DNA of 64,000 nucleotides from Chthoniobacterales bacterium (GTDB lineage: Bacteria; Verrucomicrobiota; Verrucomicrobiia; Chthoniobacterales; UBA10450): contig JBPCJC010000046.1 of NCBI GenBank assembly GCA_051005695.1, positions 106,772 through 170,771 of the forward strand, read 5' to 3'. Shown here in pieces: positions 1-64,000 of the stretch (positions within the stretch are counted from its first letter, which is position 1; the number at the start of each line of letters is the position of its first letter). The notes beneath the pieces were generated by a model. That model did no database searches. It saw only the letters and a program-made list of their open reading frames with translations, and had not been told where the DNA came from. Made by a program: the position numbers and the translations under genes.

Positions 1-2855
1 GTCAGACCCAGCTCCTGGTGGGCGCAGCCGGCACAGGTTTACTCGCCGGCATTGATTCGACGACGGTGACCGGAACTACTCCCATCTACACGCTCGTAGG
101 CCACGCTTCCTGCACCTGCTCCGCCCCTACTCCTACTCCCACTCCAACGCCCACCCCGGGAGGCGTTGCGGCCGCACCGCGCTTTCAGAATTACAATCCC
201 CCACCGACTAACTCCTTCAATGGCGGCGAACCCTCGATCGGAGTGAACTGGCTCACCGGGAACGTAATGTATCTGGCGTCATTCGCGGCCATTCGCGTGG
301 CCTTCGATGACTGCTCCTCTCCCGCCAGGGACACTTGGACGAACACCAATGCGCCTGCCGCCGTTTCTCTCGATCCAGTTCTCTTCACCGATCACATGAA
401 TACGGCGCACCGCACCTTCGTCTCGCAGCTGACCGGGCAGGACAGCATTACCTTCTTTACTGATGATGATGGCGTGAACTACCTGCCGAGTCAAGGCGGC
501 GGTATTCCTTCGGGCGTTGATCACCAAACCATCGGTGCCGGTCCCTATCACACCCCACTTGTAGCTACCCCGGTTTATCCGAATGCGGTTTATTACTGCT
601 CTCAGGATGTCGCGGCATCGTTTTGCGCGCGCAGCGATGATGGAGGCGTGACCTTCGGCGCTGGGACGCCTATTTATACCGCAGCGCAGTGCACGGGCAT
701 TCACGGGCACGTCAAGGTAGCGCCCGACGGAACTGCCTATGTGCCGAATCGTAGCTGCGGCGGGCTCGCGGCAGTTACCGTCTCGAAGGACAACGGAATT
801 ACCTGGGCCGTTAAAGCAATCCCGACCAGCAGCACGACGGGCTTTCTGGTGGATCCCTCCGTTGGTATTGGAACTAACAACGTTGGCAAACCAGGCGGCC
901 AGAGTAGTAACACTATTTACCTTGGCTACCAGGCCTCCAATAGTCTTCCGAAGGTAGCCGTTTCCCGTAATCAAGGTGACACCTGGACGAACGACCAGGA
1001 AGTGGGCGCAGAGTTCGGGATTAAGAATGCCACCTTCCCGGAACTGGTCGCGGGCGACGACAACCGCGCCGCCTACGCCTTCTTTGGCACCACCGTTGCA
1101 GGCAACTATACGAGCCAGGCAAGCTTCCCCCCCAGCGCGCCCTGGCATCTCTACGTCGCAACAACTTTTGATGGCGGCGTGAGTTGGAATACCGTTGACG
1201 CCACCCCGAACGATCCGGTGCAGCGCGGCTCGATCTGTAACCTCGGGACGACCTCCTGCATGAATACGCCTAACGACCGCAACCTGCTCGACTTTATGGA
1301 CGCGACGGTTGATGCCGTAGGACGGACGCTGGTGGGCTATCCCGATGGCTGTGTCGGACCTTGCGTGAATGGGACGGTTAACTCCTACACCGCGCTCGCT
1401 TCGATCGCGCGCCAATCGGGAGGCAAACGTCTCTTTGTCGCAAACGATCCGAACCCGTCCGAGCCGGTCGCTCCGGCTCCGCCGCGAGTGGATGGCGTGG
1501 TTAAGGACGGCACCGGGATCGTTCACGTCACCTGGTCGGCGCCGGATAACGGCGGCTCACCGATCGCGAGCTATAACGTTTTCCGCCGCACAAACCCCGG
1601 AACGTATGGCGCACCGCTGGCCACCGTTCCCGCAGGAACCACTAACTACGACGACGCGACGACCGATCCGACCACATCCTACTTCTATAAGGTGACGGCC
1701 ATTAATATGATCGGCGAAAGCGTAAACTGCCTCGAATTTCCGATCACCGCTCCGCCTCCCACTAACCCCTGCGTCGGGACAGGATTCCTCGTTGATGCGG
1801 ACCCGACAGGCGATCAGACGCTCGCGCCGATGAACAGTGATCTCGATATCCAAGCGGTCTTGATCGCTGAGCCCGCGCAAAGCGACAACATCAACCGCCT
1901 TGTCTTCACCATGAAGGTCGCGGATCTCAGCACGATTCCTGCGAACCGGCAGTATCGCATCGTCTGGACGCCGCCTACTCCGCCGGCCATGGCGGGGACC
2001 GACCGTTATTACGTCGGGATGAATACAAACACCGGCGGTGCCTCCTCGGTCACCTACGAGTACGGGGTAGTTACATCGAGTGGCAACGTGCCGATTATGC
2101 AGGGCACGCCCGACGCGGGTTCAGTCGATCCCTCGGGCGTAATCCAGATCGCGATCGCTAACGACAAGGTAGGCAACCCGGGCGCGGGCGCCACATTCAC
2201 GCTCCTCAGCGGCAGAAACTTCGCTGGCAATGGCGACGGTACCATTACCAAGACCTCCGCGATCGATTCGACCGCGGATGGTAGTTATACGCTTGTCGGC
2301 AACAGTGCGTGCGCAGTTGCGCCGCAGATTGCAACTGCCGTCTCCCGCAAGACCCACGGCACAGGCCCGGCCTTCGACATTCAACTTCTTCCGCCTGATA
2401 GCGGCGGTGGGGTGGAATGCCGCCAGGCGGGAGCGAACGGCGGATATCAGGTGGTGGTCACGTTCACCGCCCCTGCGACCTTTACCGGGGCCAGCGCCAC
2501 GAACGGCGCTAGTGCGACTACCACTCCTCCTCCCGGCGGACCAGCGACGAGCGCCATAACGATCGACCTAACGAACGTTCCAAACGCACAAACCACCATG
2601 GTAACTCTTACTGGTGTGCAGGCCGGCGGTTCCACGGCGGATGTCACAATTCCCCTGGCGGTCCTCTTGGGAGACGTCAATGGCACTAAACTCGTTGATG
2701 GCAACGATGTTTCGACCGTGCAAAGTCAAACGCGTCAACCTGTCGACGAAAGTAACTTCCGGAATGACGTGAACTTGACCGGCTTAATCGATGGGAACGA
2801 TGTCGCAGTGACCCAGGGTCAAACCAGAACCTCCCTTCCAGCACCAAACAAATAA
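1..2855 (+). CDS. Secreted BNR/Asp-box (sialidase-like beta-propeller) protein with an FN3 domain and a C-terminal SRKTHG + dockerin-like module. It is 5'-partial: the frame is open to the window edge.
   Basis: ORF 18..2855 has no upstream stop before position 1 and no signal peptide, so the N-terminus lies outside the window. Asp-box motifs: SDDGGVTF, SKDNGITW, SRNQGDTW, TFDGGVSW. FN3-like stretch: VTWSAPDNGGSPIASYNVFRR...YFYKVTAIN. C-terminus AVSRKTHG...GDVNGTKLVDGNDVSTVQ...NDVNLTGLIDGNDVAVTQ resembles paired dockerin/EF-hand Ca loops. It is a paralog of 6585..9992. Confidence 0.75.
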   Translation, partial: QTQLLVGAAGTGLLAGIDSTTVTGTTPIYTLVGHASCTCSAPTPTPTPTPTPGGVAAAPRFQNYNPPPTNSFNGGEPSIGVNWLTGNVMYLASFAAIRVAFDDCSSPARDTWTNTNAPAAVSLDPVLFTDHMNTAHRTFVSQLTGQDSITFFTDDDGVNYLPSQGGGIPSGVDHQTIGAGPYHTPLVATPVYPNAVYYCSQDVAASFCARSDDGGVTFGAGTPIYTAAQCTGIHGHVKVAPDGTAYVPNRSCGGLAAVTVSKDNGITWAVKAIPTSSTTGFLVDPSVGIGTNNVGKPGGQSSNTIYLGYQASNSLPKVAVSRNQGDTWTNDQEVGAEFGIKNATFPELVAGDDNRAAYAFFGTTVAGNYTSQASFPPSAPWHLYVATTFDGGVSWNTVDATPNDPVQRGSICNLGTTSCMNTPNDRNLLDFMDATVDAVGRTLVGYPDGCVGPCVNGTVNSYTALASIARQSGGKRLFVANDPNPSEPVAPAPPRVDGVVKDGTGIVHVTWSAPDNGGSPIASYNVFRRTNPGTYGAPLATVPAGTTNYDDATTDPTTSYFYKVTAINMIGESVNCLEFPITAPPPTNPCVGTGFLVDADPTGDQTLAPMNSDLDIQAVLIAEPAQSDNINRLVFTMKVADLSTIPANRQYRIVWTPPTPPAMAGTDRYYVGMNTNTGGASSVTYEYGVVTSSGNVPIMQGTPDAGSVDPSGVIQIAIANDKVGNPGAGATFTLLSGRNFAGNGDGTITKTSAIDSTADGSYTLVGNSACAVAPQIATAVSRKTHGTGPAFDIQLLPPDSGGGVECRQAGANGGYQVVVTFTAPATFTGASATNGASATTTPPPGGPATSAITIDLTNVPNAQTTMVTLTGVQAGGSTADVTIPLAVLLGDVNGTKLVDGNDVSTVQSQTRQPVDESNFRNDVNLTGLIDGNDVAVTQGQTRTSLPAPNK

Positions 2856-2979
2856 CGGAGAACATGCCCCGGCTCTGGAGAGGACAGATAAGCGCCGCTC
2901 AAGCCACGGGCCCATCGTCCCGTTGTTCAGTCTCATTTAAAGCGTAACCCCCAAAAACAATGATCAAGGGACACAATCG

Positions 2980-3120
2980 CATGATGTCTCACTCGTTCAG
3001 GGCAAGACACGCCAGCCCGTTAATGATGGCCACTTCAAGCTCGACGTGAATGTAACCGGCCTGATCGATGGCAACGATGTTTTACCCGTCCAAGGCCAGA
3101 CACGAACCTCGATCCCTCCA
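2980..3120 (+). pseudogene. Orphan 3' fragment of a dockerin-like C-terminal cassette, with no start codon and no upstream domains.
   Basis: Frame-1 translation gives HDVSLVQGKTRQPVNDGHFKLDVNVTGLIDGNDVLPVQGQTRTSIPP. This aligns with the last ~45 aa of the genes ending at 2855, 5725 and 9992. An in-frame TAA lies at 2938..2940 and there is no plausible start codon. Confidence 0.6.
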
Positions 3121-3361
3121 ACTCAGACGCAGAAGTCTCGGACGCGAAAGGCTCTTCCCGCGCAAAAAAGGCCGCGATGGCCGAAAAGAGTATCCAATAG
3201 ATGTTCCGGTTTGTTCCAATCGTGACCTGGAACAAACTCGCTCTGGAAACAGGGCGCGTCTTTTCTTTGGTGCCGGCCTTAAACGGCTGAAACCCCTCCT
3301 CAATCCGATTCATTCTTACTAAGAGAAAATCGCCGCTTGCAACTTCACCTAGGAAGAAATC

Positions 3362-5725
3362 ATGAGAAAACCCGCTGTTCTGTCTGGCTTCTTCAGTGTT
3401 CGCATGATCGTCGGCCTCATGCTAGGCGTCACCGGAACTTATCTGGCTTTGATGACATTCGCCGCCAATCCTACTTCCGGCACCATCACAACGTCTTCGA
3501 CGCCCGTCGCGTGGGACGGAACAGCCGCGGCCGGCGCCTCTGCGACGGGCGAGATGACTTGTGTCGAGCAGATGGGTGTGCAGGTGAATTGCGATACCTA
3601 CACCCTTACCGTGATCGGCACGGCGGCGGATTGGGCCGGAAAGCAGATCAATGTGACAATCTCGTGGGTTGTTCTGGCCAGCGATTACGACCTTTACGTG
3701 CACAAAGGCAGCAACGCTGGTCCGCTCATTGGCAAGTCAACCGGCAGCGCTCCCGGAACGAATGAAATGGTCGCAATTCAACCCGCAGATCTTGATGCGA
3801 GCGGCAGCACAGTCTTCACCGCGCATGTTGTCTATTCCGCGGCGGCAGCGGGCGACCAATATCATGGCACCGCCAGCGTAGCGACAACGGCGGGAGGTCC
3901 AACACCGACGCCTGTGCCAGTCACGAAATCGAAAAACTGGACGATCAACTATCATGGCGAATGCTGCGAAGGAAACCTCGCCGCAGCCGGCGAAAATACT
4001 TACTTGCTTCTGCCTGTCTTGGTCCAGGGCAACAAGATCAAGAAGAGCAGCGATGGCGGGAAGACCTGGAGACAAACCTATCCGCCGGCGCCTATTTCCT
4101 TCCCGTTTGGAATTGAAGGTGACATGCAGGCCTTCGGTGACGACGCGATTTTCTTCGGGACCGAACTCGCTGACGCGGTCGTCGCACATAGTGATGACAA
4201 GGGCGAGACGTGGACGACGGTCCAGAATCCGATCGCCTCCGCCGGCAACGACCAGGCGTGGGCCTATCTCGGGCCTTTCGGCAACATGCGACCAGGTGGC
4301 GCGCTACCACTCGATGAGCCTTATGTGATGGCCGGTTGGATGCGCATCGGCACCTCCCTCAATTTTAGTTTCGATGGCGGACGCACCTTTAGTTTTCAGT
4401 CAGTGCTGGTCGGAAATGACGGCAGTGGACCGGACCACGTCGTCTGTCGTCAGAACGCAGTCGATCCTCCGAATCCCGATCCCGGCGACACGCGGATCGC
4501 GAATCAGCTTTTTGCAAATCAAAAGGCCGGGCGGTATGGCGCCTGGGGTACGGATGGCAAATTCTATTGGTCCGAAACCGCGGGGGGGAACACGCTCTAC
4601 ACCTGCCAGACAAATGACTTCGGAGTGAATTGGACAGGCAACAAGCATGCGCTCTCGCCCGGCCCCGGATCAGACTTTGTCGTGACGCACAGCGCCTTCG
4701 ATAACAACGGCACGCTCTATGTCCTGCACGGCAACAAGCTCTAGGTCAGCTTCAATCAAGGGAGAACGTTCGCCTTCACGCACACCTTGCCGCGCTACGG
4801 CAGCGCGCGGAAATCAGACCCGGGTTCAGATCAATACTTCGTGGTCAATTGCGGCACCATCCACATCGGACTACAGGAGGACGCCGGCAACGGTAATGAG
4901 CGCATCTTTTATCTGCGCGGCACGCGCGTCGACACGGCCAACCCGACTTGGGACACGGAGTTGGTAGATGAGATTGGTGATGTGCGGCTCGACTTCCTCT
5001 ACATCGTGCTCAATGGAAACAACATTCCAACCATCAGCTACACCACGCCGGGAACTGGTAAGCAGGTAACAACCGCGAGTCGCAATGCGCCGATGCCTGC
5101 CTTGGGTAGTTCTACCTGCGGGCTCGTTTCGGTAAAGGCGGTATCGCGAAAAACCCACGCTCCGAATATATCATTCGATGTTCCTCTTCCCCTGGATGGT
5201 CCTCCTGGCATCGAATGCCGGATCGGCGACGGCACCACTGGTAACAAGCATCACGTCGTCGTGAGCTTCGGTGCGGCGCCCAGTTATGGCGGTGTCCTCG
5301 TCACACCTGCCCCGGGAAAAACTGCTGGTTTGGATGGCTCACCAACGCTGAACGCCGCGACCAATGAAATCACGATTAATCTCACGAACGTCAGCGACAA
5401 CCAGATCGTAAACGTAACCTTGCAAGGAGTTTCCGCTGCCGGTGGCACACCGACGGACCTCGTTATTCCGATAAATATCCTGCTAGGAGATGTCGACGCC
5501 ACCCAACTCGTCGATGGGAACGATGTGTCGGCCGTGCAGGGGAAGACGCGTCAGGATCTCGATCAGACTAACTTCAGAATGGATGTCGACTTGACGGGGC
5601 TAATCGACGGTAATGATGTATCACTAACCCAAACCCACACCCGCGGCTCACTTCCCACCCAACGTCGAATTAGTCCGCGCCGGAACGCACCCGTCTCCAC
5701 TCCGGATCGCCACCACTCCCCATGA
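3362..5725 (+). pseudogene. Secreted PPC-like + BNR/Asp-box + SRKTHG/dockerin-like protein, interrupted by a single in-frame TAG at 4742..4744.
   Basis: ORFs 3362..4744 and 4787..5725 are in the same frame. The 14 codons between the TAG and the TTG are sense codons (VSFNQGRTFAFTHT) and form an Asp-box-like motif. N-terminal signal/TM: MRKPAVLSGFFSVRMIVGLMLGV. Asp-boxes: SSDGGKTW, SDDKGETW, FDGGRTF. The C-terminal module AVSRKTHA...GDVDATQLVDGNDVSAVQ...LTGLIDGNDVSLTQ is present only in the downstream half. Confidence 0.7.
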
Positions 5726-5835
5726 TCAGGGATCCCCTCGAAAGAAAGCGGATGGTTGCCTCCCCACTACGGTCGGCCAGAGGAGCTCGGGCCGATAGGT
5801 CTTACTAATCGTTGTCGCGGTCTATCGATTCACTT

Positions 5836-6426
5836 ATGCGGCTCTGTTCTCTTCTCTTTCTTTGCTTCCTCCTTCCTGCTTCTTGCAAGAAGAGGGACGA
5901 TGTCGTTGCTTTGCCCCCGCAGGCCCCAAAGGAAGTAGCGCGGGCCAGGATTGAAGCCTGCGCCCTAGTTACCGCCGCGGAGGTTGCGGAAATTCAGGGA
6001 AGTGAGGTCACCGATACCAAAAGCTCCGAGAACGCTGATGATAAGCTGCTGGTTTCACAGTGCTATTATAGTGCAGCCGAATCGAGCAAATCGGTCAGCT
6101 TTGCTCTGACGCAGAATGGCTCGCGCGCGGTCAAGAACGAGGTAGGCAATTTTTGGAAACGGAACTTCGGCCAGCTAAAGGACGGGAATGCGGGGGAAAA
6201 GGAAAGAGAAGGCGAAGCCGGCGAAGAGAACGAGCAAGGCCACCCTCCGCAAAAGATCGGTAACCTGGGCGAAGAAGCATACTGGGCAGTTAATCGCTTC
6301 GGCGGCGCGCTTTACGTTTTAAAGAAGGATCTCATCCTTCGAATCAGTGTGGGTGGCCCGGGTGCTCCCGAAGCCAAGCTCGCGCGGTCCCGAGCGCTCG
6401 CCGCGAAAGCGCTAAGCCGGCTCTAG
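5836..6426 (+). CDS. Hypothetical lipoprotein (start uncertain; the ORF opens at 5812).
   Basis: MRLCSLLFLCFLLPASC resembles a lipoprotein signal peptide with a Cys after A-S. An acidic, low-complexity stretch GNAGEKEREGEAGEENEQG is present. No recognisable catalytic motif. Confidence 0.45.
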   Translation: MRLCSLLFLCFLLPASCKKRDDVVALPPQAPKEVARARIEACALVTAAEVAEIQGSEVTDTKSSENADDKLLVSQCYYSAAESSKSVSFALTQNGSRAVKNEVGNFWKRNFGQLKDGNAGEKEREGEAGEENEQGHPPQKIGNLGEEAYWAVNRFGGALYVLKKDLILRISVGGPGAPEAKLARSRALAAKALSRL

Positions 6427-6584
6427 GCGAAGGCCGGGCGAATACGCGCCGCCGCTACGCACGAATAAGGTGGATCCTGCCGCGGGCCTCCGCTGCGGAC
6501 ATTACAAGAATGTAATTGGAAAGCCCTCGCGTGAGGACTCAGATGTTCGTAGCCTCCTTTTCGCGTCCACCGAAGCGTTAATCT

Positions 6585-9500
6585 ATGAAAAAAGTCCCAG
6601 TCACAAACTCTGCCCGGATCACTCTCGCCGCCCTCCTCATGCTGGCAGGCATAGGCTTGTTCTGCGCTATCCCGCTGATCAAAACCGCGCGCGCGCAGGT
6701 TCCGACTTCCGGGGTGATTAACCCTACCGATGTTACGCCCCAGGCATGGAACGGCACAAGTCTAGGCGTAGGAGCTGCGATGGAGAGTGCCTGCGTGGAT
6801 GCACCTCCCGCGGTTCCGCCCGCGAATAATTGCGAGAACTATATGTTAACTCTCACCGGTCAACCATCCGATTGGGCGGGGAAGAAGGTAAAGGTCGAGC
6901 TTACTTGGATGGATAGTAACGTTACCGAGTACGACATCTACATCCATAACTCTCAAAACGCTGTCATTACCTCCTCCATGCAAGGACCTGGACTCTCTAA
7001 TCAGGTCGCCTTCATCGATCCGGCCTCGGCCGGCACTGGAGTTTTTCGCATTCACGTCGCTCGTGCGACGGCTCTCAACCCAGCGACCGATCCTTATCAT
7101 GGCACGGCCAGTGTCGTTTCTACTACAGGCGGGGGTGGGACACCGACAGCTACCCCGGTGCCCGCACCGCTGGATACTGTTGGCAAGGTTGGTTATGAGA
7201 ACTTCGAAGCACCCGGCGTTATAACTCCCGTGGTCGTGACTAGCTCTGGTGGTGCGACGGTCGAGTACCTGGGACGCGGAGCAGGCGAGCCATCGCTCGG
7301 TGTAAACTGGGTTTCGACGTCACCTTCTGCGGGTGGAATGGTTAACTTCCAGTCCGACTTAGAGACGCTTTTCATCTCGTTCGATGAATCAAATTCACCG
7401 ACTACTCCCAAGGCGACTTGGGTGAATCGCCGTGCACCTAGCTCGTCCGCGGTCGATTCCGATCCGATTGGTTTTACCGATCATCAAACCGGGCGCGTCT
7501 TTGCTTCTGAGCTAACTCTGTTAAGTCCGGATACCTCGAAGATTTCTTTTAGTGATGATGACGGCGTGAACTGGACCTTCGATCCACAAGCACAAGGTCC
7601 GGCCTCCGCGGTTGATCACCAGACGATCGGCGGTGGACCTTACCATGCGCCTTTATTTGCTCCGCCTCCTCCGTTGTATCCGAACGCGGTTTACTATTGC
7701 TCGCAGGATATCGCCGCTGCCTTCTGCACCCGCAGCGATAATGGCGGGACCGCCTTTACCGGGACCCAGACGCCACTCTACACAGTTAATCAGTGCGGTG
7801 GGTTGCACGGGCACGTCAAGGTGGCGCCGGACGGGACGGTTTACGTTCCGAATCGGGCGTGCGGCGGCAACAGCGCAGTCGTGGTCTCGACCAATAACGG
7901 GATTAGCTGGACGGTACGCCCGATTACGAACGGATCGGTCCCAGCTACCCCGGCGTCGGACGATCCTGCTACAGCAATCGATGCCAGCGGAAGAGTTTAT
8001 ACCCTTCTCTCCTTCAATGGGACGCAGGCGGCCGTCGCCGTCTCCACAGATCAAGGTGCGACCTGGAAGAATATTTATGACCTAAGCAGTGCTCTCGGAG
8101 TTAAGAACGTCGCGTTCCCAGCGGCAGTCGCCGGAGATGCGGGCCGCGCCGCGGTCGCGTTCTACGGCACCGTCACCGGCACCGGTGATTCCAGCGCAAA
8201 TAACTTCACCGGAGTCTGGCATCTGTATGTATCGCAAACTTTCGATGGCGGCGCTCGTTGGACCACCACCGATGTAACCCCGAATTTACCGATGCAGCGT
8301 ATGGGACTTTTGCGCGGCGGTGGCGGCCCACTTCAACGCAATCTGCTCGACTTCTTTGATATTCAGTATGACCGCGATGGGCGCGTTGTGGTCGGCTACG
8401 TGAACGGATGCTCAGGGGGGCCGTGCTCTCAAGCGCCGATTGCGGGGGACGGATCCACCCCTGTTGTTGGAAATACTTATTCCGCCACCGCCTCCATCGC
8501 GCGCCAATCAAGCGGTCGCCGTCTCCTGGCGGCCAACGACCCTGCTTCCACCACCTCTGTTCCCGGGATTCCTTTTGCCACAGAAGTGCGAATCGGGAAC
8601 ACCGTCCGCCTCGCTTGGAACGAAGCAGACACTGGCAACCTGCCACTTACCGGATACCAAATCCTGCGAGGGACGACCAGTGGTGGTGAATCGTTGCTGA
8701 TCGACAATCTCCCAGGCACGACAACCAGTTACACTGACATGACGGCCACCGACCCGACCAAGACTTACTACTACCAGGTGGTGGCAAAGAACAGCGCGGG
8801 AAATTCTCCGGCCAGGAATGAAATTGCCGCGCCGTATATCGGAGACACTTGTTCCGGCCTGATCATTCACCGAAATCTTCCGAGCCATCCCGAAAGCACA
8901 GGCGGCAGCGCGAGCCAACCGCCACTGCCACAGCTTTTGATCGATTACATCGCGGCAGGAGAGCCGCCCAGTAAGCCAGGCCAGTTCATGTTCAAGATGA
9001 AGGTGGGCAATCTCACTACCGTCCCGCCCGACAGCAGATGGCGCGTGGTCTGGGATTACATCGGGTCTGCCGCTAATCCGAATCCGGACGAGCAATTTTA
9101 CGTGGGCATGACGAGCAGTAGTTCGAATCCGCCAGTGGTGACCTTCGAATATGGAACTGTCTCTACGCTTTCGGCAGTTATCATCGGAGTTCCGACGGAA
9201 AATCCAAAGGGAACAGCTGATGCCGCGAGCAACTTCAATGCTGACGGAACCATCACGATCTTCGTGCCGAAAACGGGTGTGGGTTCTCCTGGGCTTGGCG
9301 ATCTACTTGGCGCGGTGAACGGACGGACGTTTAACTCTCCCGGCACTGCGGAACGTTCGACACTTCTAATCGATCATACTTTCGTCAAGGGCGGTACCGA
9401 TAACAGCTTTCCTCCCGCGACCTACACTGTGTCCGGCAATAACTCTTGCTCAGCCAACGCCTTGGTCCCCGTGGGCGCGGTCTCCCGCAAGACTCACGGA

Positions 9501-9992
9501 ACTGCCGGGGACTTCGACATAGACCTGCCATTCACCGGTTCTACTGGTATTGAAAGCCGTACTGGTCCTGTCGCAGGTCAACACACCGTGGTATTCACGT
9601 ACTCTGTCCCAGTAAACGTAACTACGGCCACCGCCACTTGCGGGGGGCTGCCGGCTACCCGGAGCGCGAGCGGCAGCCAGGTCACGGTTACTTGCACTGG
9701 CATAGCCAACTCTCAAACGATTGCGGTTAGCTTAAGCGGCGTGAGCGACGGAACGAACAGTGGGAATGTGTCAGTGCCGATGGGTCTCCTGCTCGGCGAC
9801 GTGGATGCCAGCAGGGTGGTAGATGGTAACGACGTCTCCAACGTGCAAGGTCACACTCGAGAAACGCCTAATAGTTCGAACTTCCGGGCTGACGTGGACA
9901 CTTCCGGTCTGGTCGATGGCAATGATGTTTCGATCACCCAAGGGCAGACGCGAAGCGCCCTTTCTCGGCCCTCCCGTCCACGGGCACGGTGA
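6585..9992 (+). CDS. Large secreted protein: PPC-like N-domain, BNR/Asp-box propeller, FN3, and C-terminal SRKTHG + dockerin-like module.
   Basis: Signal peptide: MKKVPVTNSARITLAALLMLAGIGLFCAIPLIKTARA. N-domain DWAGKKVKVELTWMDSNVTEYDIYIH parallels that of 3362. Asp-boxes: SDDDGVNW, RSDNGGTAF, STNNGISW, STDQGATW, TFDGGARW. FN3: LAWNEADTGNLPLTGYQILRG...YYYQVVAKN. C-terminus: AVSRKTHGTAGDFDIDLP...GDVDASRVVDGNDVSNVQ...SGLVDGNDVSITQ. Confidence 0.85.
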   Translation: MKKVPVTNSARITLAALLMLAGIGLFCAIPLIKTARAQVPTSGVINPTDVTPQAWNGTSLGVGAAMESACVDAPPAVPPANNCENYMLTLTGQPSDWAGKKVKVELTWMDSNVTEYDIYIHNSQNAVITSSMQGPGLSNQVAFIDPASAGTGVFRIHVARATALNPATDPYHGTASVVSTTGGGGTPTATPVPAPLDTVGKVGYENFEAPGVITPVVVTSSGGATVEYLGRGAGEPSLGVNWVSTSPSAGGMVNFQSDLETLFISFDESNSPTTPKATWVNRRAPSSSAVDSDPIGFTDHQTGRVFASELTLLSPDTSKISFSDDDGVNWTFDPQAQGPASAVDHQTIGGGPYHAPLFAPPPPLYPNAVYYCSQDIAAAFCTRSDNGGTAFTGTQTPLYTVNQCGGLHGHVKVAPDGTVYVPNRACGGNSAVVVSTNNGISWTVRPITNGSVPATPASDDPATAIDASGRVYTLLSFNGTQAAVAVSTDQGATWKNIYDLSSALGVKNVAFPAAVAGDAGRAAVAFYGTVTGTGDSSANNFTGVWHLYVSQTFDGGARWTTTDVTPNLPMQRMGLLRGGGGPLQRNLLDFFDIQYDRDGRVVVGYVNGCSGGPCSQAPIAGDGSTPVVGNTYSATASIARQSSGRRLLAANDPASTTSVPGIPFATEVRIGNTVRLAWNEADTGNLPLTGYQILRGTTSGGESLLIDNLPGTTTSYTDMTATDPTKTYYYQVVAKNSAGNSPARNEIAAPYIGDTCSGLIIHRNLPSHPESTGGSASQPPLPQLLIDYIAAGEPPSKPGQFMFKMKVGNLTTVPPDSRWRVVWDYIGSAANPNPDEQFYVGMTSSSSNPPVVTFEYGTVSTLSAVIIGVPTENPKGTADAASNFNADGTITIFVPKTGVGSPGLGDLLGAVNGRTFNSPGTAERSTLLIDHTFVKGGTDNSFPPATYTVSGNNSCSANALVPVGAVSRKTHGTAGDFDIDLPFTGSTGIESRTGPVAGQHTVVFTYSVPVNVTTATATCGGLPATRSASGSQVTVTCTGIANSQTIAVSLSGVSDGTNSGNVSVPMGLLLGDVDASRVVDGNDVSNVQGHTRETPNSSNFRADVDTSGLVDGNDVSITQGQTRSALSRPSRPRAR

Positions 9993-10258
9993 ACTTGGCG
10001 CGAACCGCAATCTTCCTAAACGGGGCTCATACCTCAGATGGAAGGCAATCGGGACACCAACCGTCAATCACGAACTGCGCTAAGAGCATTAAAAAATCTT
10101 TTGTGTTGGCGAATCGTAGGCCGACCGCTCCGGGTGCCCACGGGAGGACCCGAAGCACCCGCCCTATAACCGGCTCTTTTCGTCTATCGACGGCGCGCCG
10201 GTTCTTGTGCCATCTTTCCGCCTCGCGCGCCGCTATTCGCATTGCGCGCGCCTTTTGA

Positions 10259-10954
10259 ATGAAACGTTACCTTCCGTTCGCGCTCATTCTCCTGGTCGCT
10301 GCCGTCGCCTGCACCGCGGGCGTCATGATTTTGCGCCATCAAAAAACTGTGCTTGCCGCTGCCGAACGCGCGCAGGTCGAGGAAGCTTCGTTCGGTAAGC
10401 GTGGCGCCAATCCACCGCACATTCGCGGAAATGCGAGGGCCCCGGTTACCCTCGAAGAATTCGGCGATTTTCAATGCCCACCCTGCGGCAACCTCTCTTC
10501 AGTGCTTGCGAAACTCGAGCACGATTACGGCGCGCGTTTACGCGTTATCTTCCGTCAATATCCCTTGCAAATGCATGCCCACGCGGCGGAAGCCGCGCGC
10601 GTCGCCGAGGCCGCCGGAATGCAGGATAAATTCTGGGAGATGCACGATTTGCTATATCGCAACCAGACCAGCTGGACCAAAGCGGCTGACCCGACCGCCG
10701 AGTTGAATGGTTACGCCGGCAACCTCGGGCTCGATCCCGAACGCTTCAAAACAGATCTAGCATCCAAGACCGCCAAGGAACGAATCGAAGCCGACCAGGC
10801 GCGCGCGGACTCGTTAGGCGTGGACAGCACCCCGACCGTTTATCTGAATCACAATCGTGTCACGCCCAGCGCCTTTAACGAAAAAGGTCTGCGCGCCGTA
10901 ATCGATGCCGCCCTTGGTGGAAAAGCTCCCGCCTCGCCCTCGCCGACGAAATGA
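10259..10954 (+). CDS. DsbA-family thiol:disulfide oxidoreductase (thioredoxin fold, membrane-anchored).
   Basis: CPPC active site within FGDFQCPPCGNL. N-terminal TM helix: LPFALILLVAAVACTAGVMIL. ATGA start/stop overlap with the downstream VKOR gene. Confidence 0.85.
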   Translation: MKRYLPFALILLVAAVACTAGVMILRHQKTVLAAAERAQVEEASFGKRGANPPHIRGNARAPVTLEEFGDFQCPPCGNLSSVLAKLEHDYGARLRVIFRQYPLQMHAHAAEAARVAEAAGMQDKFWEMHDLLYRNQTSWTKAADPTAELNGYAGNLGLDPERFKTDLASKTAKERIEADQARADSLGVDSTPTVYLNHNRVTPSAFNEKGLRAVIDAALGGKAPASPSPTK

Positions 10955-11412
10955 AAAAATCGAGATCCCGTAACGTGGTCGAGCAGGGGGCACGCGCGCG
11001 CCGGATCATCCTCACGATTGCCGCCGTCCTCGCTCTCGCTGGGTTGGCCGAAACCACTTACCTCACCGCCTCGCATTTTGCCGGCGCCCAAGTCGTCTGC
11101 GGAAACGCCGGAAATTGTTCGCAAGTTCTGGGAAGCATCTATTCCAGCGTGCACGGAATTCCCCTCGCCGCGCTCGGTGCGCTCGCCTACTTCGTCGTCT
11201 TCAGTTCTGCGACTTTGGCCGCCTCCGGTTATCGAAAAGCCGGCCTCGCCCTTGCCCTGGTCGTGAGCGCTATGTTTGTGACCACCCTTTGGCTGCTTTA
11301 CTTACAGGCCTTCGTCCTCCACACTTTTTGCGAATATTGCCTCGCCTCCGCGGCAATCATTTTCATCCTCGCCGGCCTGGTCATAGCCATGCCGCCGCCG
11401 CAAGAAAATTAG
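10951..11412 (+). CDS. Vitamin K epoxide reductase (VKOR) family membrane protein, a DsbB analogue.
   Basis: Loop cysteines in CGNAGNCSQVLGSIYSSVHGIPLAALG and a CxxC in a TM helix (FCEYCL). Four predicted TM segments. Translationally coupled to the DsbA-like gene. Confidence 0.85.
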   Translation: MKKSRSRNVVEQGARARRIILTIAAVLALAGLAETTYLTASHFAGAQVVCGNAGNCSQVLGSIYSSVHGIPLAALGALAYFVVFSSATLAASGYRKAGLALALVVSAMFVTTLWLLYLQAFVLHTFCEYCLASAAIIFILAGLVIAMPPPQEN

Positions 11413-11440
11413 CCGCCGCAATTCCGGCCTGGGACAGCAT

Positions 11441-14400
11441 TTGTCCCTCCACTCTGCTAGAATCGGCGGAGTGCAGTTGGAATTGGAACTTCAGTCGAAT
11501 CGCCGAGTCAGCCTGCTCATCGCCGCTTCTGCGCGGGGGGCTTGGGACGGCGCGATCGCGGCTTGGTGCGCGCGAGTCGCCCGGGAAAATTGGAAAACAC
11601 AGCGCCCAGCCGCAATCGTAGTTCCGACCCGCGGCCAGGCGCAGGCGTTGAAAGCGTGCCTGCTCGAACACGGCCAATCCGCGCTCGGCATTCATTTCGT
11701 CACTCCGCCACACCTGCGGATCTTGCTCGCGGGCGACATCGAAATTTCTTCGCCGCAGCGCGAACACTTCCGCCTCCTCCTCGCGCTCGCCGCGGAGGAA
11801 CAGCTAGCCGATTCATCGCTCGCCGAAGCTGAACGTCTCGCCGCCATTTCCGTCCGGCGCACGCCCGATCATCTGCTTCGTTTACTCGAGCAACTCAGCG
11901 CCGCGGGTGCCGATTTTAACCAGGTCGATCTCCCCGCCTTTCGTTCGGTGGTGCGAAAGTTTCGCGCTCAACTCGCCTCCGCCGGGCTCGACCTCGCTCC
12001 AGAAGCCGATCGCAAATTGCTCGGGCACGCGCGCTCATCCGCGCGCGCACTTGAAGAACTACTCGTTAGCGGGTTTCACGGCGCACACTGGCCGCTTTGG
12101 AATCTCTTGCACGCCGCCACCGAAAGCGCCGACGCGGCCACGGTCTTCCTGCAATATCCGCGCGCCGAAGCTGCTGATCTCGACGCGGCCTGGATCGGAA
12201 CCTGGGAAGAAAAGTTCGGCGAAGCCAAACCGATCGAGTCCGAAACCGACACGCCCGCACCGGAGCGTGAAACAATTTTCCTCGCCGGAATGGATACGCG
12301 CGAACAAGCGGAAGCCATCACCGCCGCGGCCGAAAAATTTCTCGCGGACGAATCCTGCACTCGTCTCGGCATCATCGTCCCGGCCGCCGGCGCGCTCGCA
12401 CGTCTCGTGGCCGCGGCCTGCCATCGCCGTGGTCTTCCGCACTACGACGCCATGGGCCAGATGGTGCCGGGCATTTTCGAGTCCGCGGATTTTTGGAGCT
12501 GGCTGGAACTGCAGCGCACGCCGCGGCTCAATGTTCTCCTGCGTTTCCTGACTCATTTGCCTAACGAGCACGCCTTCTTCAACGAAATCTCGCGCCGTAA
12601 AATCGCCGACGCCCTGACTCGTGCGCACGGCGAGCTCGCCCTCGACGAACTCCCTCTGCTCATCGCCTTCGCGCGCACGCACAACGAACACGGCGAACTC
12701 GTCGCCGCGGCGCTGCGCTCGATTCTCTTCTTACCGGAACGCGCAACTTTCGCGGAATTCTCCCGCGTTACCGCGGACGCGTTTCAGCAACTCGACTGGA
12801 ATGAAAGCGAGCGCGAAATCCAATCGCGCACCGGTTGGGCAACGGACATCTCCTCGACTTTCTCGCGCACGCTTTACCTCCAATGGCTCGAGGAAATCGC
12901 GCTTAGTTTCACCCTCACTCGCGACCTCCTCGGCCAGCATCCGTACGCGCGCGTGCAAATTCTCACGCCCGCGCAGGCTGAGGATCAATCGTGGTCGCAT
13001 CTCATCCTCGCGGGCTTGAACGAAAACGCCTGGCCCGCGAGTGCGCGCGGCGATTTTCTTCCGGCTGCGCAGATCGATTCCCTCAATCAGGCCGTGCAAA
13101 AAATAAACCGCGCGGCCACCCGCCGCGGTCGTCAGGGCGAAGGGCACGTCGCGGTGCGCGAGGGCGCCACCCTTTTTCTCGGCACTGCGCAACAGCGCCA
13201 GCTCGCGCTCGCCCAGTTCAACAGCCTGGTCGAATCCACGCGCTGCGGCCTCGCCCTCACCGCCAGCGTCGTCCAGGAAGCAACTCCCGAACGCGTTTCC
13301 AATCCGAGCGAATTTTTCAGCCGCATATATCATCAGGTGCATGGGCGCTCTGTTTCGCAGACGACCTTGCGTGGTCTGCGCGACGCCACGCGCGCCTGGT
13401 TGCAGGAAGCCGCCGCGCCTTCGCAAAATGAAAGCGAAAACGCTGCGCGCGGGATTCGCCAAACCCGTCTCGCCTACTCCGCGCGGCGCGATCCCGAGGC
13501 CGTCTCCGGCGAGTATGATTTTGCCCTGCGCACTCGGCCTAAGGAGACAAAGCCGATGAGCGTGAGCGCGATCGAAGCCCTCTTGAAATCGCCCGCGCTC
13601 GTCTGGTTGGAACGTTATCTCGGCGTCGCCGGCGAAGAAGACTCAACCTATGCATGGAATGCTACCGTCGGAAAATGGACCCACCAATGGTTGGCCGACG
13701 CCATCGGGCGGAGCGAGAGCTTTGTCCCGTTTCCTTCGGCTAACGAGATCGCACAACGTCTGCTCACGGCCGCGGAACGAAAACGCGCCGAGGTCGCACA
13801 GCTTTGCCGCGAGACCGGAAAGATCGTGCCCGATTGGTGGGAATCCGGTTGGGAAAATGCGCTCTGCCTTGCGCAAACTCTCGGCCGTATTCTCGCGACC
13901 GCCGAGGGTTGGAATTGGGCCGTGCCCGAATGGCGCCTGGAAGCGCAGGCGATTCCGGTGGGCGACGATCGCCATCTTCTCCTCCGCGGTTTTGCCGACC
14001 TCTTGTTAGTCCAGTCGCACATCAAGCCGACTTCGCTGCGCGTGCCGGCGCTTTGGATTGTGGATTACAAAACCGGGAACAAAAAATCTCTCTCGGTTAA
14101 GAATGCCAAGACCCCGGAAATGGCTGCGCGCCGCGTGCTCCGGCAAGTCCTGAAACGTGACGCCTTGCAGCTCGGCCTCTACGCCCTCGCCGCGGAACAA
14201 TTCGGCGCGGAAAACGTGCAGGTCAGTTTGCTTTCGCCGCTCACCCCGCGCGCCGAGCCGCAACTACAGCGCGCAGAATTTTCCGTTTGCGAGCCGGCTT
14301 TTCGCGAGCTCGCGCGCATGCAGGCCACCGGCATTTTCGGGATGCACGGCACACCGCGCGATCGTTTCAGTTTCACCAGGGATTATCCGCTGGCCACGCT

Positions 14401-14479
14401 CGCGATCGATCGCGAGATCACCGAGGAACGCTGGGAAAAAACGCACCCCGATCTGCCGATTGACGAGGAGGCGTATTAA
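11441..14479 (+). CDS. addB: AddB-like subunit of a helicase-nuclease (C-terminal PD-(D/E)XK nuclease). Start uncertain.
   Basis: About 1000 aa, immediately upstream of and abutting a UvrD/AddA-type helicase gene. C-terminal nuclease motif: LWIVDYKTGNKK...LQLGLYALA. Confidence 0.7.
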   Translation: MSLHSARIGGVQLELELQSNRRVSLLIAASARGAWDGAIAAWCARVARENWKTQRPAAIVVPTRGQAQALKACLLEHGQSALGIHFVTPPHLRILLAGDIEISSPQREHFRLLLALAAEEQLADSSLAEAERLAAISVRRTPDHLLRLLEQLSAAGADFNQVDLPAFRSVVRKFRAQLASAGLDLAPEADRKLLGHARSSARALEELLVSGFHGAHWPLWNLLHAATESADAATVFLQYPRAEAADLDAAWIGTWEEKFGEAKPIESETDTPAPERETIFLAGMDTREQAEAITAAAEKFLADESCTRLGIIVPAAGALARLVAAACHRRGLPHYDAMGQMVPGIFESADFWSWLELQRTPRLNVLLRFLTHLPNEHAFFNEISRRKIADALTRAHGELALDELPLLIAFARTHNEHGELVAAALRSILFLPERATFAEFSRVTADAFQQLDWNESEREIQSRTGWATDISSTFSRTLYLQWLEEIALSFTLTRDLLGQHPYARVQILTPAQAEDQSWSHLILAGLNENAWPASARGDFLPAAQIDSLNQAVQKINRAATRRGRQGEGHVAVREGATLFLGTAQQRQLALAQFNSLVESTRCGLALTASVVQEATPERVSNPSEFFSRIYHQVHGRSVSQTTLRGLRDATRAWLQEAAAPSQNESENAARGIRQTRLAYSARRDPEAVSGEYDFALRTRPKETKPMSVSAIEALLKSPALVWLERYLGVAGEEDSTYAWNATVGKWTHQWLADAIGRSESFVPFPSANEIAQRLLTAAERKRAEVAQLCRETGKIVPDWWESGWENALCLAQTLGRILATAEGWNWAVPEWRLEAQAIPVGDDRHLLLRGFADLLLVQSHIKPTSLRVPALWIVDYKTGNKKSLSVKNAKTPEMAARRVLRQVLKRDALQLGLYALAAEQFGAENVQVSLLSPLTPRAEPQLQRAEFSVCEPAFRELARMQATGIFGMHGTPRDRFSFTRDYPLATLAIDREITEERWEKTHPDLPIDEEAY

Positions 14480-14480
14480 G

Positions 14481-17400
14481 ATGACCCCGAGCGATCAAGC
14501 AGCACGCGATCGTTTCGCGCACGAACTCGATCGCAATTTTTCCGTCATCGCCGCCGCCGGTTCCGGCAAGACCCGCGCGGTCACCGATCGGATTGTGGCG
14601 CTGGCAAATTCTTCCGGCGCGGTCAACGCGCTCCCGCGTCTGGTCGTGCTCACTTTCGCCAACCGCGCCGCCGATGAGATGCAGCAGCGCGCGCGCGCGC
14701 AAATTCTGGAAGCGAATCCAACCCCGGAAATCCTGGCCGCGTTTAACCGCGTGTGGTTCGGCACCATTCACTCCTTTTGCCTCAAGCTTCTGAATGATTA
14801 CGGCCACTACCTCGGCCTGCCCGCGCCGCTCGACTTGATCCAGGACGACGACGATCTCTGGAATGAATTCGTCCAACAACAAACGCACGTCGGACGTTCG
14901 CTCTCGCCGGCAAATCGCGCCGCCTTGCTCCGGCTCGCTTCGCTCCGCCACATCATGGAACTCGGGCGCCAAGCGGGCTCGGCGCTCCTCCGGCCTAACG
15001 AGCCCTGCGCTTTTCCGGAAATAGATCTGCAGGAAATCCGCCGCGCGGCCTTGGGCGCGCGCAAGAGTGAAACGGTCGACAACTCCATCGCGCAACTCAA
15101 CGCCTGGGAAAATGATTTCCGCGATGGCTCCGGTTTTCTTCGTTGGCCTGGTTGCTCCACCACCGCCAAAGGCATCGACGAAATCTGGGAGCGCGCCTTC
15201 ATCCCCTTGCGCCGCTGGGTCAATCAAACCGCCATCTGCGTCGCTGCAGAAGTGCAGCACGATTACCGTAACTTCCGGCTCGAGCGCGGCGTGGTCACGT
15301 ATGCCGATCAGATCGCGCTTGCCGATGAACTCTTGCAACATCCCGAAGCCGCGCGCCGCCTCCGCCAGCTCGATCATCTCGTGATTCTCGACGAAGCACA
15401 GGACACTGATCCCGCCCAATTTTCTGTGCTCCTGGAAATCACCCGCCCGCCGGATGCGACCGGCCGCTGGTTGGAAATGCGAACCGATCCGCCGCGGCCA
15501 GGCCGCTTCTGCATGGTCGGCGACCGCCAGCAGTCCATCTATCACGACCGCGCCGATCTTGCGCATTACCTCCGCGTGCACGAAGCGCTCGTGCAATCCG
15601 AAGCCGGCGAAGCGCTTGTCTTCGCCGTCACCTTCCGGCTCGATCAGGGCCAGCTCGATTTTATTAACGTTACTTTCGGCGAAATTTTGCACGGCAGTGA
15701 AGGCCAGGTTGAATTCGTTAGGCTGGAACCACGTCCGCAGATTCTGCCCGGCCAGGTCATTCGTCTTTCTCTTCCCGGCCAACTTCTCGCCGGCCACGAA
15801 AAGCCGAAAGATCGGGTGATCGCACGCATCGCCGCGGACGAACTTGCCCGCTGGTTAAAAAACGCCGGCGTCGAAAAATTGCGCGCGCACACCTGGCGTG
15901 AGGTCGCGATTCTTTGTCCGCGACGCGATTGGTTGCGCACGATGGCGATCGCGCTGCGCAAAGTCGGATTGCCCGTGGAAGTGCAATCGGAAAGTGATCT
16001 GCAAGCCGACTCGCCCGCCTACGCCTGGTTGACCGCGCTCTGCACGATCATGGTCGAGCCGCGGAATCACTACGAAATTGTCGGCGTCCTGCGCGAAATC
16101 TACGGACTCTCGGACCACGACCTGGCGATTTTTTCGGAGGCCAACGGGAGCCGTTTTCAGATTGAAACTGCCGTCGCGTCCGCCGGCGTGATCTCTTCGC
16201 AAATCGCCGAGCTCGCGGAGCTGCGCGCTTCTCTCCAAAGCTTGCCGCTGTTTGCCGCGATCGAGCAATTGCTCGCGCGCACCGCCTTGCGCGCCCGCAT
16301 CGCTTCGCTCCCCGAGGAAGATTTTAAGAACCCGCTCGCTGATCTCGACACTTTGCTTACGCTCGCCGCCGAATCCGCGGCGGCTGGCGGGACGCTCGCC
16401 GATTTCGCGGAGCGTTTGCGTTCCGAGATGGAACGTCCGCGCCCAGTGCGTCTCTCGGATGAAAATGCCATCCAGCTAATCACCGCGCAGAAAGCGAAAG
16501 GTTCGGAATGGGACGCGGTCATCGTGCCGTTTCTCAGTCGCCGCATCGTCGGCTTCTGGCCGCGTTATCCGTCGCTCATTCGCGTCCCCGGGGGCGATCA
16601 AGTAATCGCCGCGTTGCACAAGGAAGATCGCGAAAGCGAAATCAAAGAGGCCTACAAAAAATTGCGTCGTCAGGAAATGGAACGCCTGCTTTACGTCGCG
16701 CTCACACGCGCGCGGCACACCCTCGTGCTCGTGGCCGATCGCGAACTTTTTTCGCATCGCAGCGATCGGCTGGCAGATGATTCGCAGCTAAAGTTTTTGC
16801 GGGGCGATCGCCATGAATCGAGTTACGCCGCGCTCGAAACGCTTTCGAAAAATGCCGAGGCCTGCGCGCAAACTTCAGCCTCCTGGGAAGAAAAACGCGC
16901 CGCGGTCGCGGAACCGAAACTCGCGCTCACGCCGCTCGATTCCGCCACGCGGGAGCGCGCCCGCGCGCACGCGTCCGATTTCATTCGCAAACAAAATCCC
17001 AGCGGCTACGGCGAGGAACTCGAATCGTCCGGGGCGACGATCCCCGCGCGTTCGCTCGCGGATAATCCGGCCACGCTTTACGGCAGTTGGTGGCACACAC
17101 TCTTTCAACATTTCCCCTGGACGAGCGGAGCCGCCCAATGGCAGACCGCTTTCCACGCGCTGCAACCCAGCTCGCCTGATGCTGCTCGTTCCGAGCGCGA
17201 ATGGAAATTATTCGCGAAGACGCCGGCGGATTCCGCATTCATGCAATTTCTCGGGCGTCCCGGAATTGTCGCGCACACCGAGTTTCCATTTTTGTGGCGC
17301 ATCGATCAGCGCACCTGTCTTGAAGGCGTGATTGATTTGCTCGTGATCGATCCGGAGGCGCGGAAATGTTTGCTCATCGATTGGAAAACCAATCACGTCA

Positions 17401-17639
17401 CGCGCAAGGATTTGGAAAAATTGCGGACGCGTTATCGCCCGCAACTCGCGGCCTACTGGAACGCCGTCAGCGAGCTGACCGGTTTCGCGGTGGCCGCCGG
17501 TCTCTATTCCACCGCCACCGGAAATTTCCTGACCGATGATCAGGCCGAATTGAAAAAGGAATGGGCGCGTCTCGCGAAACTGCCGTCGGAAAAAATGCGC
17601 TCCGCGATGGCGCCGGACGAGATCGCGCCACGCATTTAG
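14481..17639 (+). CDS. addA: UvrD/Rep-family helicase with a C-terminal PD-(D/E)XK nuclease (AddA/RecB-like).
   Basis: ATG at 14481 gives MTPSDQAARDRF. Walker A: AAAGSGKTRAV. DEAQD box: ILDEAQDTDP. Helicase motif VI-like: LLYVALTRARHTLVL. C-terminal nuclease: CLLIDWKTNHV. The upstream part of track ORF 14157.. overlaps addB and is rejected. Confidence 0.85.
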   Translation: MTPSDQAARDRFAHELDRNFSVIAAAGSGKTRAVTDRIVALANSSGAVNALPRLVVLTFANRAADEMQQRARAQILEANPTPEILAAFNRVWFGTIHSFCLKLLNDYGHYLGLPAPLDLIQDDDDLWNEFVQQQTHVGRSLSPANRAALLRLASLRHIMELGRQAGSALLRPNEPCAFPEIDLQEIRRAALGARKSETVDNSIAQLNAWENDFRDGSGFLRWPGCSTTAKGIDEIWERAFIPLRRWVNQTAICVAAEVQHDYRNFRLERGVVTYADQIALADELLQHPEAARRLRQLDHLVILDEAQDTDPAQFSVLLEITRPPDATGRWLEMRTDPPRPGRFCMVGDRQQSIYHDRADLAHYLRVHEALVQSEAGEALVFAVTFRLDQGQLDFINVTFGEILHGSEGQVEFVRLEPRPQILPGQVIRLSLPGQLLAGHEKPKDRVIARIAADELARWLKNAGVEKLRAHTWREVAILCPRRDWLRTMAIALRKVGLPVEVQSESDLQADSPAYAWLTALCTIMVEPRNHYEIVGVLREIYGLSDHDLAIFSEANGSRFQIETAVASAGVISSQIAELAELRASLQSLPLFAAIEQLLARTALRARIASLPEEDFKNPLADLDTLLTLAAESAAAGGTLADFAERLRSEMERPRPVRLSDENAIQLITAQKAKGSEWDAVIVPFLSRRIVGFWPRYPSLIRVPGGDQVIAALHKEDRESEIKEAYKKLRRQEMERLLYVALTRARHTLVLVADRELFSHRSDRLADDSQLKFLRGDRHESSYAALETLSKNAEACAQTSASWEEKRAAVAEPKLALTPLDSATRERARAHASDFIRKQNPSGYGEELESSGATIPARSLADNPATLYGSWWHTLFQHFPWTSGAAQWQTAFHALQPSSPDAARSEREWKLFAKTPADSAFMQFLGRPGIVAHTEFPFLWRIDQRTCLEGVIDLLVIDPEARKCLLIDWKTNHVTRKDLEKLRTRYRPQLAAYWNAVSELTGFAVAAGLYSTATGNFLTDDQAELKKEWARLAKLPSEKMRSAMAPDEIAPRI

Positions 17640-17658
17640 ATTGAAAAACGGAGCGACA

Positions 17659-19059
17659 ATGCAGAATAGCCGGATGCGCCTGGGCCAGTTCGCATTCCTC
17701 GTCCTGATCTGCGCGCTCAGTTCCCAGGCCTTCGCGCAACGCCGCCTCACACTCGAAGAAGCGATCGATCTCGCGAAGCGGCAAAACCCCGAGATCGTGA
17801 TCGCGCGCAAGCAAGTGGAAGCGGCGCGCGGCGGCGTCATCGAAGCGCGCTCCGGTTATTTGCCGTCGGTCGTCTCGAGCGGATTGCTCCGTCAACGCGA
17901 ACAGCAGGAACAATCGCGGCTGCGGCAGGACGATTACAACGCCTCCCTCCGCGTGGTGCAGAATGTTTACACCGGCGGAGCGGTCCGCGGGAACCTGGCG
18001 ATCGCGCGTTTGCTCCGAGAAAAACGCGAGCTCGAGTTGGCCGCGATCGTCGACCGCGTGACCATGGATTTGCGGGTGGCCTATTACGAACTTCTGCTCA
18101 ACCGCGCGAAGATCGGCGTCCGCGAACAATCCGTGCGCGTGATGCAGGAGGAATTAAAAACGCAGCGAGAACGCCTCGCCGCCGGCACCGTCGGAGAACT
18201 CAACGTTCGGCGCGCGGAAGTCTCGCTGGCTAACGAGCAGCCGGAATTATTCGATGCCCAGGCGCGTCTGCAGAATTCCTATCTGCGCGTGGACGAGCTT
18301 TGCGGCCTCGACGCGCGCACTCATTCGACCGCGCCGCAGTTGGAAATCAGCGGCGAGCTGCGTTACCTCCCGCGCCATCCTGATCTCAACGAATGTCTCG
18401 CGCATGCCACCGCCACGCGGCCGGAAATGCGCGCCCGCCAGATCGATGTCGAAATCGAGGAACAACAATCGATCGTCGACCGCAGCGAGCTGCGCCCGCG
18501 GGTGGAAGTTTTTTCCGGCTACGAAGTTTACAACGAACGCGACCCACAGGTCGGGAGTGATCTTAATCACGGCTACGTCGTCGGCCTGAATGCCAGCTGG
18601 CACATCTTCGATGGCTTCGCGACCCGCGGACGTTTGCAGGCCACGCACGCGCGCCGCGCCGCCGCCGAGATCGGTTTGCAGGCGATGCAGCGCACGGTCG
18701 AAGCGGAAGTGCGCAGCGCGTTTTTCGATTTGCAGCAATCCGATCGCGTTCTCGAATCAGAAACGCAGAACGTCGAAACCGCGAGCGAATCGCTCGAGCT
18801 GGCGCGCGGAAATCTCGGCGCCGGGCTCGGGACGCAACTGGAAGTTTTGCAGGCGACGTCCGATGTCACTCGCAGCCGGAGCACCCGCCTGAGCGCAATT
18901 TATTTGCACAACGTCGCCCTCGCCCGCCTCGGTCGCGCGACTGCGCGTGAACCCGATTCGCTCGGCTTGGTGACGAAATTGCCTAACGAGACTGAAAGCA
19001 AACGACAGACGCGGGCGCTGCAGATGGCGCAACCGCCGAAGGCCTTGAGCAACCGATGA
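17659..19059 (+). CDS. TolC-family outer-membrane efflux protein (copy 1).
   Basis: Signal peptide: MQNSRMRLGQFAFLVLICALSSQAFA. TolC N-terminal signature: LTLEEAIDLAKRQNPEIVIARKQVEAARGGV...YLPSV. Repeated coiled-coil/beta-barrel halves. Confidence 0.85.
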   Translation: MQNSRMRLGQFAFLVLICALSSQAFAQRRLTLEEAIDLAKRQNPEIVIARKQVEAARGGVIEARSGYLPSVVSSGLLRQREQQEQSRLRQDDYNASLRVVQNVYTGGAVRGNLAIARLLREKRELELAAIVDRVTMDLRVAYYELLLNRAKIGVREQSVRVMQEELKTQRERLAAGTVGELNVRRAEVSLANEQPELFDAQARLQNSYLRVDELCGLDARTHSTAPQLEISGELRYLPRHPDLNECLAHATATRPEMRARQIDVEIEEQQSIVDRSELRPRVEVFSGYEVYNERDPQVGSDLNHGYVVGLNASWHIFDGFATRGRLQATHARRAAAEIGLQAMQRTVEAEVRSAFFDLQQSDRVLESETQNVETASESLELARGNLGAGLGTQLEVLQATSDVTRSRSTRLSAIYLHNVALARLGRATAREPDSLGLVTKLPNETESKRQTRALQMAQPPKALSNR

Positions 19060-20378
19060 AACGCCTGCTCGTTTGCGCATTCGCGCTGGGCCATTTCGCT
19101 CGACTGCAGGCGATCACGCTCGACGACGCGCTCGCCCGAACCCTGGCGCACAATCCACAAATCCACGAAGCCAAGCTGGCGCTTGAAGAAGCTGCCGGTC
19201 GTCGTCTCGTCCTGCGCGCGACCGGTTTGCCGGATGTAAAAATCGACATTCCGGCGGGCGCGCAGGGCGGAAAACGCGCCGGCGAGAACACTGTCCAGCC
19301 GTTCGCCTTCGCGCAGGGTTACCTGCGGCAACCGGTTTTTAACGCGCGCATTCCGGCAGCTTATCGGCGCGGCAACATCGAAGTCCTGATCGCAAAACAG
19401 CGGCTCAATCTCGCCGTCCTCGAGCAACTGCATGCCGCCCGGATTGCCTTCTACACCGCCGCGCATCACCAATCCTTGCACTCGTTAGGCGAGGAACAAC
19501 GCGCGCGCCTGACAAAGAATGTCCGCGCCCAAAGCGATCGCTATCAACTTGGGGAAGCACAGCGCGGCGCGGTCACGGTTGCCCGTTTGCTCGAGCAGGA
19601 ATTACCGCCGCGCCTGGAAGAATCCCGCCGCACCAGTAACGGCGCCTTGCTCAAACTCGCCGAAATCGAAGGCGAGAATCTCGACGCGTCCGCGCAGCTT
19701 CCAACTGTCGACGGCGCGCTCGAGTTCACACCGGTGCTGATCGATGTGGAGAACGAGTCCCGCGAGGCCTCGCAAGCGCGCCCGGACCTGGTGCTCGCGC
19801 GTTTGCTGGTGCGCGCGGCGGCGGAAGACCAGCGGATCATCGAGGCCGCTTATCTCCCCGCGATTAACGCGGAGATTTCCGGTAATTACATTCCGGTGAC
19901 CGACATTCGCACCGGCAGCAGTGGCTCCGCGCGGCGTTCGGACGACATCATTTCGTCCGAGCTGCGCTTCGGCGGGACTTACAGCTGGCGCGTGATCGAT
20001 AACGGAAAAACGGGCGGCGCAGTCCTTCGCGCCAAAGCCGCGCGTGCAATTAACGAGACCGTGCTCGCGCGTTTGGAAGCGGAAATTCCGCGCGAGCTCC
20101 AGCGCATCCAGAATAACCTGCGCGCGCTCGATGCGCGCCATGCCGCCTTGAGCAAAGCCGCTGTGGTCGCGGAACAAACCGTCGCCGATGTGCAAAACAA
20201 TCTCGCGCAAGGCCGCTCCTCGCAGCTCGAGTATCGCACCGCCGAAAGCAGTTTTTTAGAAACGAAAGCCGGACTGCTGACGGTGGCTTTCGAACAAAAT
20301 CTCGCCCTCGCCGAACGTGATCGCGTCACCGGGCGCTACTTTCACTTTGCCGGCGACACCGGCGCGAACGTGCGGTAG
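19056..20378 (+). CDS. TolC-family outer-membrane efflux protein (copy 2, divergent paralog).
   Basis: ITLDDALARTLAHNPQIHEAKLALEEA. ATGA overlap with copy 1. About 440 aa with the same two-repeat organisation. Confidence 0.75.
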   Translation: MKRLLVCAFALGHFARLQAITLDDALARTLAHNPQIHEAKLALEEAAGRRLVLRATGLPDVKIDIPAGAQGGKRAGENTVQPFAFAQGYLRQPVFNARIPAAYRRGNIEVLIAKQRLNLAVLEQLHAARIAFYTAAHHQSLHSLGEEQRARLTKNVRAQSDRYQLGEAQRGAVTVARLLEQELPPRLEESRRTSNGALLKLAEIEGENLDASAQLPTVDGALEFTPVLIDVENESREASQARPDLVLARLLVRAAAEDQRIIEAAYLPAINAEISGNYIPVTDIRTGSSGSARRSDDIISSELRFGGTYSWRVIDNGKTGGAVLRAKAARAINETVLARLEAEIPRELQRIQNNLRALDARHAALSKAAVVAEQTVADVQNNLAQGRSSQLEYRTAESSFLETKAGLLTVAFEQNLALAERDRVTGRYFHFAGDTGANVR

Positions 20379-20387
20379 GAGGCTGCG

Positions 20388-21545
20388 TTGAAGTTTTCTC
20401 TCTCGAAGAAGTTGCTGGCAACGCTGGTCGTCGGGTTGCTCGTAATCGCGGCGCTGCTTTGGTACGCGCTCGCGCCGGTGGCTGAGGTCTCGTTAGTCCG
20501 GCGCGGCACCGCGATCGCGGCGGTGTACGGAACGGTGCGAATCGAACCGACGCTCGTCATCCCGGTGCGCGCGCAGAACGCCGGGTTCATTCATCTGGCC
20601 GACCCGTTTTCCCTCGGGCGCGCGGCCATCGGCAAGGCGCTTCAGAAAGACGAACTGCTGGCAACGATCGCAGATGAAGCGACCGCGCGGCAGTTGAAGC
20701 AGGCGCGCACCGATCTGCAAGCGGCGCGGCAACGCGCGGAACTTCCGCTGCCGTCGTCGGAGCCCTCTAAAGTGGCAGAAGATAATGTGCAGCGGCTCGA
20801 GAAGCTGACCTCATTGAGCAACGTCCCAGCAGTTGAATACGAAAAAGCGAAAAGCGAAGTGACCCGCCTGCGCGGCGCGCTCGAGTCCGAACGAATCGAG
20901 CGGGATCGCAATCTCGCGATGCTCGACGAAGCCGCGAAAAAGCTCGAAGCGCAGATGAAAAATTCCGAGATCCGTTCGCCGATGGATGGCTTGCTGACCA
21001 ACATCAAAGCGATCGATGGAGAGCTGGTCGCGGAAGCGAACGAGCTCTTCACCGTGTCCTCGCGCAAAAATTATGTGCGCGGCGAAGTGAACGAAGAAGA
21101 CGTCGGCGAAGTGAAGATCGGGATGAAAGCGAAGCTGCAGGTCTACGCATTTCGCGACCGCGAGTTCGTCGCCAAAGTGACCGCCATTTTGCCGGCGGCC
21201 GATCCCGAGACGCAGCGTTACACCGTCGTCCTCGAACTGGAAAATCCGCCCGAGAACCTGCTCGCGGGCATGACCGGGGAGATGAACATCATCATTGGCC
21301 AGCACGGAAACGCGCTCCTCATCCCGACGCGTGCGCTCACGATCGATCAAGCGCTCATCGTCCGCAGTCACATCGTGCATGCGCGCACGATCGAGGTCGG
21401 CTATCGCACGATCGATTTCTCCGAAGTGCGCGGCGGTTTGAACGAAGGCGATCACGTCATCGTTTCCGATCAGGATAAATTCCGGCCCGGCCAATTCGTG
21501 CGCGAGCGCATCCTCGAGCCGGCCGCACCCGCCGCGAAACGGTGA
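20388..21545 (+). CDS. HlyD/MacA-type periplasmic adaptor (membrane fusion protein).
   Basis: N-terminal TM helix. Coiled-coil: ARQLKQARTDLQAARQRAEL...KLEAQMKNSEIRSPMDGLL. Barrel-sandwich and beta-barrel segments. Confidence 0.85.
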   Translation: MKFSLSKKLLATLVVGLLVIAALLWYALAPVAEVSLVRRGTAIAAVYGTVRIEPTLVIPVRAQNAGFIHLADPFSLGRAAIGKALQKDELLATIADEATARQLKQARTDLQAARQRAELPLPSSEPSKVAEDNVQRLEKLTSLSNVPAVEYEKAKSEVTRLRGALESERIERDRNLAMLDEAAKKLEAQMKNSEIRSPMDGLLTNIKAIDGELVAEANELFTVSSRKNYVRGEVNEEDVGEVKIGMKAKLQVYAFRDREFVAKVTAILPAADPETQRYTVVLELENPPENLLAGMTGEMNIIIGQHGNALLIPTRALTIDQALIVRSHIVHARTIEVGYRTIDFSEVRGGLNEGDHVIVSDQDKFRPGQFVRERILEPAAPAAKR

Positions 21546-22780
21546 CGCCGCCGCTCTACATCGCGGTGCGTTTTCTGTTGCACCGAAAGCGCGCGTTTTT
21601 TCTCAGCCTTGCGGGCGTCGTTTTTGGCGTCGCCATTTTCATCTGCACGCAAGCGCAGACCGCGGGGTTCCAGAAAAATTTCGTGGATTCAAATCTCGGG
21701 AGCAACGGCGGCCTCATCCTGAGCGAGCGCATCCAGCCGCCCGTCACCGGACTCCCGGTTTCACCGAGAATTTCCAACACCAGCGCATCGCATCGCCGTT
21801 ACCTGGAAGGCATTGACGATCCGAGCGGGATCATGCGCGTGAGCCGGCAATTTGCCGATGTCGCGGCTTGCACGCCGGTCCTGCGCGGGTTGCTCAGCGC
21901 GCGCGCCGGGTTCGAAAGCGCGACCGTGCGTTTGTTCGGAATCGATCCCGATACGCACGCGCTCACGACTAATCTGCGCCAACAAATCTCCGACGGGAGC
22001 TTCGACGATTTCCGGAACAATCCGCGCTCGCTCATTGTCGGTTCGCGACTCGCGGAAGCGCTCGGCGTGAAGGCCGGCGACACGCTGCAATTGCTCTCGC
22101 CCGGCGGCGAGTATCAGCGTTTCAGCGTGGCGGCGCTCGCGCGCAGCGGGATCGGCTCGGAGGACGCGAGCCGCATTTATAGCCATCGCAAAATTGCGCA
22201 GAGACTTCTGCTCAAGCCTTACAGCGCATCGATGATCATTTATAAATTGCGCAATCCGGAACGCGCGCCGGCCCTGGCGCAGCGCTTCGAGACGCTCTTC
22301 CACTACAAAGCCGAGAGCTGGCAGGCGCGCGAGCAAGGCAATCTGCAACTTTTCCAGACATTGCGCATCTCGGCCGCGGTCACGGTGTCGCTCATCATCC
22401 TGCTCGCGGGCTTTGGAATTTTTAACGTCCTCACCATGACCGTGCTCTCGAAATTAAAGGAGATCGCGATCCTGCGCTCGATCGGTTACCGCCGCGGCGA
22501 CATCAGCGGAATTTTTCTTTGGCAAGGCGGGATGATCGCGGTCGCGGGGGCGATCATTGGCTGTGGTGTGGGTGCGCTCATGACCCTGGGCGTCTCGCAC
22601 ATTCCGATCAAAGTGCGCGGCCTGCTCTACGCGAATTATTTTCTCGTGAGCTGGGATTGGCGGCACTACGTCCTCGCCATCGTGCTCGCGATCATCGCGG
22701 TTTTCATCGCCAGCTACGTGCCGGCGCGGCGCGCGGGTTTGCTCTCGCCGGTCGTTACGCTGCGCGGCTCGAGTGGGTAA
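21542..22780 (+). CDS. ABC transporter permease, FtsX/MacB/LolCE family (no fused ATPase).
   Basis: GTGA overlap with the adaptor gene. Large periplasmic domain between TM1 and TM2. C-terminal FtsX signature: LRSIGYRRGDISGIFLWQGGMIAVAGAIIG. Confidence 0.85.
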   Translation: MTPPLYIAVRFLLHRKRAFFLSLAGVVFGVAIFICTQAQTAGFQKNFVDSNLGSNGGLILSERIQPPVTGLPVSPRISNTSASHRRYLEGIDDPSGIMRVSRQFADVAACTPVLRGLLSARAGFESATVRLFGIDPDTHALTTNLRQQISDGSFDDFRNNPRSLIVGSRLAEALGVKAGDTLQLLSPGGEYQRFSVAALARSGIGSEDASRIYSHRKIAQRLLLKPYSASMIIYKLRNPERAPALAQRFETLFHYKAESWQAREQGNLQLFQTLRISAAVTVSLIILLAGFGIFNVLTMTVLSKLKEIAILRSIGYRRGDISGIFLWQGGMIAVAGAIIGCGVGALMTLGVSHIPIKVRGLLYANYFLVSWDWRHYVLAIVLAIIAVFIASYVPARRAGLLSPVVTLRGSSG

Positions 22781-23819
22781 AATCGAGCGGACGAATTTGG
22801 ATCGTCCAGAGCGCACGCGCGACATGCACCAGCGCGGTGGCCGCTTCCCACCACGCAATGACGACAAAAGCGCTCGCGGGCGTGCCGAGCAGCAACCCGA
22901 TCGCGAAAATCCAGATGTAGATATTGCTGCGACCGCCTAACAAACGGATTTTTGCGTCGAGCGGTGTCAGCTCGTCGATCAAGCGTCCGTAGCGTCGGAT
23001 GACGCTGAGTTTCGCCAACCCGTCGACACCTTCTGCGACGAGCAGCAAAACCAAATACCACCACGCGGTCGGCAGCAGTCCGGTGTGCCAGAGGGAAAAC
23101 GCCAGTGCGAGCGCCCAGGCGAGTTCGTAGAAAGTGTCGAACCAATGCTCGAGCTTTCCGGCTTCCGAGGTCTCGACTTTCACGCGCGCTTGTTTGCCAT
23201 CGAGGCCGTCGAGCACGCCGACGGCAAGAGCGCAGAGCGTTCCCGTCCCCAAATAACCGGCGGCAAAAAACAAAGCCGCGGCCCAGGCGACGACATTGCA
23301 GACGGCCGTGAGTTGATTCGGCGTGATCGAAGTTCGGCAAAGATGGCTAACGAAAAACGTCTCGATCGGCCCGTGCACGATTGCCGGCAAATCCTGTGAG
23401 CCTTTCTGCGCGGCATCGAGAATGCGGCGCTCGGCTTTCTTGCATTCGTCGGCTGTCGTCGGCGCTGGAAGGCAAAGTATCGGCAAATGGCGCCGCATGT
23501 TTAACGAATACGTCGGCAGCTCGGCGATTTCGATCACCCGCGCGTCCGCTTCCGGTTCGCCGCCATGCGAGACAAACGCGCCCGTAAGCCGCCCGTGGTC
23601 TAACAAGACGCACGGCTCCATTTGCGCGAGCAGCAACTCCAACAGCCGCGCGTCCCAAACGACATCGTCCGGCAAAGTCAGATGCAACTCCGACGATTCC
23701 GGCGCGATCTCGTGCGTCGCCTCGACCCGCGCGAGCGTCCGCAACAACCGCTCGCGCAACGTGATCCCGCACAGCTCGACCGACGCACCCGGTTCCCGGT
23801 TCAAAATGACAACCTGCAT
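22755..23819 (-). CDS. CDP-alcohol phosphatidyltransferase with a ~150-aa cytosolic N-terminal domain (a possibly degenerate nucleotidyltransferase-like fold).
   Basis: CDP-OH_P_transf motif: DGLDGKQARVKVETSEAGKLEHWFDTFYE (D-G-x2-A-R...G-x3-D-x3-D pattern). Multiple TM helices. The N-terminus MQVVILNREPGASVELCGITLRERLL resembles the start of NTP-transferases but lacks the GxGxR loop. Confidence 0.75.
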   Translation of the reverse strand: MQVVILNREPGASVELCGITLRERLLRTLARVEATHEIAPESSELHLTLPDDVVWDARLLELLLAQMEPCVLLDHGRLTGAFVSHGGEPEADARVIEIAELPTYSLNMRRHLPILCLPAPTTADECKKAERRILDAAQKGSQDLPAIVHGPIETFFVSHLCRTSITPNQLTAVCNVVAWAAALFFAAGYLGTGTLCALAVGVLDGLDGKQARVKVETSEAGKLEHWFDTFYELAWALALAFSLWHTGLLPTAWWYLVLLLVAEGVDGLAKLSVIRRYGRLIDELTPLDAKIRLLGGRSNIYIWIFAIGLLLGTPASAFVVIAWWEAATALVHVARALWTIQIRPLDFTHSSRAA

Positions 23820-23863
23820 AGAGCGGTGGAAATTACCTCGAAGCTTCCGATGTTACGCAGCCG

Positions 23864-24823
23864 ATGTCTGTTGCCGAATTAACTGCTCCCCCGCTCGCAG
23901 AGACGACCGCGGAAGACCGCGTCCCGGGATTATCGTTTCGTTTGCGATACAGCCCGTTGCTAGCACAGATGGTCATCGTGCGCCGCTGCAATCTCGCCTG
24001 CGCCTATTGCAGCGAGTTCGACAAAACGAGCGAGCCGGTCCCGTTCGCCACCCTCGACGCGCAACTGCGGAAGCTGAAAAATCTCGGCACCTTTGGCATC
24101 TCGCTCACCGGCGGCGAACCGACATTGCATCCGGATTTGCCACGTCTCGTTAGGCGCTGCCGCGAGCTGAAATTTTTCCGCACCGGCATGATCACGAACG
24201 GTTTCTTTTTGAAACCCGAGCTCATCCAGCAATTGAACGAGGCCGGGCTGCAGGAGATGCAAATCTCGATCGACGGCGTGAAAGGCAACGAGACCACGCA
24301 GAAGGTGCTGGATAATTTGCGCAAGCGTCTCGTCGGGCTACGCGATCACGCGAAGTTCAACGTCACCGTCAGCGGCGTCATCGGCGCCTGTCCGCCGGAG
24401 GAGGCGGAGGAAGTGGTCGCGTTCGCCACCGAGATGGGCTTCACGCCGCGCGTTCTGCTGGTCCACGATGAGCACGGACAATCAAAGTTGAGCGAGCGCG
24501 AACTGCAGGTCTACGAACGCATCGTAAAGAAGCTACCGAAAAGCTGGATGGATTTTTCCGGCTATCGCAAGCGCCTCGTGCGCGACGGCGTTTCGCCTTT
24601 CAAATGTCGCTCCGGCAGCCGCTATCTTTACATCGACGAATTCGGACGCGTGAACTGGTGCGCGCAGACGCGCGAGGTCTGGTCGAAGCCGCTCCTGCAA
24701 TACACCCGCGCCGATTTGCGCGAGCAATTCCACACCCCGAAATCGTGCAACCCCACCTGCACCATCGGCTGCTCGCGTTCCGCCAGCCAGCTCGACAAAT
24801 GGCGCGCGCAGGGCGTTGCTTGA
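23864..24823 (+). CDS. Radical SAM enzyme with a Cys-rich C-terminal (SPASM/twitch-like) region.
   Basis: CNLACAYCSEF gives the CxxxCxxC cluster. SAM-binding stretch: ISLTGGEPTLHPDL. C-terminal cysteines: FKCRSG...NWCAQ...KSCNPTCTIGC. Confidence 0.85.
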   Translation: MSVAELTAPPLAETTAEDRVPGLSFRLRYSPLLAQMVIVRRCNLACAYCSEFDKTSEPVPFATLDAQLRKLKNLGTFGISLTGGEPTLHPDLPRLVRRCRELKFFRTGMITNGFFLKPELIQQLNEAGLQEMQISIDGVKGNETTQKVLDNLRKRLVGLRDHAKFNVTVSGVIGACPPEEAEEVVAFATEMGFTPRVLLVHDEHGQSKLSERELQVYERIVKKLPKSWMDFSGYRKRLVRDGVSPFKCRSGSRYLYIDEFGRVNWCAQTREVWSKPLLQYTRADLREQFHTPKSCNPTCTIGCSRSASQLDKWRAQGVA

Positions 24824-24840
24824 TCACTCGTTAGGCCATC

Positions 24841-25548
24841 GTGGACATGCCCTCCGACATCTGGTTGAGCTGTCGCAACCTCGAACGCTATCTCGGCGAG
24901 GAAGATTCGCGCGTGCATGCATTGCGCGGGGTCTCGCTCGATCTCGAGCCCGGCAGCGTCCACGCCATCGTCGGCCCGTCCGGTTGCGGCAAGAGCACGC
25001 TCCTTTATCTGCTCGGCCTGCTCGATCGTCCGGACGCCGGCACGCTCACGATCGATCACCAACTCGTTTCCGGATTACCCGACAACGAACTGTCGGCCAA
25101 ACGCAATCAACTCCTCGGTTTCATCTTTCAATTCCACTTCCTCCTCGAGGATTTCACCGCGGCGGAGAACGTCATGATCCCGATGCGCCGGCTTGGGCAA
25201 TTGAGCGAGCTGGAGATGTCCGCGCGGGCGGCGGAATTACTCGACGCGGTCGGTCTGGGCGAAAAGCGCGCCCGTCCCAGCCGTCATTTATCCGGCGGCG
25301 AACAACAACGCGTCGCCATCGCGCGCGCGCTCGCGAACGATCCGCGCGTCATCCTCGCCGACGAACCGACCGGGAATCTCGACAGCGCCAACTCCCAACG
25401 CGCCTTCGAGTTGCTGCAAAAAATCGTCCGCGAGGGCAACAAGGCGCTCCTCCTCGTGACCCACAATCCCGCGATCGCTCAGGTTTGTGATTGGATTCAC
25501 GAGATGCAGGACGGCCTCATCGTCTCGACGCACGCGCGCGCCGCATGA
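24841..25548 (+). CDS. ABC transporter ATP-binding protein, LolD/MacB-ATPase type.
   Basis: Walker A: GPSGCGKSTLL. Q-loop: IFQFHFLL. Signature: LSGGEQQRVAIARAL. Walker B: ILADEPTGNLD. Confidence 0.9.
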   Translation: MDMPSDIWLSCRNLERYLGEEDSRVHALRGVSLDLEPGSVHAIVGPSGCGKSTLLYLLGLLDRPDAGTLTIDHQLVSGLPDNELSAKRNQLLGFIFQFHFLLEDFTAAENVMIPMRRLGQLSELEMSARAAELLDAVGLGEKRARPSRHLSGGEQQRVAIARALANDPRVILADEPTGNLDSANSQRAFELLQKIVREGNKALLLVTHNPAIAQVCDWIHEMQDGLIVSTHARAA

Positions 25549-26768
25549 GCGCGGCTGCGGGCGCGGCGCGGTTCGCAGCACTTCGATTCTGTCGCTGGCC
25601 GCGTTGGTTCCCCCGCGATGTGCTCTTGCCTTTCGCCGTGACCCGGTTGCTCCTCGCCGCAGTCGCGTGGATCGGATTTCAAATTTTTCCGTTCTCGGCG
25701 AAGCCCGACAAATGGGAGATCGGTCGCACGGGCATGATCGTGCCGACCAACGGCGGGGCATTTTCCGGCAGCCATCGTTTCGTCAACATGTGGTCACGCT
25801 GGGACAGCGAGTGGTATCTCTCGGTCGCGCAGCGCGGCTACTCGTTCAATCCGGGTCGCGATTCGAACGTGGCTTTCTTTCCGCTCTATCCAATCGCGGT
25901 CCGCGCCTTGCACGCGGTCATGCCTTGGGCGAGCGACGCCGGCTGGCTCTGCGTCGGCATTCTTCTTTCGAATCTCTCACTCGTCGTGGCGTTGGCCTAC
26001 CTGCATCGGCTGGTTCGACTCGATTATGACGAAGCGCTGGCTACGCGCGCGGTGCTCTATCTCTGTCTCTTTCCGACGACGTTCTTTCTTTCCGCGTTTT
26101 ACTCGGAGTCACTCTTCCTCGCCGTCGCCGTGAGCGCTTTTTATTATGCGCGGCGCAGTCGCTGGATACTCGCCGGTTGTCTCGCTGGCGTGGCTACGCT
26201 GGGTCGGCCGCCGGGCGGGTTGGTCGGCGTCGCCCTGGCGCTGGAATATTTCGCGCAGAAGAAATTTCGCTGGCGCGCGATCAGGGCGGATTGCCTCGCA
26301 CTGGCGCTTGTGCCGCTGGCATTGTTCGGGCATCTCGCGTTTTTGCGCTGGCGTTTCGGCGATTGGTCCGTTCTCTCGAAAGCGGAATCGGTTGCCCACT
26401 GGTCGCGCAAATTCACTCCCCCCTGGATCACGCTGGGCACCTTCTTTCAGCGGCCACATCTTGGCGCGGGCACCCACGATTCCTATCTCGATTTGCTCGC
26501 GACTCTCGGCCTCCTCGGCCTAACGACTTATTCCCTGTTCCGACTGCGCCTGAGTTACGCCTTCTACGCCAGCATCACCCTTCTCTTTCTCCTCTCCTGG
26601 CGGTCTCTGAACTCGATGCCGCGCTTCGCGGTGGCGATTTTTCCGATCATGATCGCGCTCGCCCTGCTCGGACGGAGCGTGATTTTTCATCGCGCCTACG
26701 TGGTCATTTCCGGCGGGATCGCACTCGGTTGCATGATCGCGTTTTCACACTGGGTTTGGCTCGGCTAG
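25545..26768 (+). CDS. Polytopic GT-C-type glycosyltransferase-like membrane protein (PIG-V / mannosyltransferase-like).
   Basis: ATGA overlap with the ABC ATPase stop. About 10 TM segments. The WSRWDSEWYLSVAQRGY motif is typical of PIG-V-like / DUF2029-type GT-C proteins. Family assignment is from memory only. Confidence 0.55.
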   Translation: MSAAAGAARFAALRFCRWPRWFPRDVLLPFAVTRLLLAAVAWIGFQIFPFSAKPDKWEIGRTGMIVPTNGGAFSGSHRFVNMWSRWDSEWYLSVAQRGYSFNPGRDSNVAFFPLYPIAVRALHAVMPWASDAGWLCVGILLSNLSLVVALAYLHRLVRLDYDEALATRAVLYLCLFPTTFFLSAFYSESLFLAVAVSAFYYARRSRWILAGCLAGVATLGRPPGGLVGVALALEYFAQKKFRWRAIRADCLALALVPLALFGHLAFLRWRFGDWSVLSKAESVAHWSRKFTPPWITLGTFFQRPHLGAGTHDSYLDLLATLGLLGLTTYSLFRLRLSYAFYASITLLFLLSWRSLNSMPRFAVAIFPIMIALALLGRSVIFHRAYVVISGGIALGCMIAFSHWVWLG

Positions 26769-28310
26769 AGCGCCCTGCTTCCGCCGCAGGAGATGATCGA
26801 GCACCTCGCGATCGCTGCGATCCAAACCAACGAAACGCCACGCCGCGAAATACCCGGCGAGATAAACCACCCCAGCCGCGATCTGCCAAAGCGGCGCGCG
26901 GGAAACGAAACACACCGCGAGCGCGAGTGGAGTCGCGAGCAGAGCCGCCAGCCATGGCTTGAGCAATGCGCGCCATGGCCAATGCCAATCGAGCATGCGC
27001 GGAATCTGCCAGCCGCGCAGCAAGCCCTGGATAGTGTACGGAATTAACATTCCGAGCGCCGCGCCCAAGGGGCCGAGCGCGGGAATCAAAATGAGGTTGC
27101 AGCCAATGGCAGCGACGAAAGCGATGAGCGCGTTGCCGAGATTCATTCGTGGCCGCTCGACCATCAGAATCGTCTCGCCTAAACCGACGAACGCATTCAA
27201 GCCGCAGGCCGCTCCGACGATCGCCAGCCACACTCCACCGCGCGCAAATTCGGCGCCGAAAATTCTCATGAGCGCGCCCCCGCTCAAAGCGAGCACCGCC
27301 AGCGCGGGCAAAAGAAGCGCGAGCATCCAGCGCGCGAGATAACCGTAGCTCGCTTCGGCGGCCCGCATCTGACCGGAGGCGATTTGCCGCGCCACCATCG
27401 GCATGAAAATCGGCATGAACGCCTGGCTCACCTTGCGGAGTCCGCTCGCGATCTCCACGGCCGCCGCATAAATCCCGAGCGTTATCAACGTCACCCCCGG
27501 CGCCCGGCCGACGAACCAGCCGAGCATGATCAAGTCGATTTGCATCACGCCCACATTGAGCAAATCGGACAACGCCAAGGGCAGCGACGCGTGCACTAAT
27601 CGGCGCGTGAGATCGTCGCTCTCGCGCACGATCGGCGCCCGCGGTGTGGTCACAAACAAGCGCCTAACGAGTAGAAGCGCGACTACGCCGGAAGCGAGCG
27701 CGCTGGTGAGCGCGGCGATTTCCGGGGCCAACTCGCGCAAGCCCAAGGCGAACGCGACCAGCAACGCCGCCGCCGTCCCCAACGTGTCGGTGAGACCGCG
27801 CGAAAAAATGTCGTGGTGCATCACCGCCATCCCGCGCGACAAGCCATTGCTCACGCGGTAGAGCGCCACGCCCGGAAGCGCGAGCATCATCACCGCCGTG
27901 GCCCGCGCCAACTCGGGCCGCAAACCGCAACGCGCGCCGAAATTCCAAACCACAAAAAAACCCGCGAGCGCCAGCGCCGTTCCACTCACGAGGCAAAGCG
28001 CGACCGCGGTCCGCATCACTCGGCAACTGTTCGCACGATCTCCCACCGCTTCCGCTTTGGCGACGAACGCGATCGTCGTGTAGTCGAGGCCAAGCGTGGC
28101 AAACTTGCTCAACAAATCCATCGCCGCCCAGGCGAGACCGAAAATCCCCAGCGCCGCGCTCCCGAGCAAACGCGCCACCAAGAGCATGAAAATGCCGCGC
28201 AGCGTCGAGGCCAGAAACGCCAGCGTGTTCACGAAGGCCCCGCGCGCGAGGGTCGCGCCTAACGAGCCATGGTCCGGCACGCTCTCAGGCTCGCGCGGCC
28301 GCGGCGTCAT
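26745..28310 (-). CDS. Polysaccharide/oligosaccharide flippase (MOP superfamily, Wzx/MurJ-like).
   Basis: 521 aa with about 14 hydrophobic segments throughout. Overlaps the upstream GT4 gene by 26 nt, suggesting an operon. Confidence 0.65.
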   Translation of the reverse strand: MTPRPREPESVPDHGSLGATLARGAFVNTLAFLASTLRGIFMLLVARLLGSAALGIFGLAWAAMDLLSKFATLGLDYTTIAFVAKAEAVGDRANSCRVMRTAVALCLVSGTALALAGFFVVWNFGARCGLRPELARATAVMMLALPGVALYRVSNGLSRGMAVMHHDIFSRGLTDTLGTAAALLVAFALGLRELAPEIAALTSALASGVVALLLVRRLFVTTPRAPIVRESDDLTRRLVHASLPLALSDLLNVGVMQIDLIMLGWFVGRAPGVTLITLGIYAAAVEIASGLRKVSQAFMPIFMPMVARQIASGQMRAAEASYGYLARWMLALLLPALAVLALSGGALMRIFGAEFARGGVWLAIVGAACGLNAFVGLGETILMVERPRMNLGNALIAFVAAIGCNLILIPALGPLGAALGMLIPYTIQGLLRGWQIPRMLDWHWPWRALLKPWLAALLATPLALAVCFVSRAPLWQIAAGVVYLAGYFAAWRFVGLDRSDREVLDHLLRRKQGALAEPNPV

Positions 28311-29475
28311 GATAAACCTCCAGCGTTTCCCGCGCGGCGCGATCCCAGGAAAAAACTCCCGACCGCGCGAGGCCCGCTTCGCCTAACGAGCGCTGCAGTT
28401 CCGCCGACGCTGTCACGTCGCGCAACGCGTTGGCCAAAGCCGCCGGATCGTCCATCGGAAAAAGCCGCGCTGCGCCCGCGGTGATCTCGCGAAAGGGCGC
28501 AATGTCGCTCGCCACCACCGGGCAGCCGCAAGCCATCGCTTCCAACACCGGCAAGCCCACGCCCTCGTAAATCGAAGGCTGAATCAGCGCTCCGGCGGCT
28601 TGCATTAACACCGCCACATCTGCCTGCGTCACACGGCTCAGCCAAACAAGGCGATCGGCGATCCCGAGTTTATTCGCCAGTGCGGCCAAACCTTTCCCGC
28701 TGCGCAAACGCTGCAACAACACCAGGCGCCACGGTCGCGGAACTTTTGCGGCGAAGGCGGCCAACGCCATCGCGTGTCGTTTTGTTGGAGCATTCGCGCC
28801 GACCAACAGAAGATAAGGCGCGTCGCTGCCGGTGAGTTCGCTGGCTTTTTTTTGGGCGACGTCGCGATCAGCCGCTGGTTGGAAAACTGCGTCCGCCGCT
28901 TCCCAAATCACGCGCACGCGCGGCGCCACTTCCGGCAGGAGCGCGATCATGCGATCGGCGGTCGCCTGCGTGACCGCGATCAGGCGCGTCGCTTTGCGCA
29001 GCGCGCGCCAAACCGCGCGCTGGTAGTAGCCGCTGGTGAAAATGCGTTCCGCGCCCTGCATGTGCAGATCGGGCCGCTCGATCGACATCACGTCGTGCAT
29101 CGTGACCACGCTCGCGCAGGGCACACCTTGCGGCAGAATATTTTGCGGCGTGTGGAAAACATCGATGCCGTCGAAGGAAGCAAACAAGCGTGGCCAAAAA
29201 ATCGTCCGCGGCGAATTCGGATTTGGCCTAACGACAAGTTCGCGCGCGTTCGCTGCATTCGTTAGGTGACGTCCCGCAAGCCGGTGCGCCCAAAAAACAA
29301 ATTCATCCGTCGCGCCCAGGCTCGGCAGCCGCTCGACCAGCGCTTCCACATAAGTCCCGATGCCGCTCGGTTTCTCGCGAATGTAACGCGCGTCAAAAGC
29401 GATCCGCAGCGACCGGCCCGGCGCGAGCGTGGACCGCTCCTGCGTGGGTTGAGATTGCGAGTTGCCGTGGCTCAA
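28285..29475 (-). CDS. Glycosyltransferase family 4 (GT-B fold).
   Basis: C-terminal GT1/GT4 signature: PSIYEGVGLPVLEAMACGCPVVASD. N-terminal: IAFDARYIREKPSGIGTYV. Confidence 0.85.
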   Translation of the reverse strand: MSHGNSQSQPTQERSTLAPGRSLRIAFDARYIREKPSGIGTYVEALVERLPSLGATDEFVFWAHRLAGRHLTNAANARELVVRPNPNSPRTIFWPRLFASFDGIDVFHTPQNILPQGVPCASVVTMHDVMSIERPDLHMQGAERIFTSGYYQRAVWRALRKATRLIAVTQATADRMIALLPEVAPRVRVIWEAADAVFQPAADRDVAQKKASELTGSDAPYLLLVGANAPTKRHAMALAAFAAKVPRPWRLVLLQRLRSGKGLAALANKLGIADRLVWLSRVTQADVAVLMQAAGALIQPSIYEGVGLPVLEAMACGCPVVASDIAPFREITAGAARLFPMDDPAALANALRDVTASAELQRSLGEAGLARSGVFSWDRAARETLEVYHDAAAARA

Positions 29476-29557
29476 AACGAGAGGGACAAGTCTAGACCAT
29501 CATCGCGCCGTCGCTCTCCCGTTTCTCGAAAATTTGCCGAAAGGAAAACCGCCGCTT
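29476..29557. promoter_or_regulatory. Divergent intergenic region between the GT4/flippase operon (-) and the SDR/NTP-transferase operon (+).
   Basis: 82 bp between divergent starts. The purine-rich aaggaaaa at 29541..29548 lies 10 nt upstream of the proposed TTG start at 29558. Confidence 0.4.
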
Positions 29558-30361
29558 TTGAAGAAAATTTTCCTCACCGGCGCGAGTTCCGGCATCGGTT
29601 TGGCCACGGCGAAAGCGCTCCTCGCCGACGGGCATGAAGTCTGGGGCACCTCGCGCGATGCCACGCGCTTGCCGCAGCTCGCGCGCTTCCATCCGGTAAA
29701 GCTCGATCTCACGCAGAGCGCTTCGATCGACCAAGCCTGGACGAGCGCGCTCGCCGAAGCTGGCACCTTCGATGTCGTGATCAACAATGCGGGCGCCGGG
29801 CATTTTCACGCCGCCGAGTTGCTGTCACGCGAGGTGATGCTGGGGCAATTCGAGTTGCTCGTTTTCGGCTCGATCCATTTGAGCCAGCTCGCGCTCGCCG
29901 CGATGCGCGCGCAAAATCGCGGGCTGCTGATTAACCTCAGCTCGCTCGCGTCGCGGTTGCCAGTTCCATTCACCGCCGCCTACAACGCCGCCAAAGCAGC
30001 GATGGCGTCGTTCACCATGACGATGCAACTCGAGCTCGGGGATTCCCCGATTCGCATCGTCGATCTGCAGGCCGCCGACATCAGTACCGAGTTCAACGAC
30101 AGCGTCGTGCGCGCGCCAACGCCCGATGCGCAACTGAACGAGTGCATGCAGCGCGCGTGGCAGGTGATCGATCACAACATGAAAAACGCGCCCAAACCCG
30201 AGCTGGTCGCGCGACGCATCATTCGCCTGGTTCACGAAAAAAATCCGCCTCCGCGCGTGACCGTAGGCGACAAGTTCCAGGCGATCATCGCCCCGATGAT
30301 TTTCGCCCTCCTGCCGCCGCGCCTGCGCGTTTGGGGCCTGCGCCAGTACTACAAAATCTGA
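29558..30361 (+). CDS. Short-chain dehydrogenase/reductase (SDR).
   Basis: LKKIFLTGASSGIGLATAKAL contains TGxxxGxG. NNAG motif: VINNAGAG. Catalytic YNAAKAA (YxxxK). The TTG start at 29558 was chosen over track start 29462, which would overlap the divergent GT4 gene. Confidence 0.8.
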   Translation: MKKIFLTGASSGIGLATAKALLADGHEVWGTSRDATRLPQLARFHPVKLDLTQSASIDQAWTSALAEAGTFDVVINNAGAGHFHAAELLSREVMLGQFELLVFGSIHLSQLALAAMRAQNRGLLINLSSLASRLPVPFTAAYNAAKAAMASFTMTMQLELGDSPIRIVDLQAADISTEFNDSVVRAPTPDAQLNECMQRAWQVIDHNMKNAPKPELVARRIIRLVHEKNPPPRVTVGDKFQAIIAPMIFALLPPRLRVWGLRQYYKI

Positions 30362-31098
30362 TGACCACCGAGGCGGTGATTCTGATGGCGGGCGCCGGCT
30401 CGCGCCTGGGCCACGCGGACGGGGCAATCGCCAAACCACTCGTGCAGATCGCGGGCCGACCGCTGATTTCCTACACGCTGGAGGCGCTGGCGCGCATCGG
30501 CGTGACCACCGTGCACGCGATCATGGGCGAGCAAAGCGCCCGCCTAACGAGTACTGTCGCCGAGCTCCTGCCGGCGACGATGAGCTTGCACGCGATTACG
30601 AACCCGGCCTGGCAAAAACAGAACGGCGTTTCCGTGCTCTGCGCGGAGCCGCACGTGCGCGCGCCTTTTTTTCTCGCGATGGGCGATCATCTTTTCGACG
30701 CGGCGATTTTCGAAAATCTTTTGCGCACTGCGGATCCGCGGGATTTGAATCTGGCGATCGACCGCAAGATCTCGTCCATCTTCGATCTCGACGACGCGAT
30801 GAAAGTGCAAACGCACGCCGAACGCGTCACCGGCATCGGCAAAACGCTCGCAGCTTACGATGCCATCGACACTGGCCTCTTTCTTTGCCCTAACGAGTTG
30901 TTCGATTACCTGCGCCGCGCGCAACGCGCGGGCGATTGCAGCCTGGCCGACGGCGTCCGGCTCATGGCGGCGGACGGAAAAGTGCGCGCGTTCGACATCG
31001 GCGACGCCTGGTGGCAGGACGTGGATACACCGGAGATGTACGCGTACGCGGCCGCGCATTTTGCCGGCGTGGCCTCGCCTCAAAGCGCGCGCCGATAA
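30361..31098 (+). CDS. Nucleotidyltransferase (NTP_transferase fold; sugar- or polyol-phosphate cytidylyl/uridylyltransferase-like), copy 1.
   Basis: MTTEAVILMAGAGSRLG...KPLVQIAGRPLI is the G-x-G-x-R activation loop. The start overlaps the SDR stop (cTGATG). Confidence 0.8.
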   Translation: MTTEAVILMAGAGSRLGHADGAIAKPLVQIAGRPLISYTLEALARIGVTTVHAIMGEQSARLTSTVAELLPATMSLHAITNPAWQKQNGVSVLCAEPHVRAPFFLAMGDHLFDAAIFENLLRTADPRDLNLAIDRKISSIFDLDDAMKVQTHAERVTGIGKTLAAYDAIDTGLFLCPNELFDYLRRAQRAGDCSLADGVRLMAADGKVRAFDIGDAWWQDVDTPEMYAYAAAHFAGVASPQSARR

Positions 31099-32210
31099 AT
31101 CCGGTAGGTCTTGTAGCGGTGCGCGCCGATCGCTTCGAGGAAGCGATTGATCAGGCGATTGTTTTCCAGGGTCATGCTCAGCTCGCCCGTCCAACCGCGT
31201 TTGAGCATGCTCTCCTCTATCACCTGCAGGACGAGCATCTCGGCGATGCCGAAACGGCGAAACTTTTTCACCACGCCGAGCGCGACCAGGCGGCCGCGTT
31301 TCAAGCGGCTCTTGTAATAGAGCAACTTCGCCAGCCCAATCGGCAAACCGAAACTCGTTAGGCGGCCGTTGATGTGTTTGAAGGCGGCGTTGATATCGGG
31401 CACGGCGAGAATAAACCCGGCGGGCTCGCCTTTTACTTCTGCGACCAGGACAAGCTCGGGCACGGCCAGCGGTTTCAGCTCGTGCACCAGATGATCGAAC
31501 TCGCTCTCGGTAAACGGCACGAAGCCCCAGTTTTTTTCCCACGCCTGATTGTAGATCGCGCGCAGCCGCCGGCTCTCGTCGCTGAGCTGCTTCATGTTAA
31601 TCGGCCGGATGGTCACGTCGCTTCGATCGCCAAAACGCGCCGCGATCCGCCGCAGGCGCGCCGCCGCTTCGTGCGGATCGGAGAACCACCAGGCGAACCA
31701 ATCCATCTCCTTCACAAAACCGGCGCGCTCGATCAGGCCCGCGTAGTATGGCGGGTTGTGCGAGGTGAGCAACATCGGCGGATGCTCGAAGCCGTCGATG
31801 AGCAAGGCGCAAACGTAATTGGTCGAGTAATCGATCGGACCCATGATCGCGTCGCGCCCACGACGGCGCAGCCAGTCCGCCGCGGTTTGCAGGAGCGCGT
31901 CCGCCACCGCCTGCTCGTCGATCGTTTCAAAAAGTCCAAACGCACCGAGGTTGGTGCCGTGCTCGCGATTGTAATTTGGATCGTCGCTCGCCATGATCCG
32001 GCCGACGATTTCGCCGCCGCGGCGGGCGAGAAAAAGCGCCGCGTCGCCGTGTTGATAAAACGGATGCTTCGCCCGATCGAGAAACTCGCGGCGCTCGAGG
32101 ATGAGCGGCGGCACCCACGCCGGATCGTGCGCGTAAATGCGCCAGGGGAACTTGATGAAAGCATCGCGCTCCGCATTCGAAGCGACCTGCGTGATTTCGA
32201 TCTCCGGCAC
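31080..32210 (-). CDS. GNAT-fold acyl-CoA N-acyltransferase-like protein (two-lobed, ~376 aa).
   Basis: Recurrent bacterial family annotated as N-acetyltransferase. C-terminal lobe: VALGVVKKFRRFGIAEMLVLQVIEE (Q/R-x-x-G-x-A/G-like CoA loop). Function not assignable from sequence. Confidence 0.6.
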   Translation of the reverse strand: MPEIEITQVASNAERDAFIKFPWRIYAHDPAWVPPLILERREFLDRAKHPFYQHGDAALFLARRGGEIVGRIMASDDPNYNREHGTNLGAFGLFETIDEQAVADALLQTAADWLRRRGRDAIMGPIDYSTNYVCALLIDGFEHPPMLLTSHNPPYYAGLIERAGFVKEMDWFAWWFSDPHEAAARLRRIAARFGDRSDVTIRPINMKQLSDESRRLRAIYNQAWEKNWGFVPFTESEFDHLVHELKPLAVPELVLVAEVKGEPAGFILAVPDINAAFKHINGRLTSFGLPIGLAKLLYYKSRLKRGRLVALGVVKKFRRFGIAEMLVLQVIEESMLKRGWTGELSMTLENNRLINRFLEAIGAHRYKTYRIYRRAL

Positions 32211-32298
32211 CTCCGCTTCATGTCAGCGGGCCGCGACGCGGGCGCAAGACGGAAATGATTTTGCACTCCCCGCCAAACTGCGTAACAGCAACGGCCTC

Positions 32299-33165
32299 GT
32301 GACGCCGCCCCCAGGCCCATCTCTCCCCGCGCGCGGGCTCGCCTTTCAAGCCCGCGAAATTGAGGAGCTCGCGGACGTGTATTTTTTTCGTCCGCTCGGC
32401 ATTCTCGTGGCTCGACCCGCGGCGACGCTCGGGTTGACGCCGACGCAGATCACGTTCGCGAGCATGTTGGTCGGCGTGCTTGGCGCCGCACTGCTTTATG
32501 ATCCGCGGCTCGGGCTGCCCGCTTTCGTTCTCCTCATCGCTTACAGCATTCTCGATTCGGCCGATGGCCAACTGGCGCGTCTCACCGGCCAGGTGACGGA
32601 ACTCGGGCGGGTGCTCGACGGCGTGATTGGCTACGTGGTTTACACCGCGCTTTACCTCGCGCTCACCGCGGGATTGCTGCACCGCGGCGCGTCGGGCACG
32701 ATCGTTGTTTGGATGTTGCTCGCGGTGATTTCGAATATCGCGCAGGCGCAGATGTACGATTACCACCGTCACCACTACGTCAGCATTGTCGTCCGCGGGA
32801 CTATCGTGCGCGATGATCCGGCAAAAATTTCATCGCCTCTGATCGCGTGGATTTACCGAGGTTATCTGGCTCTGCAGCGCGGACTCAATGGCTTGCACGG
32901 AGAAGTGGAAAAACGGATCGGCGCGCGCGCCCATGACGGTGTCGTGCCAGCCCCAGATCAGGCGCGCTATCGCGCCTGTTTTTACCGACCGGTGCGCGGC
33001 TGGAATTTGCTCGGCGATAACACGCGCTTCTACGCCATCGGGCTGCTCGCGCTCATTCATCGGCTCGATTTGTTTTTTTCTTTCATCGTTGTGCCGATGA
33101 ACCTGGCTCTGGTTGCGCTCTGGTTTTGGCAACGCCAGGCCGATCGCAGATTTTTGCGCTCATGA
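32299..33165 (+). CDS. CDP-alcohol phosphatidyltransferase, copy 2 (start uncertain; GTG at 32299 proposed).
   Basis: DSADGQLARLTGQVTELGRVLDGVIGYVVY matches D-G-x2-A-R-x8-G-x3-D-x3-D. Six or more TM segments. The track start at 32137 would overlap the divergent GNAT gene. Confidence 0.8.
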   Translation: MTPPPGPSLPARGLAFQAREIEELADVYFFRPLGILVARPAATLGLTPTQITFASMLVGVLGAALLYDPRLGLPAFVLLIAYSILDSADGQLARLTGQVTELGRVLDGVIGYVVYTALYLALTAGLLHRGASGTIVVWMLLAVISNIAQAQMYDYHRHHYVSIVVRGTIVRDDPAKISSPLIAWIYRGYLALQRGLNGLHGEVEKRIGARAHDGVVPAPDQARYRACFYRPVRGWNLLGDNTRFYAIGLLALIHRLDLFFSFIVVPMNLALVALWFWQRQADRRFLRS

Positions 33166-33842
33166 TCCGCGCGCTTCTTTTCGACATGGGCGGGACGCTC
33201 GATGGCGACGGCGGGCATTGGCTGGAACGCTTTCTCGCTCTCTATCGCCGCTTCGGCGTGGAGCTGCCGCGTGAGATTCTGCGGGACGCCTTCGACGAAG
33301 CCGAGCGCCGCTCGGCGACGGATGAAACGATCGCGTCGGCGAATTTTTTGCAGATGATCGAGCTGCATGTGCAATGGCAGTTCACCCGCCTTGGCCTAAC
33401 GAATGCAGCGCTCGCGCGTCGCCTGGTCGACGGCTTCGTCGGTCCCGTGAACGAGGCGGTCATCGCCAACGTCGATCTGCTCGCGCGGCTGGCGGCGCGC
33501 GGTTTCGCGCTCGGCGTGGTCTCGAACGGCTGCGGTAACGTCGATAAACTCTGCGACGATTTCGGTTACGCGCCCTTTCTTTCCCTGGTGGTGGATTCGC
33601 GACGCGTGGGTATTTTCAAACCCGATCCCGCCATCTTTCAGTATGCCGCCGAGAAAATGGGCCACGCTCCCGAAGTCACCATGATGATCGGCGATTCTTT
33701 CGAGCGCGACATTGTGCCGGCCAAAAAGATCGGCATGCAAACCGCCTGGCTGGCCGGCAACGCGACGACCAGTTGCTCCGATCCGGCGCTGGTCGACTTG
33801 CGGCTCACCCGGCTTCCCGATTTAGCCGACGCGTTGCCATGA
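33162..33842 (+). CDS. HAD-superfamily hydrolase/phosphatase.
   Basis: Motif I: LLFDMGGTL. Motif II: VVSNG. Motif III/IV: MIGDSFERDI. ATGA overlap with the upstream gene. Confidence 0.85.
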   Translation: MIRALLFDMGGTLDGDGGHWLERFLALYRRFGVELPREILRDAFDEAERRSATDETIASANFLQMIELHVQWQFTRLGLTNAALARRLVDGFVGPVNEAVIANVDLLARLAARGFALGVVSNGCGNVDKLCDDFGYAPFLSLVVDSRRVGIFKPDPAIFQYAAEKMGHAPEVTMMIGDSFERDIVPAKKIGMQTAWLAGNATTSCSDPALVDLRLTRLPDLADALP

Positions 33843-34552
33843 AAGCAGGCATCCTCGCGGCAGGCCGGGGCGAACGTCTGCGCACCTCGGCAAATCCGCT
33901 CAAGCCATTGATCACGGTGCACGGTCGCACTTTGATCGAGCACGTCTTGCACTCGTTAGGCGAAGCCGGGGCCAGCGAGGTTGTGGTGCTAATCAACGGA
34001 GACTCGCGCGCGGTGCGCGCCCACGTGGAGACGCGGACCTGGCCATTTGCGCTGCGCTGGGTCGTCGAAACGACACCGTCCTCGATGCATACATTTTTGC
34101 GTCTCGTCGAAATCCTGTCCGCTGACGGCGATGCCGGACCGTTCCTGCTTTCCACCGTCGATACAGTCGCCGGCGCGCAGACCTACGCGCATTTTGCGAG
34201 TGCAGCTTGGCCGCGCAAATCGGCGCATGTGACGCTGGCGCTCACCTCACCGGGCGACGACGAAAAACCTTTGCTCGTCCGAGTCGACGAAGACTCACGG
34301 ATCGTCGCGCTCGGTCCCGACGCGGCGCCTTCGGCCTTAGCGACCGCGGGTATTTACGCGGTGCGCGCATCGGTTCTCCGCGAAGCCGAGGCCGCGCGGA
34401 ACGAGGGCGTCGACGCCTTGCGCATTTTTCTGGGCCGACTGCTGACGCGCGGGTATCGCCTGGACGGAATTCCGATCGCGCGATCGATCGATGTCGATCA
34501 CCCCGCCGACATCGCCACGGCGGAAGCATTTCTGCGGAGCACGCATTCGTGA
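33839..34552 (+). CDS. Nucleotidyltransferase (NTP_transferase fold), copy 2.
   Basis: MKAGILAAGRGERLR...KPLITVHGRTLIEHVL. ATGA overlap with the HAD gene. Confidence 0.8.
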   Translation: MKAGILAAGRGERLRTSANPLKPLITVHGRTLIEHVLHSLGEAGASEVVVLINGDSRAVRAHVETRTWPFALRWVVETTPSSMHTFLRLVEILSADGDAGPFLLSTVDTVAGAQTYAHFASAAWPRKSAHVTLALTSPGDDEKPLLVRVDEDSRIVALGPDAAPSALATAGIYAVRASVLREAEAARNEGVDALRIFLGRLLTRGYRLDGIPIARSIDVDHPADIATAEAFLRSTHS

Positions 34553-35355
34553 AACGTCTCCTCGGTTTGTATCGCGAAAAGCAATTTTCGCCCGGACGCC
34601 ACGCGTCCAACGACGTCCTGATTCTCGAGCAGGTCGCCGAGCGCTTGCGCGCACGCGATTGTTTGGTCGAACTCGTCGCGCCCTCGGAAATCGGCAAGCG
34701 TCGGCACGAACACGCGTTCGTGGTCTCGATGTGCCAGGGGAAACCGGCTCTCGAAAAGTTGCTCGAATGGGAAAAGAACGGCGCGCGGATCATCAATCGG
34801 CCGCAGGCGGCTTTGAACACGCATCGCGATCGGCTGCCGGAAATTCTGCGCGCGGCCGGGCTGGCGTTTCCGCGCACGGAGTTGATCACGACGCGCGGGC
34901 CGGCGGAGCATGCACACGATCTGGACGGCGGACTTTGGCTGAAGCGGGGAGACGTGCACGCGGCCGTGCCCGCGGATGTACAATGGATCGATTCGCCCGC
35001 GCGCTTGCAAAACGGTTTGGAAGATTTCGCGCGCCGGCAAATTGAACGCGCCGTGCTGCAGGAACATCGCGCCGGCGATGAAATTAAATTCTACGGCGTG
35101 GGCGCGGATTTTTTTCATTGGTTTTACTCGAAGGAGAATCGCGCGCACCCGCCGGATCCCGCTGAGCTGCATGCGTTCGCGGGCCAAGCTGCCGCGGCTG
35201 CCGGTCTCGATATTTTTGGCGGCGATGTCATCGTCGCGCCCGACGGCAAACTGACCTTGATCGATCTCAACGATTGGCCATCATTCGCGCCCTGTCGCGA
35301 GCCGGCCTCCCGTGCGATAGCTGATCTCCTGATCGCTCGTCTCCATGCTGACTAA
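34549..35355 (+). CDS. ATP-grasp fold protein (ligase/kinase-like).
   Basis: GTGA overlap with the upstream gene. LWLKRGDVHA...KFYGV...IFGGDVIVAPDGKLTLIDLNDWPSF is typical of the ATP-grasp C-terminal Mg/ATP site. Confidence 0.6.
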   Translation: MKRLLGLYREKQFSPGRHASNDVLILEQVAERLRARDCLVELVAPSEIGKRRHEHAFVVSMCQGKPALEKLLEWEKNGARIINRPQAALNTHRDRLPEILRAAGLAFPRTELITTRGPAEHAHDLDGGLWLKRGDVHAAVPADVQWIDSPARLQNGLEDFARRQIERAVLQEHRAGDEIKFYGVGADFFHWFYSKENRAHPPDPAELHAFAGQAAAAAGLDIFGGDVIVAPDGKLTLIDLNDWPSFAPCREPASRAIADLLIARLHAD

Positions 35356-36661
35356 ACCGCGCCCGCAAACCGCTTCCCGCACTAAAGCTGTGTTCGAAGC
35401 CGAGCAAGAATTCATCGCGCCCGGCGTGCAGACGATTGCGCTGCTTTCGGAGCTGGCGATCGCGCGCGGTGACGGTTGCACGCTGACCGATCTCGATGGC
35501 CGCACCTATCTCGATTTGAATGCCGGGGTTTCCGTGGCGAGTCTCGGCCACGCGCATCCGCGCTACATCGCGGCGTTGACCAGGCAACTACAGGCGGTCT
35601 CCGTCGGCAGTTTCGCCACGGAAGCGCGCGCTGCACTCGTTAGGCTGATTGCCGAACTCGCCCCCGGCGAGCTGAAGCGCACACAGCTTTTCAGCGGCGG
35701 CGCAGAGGCAGTGGAGGCGGCGATTCGTCTGGCACGCTCGTACACGAAGCGCACCGACATCGTCGGTTTCACCGGGGGCTTTCACGGCAAGACGGCCGGC
35801 GTTTTGCCGCTCTCGGAAGTCGATTGGAAAATGCTCGTCGGTCCGCTGCCGACTGGTCATCACCTCTCGCCGTACGCGGATCCGACACGCTTCGAAGGTT
35901 CCGCGGAAGAATGCCGGCAGGCGGCGATCGAGAAATTGCGCCAGGTAATCGAAGAGGAAATTGCGGGGCGGCCCGCGGCGATCTTGATCGAGCCGATTCA
36001 AGGAACGGCCGGCAACATCGTTCCCCCGCCGGGATTCCTGCGTGATGTCCACGAGGTGGCGCGGGAATATGGCGCGCTTTTGATCGCGGATGAAATGATC
36101 ACGGGGTTCGGACGCACCGGGCGCATGTTTGGCTGCAACGCGGACGGTGTGGTCCCCGACATCATGACGCTGGGTAAAGGGATGGCGTCCGGTTATCCGG
36201 TGAGCGCGCTCGTTTCCACGGACGAGATTGTTTCGGCGAAACCATTTTCGCTTCCGAGTGCGTCGTCCTCCAGCTACGGCGGAAATCCCCTCGCTTCAGC
36301 CGCGGCCCTGGTCACAATTGAAACGATCGTGGCCGATCGCTTAGTGGAAAATTCTGCGAGCGTCGGCAGCGCCTTCCGGCGCGGGCTGGAGAAACTCGCG
36401 GGCGGACACCGTTCGCTCGCCCACATCCGCGGCGAAGGTTTGCTCATCGGCTTCGATCTGGTGGAGGATCAAGCAACGAAGCGGCTGCTGCCGAAAAACA
36501 GATGCGTTGATTTTTTCAAGAGCTGTCTGGCCGAGGGCTTAATTCTCATGGGTTACACGCCACGCGTGCGCGTGCATCCGCCGCTCATCCTAACGAGTGC
36601 TGAGGTGGAGGTTGCACTGTCCGCGCTGGGCCGTGTCTTGACTGCGTTGGAAGCGGAATAG
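35345..36661 (+). CDS. Class-III PLP-dependent aminotransferase.
   Basis: FSGGAEAVEAAIRLAR. DEMITGFGRTGRMFG. PLP-lysine context: TLGKGMASGYPVSA. Confidence 0.9.
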   Translation: MLTKPRPQTASRTKAVFEAEQEFIAPGVQTIALLSELAIARGDGCTLTDLDGRTYLDLNAGVSVASLGHAHPRYIAALTRQLQAVSVGSFATEARAALVRLIAELAPGELKRTQLFSGGAEAVEAAIRLARSYTKRTDIVGFTGGFHGKTAGVLPLSEVDWKMLVGPLPTGHHLSPYADPTRFEGSAEECRQAAIEKLRQVIEEEIAGRPAAILIEPIQGTAGNIVPPPGFLRDVHEVAREYGALLIADEMITGFGRTGRMFGCNADGVVPDIMTLGKGMASGYPVSALVSTDEIVSAKPFSLPSASSSSYGGNPLASAAALVTIETIVADRLVENSASVGSAFRRGLEKLAGGHRSLAHIRGEGLLIGFDLVEDQATKRLLPKNRCVDFFKSCLAEGLILMGYTPRVRVHPPLILTSAEVEVALSALGRVLTALEAE

Positions 36662-36665
36662 CAGC

Positions 36666-37649
36666 GTGGTGCGCGGCGCGATTATCGGTTTCGGGCAGGT
36701 CGCGGAGCACGGCCATCTGCCGGGCTACGCGCAAACATCGGAAGTGCAGATCGTCGCGGTGGTCGATCCCGCGGAAGCGCGCCGCGCCCGTGCGCAGGAG
36801 TTGATTCCAGGGGTCGCGACCGTTTCCACCCTCGCAGAGTTGTCCGCGCGGCTGATTGATTTCGTGGATATTTGCACGCCCCCGGCGATGCATGGCGAGG
36901 CCATCCTGACGGCTTTGGAACACGGATGGGACGTGCTTTGCGAAAAACCGTTGCTGCTCGATTTGGCGGAAATGGAACAGGTGCGCGAGGCCGCAGCGAC
37001 GTCCGGCCGTGCGGTCGTGCCGGTGCACAATTGGAAGTACGCACTAGTCGTTAGGCGCGCGACCGCGGCGCTCCGAGCGGGCGCGATCGGCGAGCTACGG
37101 CAGATCGAAATCGAAACGATTCGCACAGAAGATTGCGCGGTGGCGGACCCGGCGCGGCCGAATTGGCGGCGCGACCCGGCGATCGCGGGGGGCGGGATTC
37201 TCACGGATCACGGCTGGCACGCGATCTATCTCGCGCTGCATTGGTTCGGCGATGTGCCAACGGAAGTGAGCGCTATTCTGCGACGCGCTAGTCCTGCGAC
37301 CGTCGAAAACGAAGCCCGACTAACTCTCGGGTTTCCAAATGGCGAAGCCCGAATTTTCCTGACTTGGACGGGAGCGCACCGCCGAAACGCGATTCGTTTC
37401 GTCGGTGAAAAAGCGCGAATGACGATCGATGACGACGTGCTCGAACTCGGAGACGAATCAATCAAGTTTGTCCCCGCGCTCTCGGCCGGCTCGCATCACC
37501 CGGATTGGTTCGCCGCCATGCTACCGGACGTGCTCGCCAGTTTTCGTGAACCCGCCCAGGCGCGCGCCGCCTTCGAGGAAGCGGGTCGTTGTCTCGCGAT
37601 TCTGCGCGCCGCCTACGAGACCGCCAGCTGGGAAACCACGACTCGTTAG
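36666..37649 (+). CDS. Gfo/Idh/MocA-family NAD(P)-dependent oxidoreductase.
   Basis: The N-terminus VVRGAIIGFGQVAEHGHLPGY fits a Rossmann fold. EKPL motif: VLCEKPLLLDLAEM. The TAG stop lies inside a CTCGTTAGGC motif copy. Confidence 0.85.
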   Translation: MVRGAIIGFGQVAEHGHLPGYAQTSEVQIVAVVDPAEARRARAQELIPGVATVSTLAELSARLIDFVDICTPPAMHGEAILTALEHGWDVLCEKPLLLDLAEMEQVREAAATSGRAVVPVHNWKYALVVRRATAALRAGAIGELRQIEIETIRTEDCAVADPARPNWRRDPAIAGGGILTDHGWHAIYLALHWFGDVPTEVSAILRRASPATVENEARLTLGFPNGEARIFLTWTGAHRRNAIRFVGEKARMTIDDDVLELGDESIKFVPALSAGSHHPDWFAAMLPDVLASFREPAQARAAFEEAGRCLAILRAAYETASWETTTR

Positions 37650-37665
37650 GCTACACTCGTTAGGC
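37642..37665 (+). repeat. Two direct copies of CTCGTTAGGC, 14 bp apart, at a convergent gene junction.
   Basis: Sequence actcgttaggctacactcgttaggcg. Copy 1 (37642..37651) contains both the TAG stop of the + gene (37647..37649) and the complement of the TAA stop of the - gene (37646..37648). Confidence 0.95.
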
Positions 37666-39025
37666 GGGCGGAGTTTTGTTCGCGCACGAACGTATCCGAG
37701 AGAATGTTCAGAGCTTCGTCCAAGTCGGCGCGTGTATGATTGGCCGTGACGCAGGCGCGGAAGCAAATGCGGTCCTGCGGGACGGCGGGATAATCCACCG
37801 GCGCGACAAACAAACCGCGCTGCCGTAATTCGTGACCGAGCCGGTACATCCGTCCGCGATCACCAACGATCAGCGGCATGATGTAGGTGGATGAGGCGCC
37901 AGTATCGATGCCGAGGCCGTGCAGTTGCATCCGAAAGTAGTCGGCGTTTTCCCACAGACGCGTGCGCAATTGCGGCTCGCGCTGCGCGATCTCGAGGGCC
38001 TTCAAAATTGCCCCGACAACCACGGTCGGTAGCGCGCAGGAGTAAGTGTAGGAGTGTGCGTAATAACGCAGGTAATCGAGCGTCTCCTTCGGCCCAGCGA
38101 CGAAACCACCGAGCGCGCCGAATGCCTTCGAGAACGTTCCGTAAATCATCGGGATGCGATTTTCGACTGCGCAATGCTCGGCCGCGCCACGTCCGTGTTC
38201 GCCACAGGCGAGGATGGAGTGCGCTTCATCGATGAAGACGCTGGCCTCATGCGCTTCGGCCACGGAAAGCAGACGCTCGAGATCGGCGAAGTCGCCGTCC
38301 ATCGAATAGATTCCTTCCACGATCACGAGTTGCCGTTTGCCCTTACGCTTTCGCAACGCTTCGTCGAGCGAGGCGGGATCGTTGTGCTCGAAACGCCCCA
38401 GCCGCGAGCGCGACAGGACCGCGCCGTCGCGCAGGCTCAGATGGGAACGATCATCCATGATGGCGACGTCGCTTTTGCGGAGTAATCCCGAGATCACCCC
38501 GAGCGCGCCGCCGAAGCCGCTATTGAAAAGCATCGCATCTTCGCGCCCGAGGAAATCTGCGACCGCGCGTTCGAGTTTGCGATGGAGATCGGTCATGCCG
38601 GAAAGCATCGGCGAACCGCACGCGCCCATGCCGTACTTGTTGAGCGCGGCGGCGGCAGCGGCGACCACTTCCGGGTGATTGGCCAGGCCAAGATAATTGT
38701 AGGAGCAAAGATTGACCACCGACCGCGATTTGCCGTCGTAGTTGAGCGCGGTGCGGGCGTCGGCGCTGTCGAGCAGTTCGGGCTCATAGAGTGTGGCTTC
38801 CCACGCGCCGCCTTTTCGCCATTCGGTGAAGGCGGCCGGCGGGATCAGTGGATCCTTACTATCGCCCACCACGAAGTCCCCCAGGCTAAGTCCGGCGTTG
38901 AATTCGGATTCGCGCTCGGGGATTGGCTCGCCGTTCATCAGGACGAGTTTGGATGGAAGTGGGGACGAACTCAACGCCATTGCTGCCCTAACCTGCCATC
39001 TTTCTGCGATTTTAAAAATCGCCAC
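37646..39025 (-). CDS. Alpha-oxoamine synthase family PLP enzyme (serine palmitoyltransferase / KBL / BioF-like) with an N-terminal extension.
   Basis: NLCSYNYLGLANHPEV. DEAHSILACGEHGRG. PLP-lysine motif: GTFSKAFGALGGFVAG. About 460 aa, longer than typical BioF. Alternative start at the Met encoded at 38980. Confidence 0.8.
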   Translation of the reverse strand: MAIFKIAERWQVRAAMALSSSPLPSKLVLMNGEPIPERESEFNAGLSLGDFVVGDSKDPLIPPAAFTEWRKGGAWEATLYEPELLDSADARTALNYDGKSRSVVNLCSYNYLGLANHPEVVAAAAAALNKYGMGACGSPMLSGMTDLHRKLERAVADFLGREDAMLFNSGFGGALGVISGLLRKSDVAIMDDRSHLSLRDGAVLSRSRLGRFEHNDPASLDEALRKRKGKRQLVIVEGIYSMDGDFADLERLLSVAEAHEASVFIDEAHSILACGEHGRGAAEHCAVENRIPMIYGTFSKAFGALGGFVAGPKETLDYLRYYAHSYTYSCALPTVVVGAILKALEIAQREPQLRTRLWENADYFRMQLHGLGIDTGASSTYIMPLIVGDRGRMYRLGHELRQRGLFVAPVDYPAVPQDRICFRACVTANHTRADLDEALNILSDTFVREQNSARLTSVA

Positions 39026-39094
39026 AAACAGACGCGCCGGCCGGCGTTCGAATCGTCGCTTATCCGCACGAACACGATTCGCCTAACGAGACCT

Positions 39095-39754
39095 TCAGGC
39101 GTTCCCGCGCTTCAATCGACCACGAACCACGACCAAACCAGTCGTTCCGAAGGCGAGAAGAGCGAGCGTGCTCCCGGTCTCCGGCACCGCGGCTTGACGG
39201 TTCGGATCGCGAATCACGTAATCCTGCCCCGGCCCCGTCAGCGCGGTCAAAATCGCCATCGGCCCCGTGTAAGTCGTCACCTGAGTGAGGAGCGCACCGG
39301 CGCCGTAATCGAATCCGAGGAGGGAAAAATTCGAGCCGCCGACAATTTCCCAAAGCGCAATTTGGAAGCCTGCCGCTTGCGACGCGGTCATGCTTGGAGA
39401 GTAAGCCATCCCCCAAAGTCTGCTGATCAGGAGGGCCTTGTCCGCGCCCATCGTGCCCGGGGGCTTGGGTGCGAGCGCGAGACTCGTAAAGGAATAACCG
39501 GTTGAACTCGACAGACTGAAATGAAAGGGATCGATGCAGAATGCGTTTGTGGCCAGGCCGTCGACGAGCAATTGATTGATCCCCGCAAGCACCGGGCCGG
39601 TATAAGTGCCACTCGGCGTATTGATGCCGGTCACGGAAATGTTGACGACGTGATAGGGAGTAATCCCGACTTCTTGGACGAGGATGGCTTGCGCTGGGAT
39701 GGCGGCACCGACGAGCGAAGCAAGGAGTGCCAGATGGCTCATATGGAATTTCAT
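39095..39754 (-). CDS. PEP-CTERM sorting-domain secreted protein.
   Basis: Signal peptide: MKFHMSHLALLASLVGAAIPAQA. C-terminus VPETGSTLALLAFGTTGLVVVRGRLKRGNA has the PE motif, a TM helix and a basic tail. Confidence 0.8.
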   Translation of the reverse strand: MKFHMSHLALLASLVGAAIPAQAILVQEVGITPYHVVNISVTGINTPSGTYTGPVLAGINQLLVDGLATNAFCIDPFHFSLSSSTGYSFTSLALAPKPPGTMGADKALLISRLWGMAYSPSMTASQAAGFQIALWEIVGGSNFSLLGFDYGAGALLTQVTTYTGPMAILTALTGPGQDYVIRDPNRQAAVPETGSTLALLAFGTTGLVVVRGRLKRGNA

Positions 39755-39802
39755 ACGCGCTATGGTTTATCTGAGTCGACCCACAAAAGGCAAGCATTTT
39801 TT

Positions 39803-39829
39803 GATAATATCAGTGCGGACTATATTATC
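39803..39829. promoter_or_regulatory. Perfect 8-bp inverted repeat (GATAATAT-N11-ATATTATC) in an AT-rich island about 50 bp upstream of the PEP-CTERM gene.
   Basis: gataatat at 39803..39810 and atattatc at 39822..39829. The surrounding sequence ttttttgataatatcagtgcggactatattatccatac is strongly AT-rich relative to the window. Confidence 0.4.
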
Positions 39830-39935
39830 CATACAGTCCTCGGTCCCGCGTCATCCCAAATTTCTCAGGCGTGCGAAAACACTGCCGCCGGCATCGACCG
39901 CTATCCCCGCGACGCAGCGGAACTTCCAAACATGA

Positions 39936-40011
39936 TGGCGACCCTAACGGGATTCGAACCCGTGTTACCGCCGTGAAAGGGCGGTGTCCTAGGCCACTGG
40001 ACGATAGGGTC
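39936..40011 (-). tRNA. tRNA-Glu (anticodon UUC), CCA encoded.
   Basis: The reverse complement reads GACCCTATCGTCCAGTGGCCTAGGACACCGCCCTTTCACGGCGGTAACACGGGTTCGAATCCCGTTAGGGTCGCCA. Acceptor stem GACCCTA/TAGGGTC; anticodon stem CCGCC/GGCGG with loop CTTTCAC; T-loop GGTTCGAATCC. Close to the E. coli tRNA-Glu core. Confidence 0.93.
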
Positions 40012-40067
40012 GGAAGCCGGGCAATATCAGAAGCGCCATCGCGCCTTGCAAGTTATTTGGCGCCGCT

Positions 40068-41378
40068 TCAGCGATCATCGCGCGGCTGCGCGCCTAACGA
40101 AAGCAACAACTTTGCCGTCCGCGCAGTCGCGCCGCGATGGACTGCCAGCACACGCTCCGCATTTGCCACCAAGCGTTCCGCCGACGCCGGCTCGCGGAGT
40201 AATTCCGCGACACGTCCACGAAGCTCTTCGGCATTGCGGATTTCCAGCGCGGCTCCGTTCGCCAAGAGACTCCACGCGAGGGTGGCAAAGTTTTCCATGT
40301 GCGGCCCGAAGACAACCGGCTTGCCGGACAGAATCGGTTCCACCGGGTTTTGTCCGCCGTGAGCGCTCAGACTCTTGCCGATGAAAACCGCGGTCGCGAC
40401 GCTATACCAATTCCGGAGTTCGCCAGTGGTGTCGAGCAGCAGGCAATCGGGAATCGACGCCGCGCTCGCTTGCGGAGAGTGGCTGCGCAAGGCGATCTTC
40501 AAGCCCAGTGTTTCCAGCTGCTCGCGTATCTCCGCGGTTCGCTCCGCGTGACGCGCGGCGATGATCAAAACCAACTCCGGGAACTCCGCGCGCAACTCCT
40601 GGAAAACCCGCGCGAGAATTATTTCCTCGCCCGGATGTGTGCTGCCGCCGAAAAGAACCGGCCGGCGCGAATCAATTCCAAAACCGCGCAGGATCTCCGC
40701 GGGCACGACCGACGTTTCAGGTTCTTCCACCGGGTCGTATTTGATGCTGCCAACGAGTGCGATCCGGTTTCGATCGACACCGAGATTCGCCCAACGCTCG
40801 AGGTCCACAGCTTCCTGCGCGCAGACCAAATCCAGACACCGAAATGTGGGCGCGACGATGGCGCGGAAGCGCCGAAAGCGCCGCTCCGATCGCGCGGATA
40901 ATCGAGCATTCACCAGCGCAATCGGGATGCGGCGATGGCGCGCTTCCGCGGCGATGTTCGGCCAGACTTCCGCTTCGACGAGGATAATGCGCTGCGGGCG
41001 AATCAGACGCAACGCGCGGTGCACGATCGGCCAAAAATCTAGCGGGTTGTACAAGACTTCCATCCACTTGATCGCCTCGTTTTCCGCGACGGCGAAACCT
41101 GTGGTCGTGGTGGTGGTAAGGACACAATAAAAGCTCGGATCGAGTGCGCGTAATTCCTTCGCGAGCTTCAACGCGATCGCCACTTCACCCACGCTGACCG
41201 CATGAATCCAGGTGCGCGCTTGCGCTCCGATTCTTCGGCGCACTTCTGGTCGATAAATCGCGAAACGCTGGCCGAAGTTGCGCCGATAATTTCCGCGCCG
41301 CCGCATCTTCAAAAGATAGTCGGGCAGGAAAAAAAGCAGCACGACCGGAAAGAGCAGATTGTAGAGCAGCCGGATCAT
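40068..41378 (-). CDS. waaA: 3-deoxy-D-manno-octulosonic acid (Kdo) transferase.
   Basis: N-terminal membrane anchor: MIRLLYNLLFPVVLLFFLPDYL. Signature: WIHAVSVGEVAIALKLAKEL. About 430 aa, GT30 length. Confidence 0.85.
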   Translation of the reverse strand: MIRLLYNLLFPVVLLFFLPDYLLKMRRRGNYRRNFGQRFAIYRPEVRRRIGAQARTWIHAVSVGEVAIALKLAKELRALDPSFYCVLTTTTTTGFAVAENEAIKWMEVLYNPLDFWPIVHRALRLIRPQRIILVEAEVWPNIAAEARHRRIPIALVNARLSARSERRFRRFRAIVAPTFRCLDLVCAQEAVDLERWANLGVDRNRIALVGSIKYDPVEEPETSVVPAEILRGFGIDSRRPVLFGGSTHPGEEIILARVFQELRAEFPELVLIIAARHAERTAEIREQLETLGLKIALRSHSPQASAASIPDCLLLDTTGELRNWYSVATAVFIGKSLSAHGGQNPVEPILSGKPVVFGPHMENFATLAWSLLANGAALEIRNAEELRGRVAELLREPASAERLVANAERVLAVHRGATARTAKLLLSLGAQPRDDR

Positions 41379-41956
41379 TCGGCTTCGGTCATGCGATCAT
41401 TCCGCGGCGCGGCGTGCTCCAAGAACAACACTTCCGTCGCGCCATAGGTTTTCGCGCGTGCCACCTGCCAGATGGTGGCAAAGACTCCCTCGCCGGGGCG
41501 TTTTTCGAGCACGAAAGTTCCAGAAGGCTCGAGCAACTCCGCCAGCCGTTTATTTTCCAGCAGCATCCTGGTGAACACCCCGCCACTCTTGGATTTTTCA
41601 TACGGCGGATCGGCAAAAATAAGATCGAACCTCTCGTTAGGCGAGCCGGCCGCGAGAAAGGCAAAAACTTCCTGGCGGCGAATTGTCCCGCGCACTTTTG
41701 TCCGCCGAAAATTGCGCTCGATCGCTGCCGCGGCCGCAAGATTGTCCTCCACAAAAACTGCGGAGGCCGCCCCGCGACTGAGCGCTTCGATCCCGAGCGC
41801 ACCGGTGCCGGCGAAGAGATCGAGCACGCGCGCGCCGATGACCTCATCACCGAGGCTGGAAAAAATTGCCGCCTTCACTCGATCCATCGTCGGCCGGATA
41901 TCGGACTTGGGCACATCGAGCCGAAGACCGCCGGCGCTTCCGGCGATCACTCTCAT
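41375..41956 (-). CDS. rsmD: 16S rRNA (guanine966-N2)-methyltransferase RsmD.
   Basis: MRVIAGSAGGLRLDVPKSDIRPTMDRVKAAIFSSLG. SAM motif: VLDLFAGTGALGIEALSRGA. DPPY motif: IFADPPYEK. Confidence 0.88.
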   Translation of the reverse strand: MRVIAGSAGGLRLDVPKSDIRPTMDRVKAAIFSSLGDEVIGARVLDLFAGTGALGIEALSRGAASAVFVEDNLAAAAAIERNFRRTKVRGTIRRQEVFAFLAAGSPNERFDLIFADPPYEKSKSGGVFTRMLLENKRLAELLEPSGTFVLEKRPGEGVFATIWQVARAKTYGATEVLFLEHAAPRNDRMTEAE

Positions 41957-43536
41957 GGCGTGGGCAGCGCGGCCGGGGAATCGGGTGCAAGCGCCGGCTC
42001 GGCCGGTGTCTCCAACTCGCCCGGCGGCGCCCGCGGACTGGTCGGTGCAGCCGGTAATGGTGCCGCCTCCAGGATTTTCTTTTTGCGCAAACGATGCTCG
42101 CGACTGCCGCCTAACAAGCTGTTGATCACGCCGCCAAGATCGTTCAGATCGTGGCCGACCAGTTTCGCCATCAGGTTCGTCTTCGGTCGCTCCAGCGTTC
42201 CGGTAACCTGGAAACCAACCGCGGCGAAACCCGCCTCTGCGATTGGCCGAAAATGCTCGCGCAAGCCGCCGAAGAGTTGGCCACGAATTCTTTCGCTGAT
42301 CGCCAGTTGCGATTCGAGTTTCATCCGCCCGCGAAAATCAATCGTCCCGTTCGCCGACAAGCGGATGTTCGGCGAAGCCAACAACAATTCATCGACCATG
42401 ATTACGTCCGGCTCGATGTGAAATTTCATTTCGGCTTGATCGAGGTGCAGTTGGTTGAGTTCGTCGATTTGCAGTAATTGCCCGAGCGCCACCAAGAGGT
42501 TCAATTGCCGCACTTCGCCGTCGCGTAAATAAATTTCCCCAGCGCCCGCGAGTGCGTTCGGGTTCGCGGTCTTGCCAGTCGCTTCGAGCCGGCCTTCGAT
42601 CCGGCCCTGCACCATGCCTTGGGGTCCGCCCGCTTCGGTCACGACCCGGTCGGCCTGCAATTCGTGGAACGCGACTTTCGCGGTGAAAGGCGAATCCGCT
42701 TCCGACGGGCGAACGGAAAATTCTCCGGTAATTTGCCCGCCGCCCGCGTGCGCGGTGATCTTCGAAAAACTGAGCTGCGCCGGGTCGTAGATCACCGGCG
42801 ACTTGAGCTCGTTGAGAAAAAAACGATCGCGCAAAGAGATCCGGGCAATACTGGCGTCGCCTCGGAGCTCGTTGGAATTTCGCAAACTGGAGCGAAAATG
42901 AACGCCCTCAAAAGTCGCCACCGGCCGGCCGGTCATGTCGAGGAAATGAAAATTCCCACCGGTCAATTTCACGCGCTTAACTTCGGGCGTGAATCCGCTC
43001 GCCGCGTTTTCCTCCGCGTTGGCGGGCTTCGAATTCGCGGCCGGCGCGACGCCGGTTTGCGCAGTGGCGGCGGCGGAATTCCCCGACACCGCCGCGGCGG
43101 GTGGATTCACCGGCGGTTGCGCGGGCGTTGCTGGTTCTTCCGGAATCGGCCTTGAGGGCAGGCGCCATTTTCCATTCTTGTTTTGCGCCCAAACGACGTT
43201 CGGATTGACCAGCGCGATCTCGTTAATGATCAAACGCCCGGAGAAAATCGAGCCCAACCGAACGCGCAAACGAAAGGTATCGGCGCGCAAAAAATCGCCC
43301 GCAGCCGCTTCATCCCCCTGAGGCATGGTGATGCCTGTGAGCTTGAGCCCGAACCACGGCGTCACGCTGATCCTGCGGATCTTCAGGGTCGTCCCGAGCC
43401 GCTGGCTGAGTTCCTGCTGAATCCTCTCTTGTGTCCCGTGCGACTGCACATACAGATTCACCGCCAGCAAAGCCATGGCCAGAAGCGCGACGAGCGCGCC
43501 CGCAGAAATAAGGGCGATTCGCCACAGCTTTTTCAC
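41953..43536 (-). CDS. AsmA-family outer-membrane biogenesis protein.
   Basis: N-terminal anchor: MKKLWRIALISAGALVALLAMALLAV. Repetitive beta-rich body. Operon context with waaA/rsmD (overlapping stops and starts). Confidence 0.6.
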   Translation of the reverse strand: MKKLWRIALISAGALVALLAMALLAVNLYVQSHGTQERIQQELSQRLGTTLKIRRISVTPWFGLKLTGITMPQGDEAAAGDFLRADTFRLRVRLGSIFSGRLIINEIALVNPNVVWAQNKNGKWRLPSRPIPEEPATPAQPPVNPPAAAVSGNSAAATAQTGVAPAANSKPANAEENAASGFTPEVKRVKLTGGNFHFLDMTGRPVATFEGVHFRSSLRNSNELRGDASIARISLRDRFFLNELKSPVIYDPAQLSFSKITAHAGGGQITGEFSVRPSEADSPFTAKVAFHELQADRVVTEAGGPQGMVQGRIEGRLEATGKTANPNALAGAGEIYLRDGEVRQLNLLVALGQLLQIDELNQLHLDQAEMKFHIEPDVIMVDELLLASPNIRLSANGTIDFRGRMKLESQLAISERIRGQLFGGLREHFRPIAEAGFAAVGFQVTGTLERPKTNLMAKLVGHDLNDLGGVINSLLGGSREHRLRKKKILEAAPLPAAPTSPRAPPGELETPAEPALAPDSPAALPTP

Positions 43537-43592
43537 CCGGCAAGGTTACGCAGCGCCCGTTTGAAGCAAAGATAAAGGCCCACGCAGAGAGC

Positions 43593-44456
43593 TTGAAAAA
43601 CACCCTCGTCATCCTCAATCCCGCGGCTCGCGGCGAGCGCGCTTATCGTTTGCGCGCGCGCGTCGAAGCGCTCACCAGCGGAGCGGTTTTGCGTTCAACT
43701 TCTACCTGGGGCGAAGCCGAATCGCTCGCGCGCGCCGCGGTCGAGGAAGGATTCGATAACGTGGTCGCGGCCGGCGGCGACGGCACCGTCAACGAAGTCG
43801 TAAACGGTATCGCCGGCACCGATGCCGCGCTCGGCCTTCTGCCACTCGGCACGATGAACGTCTTCGCCACCGAACTCGGCCTGCCCGGCAACGATCTCGG
43901 GCGTTGCTGGGAAATCATCCAGAACGCGCAAACCCGCCGCGTCGATCTCCCGAGCGCGAATGGAAAACATTTCGTCCAGCTCGCCGGCGTCGGCTTCGAC
44001 GCGCAGGTGGTGAAAGAAACCAGCCTCGCGCTCAAGCGCAGTTTCGGCCCGCTCAGTTATATCATGTCGGCCGCACAGATCGCCGCCCGTCAACCACCGC
44101 GTTTACGGATCGAATCCGCCGACGCGGTCACCGAAGAAGGCTCGTTCGTCCTCGTCGGCAACGGCCGGCTTTACGGCGGACGTTTCCCGTTTTTCAAACA
44201 AGCGGTGCTCGATGATGGCCTGCTCGACGTCCTCGTCTTCAAACGCCTGAACTACGTCGAGATCATTCGCTACCTGCAGGACGTAATCTTCAGTTCCCAA
44301 ATCACCTCGCCGGAAGTGGAATATTTTCAAACCAGCGCGCTCCGGGTGACGAGCGAAACCGACGTCCCGGTGGAAGTCGACGGCGAGCTGATCGGCAATT
44401 GCCCGGTGGAATTTAAAATTCTCAACCGCGGCTTGCGCGTCTGCGTGCCGGCCTGA
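43593..44456 (+). CDS. Diacylglycerol-kinase-family lipid kinase (YegS/BmrU-like).
   Basis: LVILNPAARG. DAGK catalytic motif: VVAAGGDGTVNEVVNG. LGLLPLGTMNVFA. Confidence 0.85.
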   Translation: MKNTLVILNPAARGERAYRLRARVEALTSGAVLRSTSTWGEAESLARAAVEEGFDNVVAAGGDGTVNEVVNGIAGTDAALGLLPLGTMNVFATELGLPGNDLGRCWEIIQNAQTRRVDLPSANGKHFVQLAGVGFDAQVVKETSLALKRSFGPLSYIMSAAQIAARQPPRLRIESADAVTEEGSFVLVGNGRLYGGRFPFFKQAVLDDGLLDVLVFKRLNYVEIIRYLQDVIFSSQITSPEVEYFQTSALRVTSETDVPVEVDGELIGNCPVEFKILNRGLRVCVPA

Positions 44457-44631
44457 AGTGGCCTTGCAGGACCCACAGGCCTAACGAGACCAAAAGCAGC
44501 ATGACGGTCGCCGGCTCCGGCACCACCACCGCGCTCAAGCCGAGCAGCTGCAAATTCCCTCCGATTGCTCCGACCGGTGTCAGCCGACCAGTCGTTAGGT
44601 CGACCGTGTAGAAGACGGCGGAATTGGCCAA
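44422..44631 (-). pseudogene. Probable remnant of the 3' end of a PEP-CTERM protein gene.
   Basis: The 69-aa ORF ...FYTVDLTTGRLTPVGAIGGNLQLLGLSAVVVPEPATVMLLLVSLGLW... carries a VPEP + TM motif but no signal peptide or body. It overlaps the stop of the lipid kinase gene and contains two copies of the dispersed motif core. Confidence 0.3.
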
Positions 44632-44718
44632 GTGCGGCCACCCGCGAGCAATCTCAACTTTGTCGCGCGCTTCTTCTCGTTAGGCCGGATTTTTCGCCCG
44701 GATCTCGCGCCAGGGGAA

Positions 44719-45591
44719 ATGGAATCGACAAGAATTTTCGCCTGCGTTACTCTCGTTTTCATGCGCCTCTCCGGGAGAAAACCGTCGTCGTTTACCCGGC
44801 CATGGACGCAGCGGCAGCGGGTTGTTTTGCTCGCCCTCGTGGCCGCGAACATAACCGCCTACATCGCCCAGCTCTTCCTCGATTCCTACGAGCCGGGTTT
44901 CGTCAAAGAGTTCGTCGGGCTGAGCGCAGCCGGGGTAGAAAACGCTTACGCCTGGCAATTTTTTAGCGCGATTTTTCTGCACGTCGGGCCATGGCATCTG
45001 CTCGGAAACACGCTCGCGCTCTACCTCCTTGGCCGCGATGTCGAATGCATTCTCGGACAGCGACACTTCTTTTTTCTCTACCTCGCGGGCAGCGCCGCCG
45101 GTGAGATGGGTCATCTATTTCTAATGCCGCCGGCGACCGTTTTGTTCGCGGCTTCGGGAGGGGTGGCCGCCGTCCTGATGGCTTACGCGACCATTTTGCC
45201 GGAGATGGAATTGAGCGCGACCACCTTTTTCGCGGTCCCGCTCCGGATCAAAGCCAAGCATCTCGCAAATGCCGCGATTGCCATCGCTGTCCTCCTCTTG
45301 TTTCTCGATCGCCACGGCGCGGCCGCCCACAGCGCGTGTCTCGGCGGATGCGCCGCCGGTTGGCTCTACGCGCATTTGCTCGGCTTCGGTCGCCCATCCT
45401 TTTTGCAACGCGCCCTGCATCAACGCAAAGTGACCGCGGAGCGACTTCGCCAGATGGATGCGGAGCAGTTTATCGCCGAGGAAATCGATCCGCTGCTCGA
45501 GAAAATTTCCCGCTCGGGAATGCGCAGCCTGACCCGCCGCGAACGCCGCACCCTCGCGCGCGGGCGCGAAAAGCTGGCGGAGAACGCCTGA
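44719..45591 (+). CDS. Rhomboid-family intramembrane serine protease (start uncertain; 44719 or 44761).
   Basis: HVGPWHLLGNTLALYLLG (rhomboid HxxxN region). Catalytic GxSG: FAASGGVAAVLMAY. A downstream His lies in a TM helix (CAAGWLYAHLLG). Confidence 0.78.
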   Translation: MESTRIFACVTLVFMRLSGRKPSSFTRPWTQRQRVVLLALVAANITAYIAQLFLDSYEPGFVKEFVGLSAAGVENAYAWQFFSAIFLHVGPWHLLGNTLALYLLGRDVECILGQRHFFFLYLAGSAAGEMGHLFLMPPATVLFAASGGVAAVLMAYATILPEMELSATTFFAVPLRIKAKHLANAAIAIAVLLLFLDRHGAAAHSACLGGCAAGWLYAHLLGFGRPSFLQRALHQRKVTAERLRQMDAEQFIAEEIDPLLEKISRSGMRSLTRRERRTLARGREKLAENA

Positions 45592-45660
45592 GCACGCGGC
45601 CGTTTCGCTTTCCGCCGCGAAGCCACTTCCGCACCCGTCGGCCGCGTTTAGACTTTTACA

Positions 45661-48396
45661 ATGACTGACGCGCCGGCCTGGATCGGGCAAAAAGCGGCGA
45701 CCACCCTGAACCCCGGCCAGGTCGAGCGCACCCTCACCCGCCTGCACGAGCAGTGGCCGGACGGCGAGCTCGCGCTCGGCGAAGTCGTGCAAGACTTCTC
45801 GTTAGGCGAAAAAGCGCTTCTGCACTTGCTCGCGGTTTCCAGCATTTGCGCCGCCCGGCTGGCGCAGGATCCGCAAATTCTTCTCTGGCTGCGCCACCCC
45901 GATGTCAGCGACAGCCCGCGCAGCCGGCGACGAATGTTGGCCGACTTGCAACGCGTGACGGCCGATCGCTCTATCGGCCTGCAAAATTTTCGCGAGCTGC
46001 GGCGCTGGAAAGGCCGCGAGACTTTGCGGATTGCGCTTCGCGAAGTCGCAGAAGTGGCCTCACTCGAAGAAACCACCGCCGAGCTTTCGCAACTCGCGGA
46101 GATTTGCGTCGAGAAAGTCTTGGAACATTGGGAGACGGAACTCTGCGCGCGCCTCGGAGTTCCGGAAGCACAGTTCGCCGTCCTCGCGCTCGGTAAACTC
46201 GGCGGCCGCGAGCTCAATCACAGCTCGGACATCGACGTCATTTTTCTCTACAGCGAGGAAGGCCAGGTGACGAACAGCCTAACGAATCATCAATGGTTCA
46301 ATCGCCTGGCGACAAAAGTTTTCGAAACCTTCGCCACGCAGGATTCTGCGGGACCGCTTTTCCGGATGGATTTGCGCCTGCGCTCGGAAGGTTCGGCCGG
46401 ACCGGTGGCGCGCTCGCTCCACAGCCTGGAAAATTATTACAGCGGTTTTGGCGAGACTTGGGAACGGCTCGCGCTGATCAAGGCGCGTTTCGTCGCCGGG
46501 AGTGAAGAGCTGGCTTACGATTTTCTGCGCGAACATCAGCCCTTCATTTATCCGAAGAGCGCGACCACGGAGTTGCTCGATGAAATTGCCGCGCTCAAAC
46601 GGCGCATCGAGCGCGACATTGTCGGCCACGAAAATCTCGAGCGAAACGTCAAGCTTGGCACCGGCGGAATTCGCGAGATCGAATTCGTCGCGCAGGCGCT
46701 GCAACTTCTGCACGGCGCGCGGCACGCTTTTCTCCAGGAAACGAGCACGCTGAAAACCTTGCCCGCGCTCGCCGAACTCGACCTCCTCCCGCGCGCAGAA
46801 GCGGTTGATCTCGATCGCGCCTACCGGTTTCTCCGGCGCGTCGAGCACCGTTTACAAATCGAGTCCGAACAGCAAACACACACCGTCCCGGAAGAACCAG
46901 AAGCGTTGGGCCGGCTCGCGCGCAGCCTTGGATTTTCTGCCGGCGAACAATTCTCGGCTACGCTGCACGCGCACACCGCGCGGGTGCGCGAGATCTTCAC
47001 CCGCGTCATCGGCGAACGTCCGCAGGACAAGGAAACCAATGGTCTGCGCCTGGAATTTTTTCACGATCAAACCGCGGCCGCGCGCGCTGTCGACCAACTC
47101 GCGGAGGGGCGCGGAAGTTTTCACGTCGCGCCGCGCACGCGTCAGGTTTTTCGAAAACTACGGCCGATGTTGCTCGAGCAACTGGCCACGACCGCGAATC
47201 CGGATGCGGCGCTGACGCAATTCGTTCGCTTCGTCGAAGCCTACGGTATGCGCAGTTTGCTCTTCGAGTTATTAGTCGCGAACCCGCGCTTGCTCGAGCT
47301 GGTGGTGAAAACTTTCGACGCCAGCCGCGCGGCTACCGATCTCCTGATTCGCCGGCCGCAGTTGTTGGAAGAAGTCACCCGACCGGGGATGCTCGATCGC
47401 AGCGTCAGCGTGGAACGACATCTGGCCGCGCTCCGCGCGAGCGGGGCGAGCGCGGGCAATCTCGATCCGGTGCGCGCGTATCGGCAGACACAATCGCTGC
47501 GGATTTTGTTGCGCGACGTTCTCGGTCTGGTCGATCTCGCCGCACTCCAGCGCGAACATTCGGCAATCGCGGAAGCGTGTCTCGTCTTCGTCCACAGCCA
47601 GCTTGCGAAAGGCGACGACCTGACGATTGTCGCTCTCGGAAAATTTGGCGGACGCGAGCTCAGTTACGGCGCGGATCTGGACATTCTTTTTGTCGGAGAA
47701 AACACCCGCGCCGCGCAGGAGATCGTGGTCGAGATGGCGAAGGCGACGGCCGAAGGCGCGATCTCGCCGGTGGACGCGCGCCTACGGCCGGACGGCGAGA
47801 AAGGTCCGTTGACCGGATCGATCGCGGCTTACGAACATTATTATCTCGGCCGGGTGCAGCTTTGGGAATTGCAGGCACTAACGCGCGCGCGGCCATTGTG
47901 TGGCTCGTTAGGCGCGGAGTTTTTAGAGTTGGCGCAACGTTACTGGCGCGAGGCTGGACAGCGCGGAGATCTCTTGACGCAGATCGACGCGATGCGGGAA
48001 CGGATTCGGCGCGATCGCGGTTCCGGCTCGGAGATTTTGGATTTCAAAACCGGCCGTGGCGGGATGATCGAAGCGGAGTTTCTCGTCCAAGGATTGCAGA
48101 TGCGCACCGGCACCTGGAACCCGCAGTTTGCCTTCGCGGCCGAAGATTTGAAACGCTTGCGGGTGATAACGGCAGACGACGCCGGCGCGATCCAAGCGAG
48201 TTATAATTTCCTCCGCCGCTGCGAATCGATTTTGCGACGCTGGGAAAACAAAAGCGTCGCTTCCTTGCCGCCGGAAGAAAGCGAACAAATAAAACTGGCG
48301 CGACGCATCGGGGCAAGGGACTTGGCCGCTTTCGCGGAACAATTTCGCGCTGCGCGCGAGACCATTCACACGATCTACCAACGCTACTTCGAGTAG
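45661..48396 (+). CDS. glnE: Bifunctional glutamine synthetase adenylyltransferase/adenylyl-removing enzyme.
   Basis: Two nucleotidyltransferase halves: LALGKLGGRELNHSSDIDVIFLY and VALGKFGGRELSYGADLDILFV. Each is followed by a GlnE helical domain. About 910 aa. Confidence 0.9.
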   Translation: MTDAPAWIGQKAATTLNPGQVERTLTRLHEQWPDGELALGEVVQDFSLGEKALLHLLAVSSICAARLAQDPQILLWLRHPDVSDSPRSRRRMLADLQRVTADRSIGLQNFRELRRWKGRETLRIALREVAEVASLEETTAELSQLAEICVEKVLEHWETELCARLGVPEAQFAVLALGKLGGRELNHSSDIDVIFLYSEEGQVTNSLTNHQWFNRLATKVFETFATQDSAGPLFRMDLRLRSEGSAGPVARSLHSLENYYSGFGETWERLALIKARFVAGSEELAYDFLREHQPFIYPKSATTELLDEIAALKRRIERDIVGHENLERNVKLGTGGIREIEFVAQALQLLHGARHAFLQETSTLKTLPALAELDLLPRAEAVDLDRAYRFLRRVEHRLQIESEQQTHTVPEEPEALGRLARSLGFSAGEQFSATLHAHTARVREIFTRVIGERPQDKETNGLRLEFFHDQTAAARAVDQLAEGRGSFHVAPRTRQVFRKLRPMLLEQLATTANPDAALTQFVRFVEAYGMRSLLFELLVANPRLLELVVKTFDASRAATDLLIRRPQLLEEVTRPGMLDRSVSVERHLAALRASGASAGNLDPVRAYRQTQSLRILLRDVLGLVDLAALQREHSAIAEACLVFVHSQLAKGDDLTIVALGKFGGRELSYGADLDILFVGENTRAAQEIVVEMAKATAEGAISPVDARLRPDGEKGPLTGSIAAYEHYYLGRVQLWELQALTRARPLCGSLGAEFLELAQRYWREAGQRGDLLTQIDAMRERIRRDRGSGSEILDFKTGRGGMIEAEFLVQGLQMRTGTWNPQFAFAAEDLKRLRVITADDAGAIQASYNFLRRCESILRRWENKSVASLPPEESEQIKLARRIGARDLAAFAEQFRAARETIHTIYQRYFE

Positions 48397-48397
48397 C

Positions 48398-48931
48398 TCA
48401 GCGGTTGGCGAAGAGTCGAAGCAGTTGCTGCAGCATAAAAAAACTCACGGCGATGCCGGCGCAGACGATGACGAAGAGCGCGAGCAAAACGCCGATGACG
48501 AAAATCCAATCGCTCCGGTCGGATTTTCGCGGCGCGCCCATGTGTTCCTTGAGCAACTGGTGATTGCGCGCGTTCGATTTGAACCAAAACGAAAACGCGT
48601 CGCCGATCCCCGGGATGATGCCGATTAACTCGTTAACCAAAATGTTGAGCGACATCCGGGCGAGGATAATCTTGGGTAAGCCGTGACGTGCGGCCTGGAT
48701 CAGCGCGACCGCAGAAACCAGCGCCGCACCGGTGTCGCCCAATCCGGGAATCAGGCCGATCAACGGGTCGATCCCGAAACGCAACTTCGTTCCGGGAATG
48801 CGCAGGAGATCGTCCATCAGGAGCGCAATCCAGCGGAATAACGGCTCAAGCTGGGCGCTCCCGCGCTTGCTCTCCGGCGGGAGCACTTCCCACTCCGCGT
48901 CCTGGACGCCGGCTTTGTGTTCGTTAGGCAA
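48398..48931 (-). CDS. DUF4112-family membrane protein.
   Basis: LMDDLLRIPGTKLRFGIDPLIGLIPGLGDTGAALVSAVALI is the family signature. C-terminal TM helix. Confidence 0.75.
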   Translation of the reverse strand: MPNEHKAGVQDAEWEVLPPESKRGSAQLEPLFRWIALLMDDLLRIPGTKLRFGIDPLIGLIPGLGDTGAALVSAVALIQAARHGLPKIILARMSLNILVNELIGIIPGIGDAFSFWFKSNARNHQLLKEHMGAPRKSDRSDWIFVIGVLLALFVIVCAGIAVSFFMLQQLLRLFANR

Positions 48932-48937
48932 TGCAGT

Positions 48938-50485
48938 TTAACCCGGGATCTCTTTCAGCATCTGCGTGTTCGTGGGGAATTTTTTCACGAACATGAGCAG
49001 GCGCTGAATCGCTTCCTCGGGTTTATGCCCGGCGAGGCCGCGGCGGATGAGATTAATTTTTTCCAGTTCCCACGGCTCGAGAAGCAATTCTTCGCGGCGC
49101 GTCCCGGAGAGGAAAATATCGACCGCGGGATAAATGCGCTGGTCGCTAATCTTGCGATCGAGCACGAGCTCCATGTTCCCGGTGCCTTTGAATGCCGGGA
49201 AGATGAGTTCGTCCATCCGGCTACCGGTCTCGATCAGCGCGGTCGCGACAATCGTCAAGCTGCCGGCTTCTTCGGTATTGCGCGCAGCGGCGAAAATCTT
49301 TCGCGGAATTTCCATCGCCCGCGCATCGATACCGCCACTCATGGTGCGGCCGCCACCGCCGGTCGCATTGTTAAATGCGCGCGCCGTGCGGGTGATCGAG
49401 TCTAACAAGATGAAGACGTGCTTGCCGGCTTCGACCATGCGCTTGGCGCGCTCGATCGCGAGTTGCGCGATACGAGTATGGCCCTTGATGTCGGTGTCGC
49501 TCGAGCTCGCCATGATTTCGGCGGTTGGGCAGGAGCGGCGAAAATCAGTCACTTCCTCCGGGCGCTCATCGACGAGCAGGATGATGAGTTTCATCTCCGG
49601 ATGATTTTTTGTGACCGCGTCGGCGATGTGATGCAGCAAAGTCGTTTTGCCAGTGCGCGGCGGCGCGACAATCAATCCGCGCTGGCCCATGCCGAGCGGC
49701 GTCATCATATCCATCACGCGCGTGGTGTAACGATCGGGAACGGTCTCGAGTTTGATCCGCTTGTTCGGATTGATCGTGGTCAGTTCTTCGAAGGGCGTCA
49801 GTCCTTGATACTTGGTCGGCTCGTCGTCGTTGATCTTGTTCAGGCGCATTAACTGCGGCCCGCGATTGCCCCGGCGCGTTTCGCCCTGGATCCACATGCC
49901 GTCACGCAAACCAAAGCGACGCACGATCTCCGGGGTGACGAAAATGTCCTGCGGCGTCTGGACGAAATTCCGTTTCGCGTCTCGCAAGAATCCAAAACCC
50001 TTGCCGGAGATTTCGATGACACCTTCGCCAAATTCCGGCTCACGCATTTGGTCGCCGTTATAGGAGCCGCCTTGCGGGCGATCACGGTCGCGGTCCCGAT
50101 CACGGAAATGACGTTCGTGTGGCGGCGTGGCTTCGGAAGTATCGCCGCTGGAAGGCGCGGAATTTTCGTCCGAATTTCCGAGCTGCATTTTTTCGGTGAG
50201 CGCGGAACCGGCGACCGCACCGGCATCGTCAGGACTCACGCGACTCTCGGAGTCCGCAGGCCGATTTGAAATCGGCTCGACCGCGACTCGGGCACTCTCT
50301 CGGATTTCGTCCGGCCGCTGATGATTCTCGTTGGCGGAATCCCCATCGTTCCGCGGTTGATGACTCTCCGCTGGGGAGTGCGATTCGTTCTTCCGCGCAC
50401 GTGGTCCACGTCGGGAAGGCCGGCGACGGCGGGGCGCGGCGGACTGCACCGATGACGGTGATTGATTCTCGGATTCTTCACTCAT
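48938..50485 (-). CDS. rho: Transcription termination factor Rho with a ~160-aa low-complexity N-terminal extension.
   Basis: CSD-like RNA-binding region: GVIEISGKGFGFLRD...IFVTPEIVRRFGLRDGMWIQG. Walker A: APPRTGKTTLL. Q/R loops and C-terminal RecA fold. The N-terminus is rich in S/E/R/D, including RDRDRDRDR. Confidence 0.92.
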   Translation of the reverse strand: MSEESENQSPSSVQSAAPRRRRPSRRGPRARKNESHSPAESHQPRNDGDSANENHQRPDEIRESARVAVEPISNRPADSESRVSPDDAGAVAGSALTEKMQLGNSDENSAPSSGDTSEATPPHERHFRDRDRDRDRPQGGSYNGDQMREPEFGEGVIEISGKGFGFLRDAKRNFVQTPQDIFVTPEIVRRFGLRDGMWIQGETRRGNRGPQLMRLNKINDDEPTKYQGLTPFEELTTINPNKRIKLETVPDRYTTRVMDMMTPLGMGQRGLIVAPPRTGKTTLLHHIADAVTKNHPEMKLIILLVDERPEEVTDFRRSCPTAEIMASSSDTDIKGHTRIAQLAIERAKRMVEAGKHVFILLDSITRTARAFNNATGGGGRTMSGGIDARAMEIPRKIFAAARNTEEAGSLTIVATALIETGSRMDELIFPAFKGTGNMELVLDRKISDQRIYPAVDIFLSGTRREELLLEPWELEKINLIRRGLAGHKPEEAIQRLLMFVKKFPTNTQMLKEIPG

Positions 50486-50542
50486 AATGGAAACGGGCGA
50501 GCCATCGACGCGTCACACACAGCGCCGTGGCGGCTGAACTTC

Positions 50543-51298
50543 TTACGCTGGCAATCGGGCCAGCACTTCGTCGGCAATATCTAAATTCGAATAGACGTTT
50601 TGGACGTCATCGTCGTCTTCGAGGCTCTCACACAACCGCAACACTTGGAGCGCGGTCGCCTCATCGACGACAGGAACTGTCGTATCAGGGATGAACGTAA
50701 ACTTCTGCCCATCGGGGGTAACGCCCGCGTGTTTGAGCGCCTCAGCTACAGCGTAGAGCTGATCGTGGGAAGTGGTGATAACATACCGCTCCTCCTCGGT
50801 TGTCAACTCCTCCGCCCCAGCTTCGAGGGCCAATTCAAAGACGCGTTCCTCAGGAATCGTTTCTCGCGGCACCGTGATCTGTCCCTTTTTATGGAACATG
50901 TAAGAAACACTCCCGCTGGTCGCGAGGTTGCCATCATTCTTCGTGAAAATCCGGCGGAGCTCGGCGGCGGTGCGGTTTTTGTTGTCGGTCGCGGCATCGA
51001 CGATCACGGCCACGCCGCCCGGTGCGTAACCTTCGTAAACGATTTCCTCGTAATGCGTCGCTTCCTGGCCTTCGCCGGTTCCGCGCTTGATCGCGCGCTC
51101 GATGTTGTCGTTAGGCATGCTCTGCCCGCGGGCGGAAAGAACGGCGCTGCGCAGGCGGACATTGCCGGAGGGATCGCCCCCGCCGATCTTCGCCGCGATG
51201 GTAATTTCCTTCGCGAGTTTGCTGAAGAGCGCGCCGCGTTTCACGTCCAGCGCACCCTTGGCGCGCTTCACTTTGGACCACTTACTGTGTCCCGACAT
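50543..51298 (-). CDS. YebC/PmpR-family DNA-binding transcriptional regulator.
   Basis: MSGHSKWSKVKRAKGALDVKRGALFSKLAKEITIAAK is the canonical N-terminus. The Met at 51298 was chosen over the track start at 51349. Confidence 0.9.
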   Translation of the reverse strand: MSGHSKWSKVKRAKGALDVKRGALFSKLAKEITIAAKIGGGDPSGNVRLRSAVLSARGQSMPNDNIERAIKRGTGEGQEATHYEEIVYEGYAPGGVAVIVDAATDNKNRTAAELRRIFTKNDGNLATSGSVSYMFHKKGQITVPRETIPEERVFELALEAGAEELTTEEERYVITTSHDQLYAVAEALKHAGVTPDGQKFTFIPDTTVPVVDEATALQVLRLCESLEDDDDVQNVYSNLDIADEVLARLPA

Positions 51299-51497
51299 TG
51301 GCTTGAATCTGTTTCCCGGCAGGTGTTCGACAGGTTCCCAGCTCGACAAAGGAGATTCAGAACCGACCGCGCCTCGAGAGGAGAGATGCTATCGAGGAGA
51401 CAAACGAACGGGAGAATTCAACCGTAACGACGGTGAAATGTCAAAGCTTCCGACGCAACTTTTCGCGACACCGCCAAATTGACGGCCGACCGAATCG

Positions 51498-53312
51498 CTA
51501 CGCCGCGACCGCGTTGCCCGCACGTTTGCGGGCGTTGGCGTCGAGGATGCGCTTGCGCAAACGCAGCGATTTCGGCGTCGCTTCCACGTATTCGTCGGAA
51601 CCGATGTACTCGATCGCGCGCTCCAAGGTCATCTTCAACGGCGCTTCCAGTTGGATACCTTTGCCGTCGCCCTGACTGCGCATGTTCGTCAGGTTTTTCG
51701 CCTTGCAAGGATTGACCGGGAGATCTTCCGGGCGCGCATTTTCGCCGATGATCATGCCCGCATAAATTTCCTCCTGCGGTCCGACGAAAAGTTTGCCACG
51801 CGCCTGAATGTTATTAAGCGCGTAAGCCTTGCTGGTACCCGCTTCCATCGAAACCATCACGCCACGATTTCTGCCTTCGAGTTCGCCCTTGAAGGGCGCG
51901 TATTCACGAAAGAGATGGCTCATGATTCCCTCGCCGCGCGTCAGATTCACCAGATCGCTCTCGAACCCGATCAAGCCGCGGGTGGGAATGATCGCCTCGA
52001 CGGAAACGCGCGTCGTGTGGTGATCCATGGAAACGACTTCGCCTTTACGAGCCGCCATCGATTGCAAAACGTCGCCCAAATTCTCCTTAGGCACTTCCAC
52101 GTAAAGATTCTCGATCGGTTCAAGCAAGCTTCCGTCTTCGCCGCGCTTAAAGATGACCTCGGGACGCGAGACCATGACTTCGTAGCCTTCGCGCCGCATC
52201 TGCTCGACCAGGATCGCGATCTGCATCTCGCCGCGCGCATTGATTTCGAAAGCGCCCGCCGCTTCGGTGTCTTTCACCTGGAGCGAAACATTGCCGCGCG
52301 TCTCACGAATCAAGCGCTCGCGCACGTGTCGTGCGGTGACGAACTTGCCTTCGCGGCCCGCGAACGGCGAGTCGTTCACCAAGATGCGCATGCGAATCGT
52401 CGGCGGATCGATGTCGACAAATTGAAGCGGCGTGCGCTCCTCGCGATCCGTCAGCGTTTCGCCGATGTAAACTTCTTCGAACGCAGTCAGGCCGATAATA
52501 TCGCCCGCGCTCGCATGCTGCACCTCCACGCGGCCCATGCCGGCGAAGGTAAAGATACCGGTAACGTTGGCGCGCTCACGTCGCCCTTCGCGATTGATGC
52601 AGACAATCGATTCCCCTACTGCGACTCGTCCACTAACAATGCGTCCTAGCGCAATCCGCCCGAGATAATCGCTGTAGTCGAGGTTCGAAACCAGCATCTG
52701 AAAATAAGGCGCCGACGAAACTGTCGGCGGCGGGACGTGGTCGATGATCGCCTGAAACAACGGGGTCATGTCCTCGCTGTTCTCGTGCAGCTCGCGCATC
52801 GCGAAACCATTCTTGGCGCTGGCGTAAACGATCGGGAAATCGAGCTGCTCATCGTTGGCCTTCAACTCGACAAAGAGATCGAAGATCATGTCGAGCACCT
52901 TGTGCGGGCGGGCGTTTTCGCGATCCACCTTGTTGATCACCACGATCGGCTTGGCGTTATTTTCCAACGCCTTGCGGAGGACGAAACGCGTTTGCGCTTG
53001 CGGACCATCGTGCGCATCCACCACCAAGAGGACGCCATCGACCATTTTCATGATCCGCTCGACTTCGCCGCCGAAGTCCGCGTGCCCCGGGGTATCAACG
53101 ATGTTGACTCGGTAATCGTGCCAATGAAAGGCCGCGTTCTTCGCGCGGATGGTGATGCCTTTTTCGCGCTCGAGATCCATCGAGTCCATCATCCGTTCCT
53201 CCGTCTTTTGGTTAGAGCGAAAGGTGCCGGATTGGCGAAGCAACTGATCGACCAGGGTGGTCTTCCCGTGGTCGACATGTGCAATGATGGCGATATTACG
53301 AATCTTTTCCAT
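51498..53312 (-). CDS. typA: Translational GTPase TypA/BipA.
   Basis: [37 protein letters not shown]. About 600 aa with an EF-G-like domain order. Confidence 0.93.
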
Positions 53313-53449
53313 GGAGCGTCTCCTCGAAATGAGGAGCGCGGAATATGGTGGCGAGGAGGTGCGGCGTCAACCGGCGGGCGATTTGCGCTGCGAGATAACC
53401 GCGGTACGGTGCGGCGGAGGAGAGAAAAAAGTAAACTCCCTTTGGCCCA

Positions 53450-53995
53450 ATGAACAGGATACTGCTAATCATCGCGGCCTTGGGTGCCGCTGTAGCTACG
53501 CTCGTGGGACAATCGATCTCGCCGGCGCCGGTGCGGGCTTCGCTTGATCGGATTGGCGGTATCGCCATTCCCCACGCGCGCAGCCAGGATATTGGCGCCG
53601 AATTTCAGCTATCCGCGGTAGGTGGGGGGATTTCTTTGACGGCGATTCGACCTGACGACACGAAGACTGTAGAAGCGCTTCGCACCTACGCAACGGTCCT
53701 GAAAGGAGAGCTAGACAAGGGCGAGTCCTCCCGCCTCGGAGCCCTTTTCCATGATTCCGCCGCTGCGTTCGCTCGAGTGAAGGCGACTGAAGGTGAGTCC
53801 ATTTTGATCCAGGAACTCCCGAAGGGCTTTAGCGTGACCTTCGGAGCGGCGAATCAGGCATCGCGCACCGCGATTCACAATTACATTGCCATCGCGCGGG
53901 GACGCCCCGCTTTCACCCCAGCAGAGCGAGCACTGAACCATCCGGGTAACAACCTCGGATGGGACGCTCAGAAGTCGAACGATCTGGAAAAATAG
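53450..53995 (+). CDS. Hypothetical secreted protein.
   Basis: Signal peptide: MNRILLIIAALGAAVATLVGQS. No recognisable motif. Confidence 0.5.
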   Translation: MNRILLIIAALGAAVATLVGQSISPAPVRASLDRIGGIAIPHARSQDIGAEFQLSAVGGGISLTAIRPDDTKTVEALRTYATVLKGELDKGESSRLGALFHDSAAAFARVKATEGESILIQELPKGFSVTFGAANQASRTAIHNYIAIARGRPAFTPAERALNHPGNNLGWDAQKSNDLEK

Positions 53996-54228
53996 GGGAA
54001 GACGGCCGCAGTTAATCTTCATTCGGACAGCAGTGCTCCGTTGAACGTTGTGACAGCCTGGAGGTTGTCACCCGTTAAATCTGCGGACGGAGTAAGGGGC
54101 GACACTCATGTCGCCGAGAGTCGGTCACTAAAGCAAACCGCATAGCAAGCTCCAAGAGCAAGTCGTTGCGTACGCAAAACAGCTCCAACCCGGAGGCTGG
54201 AGCCGTTTGACGATAGTGCTCGAACTTG

Positions 54229-54849
54229 TTAGGCCAGTGAACGGCGACGAATCGCCCAAACCGCGAAGCCAACTCCGGCCAGTCCCAGCAGAGCAAAGGT
54301 GTTCGGCTCCGGAACGACTGTCACGGTAAGGGAATTAGCTTGAATTGGGAAGGTGTCGCCATTGGAATTGCTTATCAGCGAGGTCTTACTACCAGTCGTT
54401 CCACTCTGAATGGTATAGGTCCCAGCCGGAGCATTCGCAGCGATAGAGAGAGTAACGTTCGCTATGAAATAAGTACTCGAAGGCAACCCGGCACTGCCAT
54501 CCGATGCCCCCAGATCCTGGGCATTTGCTGGATTCAAGGGTTGATTTGCCGTTAGCGTTGTTGTGTTAGGATCGGTGAATGAGCTGCCTGTAAGGTCTCG
54601 ACTGGTCAAGGAAAAGACAAAAGGGGCGGCACCGTTCTGCTGAAGGTAGTAAGTTAGCCCAATAATGTCGTTAATTGTGCCTCCGCTCATGAAAACTAAG
54701 TTAATCGAGAACGTAATCGTCGATCCCGGAGCAGCACTCGGGAAGTTGGTCGGCGAGAATACGAATTGTGCGCTCTGAGCTGAGGCGCGCGGCGTGGTGG
54801 CGGTGGCGCTGAGAAAGGCCAGCGCGGCAATTAGAATTAGTTTTTTCAT
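54229..54849 (-). CDS. PEP-CTERM sorting-domain secreted protein.
   Basis: Signal peptide: MKKLILIAALAFLSATATTPRASA. C-terminus: VVPEPNTFALLGLAGVGFAVWAIRRRSLA. Confidence 0.85.
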   Translation of the reverse strand: MKKLILIAALAFLSATATTPRASAQSAQFVFSPTNFPSAAPGSTITFSINLVFMSGGTINDIIGLTYYLQQNGAAPFVFSLTSRDLTGSSFTDPNTTTLTANQPLNPANAQDLGASDGSAGLPSSTYFIANVTLSIAANAPAGTYTIQSGTTGSKTSLISNSNGDTFPIQANSLTVTVVPEPNTFALLGLAGVGFAVWAIRRRSLA

Positions 54850-54889
54850 TGGTATATTGTCGATAAGGATTTTCTTTTTTGGCTATTGA

Positions 54890-57800
54890 TTATGGAATTG
54901 TCGAGCCGCTTCTGGACTTGACGATCACGATGTCACCAATATTGATCGCGCCATCAAGGTTCAGGTCCCTGCGGAAGGTCGCTGCCGTAACCGCGCTTCC
55001 TGAGCTGCTTTTCACCTGGCCGATGTCGCCGATGTCGACCGACTTGTTGCCGGTCGTATCTCCGGTAAGAAAACCGAGGGGCACTGAGAACGTAGAGGCC
55101 AACGTCATGCCGTTCGAATCCGTGACCCCGGAAATGGACAGGGTTCCAGTCTGGTCGTCGCTGACGTTGGTCAGCTGGACCGTCAGGTCGGTGCCGCTGG
55201 CGGTAAATGAACCGACGGAGCCGGATCCCGGCCCGGCCGGCGCTCCTCCGGGACCTGTCCCGCCGCTACCCGGAGTGAAGGTCACGGTAGCTCCGGCCTG
55301 ACTAGCTGCGAGGGTGTTTGTGAAGCGGACAACAATGGCGAAGTCACCGGGCGCGCCGGTGGTAGCTGCTCCGCGGCGAGGCTCCACGCCTCCGCCCGCG
55401 AGAGGCATGTTCACGTCAAAGGTGCCGGCTGTGCCGTGACTCTTCCGCGAGGCGACTGATAACACGGTCGGGGCGGCGGCGCCGGAAGCGGTCACCGAAG
55501 CATCGTACCACCCACGCCCGTGAGTGGCCGCACGGATGATGCGGCTCGGGTTCTGAATCGCAAGACCGAAAACGGCGACCCGCGGGATGCCTGAGAGATA
55601 TTGAGTCCAGGTAGCGCCACCGTTGCTGGACTTATAAACTCCGATGTCCGTCCCGACATAGATGTCAGTCGAAGCTCGGGAAGAAGACCCACTTTGCGGA
55701 TCAATCGCGATCGAATCGACCGGAACGTCTGGCAGTCCGCTCGAAGCGCTGCTAAATGAGACCGCACCTCCACCAGTTAGCTGATCCAGGTTACCAGTCT
55801 TAAATACGTGGGCCCTCGGTGCCGCGGGCGTGCCGAAGCCGCCATAGGCGACGTAGGCGATGTTCTTGTTATTCGGATCAATCAGGACGCGGGTTACAGG
55901 ACCTGTAGGAGTATTAGTCGGCCCATTCGTGGCGCCAGGGCCGGCGATCTGCACGAGAGCACCGCCCGTGGTGGTGGCGAAAACAAATCCATTATTGGTT
56001 GTTCCTAGGATGCGGACGTTATCGTCCTGCGGGGAGATGGCGATGTCAGTGACGAAGTCACCGAGGAATGAGCCAGCGGTTGTGGTGTCAGCTCTATCGG
56101 TGGAGCGATACAGCTTGTCGGTGCCGAAATACCAGGTGTTGGGATTGCCCGGCCCTAGAGTCATGGGCGCGTAGAATAGGACGTTATCCGTCAGCGCGAT
56201 GCCATTAAAGGTATCCTGGGTGCCGTCGCAATAGACGGTTGTGGTATCGAGAGCTCCGCCGTAGATGCCATGGAACGACCATTCTCCCTCGGTAGCACAC
56301 GGGTTGTTCAGAACACGCCCCGATCCGATAAGATTATTGGTCTGATTAAAGTAGGTGTGATACTGGACGACGTTGGTCGTGTCCGTCGCATTTTGATCAA
56401 TAAGGGTGTAGCCGCCATCGCCGAAGTCTACCCGAAAGTCGCTTCCATCTGGACGTTGTTGCTCAGTGCCATTATCTTGCGAACCAGAAATGGTAAAGTT
56501 CCCATCGATCGGATGGAGAGCAATCCCTTCGAACTGCGTGGCACTAAACCCGGCGGTGTTTCGCGACACCCAATTGTTTCCCCCGTCGGCTGATCTCCAG
56601 ATCCCGCCGTCGTTTCCATGATAGATAACGCTCCCATCGGCAGGCGTGGCCGCGTAGATGATCGCATGGACGTCAGCGTGCAGCCCGGCGGTGATGGCAG
56701 GCGGTGCGGGCGGACTGGGATCGATAGTAAAGGTAGTCCCTCCGTCAGTAGACCGGCGGAAGATTCGATTGCCCGCTTGACCACCGACGCTGACGTTGTT
56801 CGCGTTATTCGGATCTACGCCCACAGAGAGATCATAAAAGCCTTGGCCGCCCGCGAAGCCGTCCGCGCCAGTTAGACGAACAAAATTCGCGCCGCCGTCA
56901 ATGGATTTGTATAAGGTGCCGGATGATTGGTCAGCCGTCGCATAGACAGTCACAACAGGCGTAGCGCCGCCGGTCGTCTGAATCGCGAGCTTCGAGTTGA
57001 TAAAATTCGGAAGGGCGAGGCTCTGCGTGAAGGTGGGTGTCGCCGCCAGCGCATTAGCAGATCGGTAAACACCTGCAGGATCAGTTGCGCCCTGGCTGTA
57101 AAAAACTGCGACCAGGTTGTTGGGAGTGCCCGGCTCGATAACTAGCGAGGTGCAAATCGTGTTCGTACTTGTTCCAGCTACTTGTAGGCGCGTCCAAGTA
57201 GGGCTTCCCGAAGTCGCGTTCGTCGAGCGGTAAAGACCGCGCCTCGGCGTGATCGAATTAATCGTGCTCCGAATTCCGCCAATACCAGACGAGGTCGCAA
57301 CGAAGACATTGTTTGCATTCGTTGAGTCCACCCCGATGGCAACGATCGAGCGGCCCGTGAAGATATCAGAGCCGGCAGGGACGCCGCCAGCCGGGTCGCT
57401 GCCCGAGGCGGCGTTGAATGGGCCGCTAACCACTGGACTGCCGCCGTTGGCTGCGGTGATGATGTAGAAACCGGATCCAAAGAAACTGTCCCCCGAAAGA
57501 TTTCCCTCACCGGTGCCAACAAACAGTCTGGTGCGATCCGTCGGATCAATCGTCACCGAGCCAATCGCGAGAGGATTTCCGCCGCCTACTGAAGGTGCGG
57601 TGGCGTTGTCCATCAAGGGAGTCCAGGTAGCCCCGCCGTCGAGCGTCCGGTAAAGTCCACCTTGCGCCGCACCGACGTAGGCGATATTCGCATCGGTCGG
57701 GTCGATCGCGATTGAGGTAACACGACCGCTCACCGGATCGACTCGGCCTTGAGTCTGCCCATTAGGGATCGGCGCGGGCCCAATGAAGGTCCAACCAGTC

Positions 57801-58069
57801 ACAATTCCTCGATCCCCTTTGGCGTGCTTTTGAGATTGGGAGATCGCAGGAACGCTCCGCGGTTGCGGTGCCTGCGGCAACTCGGTGGATGCAGGAAAAT
57901 TTTCGATTAATTTCTCCGCGGGAGACTCGCGAAAATCGTTGTCGCCACCCTCCGCATCGCGCGGCGCCCAAGGAATGGCCGATGCTAAACTGCCGGAAAG
58001 AACAAGGCCCAACAGGGTAGGCAGAACGCGCGACGTGAAGGAATTTGGATAAAGCTTTCGTGGATTCAT
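54890..58069 (-). CDS. Large secreted multi-BNR/Asp-box beta-propeller protein with a C-terminal SRKSHG + degenerate dockerin-like module.
   Basis: Signal peptide after the Met at 58069: MNPRKLYPNSFTSRVLPTLLGLVLSGSLASA. Asp-boxes: RTLDGGATW, KSIDGGANF, RSTDGGTTF, RSADGGNNW, KSSNGGATW. C-terminus: VASRKSHGTAGTFDVNMPL...GDTTGNKSVDIGDIGQVK...DLNLDGAINIGDIVIVK. Confidence 0.8.
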   Translation of the reverse strand: MNPRKLYPNSFTSRVLPTLLGLVLSGSLASAIPWAPRDAEGGDNDFRESPAEKLIENFPASTELPQAPQPRSVPAISQSQKHAKGDRGIVTGWTFIGPAPIPNGQTQGRVDPVSGRVTSIAIDPTDANIAYVGAAQGGLYRTLDGGATWTPLMDNATAPSVGGGNPLAIGSVTIDPTDRTRLFVGTGEGNLSGDSFFGSGFYIITAANGGSPVVSGPFNAASGSDPAGGVPAGSDIFTGRSIVAIGVDSTNANNVFVATSSGIGGIRSTINSITPRRGLYRSTNATSGSPTWTRLQVAGTSTNTICTSLVIEPGTPNNLVAVFYSQGATDPAGVYRSANALAATPTFTQSLALPNFINSKLAIQTTGGATPVVTVYATADQSSGTLYKSIDGGANFVRLTGADGFAGGQGFYDLSVGVDPNNANNVSVGGQAGNRIFRRSTDGGTTFTIDPSPPAPPAITAGLHADVHAIIYAATPADGSVIYHGNDGGIWRSADGGNNWVSRNTAGFSATQFEGIALHPIDGNFTISGSQDNGTEQQRPDGSDFRVDFGDGGYTLIDQNATDTTNVVQYHTYFNQTNNLIGSGRVLNNPCATEGEWSFHGIYGGALDTTTVYCDGTQDTFNGIALTDNVLFYAPMTLGPGNPNTWYFGTDKLYRSTDRADTTTAGSFLGDFVTDIAISPQDDNVRILGTTNNGFVFATTTGGALVQIAGPGATNGPTNTPTGPVTRVLIDPNNKNIAYVAYGGFGTPAAPRAHVFKTGNLDQLTGGGAVSFSSASSGLPDVPVDSIAIDPQSGSSSRASTDIYVGTDIGVYKSSNGGATWTQYLSGIPRVAVFGLAIQNPSRIIRAATHGRGWYDASVTASGAAAPTVLSVASRKSHGTAGTFDVNMPLAGGGVEPRRGAATTGAPGDFAIVVRFTNTLAASQAGATVTFTPGSGGTGPGGAPAGPGSGSVGSFTASGTDLTVQLTNVSDDQTGTLSISGVTDSNGMTLASTFSVPLGFLTGDTTGNKSVDIGDIGQVKSSSGSAVTAATFRRDLNLDGAINIGDIVIVKSRSGSTIP

Positions 58070-58372
58070 TTTAAAAGATTCGGGAAATAGATCTCGGCGG
58101 ATTTTCGTTAAATTATGAGCGATCGCGGAATCTTTTAACGACCGAGGCCGCAACCTAGCAAGGGTTTTTACATTACGTTTATGCAATTATGTGATTTGGT
58201 CTCGAGACTGGTATCGGGGCTACCACTTCCGCTTCGGAGCCGGCGAGTCGGCCATCGTTGTTGCTCTCGTTCCATCGCCCGAGTGTCGCCCGAAATACGA
58301 CTGTCTCCGATGGCATTCGTATTTGATAATGAGCGACGCGGCCGCGGAAAAAGAAAGCGGGTTAGCGAATGC

Positions 58373-61300
58373 CTATGGAAGCGGAGCGGCCACCGCGGCT
58401 TGCACGTTGATGAAGCCGAAGCCATCCAGCTTGGAGTAACCCGCGCCGATGCGGTTATTGATCGTGCCCGTGAAAGTCGATCCATCTCCAAGCGTGCCGC
58501 TGAAGGTCATGCCATTGTTGATTACGTTGCCTTCCGGAATCAGCACCCCGCCGCCAAACAGGTCGGCGCTGTAGTTCGTGGAGTTAGTCCCTGAAGGAAC
58601 CACCGAGGAGTGTTGAATCGCGCGACCGACGGTGAATTTGAGGATTTTGCCGCCCGTGAAGTTGTTGTTGGGGAATGCAAGTGACATCGTCCACGTCTGC
58701 GTAGTCGAGGGCGCCGGTGGCGTGCCGCTGAAGGTCGCGACCGCGTCCGCCTGCACGAGACCCACCGAGCCGGTGCCGACAGTAAACGCCTTCGTGGCGT
58801 TCGCAAAGACGAGGCCAGGGAAGGAGTTGTTCGTGTAGGCGTTGGTCAGATCGAGCCCGTTGTTGCCCGCGGTCGGGTTACCGGCATGCGCGGCGTCCGC
58901 CGGCTGGTTGAAGACCAGACTGCTGATAAAGCTTGGCCCGACGTAGGAGACGGCCAAAGCATTGGTGTCGTTTCCGCCGGTGCTGTTGTTGGATTCGTTG
59001 TCGCTCCCAAAGCTCAGGGTCACTTTGCCGCCGCTAGGGATTGCACGGGCTGTGCCACTGGAGTAATTCGGATCGAGATCGTGCGGGTAGGCTGTGGTCT
59101 GCAGAATCTTGGTCATCTGCGATGGCGTAACGCTGAAACGTCCACCATGCGCTTCCAAGACAAGCAACGCACAGGCTGCGGCGTGCGGTGCGGCCGCGCT
59201 CGTGCCGAAGAAGTTCGCGGCGGCGTCGTAGTCCGAAGAGCTATCGGAACCCAAACCAGCCGCGCCTTCATTAACGGAAATGTTAGCTCCGTCGCAGGCC
59301 GCCACTCGCGGCTGCAGGCGAATCTCCGGAGTCGCAAGTGGGTTTTGATTGGCGTCGAAGAAGATCGTCGCCGGTCCCGGCGAAGTAAAGTTCTCGGGAA
59401 TATTCGGACGAAACGGGCTGTAGGCAGCCGTACCGTTGCAACCTACAGCAATGGCGTGGCCGCTCGTGGTCACTGTATTATAGGTGAAATATTCCGCCGG
59501 CCCGATGCCCGACACTCCGTTGCCCGGAATTTGGTAGCGAAGGCGCGTCGGAGACGTCGGGGCTGATCCCGCGGCCCGCGCGATCACATATTGGACCTGA
59601 GTCTGGCCACTCGGACGCAAAGTGGCACCGAGTTGAATCGGCTGGTTGGTGGCGGTGGTGTCAGCCGTAAGAGAGCTAGTGGAGATATAGGCGCCGGTGG
59701 TCAAATTGAAGACCAACAAGCTCAAACGGTCAGGAATAGGACTGGCAAAACCAGAGGCCGATCGGACCAAGAGGGTAAACTGCCCGGTTGTGGTGCTGAA
59801 ATGCCCCACCTTGACGACGAACCCGGTATCGTTTGCAGGCGCATAGAACCGGACAACCTCATCGGTGCCGGTATCCTGCGGGCCAGCGATAACTGTAGTG
59901 CCATCCGACTTATAGACCGTAATGATGCCATCAAAGGTGCTGCCGGCAGTCGCGGTTTCGGCAACCTCATATAGAGTCCCCTGTGTGATGGTGCCCGGCA
60001 CCGCGTACGACTTATCTGCATTCGTATAGGTGTCGGTAGTCATGAAAAGAGTCGCAGTGTAAGTGGGCGAGGTATTTTGATCGTAAGGGTTATTCCACTG
60101 CAAGACCGTTGGAGGTTCGTTGGCATTCGAAGCAATGTTGACAGTTTGCGCTACGTCTAGCTGTCCAGTGTTCGGGTTAAAATTATGGAAGCCGCCCGCA
60201 TATAAGGCCGGAGGCACGTTCGCCAGGTTAATGTTGGTCCCGGCTAACGCGGTGTTCCCAGCCGCGGCGGATAAACCCGTGCCGTTAGCTACCCAGCGAG
60301 TGTCGGAATCGTAGCCATTGATACCGATATCGTTAGCGGCTGAAGAGAAATAGGACACTCCGGCCGCCGCTACGTCATTGACGCCCGCGCCGATGATGCC
60401 GTCTTCAAAGAAAGGCTCATCGAAATAGCCCACGTCATCACAGATCACATCCGCGGCATAGGTCTGTCCCGGAAGCGTCGCGGGCCCGAAGCCCGCAAGA
60501 CCACGGATATTATTGGCAAAGCCAACCTCGCCGCCATCAGCGGTTGCGTAGCCCACTTTGGCCTTCGGCGCCATATGGTAGACGATCTGGCACATGCCGC
60601 GCCCTTCGTCGTCGCTGCTCGTGCTAGCCAGGTCATCCTGAAGCACAAAGACCGGGGTGTTGTTACCGACGGGATTGCTCCCGCTACCCGGCAAGTCGTT
60701 GTTGGAGACGTCGAGAGAAGCAGGGTGAGCGGTATTGGCCGCGAAGCTATTCGAGAGGCAAGCGATGCTCATGTTTGCGCCCTCGAAATCGACCGGCGCG
60801 CCAGCATTGTAGTAACGGTTGATCCCATCGACCCGGTGCTGGATAACGCCTTGATCGAAGAATGTCCCAAGATTCGGATAAATCTGACCAACGGTGGCGC
60901 TGCCTACCGGGCCGCGTGACTTGGACGTCTCGACAGCCTTTTGGTCGACTTTATTGTGGCGCGGACGGAGTTCCAAAATGACCGAGCGGACCCCTTTCAT
61001 TTGCGCCAGCGCCGGGACGTCGTCGATGGAGACATAGGCGTTCGCGACACCGACGCCGCGATATGCCTTGTCGACGGCCGTCACCGTCAAAGTGCTAATC
61101 GCTTTGCTCAGCCCGCTGATCGTGTCATCAACAGTCATTTGACCATCGAAATTAATGCGTACCAAGAGACGATCTTGCGCATCCGTCAGCGCGAGATTTG
61201 CCAAGATGGCATTCTCTTCCGTGGTATAGCTCTTCCCGTCCTGACCGCGGACAGAATTGATTTTTGCTCGCTTGGAGGCTGCCTGTAGATCGAGATGGCT

Positions 61301-61417
61301 CTGGACCAGGCGATCGAGACCGTTGCCCAAATTTGCAGGCACTGGCTTGGCATAAAGGGAACCGGCCGCGATCCCGAAGGAGACCGCGACAATAGAAAAA
61401 CGTAATGGGATATTCAT
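58373..61417 (-). CDS. Secreted subtilase-like (S8/S53-type) serine peptidase with large beta-rich C-terminal domains.
   Basis: Signal peptide: MNIPLRFSIVAVSFGIAAGSLYA. Serine motif: FFGTSAAAPHAAACALLVLEAHG. Upstream: DEGRGMCQIVYHMAPKA, VICDDVGYFDEPFFEDG, FSSAANDIG. Catalytic Asp/His assignment not verified. Confidence 0.6.
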   Translation of the reverse strand: MNIPLRFSIVAVSFGIAAGSLYAKPVPANLGNGLDRLVQSHLDLQAASKRAKINSVRGQDGKSYTTEENAILANLALTDAQDRLLVRINFDGQMTVDDTISGLSKAISTLTVTAVDKAYRGVGVANAYVSIDDVPALAQMKGVRSVILELRPRHNKVDQKAVETSKSRGPVGSATVGQIYPNLGTFFDQGVIQHRVDGINRYYNAGAPVDFEGANMSIACLSNSFAANTAHPASLDVSNNDLPGSGSNPVGNNTPVFVLQDDLASTSSDDEGRGMCQIVYHMAPKAKVGYATADGGEVGFANNIRGLAGFGPATLPGQTYAADVICDDVGYFDEPFFEDGIIGAGVNDVAAAGVSYFSSAANDIGINGYDSDTRWVANGTGLSAAAGNTALAGTNINLANVPPALYAGGFHNFNPNTGQLDVAQTVNIASNANEPPTVLQWNNPYDQNTSPTYTATLFMTTDTYTNADKSYAVPGTITQGTLYEVAETATAGSTFDGIITVYKSDGTTVIAGPQDTGTDEVVRFYAPANDTGFVVKVGHFSTTTGQFTLLVRSASGFASPIPDRLSLLVFNLTTGAYISTSSLTADTTATNQPIQLGATLRPSGQTQVQYVIARAAGSAPTSPTRLRYQIPGNGVSGIGPAEYFTYNTVTTSGHAIAVGCNGTAAYSPFRPNIPENFTSPGPATIFFDANQNPLATPEIRLQPRVAACDGANISVNEGAAGLGSDSSSDYDAAANFFGTSAAAPHAAACALLVLEAHGGRFSVTPSQMTKILQTTAYPHDLDPNYSSGTARAIPSGGKVTLSFGSDNESNNSTGGNDTNALAVSYVGPSFISSLVFNQPADAAHAGNPTAGNNGLDLTNAYTNNSFPGLVFANATKAFTVGTGSVGLVQADAVATFSGTPPAPSTTQTWTMSLAFPNNNFTGGKILKFTVGRAIQHSSVVPSGTNSTNYSADLFGGGVLIPEGNVINNGMTFSGTLGDGSTFTGTINNRIGAGYSKLDGFGFINVQAAVAAPLP

Positions 61418-61462
61418 AAAACGGCTAAGAGATGTCAGGATAGATGTAGAAATGATTTCCGG

Positions 61463-62155
61463 TTAGGCCTCATTGCGGGAAGAAATCCAGCGCTTGCTCG
61501 CGAAGCGACCGGCGAGGACAAGCAGCACCAGAGCGGTGGTCGAAGGTTCCGGGACCGCGGCAGTTGCCGAACTACTGAGGAAGATAGAGTAGGCACCCAT
61601 CTCGCCAAAACCGGCGGCGCTATTGAACCCAGAGAGGGTGTTGGGATTGAGACCGGCGGCTGGTCCACGCACCGCTGTGGAATCACCGCCCGGATACGGA
61701 GCGAAGAGCAGCTGGCCATTCAAGTTCATCGGTTCATTGCCGGAGAGGCTAATCCCGAGAATGTAGGTCCCAGCGCTCAAGGAGACGGTGAAGCTGGAGC
61801 CGGCCGGCAGAGTTGATTGCAGGGTCATTCCGCTGGCATCGTCGTTGGTCGAAATCGGCACTCCACCGTTAGTGAAAAGGAAAAGCGCAGTGTCCAGGGT
61901 AGAACCGCCGAAGGTCGTAGCTGAGAAAGTGGTCGGTGCCGTGATCGTGAAAAGGTAGAGATCGGCATCGTTGATCCCGGAGATATTGCCCGAAATAGTG
62001 CTTAAGGGATTGCCGCTCGATGCCCCGGTAGCTTGTACCGTCCCTAAAGTCTGACCAGCATCGCCCGTCTCGTTATAGGTTTGACCCCGAGCGGCGGCAG
62101 CCGTCAAGGCAAGGGCCACGAAAGTGGCAGACCACAGGTGTAGTTTTGTGCGCAT
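61463..62155 (-). CDS. PEP-CTERM protein with a PPC-like (pre-peptidase C-terminal-type) beta-sandwich.
   Basis: Signal peptide: MRTKLHLWSATFVALALTAAAARG. NDADLYLFTI motif. C-terminus: AVPEPSTTALVLLVLAGRFASKRW. Confidence 0.8.
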   Translation of the reverse strand: MRTKLHLWSATFVALALTAAAARGQTYNETGDAGQTLGTVQATGASSGNPLSTISGNISGINDADLYLFTITAPTTFSATTFGGSTLDTALFLFTNGGVPISTNDDASGMTLQSTLPAGSSFTVSLSAGTYILGISLSGNEPMNLNGQLLFAPYPGGDSTAVRGPAAGLNPNTLSGFNSAAGFGEMGAYSIFLSSSATAAVPEPSTTALVLLVLAGRFASKRWISSRNEA

Positions 62156-62405
62156 AAATATACAGTTGAGTATGAACTGAAGTGTGATCCACGCGAACAC
62201 GAGAACTCAATCCTCGCCGAGCACTCTCCGGTGGCTACGTTTATTGGCGGCAGAGCGTCTATGCCCGTCACGGCGCCGTCAACACAATTTGGGTGCGATA
62301 GAAAATAATTATTTCGGACTTCCCCATACCAATGAAAGAGCCGGCGAATCTCACCCGCATTCAGACTTTTTCGGACCATCGAAATGCCGCCGAATCGGAA
62401 GCGAA

Positions 62406-62891
62406 TTAAGGGTAACTAAAGCGATAAAACCGGCGCGAAAATCTTGCCGCGTCCGGGTCTGCGAATTGCAAACTGCCGTCACTCGCGGCGGTAAGAGTCG
62501 CTCTTGGACTAAAGCCGGTTAGCAGATCGGTTGTGGCCTCGACGGTGTAACGCTGCGAGGGCGCGCCCAGACCCCGGATCCGCATCTCCCCATTTTCCAA
62601 TTCGGTGATGGAGGTAATCTGCAAAGGGGGCAAAATCGGGGTAAGCAGAAATGCGTGCGTCTCCGCTCCGAACTTGCCCACTCCGGTGATCTGGCCGCGA
62701 TCATTGATCGCGCGCGCGTCCATCAGAATCCAACCGCTCCCGGTCGCGATCAGGTGATTGAGATCCTGCATGCCATATGAAGTAGTAAAGACAAACGCGT
62801 GCTGCGTGCTGTTGTTACATTGTACGTGAACTGCGCCTGCGCCAATGAAGTGACCCAGAGGAACAGCCCGTACATCGGCCATCGAAACCAT
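62406..62891 (-). CDS. HAF-repeat extracellular protein fragment (start uncertain; possibly truncated).
   Basis: HAFVFTTSYGMQDLNHL...ARAINDRGQITGVGKFGAETHAFLLTP matches the HAF-family extracellular repeat pattern. There is no signal peptide at any candidate start. The longer track ORF (to 63245) would overlap ptsN on the opposite strand. Confidence 0.4.
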   Translation of the reverse strand: MVSMADVRAVPLGHFIGAGAVHVQCNNSTQHAFVFTTSYGMQDLNHLIATGSGWILMDARAINDRGQITGVGKFGAETHAFLLTPILPPLQITSITELENGEMRIRGLGAPSQRYTVEATTDLLTGFSPRATLTAASDGSLQFADPDAARFSRRFYRFSYP

Positions 62892-63045
62892 TTCATGCGG
62901 CGATGAAGTTAGCGCCCTGTTAGGTTCTCGCCAGGGCCGTTGGCACGGCCTCGTCTTCGCAACGCAGCCCTCCTGTTCGGGGCCCAAATCACGCTTGTCA
63001 TCAGAGGGGCTCACAGTAAGCTTGCCCTCCCAAATCGGGAACTGC

Positions 63046-63510
63046 ATGTCGTTGGCTAGCCTATTATCCGCCGAGCAAATCATTCCGGAGATGAAGGCCA
63101 CTGAACGCTGGCCCGCCATCGTCGAGTTGATCGAATTGCTCATTCGGCTGGATAAAATCAAAGGCGAAGACCGCGAGAGCATCCTCGCTTCGCTCAAGCA
63201 GCGCGAGGAAACCATGAGCACCGGGATCGGCTTCGGCATTGCCATCCCCCACGCTTCCTCCGAGCGGATCGACGACGTCGTCGCCGCCTTCGGCCGCTCC
63301 TCCGCTGGGATCGAATTCGACGCGCTCGATAACGCTCCGGTGAAATTCGTCGTCCTCTTCGTCGTTCCGAAAAACCAGTTTCAAACTCATCTCCGCACTC
63401 TCGCTTCGATCGCTAAGTTCCTGAACGATCGCGCGACGCGTGACAGCCTCGCCGCCGCCGGCTCCGCGGAGGAAATTCTCGCGATCTTCCGCGACCGCCC
63501 GCAGAAGTAA
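63046..63510 (+). CDS. ptsN: PTS EIIA-Ntr type protein (nitrogen regulatory IIA).
   Basis: MSLASLLSAEQIIPEMKA...ETMSTGIGFGIAIPHASS carries the phospho-His context. About 154 aa, a single EIIA(Fru/Mtl/Ntr) domain. Confidence 0.8.
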   Translation: MSLASLLSAEQIIPEMKATERWPAIVELIELLIRLDKIKGEDRESILASLKQREETMSTGIGFGIAIPHASSERIDDVVAAFGRSSAGIEFDALDNAPVKFVVLFVVPKNQFQTHLRTLASIAKFLNDRATRDSLAAAGSAEEILAIFRDRPQK

Positions 63511-63522
63511 GCGCGCGGTCGC

Positions 63523-64000
63523 ATGGAAACTTTCCAGGCGCAGCTCACGCGCAAATTAGCCGACGCCCTCGTCGCCGCCGGCCTTCCGCAAGCCGGCGAG
63601 ATCACGCCCGCGACCGATCCGCGTTTCGGCGATTACCAGACCAACGCCGCCCTCGTCCTCGCCAAGCAACGGGGCGAAAATCCGCGCACGCTCGCCCAGC
63701 AAATTATCGATCGATTGGAAGTCGCGGACTTATGCGCGCCGCCGCAAAGTGCCGGTGCCGGTTTCATTAACTTCACCCTCCTGCCCGGCGCCCTGGAAGA
63801 AAAGTGCGCGCACCTCCTCGGCGACGAACGCCTCGGACTTGGCCTAACGAGTGATCCGAAAAAAATCCTGGTCGACTTCGGCTCGCCCAACGTGGCCAAG
63901 CCGATGCACGTCGGCCACATTCGCAGCACGGTCCTTGGCGACACCCTCGCCCGGATCGCCGAATTTCTCGGTCACGAAGTGATCCGCGACAATCATATCG
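63523..64000 (+). CDS. argS: Arginine--tRNA ligase, 5' part (runs off the window).
   Basis: METFQAQLTRKLADAL...DPRFGDYQTNAA...VDFGSPNVAKPMHVGHIRSTVLGD carries the class-I HIGH motif. It is not in the ORF track because no stop occurs before position 64000. Confidence 0.88.
   Translation, partial: METFQAQLTRKLADALVAAGLPQAGEITPATDPRFGDYQTNAALVLAKQRGENPRTLAQQIIDRLEVADLCAPPQSAGAGFINFTLLPGALEEKCAHLLGDERLGLGLTSDPKKILVDFGSPNVAKPMHVGHIRSTVLGDTLARIAEFLGHEVIRDNHI

What the first reader, a model, noticed from the sequence alone, without database searches (positions are those of the whole stretch)
10810..63851. Dispersed, frame-independent 10-mer GCCTAACGAG (rc CTCGTTAGGC) at about 1 per kb: an uptake-signal-like genomic word
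I found 23 exact copies of the 10-mer by reading the sequence.
- GCCTAACGAG on the + strand: 12559, 14993, 18981, 27662, 28257, 28381, 30542, 39081, 44479, 63842.
- CTCGTTAGGC on the + strand: 10810, 19481, 24146, 24827, 31354, 33952, 35636, 37642, 37656, 41633, 44676, 45798, 47904.

The 8-mer core CCTAACGA/TCGTTAGG occurs 38 times. The extra copies are at 1269, 2567, 15715, 26519, 29227, 29259, 30889, 33395, 36589, 37048, 40092, 44592, 46278, 48921 and 51108. One-mismatch variants also occur, for example GCTAACGAG at 13739 and 18229 and TCGTTAGC at 12063.

As a rough estimate, assuming ~62% GC and independent bases, a specific 10-mer of this composition should occur about 0.1-0.2 times on both strands in 64 kb, and the 8-mer about 1-2 times.

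The word is not a protein motif, because it is read in every frame that lacks a stop:
- PNE at 12559, 14993 and 18981
- LTS at 30542, 36589 and 63842
- SLG at 10810 and 19481
- LVR at 24146

It forces otherwise rare codons (TTA, CTA, AGG) into a GC-rich genome, and it also sits in intergenic DNA (24827, 39081, 44479). The flanks are not conserved beyond a weak preference for T(G) after GAG, so it is not a MITE or REP element.

Orientation is balanced (10 vs 13) and mixed within co-directional genes. That argues against Chi or KOPS-type polar signals, even though an AddAB-like enzyme is encoded here.

The density and both-strand, mostly intragenic distribution resemble the Neisseria DUS and Pasteurellaceae USS (established knowledge). 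I am not aware of such a signal being described for Verrucomicrobia/PVC bacteria. Alternative explanations include a methyltransferase or restriction-related target and a nucleoid-protein site.
Basis: partly seen in the sequence, partly recalled or inferred. Interest (0 to 1): 0.85.

Follow-up and report, generated by a model that had tools for sequence, protein, structure and literature searches.

The report
Uptake-signal-like genomic word in soil Verrucomicrobia
A soil bacterium of the order Chthoniobacterales carries the 10-letter DNA word GCCTAACGAG about once per 1-2 kb, in both orientations and regardless of reading frame; the only functionally understood precedent for this pattern is the "DNA uptake sequence" that two proteobacterial families use to recognise their own DNA, so it may mark sequence-specific gene exchange in a major uncultured soil group.

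Summary
GCCTAACGAG occurs 23 times in 64 kb, against about 0.12-0.16 expected. Its core CCTAACGA occurs 38 times, against 1.1-1.6 expected. It is by far the most over-represented k-mer in the window.

- **DNA-level word:** it is a compact 11-bp word (GCCTAACGAGW) with no conserved flanks. It is read in all four stop-free frames, and 13% of copies are intergenic.
- **Cost to proteins:** it brings in rare codons and even changed a conserved FPLGE to FSLGE in GlnE.
- **No polarity:** there is no strand polarity (best estimate 0.50), no link to transcription direction and no link to terminators.
- **Where it is missing:** it is absent from variable secreted-protein regions.
- **Other genomes:** the organism is a Chthoniobacterales (Verrucomicrobiota) MAG. 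The same word is hyperabundant in some relatives and in unrelated loci from other metagenomes, and weak or absent in equally close relatives. Positions turn over, though copies are retained more than background. One sister lineage has a different word (TGTCGATCTT).

My best reading (about 0.4) is a DUS/USS-like uptake or self-recognition signal. Uptake, a receptor and competence genes could not be tested. The main rivals are a HIP1-like methylation-linked word and a site for an abundant DNA-binding protein. I found nothing like it described for this phylum.

The parts
10810..10819 (-). 10-mer copy, in DsbA-like gene, antisense, read as SLG
12559..12568 (+). 10-mer copy, AddB-like gene, sense, PNE
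14993..15002 (+). 10-mer copy, AddA-like gene, sense, PNE
18981..18990 (+). 10-mer copy, outer-membrane efflux gene, sense, PNE
19481..19490 (-). 10-mer copy, second OEP gene, antisense, SLG
24146..24155 (-). 10-mer copy, radical-SAM gene, antisense, LVR
24827..24836 (-). 10-mer copy, intergenic (radical-SAM / ABC ATPase)
27662..27671 (+). 10-mer copy, Wzx-like flippase gene (-), antisense, LVR
28257..28266 (+). 10-mer copy, Wzx-like gene (-), antisense, SLG
28381..28390 (+). 10-mer copy, GT4 glycosyltransferase gene (-), antisense, SLG
30542..30551 (+). 10-mer copy, nucleotidyltransferase gene, sense, LTS
31354..31363 (-). 10-mer copy, GNAT gene (-), sense, LTS; the orthologous position in L004 is GCCTCACGCG
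33952..33961 (-). 10-mer copy, nucleotidyltransferase-2 gene, antisense, SLG
35636..35645 (-). 10-mer copy, class-III aminotransferase gene, antisense, LVR; orthologous copy present in L139
37642..37651 (-). 10-mer copy at the overlapping 3' ends of convergent genes; first of a direct tandem pair with a 14-bp period
37656..37665 (-). 10-mer copy, class-I/II aminotransferase gene (-), sense, LTS; second of the tandem pair
39081..39090 (+). 10-mer copy upstream of the aminotransferase gene, in an ORF with no family match; probably intergenic
41633..41642 (-). 10-mer copy, RsmD-like gene (-), sense, PNE
44479..44488 (+). 10-mer copy, intergenic (DAG kinase / rhomboid)
44676..44685 (-). 10-mer copy, rhomboid gene, antisense, SLG
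45798..45807 (-). 10-mer copy in GlnE, antisense; turned the conserved FPLGE (7 relatives) into FSLGE with a rare TTA codon
47904..47913 (-). 10-mer copy in GlnE, antisense, SLG; orthologous copy in L004 (as an 8-mer) and L137
63842..63851 (+). 10-mer copy, ArgRS gene, sense, LTS
1269..1276 (+). 8-mer core only, large fn3 secreted-protein gene, PND
2567..2574 (+). 8-mer core only, same gene, LTN
15715..15722 (-). 8-mer core only, AddA-like gene, antisense, FVR
26519..26526 (+). 8-mer core only, PIG-V-like mannosyltransferase gene, LTT
29227..29234 (+). 8-mer core only, GT4 gene; forms the only inverted pair, with 29259 (24-nt spacer)
29259..29266 (-). 8-mer core only, GT4 gene, LTN; partner of 29227
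30889..30896 (+). 8-mer core (CCCTAACGAG), nucleotidyltransferase gene, PNE
33395..33402 (+). 8-mer core (GCCTAACGAA), HAD hydrolase gene, LTN
36589..36596 (+). 8-mer core (TCCTAACGAG), aminotransferase-III gene, LTS
37048..37055 (-). 8-mer core (GCCTAACGAC), GFO/IDH oxidoreductase gene, antisense, VVR
40093..40100 (+). 8-mer core (GCCTAACGAA), KdtA gene (-), antisense, SLG
44592..44599 (-). 8-mer core, intergenic (DAG kinase / rhomboid)
46278..46285 (+). 8-mer core (GCCTAACGAA) in GlnE, LTN; identical orthologous copy in L004
48921..48928 (-). 8-mer core, DUF4112 gene (-), PNE; orthologous copies in L004 and L139
51108..51115 (-). 8-mer core, YebC gene (-), PND; orthologous copy in L004
1..10200 (.). 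Word-poor flank: lower GC (0.57-0.59), large secreted fn3/BNR proteins. It holds 2 core copies and no 10-mer.
53400..63500 (.). Word-free region: PEP-CTERM, sortilin-like and subtilase secreted proteins, GC 0.57-0.58. The matching region downstream of typA varies in gene content and is also word-free in L004, L139 and L141.

Best explanation
GCCTAACGAG(W) is a lineage-specific self-recognition word of the DNA-uptake-sequence type (DUS/USS, collectively DUES).

Proposed mechanism, all of it inferred:
1. A surface or periplasmic component of a natural-transformation machine binds double-stranded DNA that carries the word in either orientation.
2. DNA from the same species is therefore taken up preferentially and recombined into the chromosome.
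3. Any mutation that moves a site closer to the word is over-transmitted. This is a molecular drive.
4. The word therefore accumulates wherever protein function tolerates it, up to a balance between drive and mutation.
5. DNA that is not shared within the population, such as variable or recently acquired regions, stays word-free.

What is shown: the statistical and evolutionary signature. What is not shown: uptake, competence and a receptor.
For: 1. Extreme over-representation: about 150-fold for the 10-mer and 24-34-fold for the 8-mer. It is the single outstanding word in the window. That is the range known for USS/DUS and HIP1, not for Chi.
2. It is a compact 11-bp, non-palindromic word without conserved flanks. 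The 23 perfect copies outnumber all 30 one-mismatch variants together (19), and positions 3-6 and 9 never vary.
3. It is read in all four stop-free frames, on the sense and antisense strands equally (18:16), and about in proportion in intergenic DNA (5 of 38 copies against 8.6% non-coding DNA). So it acts on DNA, not on RNA or protein.
4. It overrides protein and codon optimisation. The FPLGE conserved in 7 relatives became FSLGE through 4 substitutions, including a TTA codon. Word copies supply 10-17% of the TTA, CTA and AGG codons.
5. There is no polarity. Adjacent copies share orientation in 51 of 110 cases. The best estimate of skew is 0.50, and a skew of 0.70 or more lowers the log-likelihood by 5.3.
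6. The same word is hyperabundant in other species (L004, L139, L141, moderately in L143). It is also hyperabundant in about 25 non-homologous housekeeping loci from other metagenomes, with GC from 0.54 to 0.73.
7. Positions turn over, yet copies are retained above background: 4 of 6 against 16.8% for ordinary 8-mers, p = 0.009. Orthologous positions in word-poor relatives differ at a median of 4-5 of 10 positions. The differences are spread over the whole word and include transversions. That fits graded selection or drive towards the whole word.
8. No copies lie in the variable secreted-protein region downstream of typA in any of four word-rich genomes (about 26 kb; about 20 copies expected). 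The two word-poor flanks of the window hold 2 copies against 16 expected, p = 1e-5. DUS are likewise enriched in core DNA and depleted in acquired or diversifying DNA (10.1101/2025.10.24.684340).
9. A sister lineage (L007) has a different hyperabundant word used in both orientations, (A/T)TGTCGATCTT, at about 1 per kb. This recalls uptake-sequence dialects.
Against: - No uptake or transformation data exist, and I found no report of natural transformation in Verrucomicrobiota.
- No competence or pilus gene lies in the window, and the rest of the genome could not be searched.
- DUS/USS are often found in terminators or as inverted pairs. Here no copy lies in a terminator-like hairpin and there is only one inverted pair.
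- The word is nearly absent from relatives that are as close as the word-rich ones: L137, L138, L140 and L142. In Pasteurellaceae and Neisseriaceae the signal is family-wide.
- The same signature (frame independence, retention, patchiness, variants) also fits HIP1, whose function is unsettled.
- A mild strand skew of 0.65 or less cannot be excluded.
Confidence: 0.4

Rival explanations
1. The word is the binding or processing site of an abundant sequence-specific DNA protein unrelated to uptake. Candidates are a nucleoid-associated or chromosome-organising protein, or a non-polar 'self' mark read by a nuclease or defence system. Selection for many sites keeps the word frequent.
For: - It is a compact, sharply defined 11-bp word, the size of a protein footprint.
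- Both orientations occur and there is no link to transcription.
- Copies are retained above background.
- The patchy distribution would fit gain and loss of one gene.
- Local clusters and tandem pairs exist: window 37642/37656, L070 with 5 copies in 80 nt, and L080, L024 and L119.
Against: - No known nucleoid or segregation protein uses thousands of exact 10-mers placed inside genes at the cost of conserved residues (established knowledge of parS, matS, SlmA and Noc sites).
- Spacing is close to random (CV 0.86), not regular.
- A chromosome-wide structural role does not predict the total absence from the variable regions.
- The clusters were found with a search that required pairs, so they are ascertainment-biased.
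Confidence: 0.25
2. This is a HIP1-like word. It is the target of, or overlaps the target of, a DNA methyltransferase or repair system. It accumulates through repair bias or methylation-linked selection, as proposed for GCGATCGC in cyanobacteria.
For: - HIP1 is 15-300-fold over-represented (PMC5861425, abstract) and is described as evolutionarily conserved. From my own recollection of that literature it is also found inside genes and is patchy with variants.
- All of this parallels.
- The sister word in L007 contains GATC/CGATC.
Against: - The word is not palindromic, whereas HIP words are.
- Sites arise by 4-5 substitutions spread over all ten positions, with more transversions than transitions (228 against 116). 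That is not what a single-position very-short-patch type repair bias predicts.
- No DNA methyltransferase gene lies in the window. RsmD is an rRNA methyltransferase.
- Restriction-modification targets are normally avoided, not enriched (established knowledge).
- HIP1 itself is now being proposed as an uptake signal, so this rival may merge with the main explanation.
Confidence: 0.15
3. The word is a polar recombination or segregation signal: Chi for the AddAB enzyme encoded at 11.4-17.6 kb, or a KOPS-like FtsK guide.
For: - AddA- and AddB-like genes are in the window.
- A post-hoc split of the window at 31 kb gives 12:6 against 7:13. The syntenic parts of L004 and L139 also show an excess of '-' copies.
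Against: - The best estimate of skew is 0.50. A skew of 0.75 lowers the log-likelihood by 9.2, or by 4.1 even with the post-hoc split.
- Adjacent-copy concordance is 0.46, against 0.625 expected at 75% skew (p = 4e-4).
- There is no DnaA-box cluster or clean GC-skew switch that could explain a flip.
- Known Chi and KOPS are 5-8-nt, G-rich and only a few-fold over-represented (established knowledge; PMC8022716 and PMC3384302 are listed).
Confidence: 0.04
4. The word is a trivial cause: a repeated peptide motif, remnants of a mobile element (MITE, REP, NTS/SRM hairpin repeats), or an assembly or vector artefact.
For: None beyond the repetition itself.
Against: - Four frames are used and intergenic copies exist.
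- Flanks carry no information.
- Orthologous comparisons show substitutions, not insertions.
- The word is present in independent assemblies from four sources.
- NTS/SRM repeats are about 30-bp intergenic hairpins.
- The viral-contig hits are unrelated 17-bp tandem repeats.
Confidence: 0.01

Closest known systems
USS of Pasteurellaceae (core AAGTGCGGT / ACAAGCGGT)
   Same: - A non-palindromic 9-10-bp core at roughly one per kb.
- Both orientations, mostly inside genes, in all frames that lack a stop.
- Perfect copies dominate over variants.
- It imposes amino-acid and codon costs.
- Positions are partly conserved between species.
- Lineage-specific versions exist.
   Different: - The sequence is unrelated and the phylum is different.
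- There are no AT-rich flanking segments.
- There is no enrichment in terminators or inverted pairs.
- It is patchy among close relatives rather than family-wide.
- Uptake bias and competence are untested.
DUS of Neisseriaceae (ATGCCGTCTGAA and dialects; receptor ComP)
   Same: - A hyperabundant 10-12-mer.
- Enriched in core DNA and missing from variable or acquired DNA.
- Dialect-like replacement by another word in a sister lineage.
   Different: - About half of DUES copies, and more than 90% of those in inverted repeats, lie in terminators. Here none do in the 20 kb scanned, and 87% of copies are inside genes.
- The sister word is unrelated in sequence, not a 1-2-nt dialect.
- No ComP-like receptor has been identified.
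HIP1 (GCGATCGC) of cyanobacteria
   Same: - Over-representation of 15-300-fold.
- Found inside genes, with sites conserved above expectation.
- Absent from some lineages, with variant words.
- The function is still debated, and it has recently been proposed as an uptake signal.
   Different: - HIP1 is a palindrome with known cognate methyltransferases and a quasi-periodic spacing.
- This word is asymmetric, its spacing is near random (CV 0.86), and no methyltransferase link is known.
Chi (RecBCD/AddAB) and KOPS (FtsK) polar motifs
   Same: A short, dispersed, over-represented chromosomal word. An AddAB-type enzyme is encoded in the window.
   Different: - Those motifs are 5-8 nt and G-rich.
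- They are only modestly over-represented.
- They are strongly co-oriented with replication. Here skew is 0.50 and over-representation is 24-150-fold.
REP/BIME, MITEs and NTS/SRM hairpin repeats
   Same: Many dispersed copies.
   Different: Those repeats are 20-150 bp, hairpin-forming and intergenic, with conserved flanks. This is an 11-bp word inside genes, created by substitutions.

Membership tests
DNA uptake enhancing sequences (DUS/USS) | A short (9-12 bp) specific word present at hundreds to thousands of copies per genome, far above expectation | tested here: met
   23 copies against 0.12-0.16 expected, and 38 against 1.1-1.6, in 64 kb. The same density is seen in L004, L139, L141, L126 and L080. 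Whole-genome counts were not available.
DNA uptake enhancing sequences (DUS/USS) | Both orientations, with no strong replication or transcription polarity | tested here: met
   19:19 in the window. Sense to antisense is 18:16. Adjacent-copy concordance is 51 of 110. The best estimate of skew is 0.50.
DNA uptake enhancing sequences (DUS/USS) | Intragenic copies in every frame without a stop, imposing amino-acid and codon costs | tested here: met
DNA uptake enhancing sequences (DUS/USS) | Enriched in core DNA, depleted in acquired or diversifying DNA | tested here: met
   The window flanks hold 2 copies against 16 expected (p = 1e-5). There are no copies in the variable region downstream of typA in four genomes. 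This is local evidence only.
DNA uptake enhancing sequences (DUS/USS) | Frequent location in intrinsic terminators or as inverted-repeat pairs | tested here: not met
   None of 23 copies in 24.7-44.7 kb overlaps a terminator-like hairpin. There is one inverted pair among 38 copies, and it is inside a gene.
DNA uptake enhancing sequences (DUS/USS) | Related lineages carry the same word or dialects of it | tested here: inconclusive
   The same word occurs in several species (GlnE identity 69-81%). It is near-absent in equally close ones. L007 has an unrelated word.
DNA uptake enhancing sequences (DUS/USS) | DNA carrying the word is taken up or transforms preferentially | not testable with these tools
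   This needs uptake or transformation assays. No cultured word-bearing strain is known to me.
DNA uptake enhancing sequences (DUS/USS) | Competence machinery (type IV pilus, ComEA, ComEC, DprA) and a sequence-specific receptor in the same genome | not tested
   None is in the 64-kb window.
Chi / KOPS polar motifs | Strong co-orientation with replication (about 75-90%) | tested here: not met
   There is no origin- or terminus-like feature in the window.
HIP-type iterated palindromes | Palindromic word | tested here: not met
   GCCTAACGAG is not its own reverse complement (direct reading).
HIP-type iterated palindromes | Cognate DNA methyltransferase(s) recognising the word | not testable with these tools
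   There is no DNA methyltransferase in the window. No methylation data are available.
REP / MITE / NTS-SRM repeats | A longer unit with conserved flanks, hairpin potential and intergenic location | tested here: not met
   There is no information outside 11 bp. 87% of copies are inside genes. Copies arise by substitution.

The most novel reading that the evidence does not exclude
Sequence-specific self-DNA recognition for natural transformation exists outside Proteobacteria, in uncultured soil Chthoniobacterales (Verrucomicrobiota).
- Different sub-lineages carry different, unrelated words: GCCTAACGAG here, TGTCGATCTT in L007.
- Close relatives have lost the word or never had it.
- The receptor would be new. 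The word densities in metagenomes would then be a readable record of who exchanges DNA with whom in soil.

An even more novel reading is not excluded: an unknown process that converts many genomic positions to one 10-mer by multi-base changes.
Probability: 0.4. Interest if true: 0.9.

Novelty: new variant of a known kind. Interest (0 to 1): 0.78.

Why it matters
Functionally validated uptake sequences are known from only two proteobacterial families, both host-associated and cultured. Cyanobacterial HIP1 is a recently proposed third candidate.

A third, unrelated case in an abundant, largely uncultured soil phylum would have several consequences:
- It would imply natural competence with species-level DNA discrimination in Verrucomicrobiota.
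- It would give a bioinformatic marker for recombination groups in metagenomes, and for spotting acquired DNA, which is word-free.
- It would point to a new DNA receptor.
- It would offer a practical handle for genetic manipulation: add the word to transforming DNA.

The mosaic of word-rich relatives, word-poor relatives and a relative with a different word is also a natural experiment. It can show how such words are born and decay, and whether they are driven by uptake bias, methylation or protein binding.

Tried and rejected
- **Extended motif:** the first 38 copies hinted at a longer consensus (GCCTAACGAGTGCAGCGCGC). With 125 non-redundant copies nothing beyond 11 bp survives.
- **Larger repeat family:** an apparent TGGCCTAACGAGTGATCC family was an artefact of the L001/window overlap.
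- **Literature:** searches for the word return only primers. Searches for uptake sequences, over-represented oligomers or competence in Verrucomicrobia found nothing.
- **Ssn/NTS system:** the Ssn/NTS hairpin-repeat system was read and rejected as unlike this word.
- **Viral contigs:** the scan gave 5 hits, and those examined in sequence are unrelated tandem repeats or isolated pairs in low-GC contigs.
- **Metagenome pair scan:** it returned 120 loci. Most are tandem repeats or chance hits, and about 25 are genuinely word-rich.
- **Extending the window:** exact-protein look-ups for the EIIA and BNR genes were not on record. L001 adds only 4.3 kb on the right.
- **Origin or terminus in the window:** DnaA boxes are at chance level and GC skew is irregular.
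- **Terminator link:** none was found (one search was a range error).
- **RNA families:** only tRNA-Glu was found.

Full report
**1. The observation**

Dinucleotide-preserving shuffles give 0.12 expected and never more than 2. The core CCTAACGA occurs 38 times against 1.13 expected.

An order-3 Markov model trained on the window, which is conservative because it includes the word, gives 0.16 for the 10-mer and 1.6 for the 8-mer. At every k from 7 to 12 the top-ranked words are this word or its sub-words and extensions. Nothing else in the window comes close.

The 23 perfect 10-mers outnumber all 30 single-mismatch variants together, which total 19. Ten of those 19 are G to A or C at position 10. 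Positions 3-6 and 9 never vary.

**2. Anatomy**

I pooled 125 non-redundant copies from the window, two relatives and metagenome loci. Information is confined to G-CCTAACGA-G-(T/A). Upstream and downstream positions are at background. A longer consensus suggested by the first 38 copies did not survive. The unit is therefore an 11-bp asymmetric word, not a MITE or REP element.

I built a gene map from ORFs and Pfam. Of the 38 copies:
- 33 lie in genes and 5 in intergenic DNA, which makes up 8.6% of the window.
- All four frames that avoid the word's internal TAA/TAG are used: PN(E/D) 8, LT(S/N) 10, SLG 10, (L/V)VR 6.
- Sense and antisense copies number 18 and 16.

Word copies supply 10% of the TTA codons, 13% of CTA and 17% of AGG.

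In GlnE, seven relatives conserve FPLGE (CCC CTC GGC). The window organism has FSLGE (TCG TTA GGC). Making the word cost a conserved proline and introduced a rare codon.

None of the 23 copies between 24.7 and 44.7 kb lies in a terminator-like hairpin, and such hairpins are at chance frequency. There is one inverted pair (29227/29259, inside a gene) and one direct tandem pair (37642/37656). Spacing in the dense part of the window is close to random, with CV 0.86.

**3. Uneven distribution within the window**

The segment 10.2-53.4 kb has GC 0.60-0.63 and holds housekeeping, envelope and AddAB genes. It carries 35 core copies, 0.8 per kb.

The flanks 1-10.2 kb and 53.4-63.5 kb have GC 0.57-0.59 and encode large secreted fn3, BNR, PEP-CTERM and subtilase proteins. 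They carry 2 copies where 16 are expected (p = 1e-5).

The region downstream of typA differs in gene content between relatives. It is word-free in all four word-rich genomes examined, over about 26 kb where about 20 copies are expected.

**4. Organism and relatives**

The GlnE protein of the window is identical to one from an NCBI MAG contig of 178,864 bp. The organism also appears in three Logan runs. GTDB relatives are Chthoniobacterales/Verrucomicrobiota MAGs.

I compared about 22.7-kb syntenic loci, ordered by GlnE amino-acid identity. Core copies per locus:

| Locus | GlnE identity | Core copies |
|---|---|---|
| L137 | 83% (partial) | 2 |
| L004 | 81% | 14 |
| L138 | 76% | 3 |
| L139 | 74% | 13 |
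| L141 | 74% | 13 |
| L140 | 73% | 1 |
| L142 | 71% | 3 |
| L143 | 69% | 6 |
| L144 | 65% | 0 |
| L006 | 64% | 4 |
| L007 | 61% | 1 |
| L008-L011 | 59-61% | 0 |

L005 (68%) has 1 copy, but only 6.6 kb of it was available. The trait is therefore a mosaic within one order.

L007 instead carries its own word, (A/T)TGTCGATCTT. It has 23 copies of the GTCGATC core and 11 exact 10-mers in 22.7 kb. Both orientations occur, read as xVDL or (K/L)IDN.

**5. Independent loci**

A metagenome scan for two copies within 30 nt returned 120 loci. Most were tandem repeats or chance hits. About 25 non-redundant loci are truly word-rich: L126 has 13 sites in 13 kb at GC 0.66, L080/L116 cover 18 kb, and L022 and L051 have GC 0.71-0.72. 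None is homologous to the window. The three longest loci, which I annotated (L126, L080, L116), encode ordinary housekeeping genes: G6PD, SHMT, IspH, Ku and Ser/Thr kinases. The word is therefore genome-wide in several taxa and is not an artefact of one assembly.

**6. Evolutionary dynamics**

Against L004 (76% nucleotide identity), 4 window copies sit at orthologous positions. Four are window-only and at least four are L004-only. The differences are substitutions, not indels.

Retention is 4 of 6 strictly aligned copies, against 16.8% for all aligned 8-mers (p = 0.009). Only a few sites are shared more widely, namely 35636, 47905 and 48921.

In 78 comparisons of word sites with word-poor orthologues, the orthologous sequence differs at a median of 4-5 of 10 positions. 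The differences are spread over all positions, with 116 transitions and 228 transversions. Sites are thus built by several substitutions towards the whole word. A single-position repair bias would not do this.

**7. Polarity**

In the window plus the independent loci, adjacent copies have the same orientation in 51 of 110 cases (0.46). This is compatible with 0.5 and rejects the 0.625 expected at 75% skew (p = 4e-4).

A mixture likelihood over loci gives a best estimate of skew of 0.50:
- Skew of 0.70 or more lowers the log-likelihood by 5.3, and 0.75 lowers it by 9.2.
- Even a post-hoc split of the window at 31 kb (12:6 against 7:13) gives 0.58 and rejects 0.75.

There is no DnaA-box cluster or clean GC-skew switch. 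Strong polarity of the Chi or KOPS kind is excluded. A mild skew of 0.65 or less is not.

**8. Interpretation**

The combination is as follows:
- A compact asymmetric 10-11-mer.
- Over-representation of 24- to 150-fold.
- Both orientations, any permissible frame.
- A measurable cost to proteins.
- Perfect copies dominant over variants.
- Turnover together with retention.
- Absence from variable DNA.
- A different word in a sister lineage.

This is the signature of DNA uptake enhancing sequences. According to a 2025 survey these are known only in Pasteurellaceae and Neisseriaceae (10.1101/2025.10.24.684340). I therefore take a DUS/USS-like self-recognition signal, maintained by biased uptake plus recombination, as the most likely explanation (about 0.4).

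The steps from 'signature' to 'uptake' are inferred. No competence gene lies in the window. I found no report of transformation in Verrucomicrobiota.

Two features differ from the classical systems: no terminator or inverted-pair association, and patchiness among close relatives.

The same signature largely fits cyanobacterial HIP1, whose role is unsettled and which was itself recently proposed to be an uptake signal. So a methylation-linked word (about 0.15) and a site for an abundant DNA-binding or self-marking protein (about 0.25) remain live rivals. Polar Chi or KOPS (about 0.04) and trivial causes (about 0.01) are essentially excluded.

**9. Novelty and verdict**

The word does not appear in the searchable literature as a bacterial motif. 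No hyperabundant word or uptake sequence is described for Verrucomicrobia.

I rate it a new variant of a known kind: hyperabundant lineage-specific genomic words. It occurs in a new phylum, and it comes with a mosaic of word-rich, word-poor and other-word relatives that can be analysed. Interest is 0.78.

The decisive next steps are:
- Whole-genome orientation plots and gene-co-occurrence analyses on the long contigs named above.
- Methylation calls from the long reads.
- Uptake or binding assays.

Noticed in passing
L007 (JBEEGW010000016.1, Verrucomicrobiota MAG BP_777), whole 22.7-kb locus: A different hyperabundant word, consensus (A/T)(A/T)TGTCGATCTT(G). There are 23 copies of GTCGATC (13 +, 10 -) and 11 exact AAGATCGACA. 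It is mostly read as xVDL or (K/L)IDN. It contains GATC/CGATC.
   Followed up: partly
L144 (jgi 3300077141 Ga0633461_0000003), 22.7 kb: This locus has no CCTAACGA. AACGTCCAAC occurs 5 times against 0.05 expected. It could be a third word, or it could come from the two paralogous S8 peptidase genes in the locus.
   Followed up: no
L138 (jgi 3300036407 Ga0401338_00030): TGTAGGGGAA occurs 4 times against 0.01 expected. I did not examine it.
   Followed up: no
L070 (JACCDR010846857.1) about 960-1040; L113; window 37642-37665; L080/L116/L122; L024/L128; L119; L033: Local clusters of the word occur: 5 copies within about 80 nt in L070. Direct tandem pairs with an 11-14-bp period recur at unrelated loci. 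The search required pairs, so their true frequency is unknown. They could be high-affinity sites.
   Followed up: partly
window 29227-29266: This is the only inverted pair of cores, 24 nt apart, inside the GT4 glycosyltransferase gene. The spacer is GC-rich and GCGCGC-centred (CCTAACGAcaagttcgcgcgcgttcgctgcatTCGTTAGG).
   Followed up: no
window 32.2-37.6 kb: A six-gene block (CDP-alcohol phosphatidyltransferase, HAD, nucleotidyltransferase, hypothetical, aminotransferase III, GFO/IDH) is absent from L004. There the GNAT gene abuts the class-I/II aminotransferase. Part of the block is present in L139, L141 and L144. It is as word-dense as its surroundings.
   Followed up: partly
L012, L016 (IMG/VR contigs), GC 0.47-0.50: These carry 17-bp tandem repeats (CGCCTAACGAGTAGGTA x6) that contain the 10-mer by coincidence. 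They look like phage iteron-type arrays unrelated to the dispersed word.
   Followed up: partly
L137 (ena ERZ25039492 contig_545): Many conserved genes (typA, rho, argS, rsmD) are called as fragments. This suggests frameshift-rich long-read assembly. The low word count there should be rechecked on polished sequence.
   Followed up: no
window 10-32 kb: GC skew stays negative across both + and - strand genes. It then becomes irregular and turns positive at 54-62 kb. So skew does not simply follow transcription, but no clean switch is visible.
   Followed up: partly
window 11441-17639: The AddB-like and AddA-like ORFs overlap by about 320 nt as listed (11441-14479 and 14157-17639). The true AddA start is probably further downstream. 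Three word copies lie in these recombination genes.
   Followed up: no
L004-L010 and window near 39.94-40.01 kb: CCCTAACGGGATTCGA recurs in every relative. It is part of the conserved tRNA-Glu gene, not a degenerate copy of the word.
   Followed up: yes

Follow-up and report, generated by a model that had tools for sequence, protein, structure and literature searches.

What lipid, if any, is built by a gene cluster that places two CDP-alcohol phosphotransferases beside nucleotidyltransferases, glycosyltransferases, a flippase and an alpha-oxoamine synthase? The question arises from a 64,000-nucleotide stretch of a Chthoniobacterales (Verrucomicrobiota) genome, the whole of which is called the window here. 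Its core cluster (22755-39025) comprises 16 back-to-back genes, recounted from the 17 of an earlier note that had proposed a pathway for an unusual polar (glyco)lipid. All domains listed in that note were recovered in place, with Pfam assignments counted when above the gathering score and the ATP-grasp fold recognized through an AlphaFold model, and a LolD-like ABC ATPase (24841-25548) was an extra gene absent from its list. The overall interpretation is supported, and we lean, with moderate confidence, towards a locus for the synthesis, decoration and export of a membrane lipid built on ceramide, the phosphate head groups of which derive from inositol and may be amino-inositol. The product would be a phospho(glyco)sphingolipid bearing inositol or inosamine.

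The gene cluster is genuine and has been conserved among soil Verrucomicrobia. Its genes are syntenic across Chthoniobacterales genomes at 46-85% amino-acid identity, so the arrangement is not due to chance, and the co-conservation on which the earlier reading depended was found, with cluster genes kept together in relatives and partly across phyla. Direct observation covers the domains identified, the synteny, the co-occurrence across phyla and the fused genes, whereas the product is deduced from them.

The alpha-oxoamine synthase (AOS; 37646..39025, reverse strand; Pfam Aminotran_1_2, 186.9 bits), whose start is probably Met30 (37646-38938), is a candidate Spt-like long-chain-base synthase, and its class is ambiguous by sequence. 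It scores under every NCBIfam cutoff (Spt CFB 319 of 640 bits, BioF 341 of 426, Kbl 322 of 460) and is equidistant from Spt, Kbl and BioF at 34-38% identity. The best PDB match is the Sphingobacterium SPT 3a2b (259 bits, with Kbl at 243 bits), a GTFSK lysine motif common to Spt is present, and a neighbour-joining tree groups the enzyme with Spt at a bootstrap of only 62%. Genomic context speaks against a BioF from a biotin operon. The surroundings relate to neither biotin nor threonine, and a GNAT companion is found in 8/8 Chthoniobacterales-like loci. Relatives carry the same genes plus added sphingolipid-type desaturase or hydroxylase genes, an FA_hydroxylase or Lipid_DES/FA_desaturase gene adjoining the AOS.

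The companion is a 376-aa double-GNAT N-acyltransferase (31080..32210, reverse strand; Pfam Acetyltransf_1, 47.6 bits) and a candidate bacterial ceramide synthase, present in 13/13 AOS-bearing loci of at least 15 kb. Over its full length it is 37-38% identical to GNATs of Parapedobacter (L083) and Dyadobacter (L069), each encoded with a curated Spt gene on one side and a CerR-like gene on the other. Parapedobacter luteus L083 has a neighbouring AOS and GNAT pair, 37-38% identical to the two window proteins, and its AOS scores above the threshold of the curated Spt model NF047600 (743 bits, cutoff 640). After that pair come a CerR-like epimerase-family reductase, MIPS (myo-inositol-phosphate synthase), NTP2, ATP-grasp, CPT2, an LPG_synthase_TM protein, HAD and FA_hydroxylase, and in both genera the AOS-GNAT homologues share one operon with the CerR-like reductase, MIPS and the head-group module. 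Among loci, the CerR-like epimerase-type reductase and a classical SDR are mutually exclusive, the SDR replacing the former in the window lineage. This SDR (29462..30361, forward; Pfam adh_short, 127.7 bits) is a candidate 3-keto long-chain-base or 3-keto-ceramide reductase, and its second-best NCBIfam match is the 3-ketodihydrosphingosine reductase KdsR (NF049977, 163 bits, below the cutoff of 400). No gene for an acyl carrier protein or acyl-ACP synthetase was seen. Overall, homology of the AOS-GNAT pair to that of L083, the 13/13 co-occurrence, the desaturase or hydroxylase neighbours and the KdsR-like SDR favour a sphingolipid core. The AOS would join an acyl thioester to an amino acid (serine being probable) and yield a 3-keto long-chain base, which the double-GNAT would N-acylate, and the SDR would reduce the 3-keto group; in relatives, a sphingolipid-type desaturase or hydroxylase would act additionally.

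Which head group this core might carry is suggested by the nucleotidyltransferases and phosphotransferases. An ordinary nucleotide-sugar or EPS pathway would have undermined the lipid reading, but the first of these enzymes, NTP1 (30361..31098, forward; Pfam NTP_transf_3/NTP_transferase), is specifically IPCT-like and a candidate CDP-inositol synthase. It matches the IPCT half of NF041135 at 118.7 bits, with the next family at 65 bits, and its best PDB matches are the IPCT structures 2xme, 4mnd and 4jd0 (71-74 bits, next 35 bits). CPT1 (22755..23819, reverse; Pfam CDP-OH_P_transf PF01066, 35.2 bits; 64% identity in L086) has an AF2299/DIPPS-like architecture with a cytoplasmic N-terminal domain of ~150 aa. 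The top PDB entry for it is AF2299 (4o6m), in an alignment of residues 14-246 that takes in the N-terminal domain; IPCT/DIPPS 4mnd comes second. CPT2 (32299..33165, forward; PF01066, 44.4 bits; start 32155 in a public gene call) finds its best NCBIfam matches in AIP synthase and PIP synthase. The canonical catalytic signature deviates in both: in CPT1, DGLDGKQAR precedes a deviant second half, and the fourth signature Asp is missing from the CPT2 family. Neither enzyme is PgsA- or PssA-like, as a housekeeping copy would be, and their best matches are all inositol-phosphate-using transferases (archaetidylinositol-phosphate synthase, PIP synthase, DIPPS) or AF2299.

As the earlier note had stated, MIPS is missing from the window (all ORFs of at least 120 aa examined), and it occurs within 10 kb in 0/8 Chthoniobacterales-like loci. 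In the close relative L086 a MIPS gene does lie inside the locus, and among loci of at least 15 kb it is found no more than 10 kb from the head-group module in 32/60. These MIPS neighbours, the IPCT-like NTP1 and the inositol-type CPT matches favour an inositol head group. In one possible route, NTP1 would make CDP-inositol and CPT1 would transfer phospho-inositol. A radical SAM enzyme (23864..24823, forward; Pfam Radical_SAM, 72.6 bits), the gene for which always adjoins that for CPT1, may modify a nucleotide-linked or lipid intermediate. Its orthologues are 70-96% identical in Chthoniobacterales, five extra invariant cysteines are read from the alignment, and the AF2 model (pLDDT 67.6, moderate confidence) gave viperin, SkfB and MoaA as top Foldseek matches.

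CPT2 opens a six-gene module (32299-37649) that points to a second route. It is followed by a HAD-IA phosphatase (33126..33842, forward; Pfam Hydrolase, HAD_2; 33162-33842 in a public gene call), a homologue of which occurs in 57/60 loci of at least 15 kb, and by NTP2 (33839..34552, forward; Pfam NTP_transf_3, 51.2 bits). NTP2 is closer to sugar-1-phosphate nucleotidyltransferases than to IPCT, with MurU 4y7t as best PDB match. The ATP-grasp protein (34549..35355, forward) has no Pfam or NCBIfam match, and its family spans 1005 clusters at 50% identity. Its AF2 model (pLDDT 83.6) resembles Ddl, RimK, LysX and ITPK1 by Foldseek (TM 0.6-0.74), and the family profile matches PsnB (1.3e-7), ITPK4 (2.7e-6, catalytic half) and RimK (1e-4) in the PDB; the modelled fold fits an ITPK-like kinase and a ligase alike. 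A class-III (omega-type) aminotransferase (35345..36661, forward; Pfam Aminotran_3, 319 bits), 45-59% identical across phyla, always adjoins the ATP-grasp and Gfo genes. The latter encodes a Gfo/Idh/MocA dehydrogenase (36666..37649, forward; PF01408 (GFO_IDH_MocA) plus C-terminal domains), a candidate inositol dehydrogenase scoring 67.4 bits for inositol 2-dehydrogenase, level with 67.8 for xylose dehydrogenase.

CPT2 homologues adjoin NTP2 and ATP-grasp in Bacteroidota and other phyla, and the module, often beside MIPS, occurs in at least 7 phyla, its order kept in Ignavibacteria, Acidobacteriota, Gemmatimonadota, Nitrospirae, Rokubacteria, Elusimicrobia, Verrucomicrobia and Bacteroidota. NTP2 and ATP-grasp are fused in eight representative proteins, P0196 joins HAD, NTP_transf and ATP-grasp, and ATP-grasp is also fused to CDP-OH-PT. 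Such fusions and the conserved gene order indicate that the module is a unit. NDP-heptose synthesis (HldE, GmhB) is an established case of both kinase-nucleotidyltransferase fusion and a kinase/HAD/nucleotidyltransferase order, and this parallel, with the ITPK4 profile match, favours a kinase role for the ATP-grasp enzyme. In the order we propose, HAD would dephosphorylate inositol-3-phosphate, the MIPS product; the dehydrogenase and aminotransferase would turn inositol into inosamine; the ATP-grasp kinase would re-phosphorylate the position to be linked; NTP2 would make the CDP-alcohol; and CPT2 would transfer it to ceramide (or diacylglycerol). The amination is supported by precedent in the proposed hygromycin A pathway, which starts with MIPS and reaches an inosamine by phosphatase, PF01408 dehydrogenase and aminotransferase steps (PMC10949010). 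Neighbourhood counts in the same work show that inosose aminotransferases are usually of the DegT family, so a class-III enzyme would be unusual here, which counts against this route.

Sugars would be added by a GT4 glycosyltransferase (28285..29475, reverse; Pfam Glycos_transf_1, 87.5 bits) and a PIG-V (GT76)-like GT-C enzyme (25491..26768, forward, start likely near 25545; Pfam Mannosyl_trans2 52.5 bits, PMT_2 26.2 bits). Both are variable decoration genes: a GT4 orthologue (62%) occurs only in L009, and L002 and L004 lack the PIG-V-like orthologue, each carrying a different PMT_2 GT-C. A MOP-family flippase (26745..28310, reverse; Pfam Polysacc_synt, 66.1 bits; relatives at 46-66% identity) would move the lipid across the inner membrane.

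From there, a MacAB/TolC-like pump of LolD, FtsX, MacA and TolC components may carry it to the outer membrane. Two tandem genes for TolC-family outer-membrane channels (17641-19059 and 19056-20378, forward; Pfam OEP, 169 bits; NCBIfam TolC family) would supply the outer component of this exporter. They keep synteny with the lipid genes both in L086, at 61% and 50% identity, and in L087. They are followed by a MacA/RND_mfp-type periplasmic adaptor (20388..21545, forward; Pfam HlyD_D23, HlyD_3; TIGR01730 136 bits, cutoff 94.9), with identities of 67% in L086 and 55% in L087, and by a LolCE-like FtsX/MacB-fold ABC permease (21542..22780, forward; Pfam FtsX and MacB_PCD; NCBIfam lolCE 159 bits, under cutoff), 78% identical in L086. 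The extra ABC ATPase (forward strand; Pfam ABC_tran, 118.9 bits) is of LolD/DevA/MacB type (NCBIfam LolD 233.8 and DevA 187 bits, both under cutoffs), and its relatives are 74-84% identical. Synteny of the pump and lipid genes in L086 and L087 favours lipid export. A YegS/BmrU-family lipid kinase (43593..44456, forward; Pfam DAGK_cat and YegS_C; TIGR00147 171.6 bits, cutoff 118.65) is a possible further member, syntenic only in L019 (83% identity); the Caulobacter ceramide kinase bore the annotation sphingosine/DAG kinase (PMC11324152 S1 Text).

Of the known systems invoked in the earlier note, mycobacterial PIM synthesis is the weakest analogy, as the GT4 and PIG-V-like genes are not kept in most relatives. 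Its view that no single described system has the full combination must be tempered, since the same logic is seen in the Caulobacter sphingolipid locus CC_1152-1168 (PMC11324152). There, Spt, CerS and a reductase are joined by nucleotidyltransferases, a CDP-alcohol transferase and a phosphoesterase, as well as by a flippase and dedicated transporter genes, as in the window. Homology links the HAD/NTP/ATP-grasp/CDP-OH-PT sub-operon to the putative 'alternative inositol lipid cluster' published for Bacteroidota (PMC9246714), and the window module extends that cluster by the Gfo dehydrogenase and class-III aminotransferase. This cross-phylum sub-operon may explain an unsolved bacterial inositol-lipid pathway.

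The cluster at 22755-39025 contains 16 genes, one fewer than an earlier note had counted; the domains listed there were all recovered, by Pfam and NCBIfam searches or, for ATP-grasp, by predicted structure. The CDP-alcohol transferase CPT1 (22755-23819, reverse strand) is followed on the forward strand by a radical SAM enzyme (23864-24823), a LolD-like ABC ATPase missing from that first listing (24841-25548) and a PIG-V/PMT_2 GT-C glycosyltransferase (25491-26768). A MOP flippase (26745-28310) and a GT4 glycosyltransferase (28285-29475) lie on the reverse strand, an SDR (29462-30361) and the NTP transferase NTP1 (30361-31098) on the forward strand, and a double-GNAT protein (31080-32210) on the reverse strand. 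An operon with overlapping stops and starts (32299-37649, forward strand) then encodes CPT2, a HAD phosphatase, NTP2, an ATP-grasp protein, a class-III aminotransferase and a Gfo/Idh/MocA dehydrogenase, and an alpha-oxoamine synthase (AOS, 37646-39025, reverse strand) completes the set. Window GC is ~0.61, and the closest relatives of its proteins are named Chthoniobacterales or Verrucomicrobiota. As the earlier note had it, no myo-inositol-phosphate synthase (MIPS) was detected anywhere in the window; the fatty acid desaturase, fatty acid hydroxylase, PMT_2 GT-C and third CDP-alcohol transferase of relatives were also sought there and are absent. A promoter and terminator scan of the window gave counts no higher than chance, and an Rfam search returned one tRNA and nothing else.

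Loci from relatives were gathered by exact-protein look-ups and a genome scan. The same genes, in almost the same order and at 46-85% identity, were found in L002, L004, L007, L009, L010, L012, L014, L017, L019, L086 and L087, with a conserved core of CPT1, ABC ATPase, flippase, SDR, NTP1, GNAT, CPT2, HAD, NTP2, ATP-grasp, aminotransferase, Gfo and AOS. L086 has a radical SAM enzyme 86% identical to that of the window and a divergently oriented MIPS gene, which adjoins the block of two TolC genes, adaptor, FtsX, CPT1 and radical SAM. L087 retains AOS, GNAT, SDR, NTP1, two CDP-alcohol transferases, the radical SAM gene and the pump but has no HAD-to-Gfo operon within 10 kb, so the two head-group routes, NTP1 with CPT1 and radical SAM (route A) and the CPT2-to-Gfo operon (route B), are separable. 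The otherwise conserved block of L086 is split between its radical SAM and ABC ATPase genes by three inserted genes (11241-17412) encoding two large Kelch/beta-propeller proteins, one with a dockerin domain, and a 364-aa protein without a Pfam match.

The flanks were also compared. A DsbA-like thioredoxin/VKOR pair (10259-11412, forward strand) and an AddB/AddA-type helicase-nuclease pair (11441-17639, forward strand) lie upstream of the TolC genes, the latter directly so; both pairs are ordinary housekeeping genes marking the left boundary of the locus, and it is there that MIPS sits in L086. Further left, 945- and 1135-aa proteins (18-2855 and 6585-9992, forward strand) are secreted-looking, with weak fn3 and BNR matches and nothing else. 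On the right, KdtA (Kdo transferase), an RsmD-like methyltransferase and an AsmA/DUF748/TamB-like protein (40068-43536, reverse strand) adjoin the lipid locus in the window, L002, L019 and L087, and this recurrence places the sphingolipid locus consistently beside genes of LPS and outer-membrane biogenesis. Between AOS and KdtA lie a tRNA-Glu(TTC) (39936-40011, reverse strand) and a 219-aa ORF (39095-39754, reverse strand) with a signal peptide and a PEP-CTERM-like C-terminus (VPETGSTLALLAFG...RGRLKRGNA), for which Pfam and NCBIfam give no match; relatives have a PMT_2 GT-C, a sulfatase or small ORFs in this interval. A YegS/BmrU-family lipid kinase with DAGK_cat and YegS_C domains (43593-44456, forward strand; TIGR00147 over cutoff) lies 4.5 kb from AOS and is syntenic in L019 at 83% identity. 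It could be a ceramide or long-chain-base kinase by analogy, because the Caulobacter ceramide kinase carried a sphingosine/DAG kinase annotation.

The MOP flippase, GT4 and GT-C, together with the adjoining KdtA and AsmA-like genes, might indicate an ordinary cluster for envelope polysaccharide, O-antigen or LPS-core modification. We regard this as highly implausible: Pfam reveals no initiating phosphoglycosyl transferase, Wzy polymerase or chain-length regulator among the 16 genes and their flanks, the glycosyltransferases number only two and are unconserved, and the conserved core instead comprises AOS, GNAT, SDR, cytidylyltransferases and CDP-alcohol transferases. The window GT-C is not conserved and GT4 mostly not, relatives having another PMT_2 GT-C, while the flippase is conserved among them. 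Such variation among genomes suggests lineage-specific glycosylation. Around the lipid genes we also found a tripartite exporter, consisting of two TolC-family genes, a MacA/RND_mfp adaptor, a LolCE/MacB-fold permease and the LolD-like ATPase; exporter and lipid genes are likewise syntenic in L086 and L087.

We read AOS, GNAT and SDR as candidate long-chain-base synthase, ceramide synthase and 3-keto reductase on the basis of homology and context. The best solved relative of AOS is the Sphingobacterium SPT (259 bits), with Kbl at 243 bits, but no curated model is passed: scores against cutoffs are 319.3/640, 304.8/500 and 240.4/670 for the Spt equivalogs NF047600, NF047599 and NF047603, 341/426 for BioF and 321.6/460 for Kbl. 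Identities fall within 34-38% (37% to Spt, 35% to Kbl, 34% to BioF), and the window clade joins Spt at only 62% bootstrap in a neighbour-joining tree of 350 ungapped columns. AOS has the GTFSK lysine motif common to Bacteroidota Spt and an N-terminal extension specific to its clade. Taken by itself the AOS sequence is ambiguous, and genomic context is decisive for our reading. Our genome scan gave 60 loci measuring 15 kb or more; all 13 of them with AOS also carry GNAT, and an SDR or CerR-like gene is present too. In Parapedobacter luteus DSM 22899 (L083), AOS scores 743 bits against the 640 cutoff of the curated Spt model. The gene order there and in Dyadobacter (L069) is AOS, GNAT, CerR-like epimerase-family reductase, MIPS, DUF5686, NTP2, ATP-grasp, CPT2, LPG_synthase_TM, HAD, PfkB, DUF4833 and FA_hydroxylase, which looks like the full operon for inositol phosphoceramide and would suit experimental work; in these cultured Sphingobacteriia it is a single operon, spanning 1708-15675 in L083. 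The window GNAT is 37-38% identical over its full length to the GNAT encoded between the curated Spt and the CerR-like gene in these two loci and ~40% identical to that of Gemmatimonadota, where Spt, GNAT and CerR-like genes are joined to the same module (L072, L085). No NCBIfam model matches the window GNAT or that of L083. The Chthoniobacterales lineage has a classical SDR and lacks the CerR-like gene. Against KdsR (NF049977), the Bacteroides-type 3-ketodihydrosphingosine reductase, the window SDR scores 163.1 bits (E = 8e-48), under the cutoff of 400, and KdsR ranks second among its 206 SDR family matches.

An alternative is that the product is a glycerolipid-anchored inositol glycolipid resembling PIMs or GPI, or a mixture, with AOS, GNAT and SDR serving some other N-acyl amino-ketone or amino-alcohol lipid and no classical sphingolipid. 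AOS does fall outside the curated Spt families, AOS and GNAT are missing from the module in most phyla (47 of the 60 loci), and the PIG-V-like GT-C and GT4 recall GPI and PIM glycosylation. Nevertheless, this alternative appears improbable to us, since strict synteny links AOS, GNAT and reductase to the head-group genes in all eight Chthoniobacterales-like loci, in Gemmatimonadota and in Sphingobacteriia, and since the two glycosyltransferases are unconserved. Moreover, the Lipid_DES and FA_hydroxylase neighbours are typical of sphingolipids: FA_hydroxylase adjoins AOS in L004 and L009, FA_desaturase does so in L002, and in L087 a Lipid_DES-domain (sphingolipid) desaturase and a hydroxylase lie beside AOS.

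The CPT2-to-Gfo operon belongs to a module of much wider distribution. A genome scan with the ATP-grasp family profile returned 80 loci from Verrucomicrobia, Elusimicrobia, Ignavibacteria, Gemmatimonadota, Acidobacteriota, Rokubacteria, Nitrospirae and many Bacteroidota. In the 60 loci that reach 15 kb, HAD is present in 57, NTP2 in 55 and a CDP-alcohol transferase in 49, while aminotransferase and Gfo occur together in 34 and MIPS is present in 32. MIPS without aminotransferase characterizes the Bacteroidota form (17/60), which consists of MIPS, NTP2, ATP-grasp, CPT2, in some cases LPG_synthase_TM, and HAD. We therefore place the window operon in this widespread inositol-linked module, with an added amination pair. 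The idea that Gfo and aminotransferase replace MIPS was rejected, as 15 of the 34 loci with both also carry MIPS within 10 kb.

The ATP-grasp assignment concerns a window ORF without a family, whose predicted model (pLDDT 83.6) matches the ATP-grasp fold with a Foldseek probability of 1.00 and TM values of 0.6-0.74 to Ddl, RimK, LysX and ITPK1. Its family forms 1005 clusters at 50% identity, and the family profile matches PsnB (1.3e-7), ITPK4 (2.7e-6, the best single stretch, covering the catalytic half) and RimK (1e-4). Foldseek ranks ligases above ITPK1, which is the 48th match, and does not separate kinase from ligase. Fusions join an NTP transferase to ATP-grasp (eight proteins), HAD to both, and ATP-grasp to a CDP-alcohol transferase (P0233). 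The fusion proteins are P0142, P0146, P0180, P0185, P0192, P0196, P0210, P0233, P0255 and P0259; in P0233 a stretch of ~200 aa without domain assignment separates the two domains.

CPT2 passes Pfam PF01066 (44.4 bits against a cutoff of 22), but its signature, DSADGQLAR..G-RVL-D-GVI-G, departs from the full DxxDGxxAR...GxxxDxxxD in missing the fourth Asp. The extra copy found in relatives, CPT3, has the canonical CDP-alcohol phosphotransferase signature. Loss of this residue extends to the whole CPT2 family (window 32299-33165; L009, L019, L021, L073, L079, L080, L083), in which the Asp is shifted by one residue in Bacteroidota and replaced by Asn in Ignavibacteria and by Tyr in Chthoniobacterales, implying a putative non-canonical catalytic base.

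Any model of the module has to answer why a MIPS-bearing cluster still has both a phosphatase and an ATP-dependent enzyme. The most likely order of steps, which we offer as phosphatase, dehydrogenase and aminotransferase (where present), kinase, cytidylyltransferase and transferase, would address this as follows. HAD would take off the phosphate left on D-3 by MIPS; Gfo and aminotransferase, where present, would turn inositol into inosamine via inosose; ATP-grasp would put a phosphate back at the position to be linked; NTP2 would form the CDP-alcohol; and CPT2 would move its group to ceramide or diacylglycerol. NDP-heptose synthesis follows the same pattern of kinase, HAD phosphatase and nucleotidyltransferase. 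This order draws support from the ITPK4 profile match, the NTP/HAD fusions and the resemblance of NTP2 to sugar-phosphate enzymes. We count against it the ranking of ligases above ITPK1 for the ATP-grasp model, the missing fourth Asp of CPT2 and the matches of CPT2 to enzymes whose acceptor is inositol phosphate. A class-III aminotransferase is also unusual for inososes (PMC10949010).

The acceptor preference of the best curated CPT2 matches, archaetidylinositol-phosphate synthase and PIP synthase, fits a different route to the same lipid, in which ATP-grasp would phosphorylate ceramide, NTP2 would convert the product to CDP-ceramide, CPT2 would couple it to inositol-3-phosphate from MIPS and HAD would trim the terminal phosphate, much as PIP synthases couple inositol phosphate with CDP-diacylglycerol. 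A phosphatase step closes all characterized prokaryotic inositol-lipid routes (PMC9246714), an NDP-activated ceramide has already been proposed for Caulobacter CC_1161 (PMC11324152), and the P0233 fusion joins the two relevant domains. Nonetheless, we consider such a route rather unlikely: NTP2 is nearest to soluble sugar-phosphate nucleotidyltransferases, the HAD-NTP-ATP-grasp fusion points to consecutive soluble steps, and the module is common without nearby AOS or GNAT, where the CDP-diacylglycerol made by CdsA would render a kinase and NTP2 redundant. Furthermore, we know of no ATP-grasp lipid kinase.

Returning to the phosphatase-first order, we tentatively suggest, at well short of even confidence, that the module makes a CDP-activated amino-deoxy-inositol, which would give ceramide or diacylglycerol a zwitterionic 'phospho-inosamine' head group. 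If so, Verrucomicrobia, Gemmatimonadota, Acidobacteriota, Ignavibacteria, Nitrospirae, Rokubacteria and Elusimicrobia would contain a class of membrane lipids with no earlier description, and the ATP-grasp protein would be the first bacterial cyclitol kinase of that fold. Kinase and HAD would then explain the move of the phosphate on the MIPS product before CTP activation in the 'alternative' pathway of Bacteroidota.

Route A centers on NTP1, which by its profile matches is specifically IPCT-like. It reaches 118.7 bits with the IPCT half of NF041135, whose bifunctional cutoff of 580 is out of reach for a single domain, against 65 for the next family; among PDB entries, IPCT gives 71-74 bits and other families 35. 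CPT1 passes PF01066 (35.2 bits, cutoff 22) and aligns to AF2299, cytoplasmic N-terminal domain included, and to IPCT/DIPPS. The second half of its signature (DGLDGKQAR..G-KLE-H-WFD) deviates from the full motif. A degenerate cytidylyltransferase was also considered for the N-terminal domain of CPT1 and rejected, as BLASTP against NTP1 gave nothing (E = 0.18) and a PDB search aligned the N-terminal domain of AF2299. The radical SAM gene always adjoins CPT1, and its product shows 70-96% identity across the order and five further invariant cysteines. Its model (pLDDT 67.6, moderate) retrieves viperin first, then SkfB and MoaA, all generic nucleotide-binding or SPASM relatives; the viperin-like NF038283 gives 54.8 bits, under its cutoff of 180, and MoaA and Tes give ~69 bits. 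Our guess is that route A combines CDP-inositol-dependent transfer with a radical reaction that modifies an intermediate, either nucleotide-linked or lipid.

With an IPCT-like NTP1, a DIPPS/AF2299-like CPT1 and a phosphatase, the cluster also has the exact toolkit for di-myo-inositol phosphate. The CDP-alcohol modules might thus make soluble phosphodiester osmolytes, such as this compound or glycero-phospho-inositol, beside lipid genes by coincidence. This seems very unlikely given hosts that are mesophilic soil bacteria and genes tightly interleaved with AOS, GNAT, flippase and pump. MprF-type LPG_synthase_TM flippase-like genes also occur in the module in 30 of the 60 loci, and inositol phosphoceramide is made by Bacteroidota having this cluster only (PMC9246714).

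The logic of the locus matches known bacterial sphingolipid loci and the hypothesized Bacteroidota inositol route, and it is no new kind of system; its product and several of its enzyme roles are those that we infer. New are the Verrucomicrobial version with a deep-branching AOS, the two CDP-alcohol routes within one locus, the amination pair and ATP-grasp conserved in the module across at least seven phyla, a radical SAM enzyme conserved as the partner of a CDP-alcohol transferase, and a MacAB/TolC-type pump in such a locus. Spt-like genes had previously been counted in 22 Verrucomicrobiota MAGs (PMC11334938), and a literature search on Verrucomicrobial sphingolipids, inosamine lipids and clusters of MIPS, ATP-grasp, aminotransferase and CDP-alcohol transferase found no description of the locus or module. 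Work on bacterial sphingolipid and inositol-lipid synthesis is recent and confined to Caulobacter, Bacteroides and Sphingomonas, and the lipids of soil Verrucomicrobia, which are abundant, are almost unknown. The locus offers a defined and conserved group of genes that would make a complex sphingolipid in Verrucomicrobia, and the 'alternative inositol lipid' genes of gut Bacteroidota gain an ATP-grasp partner and, in many phyla, an amination pair. Should the amination reading be true, there would be a new zwitterionic head group of wide distribution, with consequences for lipid biomarkers in the environment and for the biology of outer membranes that contain both lipopolysaccharide and sphingolipids.

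The closest characterized counterpart is Caulobacter crescentus CC_1152-CC_1168, which makes ceramide and ceramide (di)phosphoglycerate (PMC11324152, PMC9393093). Its Spt, N-acyltransferase (bCerS) and reductase have the window AOS, GNAT and SDR as candidate counterparts, and both regions add nucleotidyltransferase-fold enzymes, a CDP-alcohol-transferase-family enzyme, a phosphoesterase, a flippase, envelope transporter genes of their own and, nearby, a DAGK-type lipid kinase. In contrast, the Caulobacter head group is phosphoglycerate, against our inositol-type reading of the window, and its reductase is the epimerase-type CerR rather than a classical SDR. Caulobacter Spt has a dedicated ACP and acyl-ACP synthetase, neither of which accompanies the window AOS, and its transporter is a set of Lpt paralogues (PMC11324152) instead of a MacAB/TolC-type pump. 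The Caulobacter locus lacks ATP-grasp, aminotransferase, Gfo dehydrogenase, radical SAM enzyme and a link to MIPS.

The 'alternative inositol lipid cluster' of Bacteroides vulgatus and Prevotella, proposed by Heaver et al. (2022) as a hypothesis only, places an NTP transferase, a CDP-alcohol phosphatidyltransferase and a HAD hydrolase beside MIPS (PMC9246714). Window CPT2, HAD and NTP2 are homologous (26-35% identity) to Parabacteroides, Prevotellaceae and Sphingobacterium genes beside MIPS, L039, L073, L079, L080 and L083 carry homologues of the gene set with the local order unchanged, and both clusters are tied to sphingolipid producers. ATP-grasp has no occurrence in that paper (PMC9246714), yet its gene sits between those for the NTP transferase and CDP-alcohol transferase in the Bacteroidota loci examined. 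The window differs in adding the class-III aminotransferase and Gfo dehydrogenase, in having no adjacent MIPS, which is instead found in the L086 locus, and in a CPT2 lineage without even the shifted fourth Asp.

Compared with archaeal and thermophile IPCT/DIPPS and AF2299, NTP1 is closest to IPCT and CPT1 shares the AF2299/DIPPS architecture of a cytoplasmic domain followed by a CDP-OH-PT membrane domain. However, the two window activities reside in separate genes with scores (118.7 and 37 bits) far under the curated 580, the CPT1 signature is aberrant in its second half, and the context is lipid rather than osmolyte synthesis. Similarly, the exporter matches parts of MacAB-TolC and of DevBCA-HgdD, which has a role in glycolipid export, namely an FtsX/MacB-fold permease, a LolD/DevA-like ATPase, a membrane-fusion adaptor and TolC-family channels, but no component reaches a curated equivalog cutoff, and CPT1 and the radical SAM gene lie between the genes for permease and ATPase.

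The aminocyclitol branch of streptomycin synthesis uses MIPS, a phosphatase, a PF01408 inositol dehydrogenase and an aminotransferase. The hygromycin A inosamine route, as proposed, comprises MIPS, phosphatase, PF01408 dehydrogenase and aminotransferase (PMC10949010), and the cross-phylum module likewise brings together MIPS, HAD, GFO_IDH_MocA and aminotransferase. In hygromycin A the product is a building block for a secondary metabolite. The aminotransferase of the module is class III, where DegT is the usual type. The wiring of these enzymes to a cytidylyltransferase and a CDP-alcohol transferase implies that in the module they would instead supply a membrane-lipid head group.
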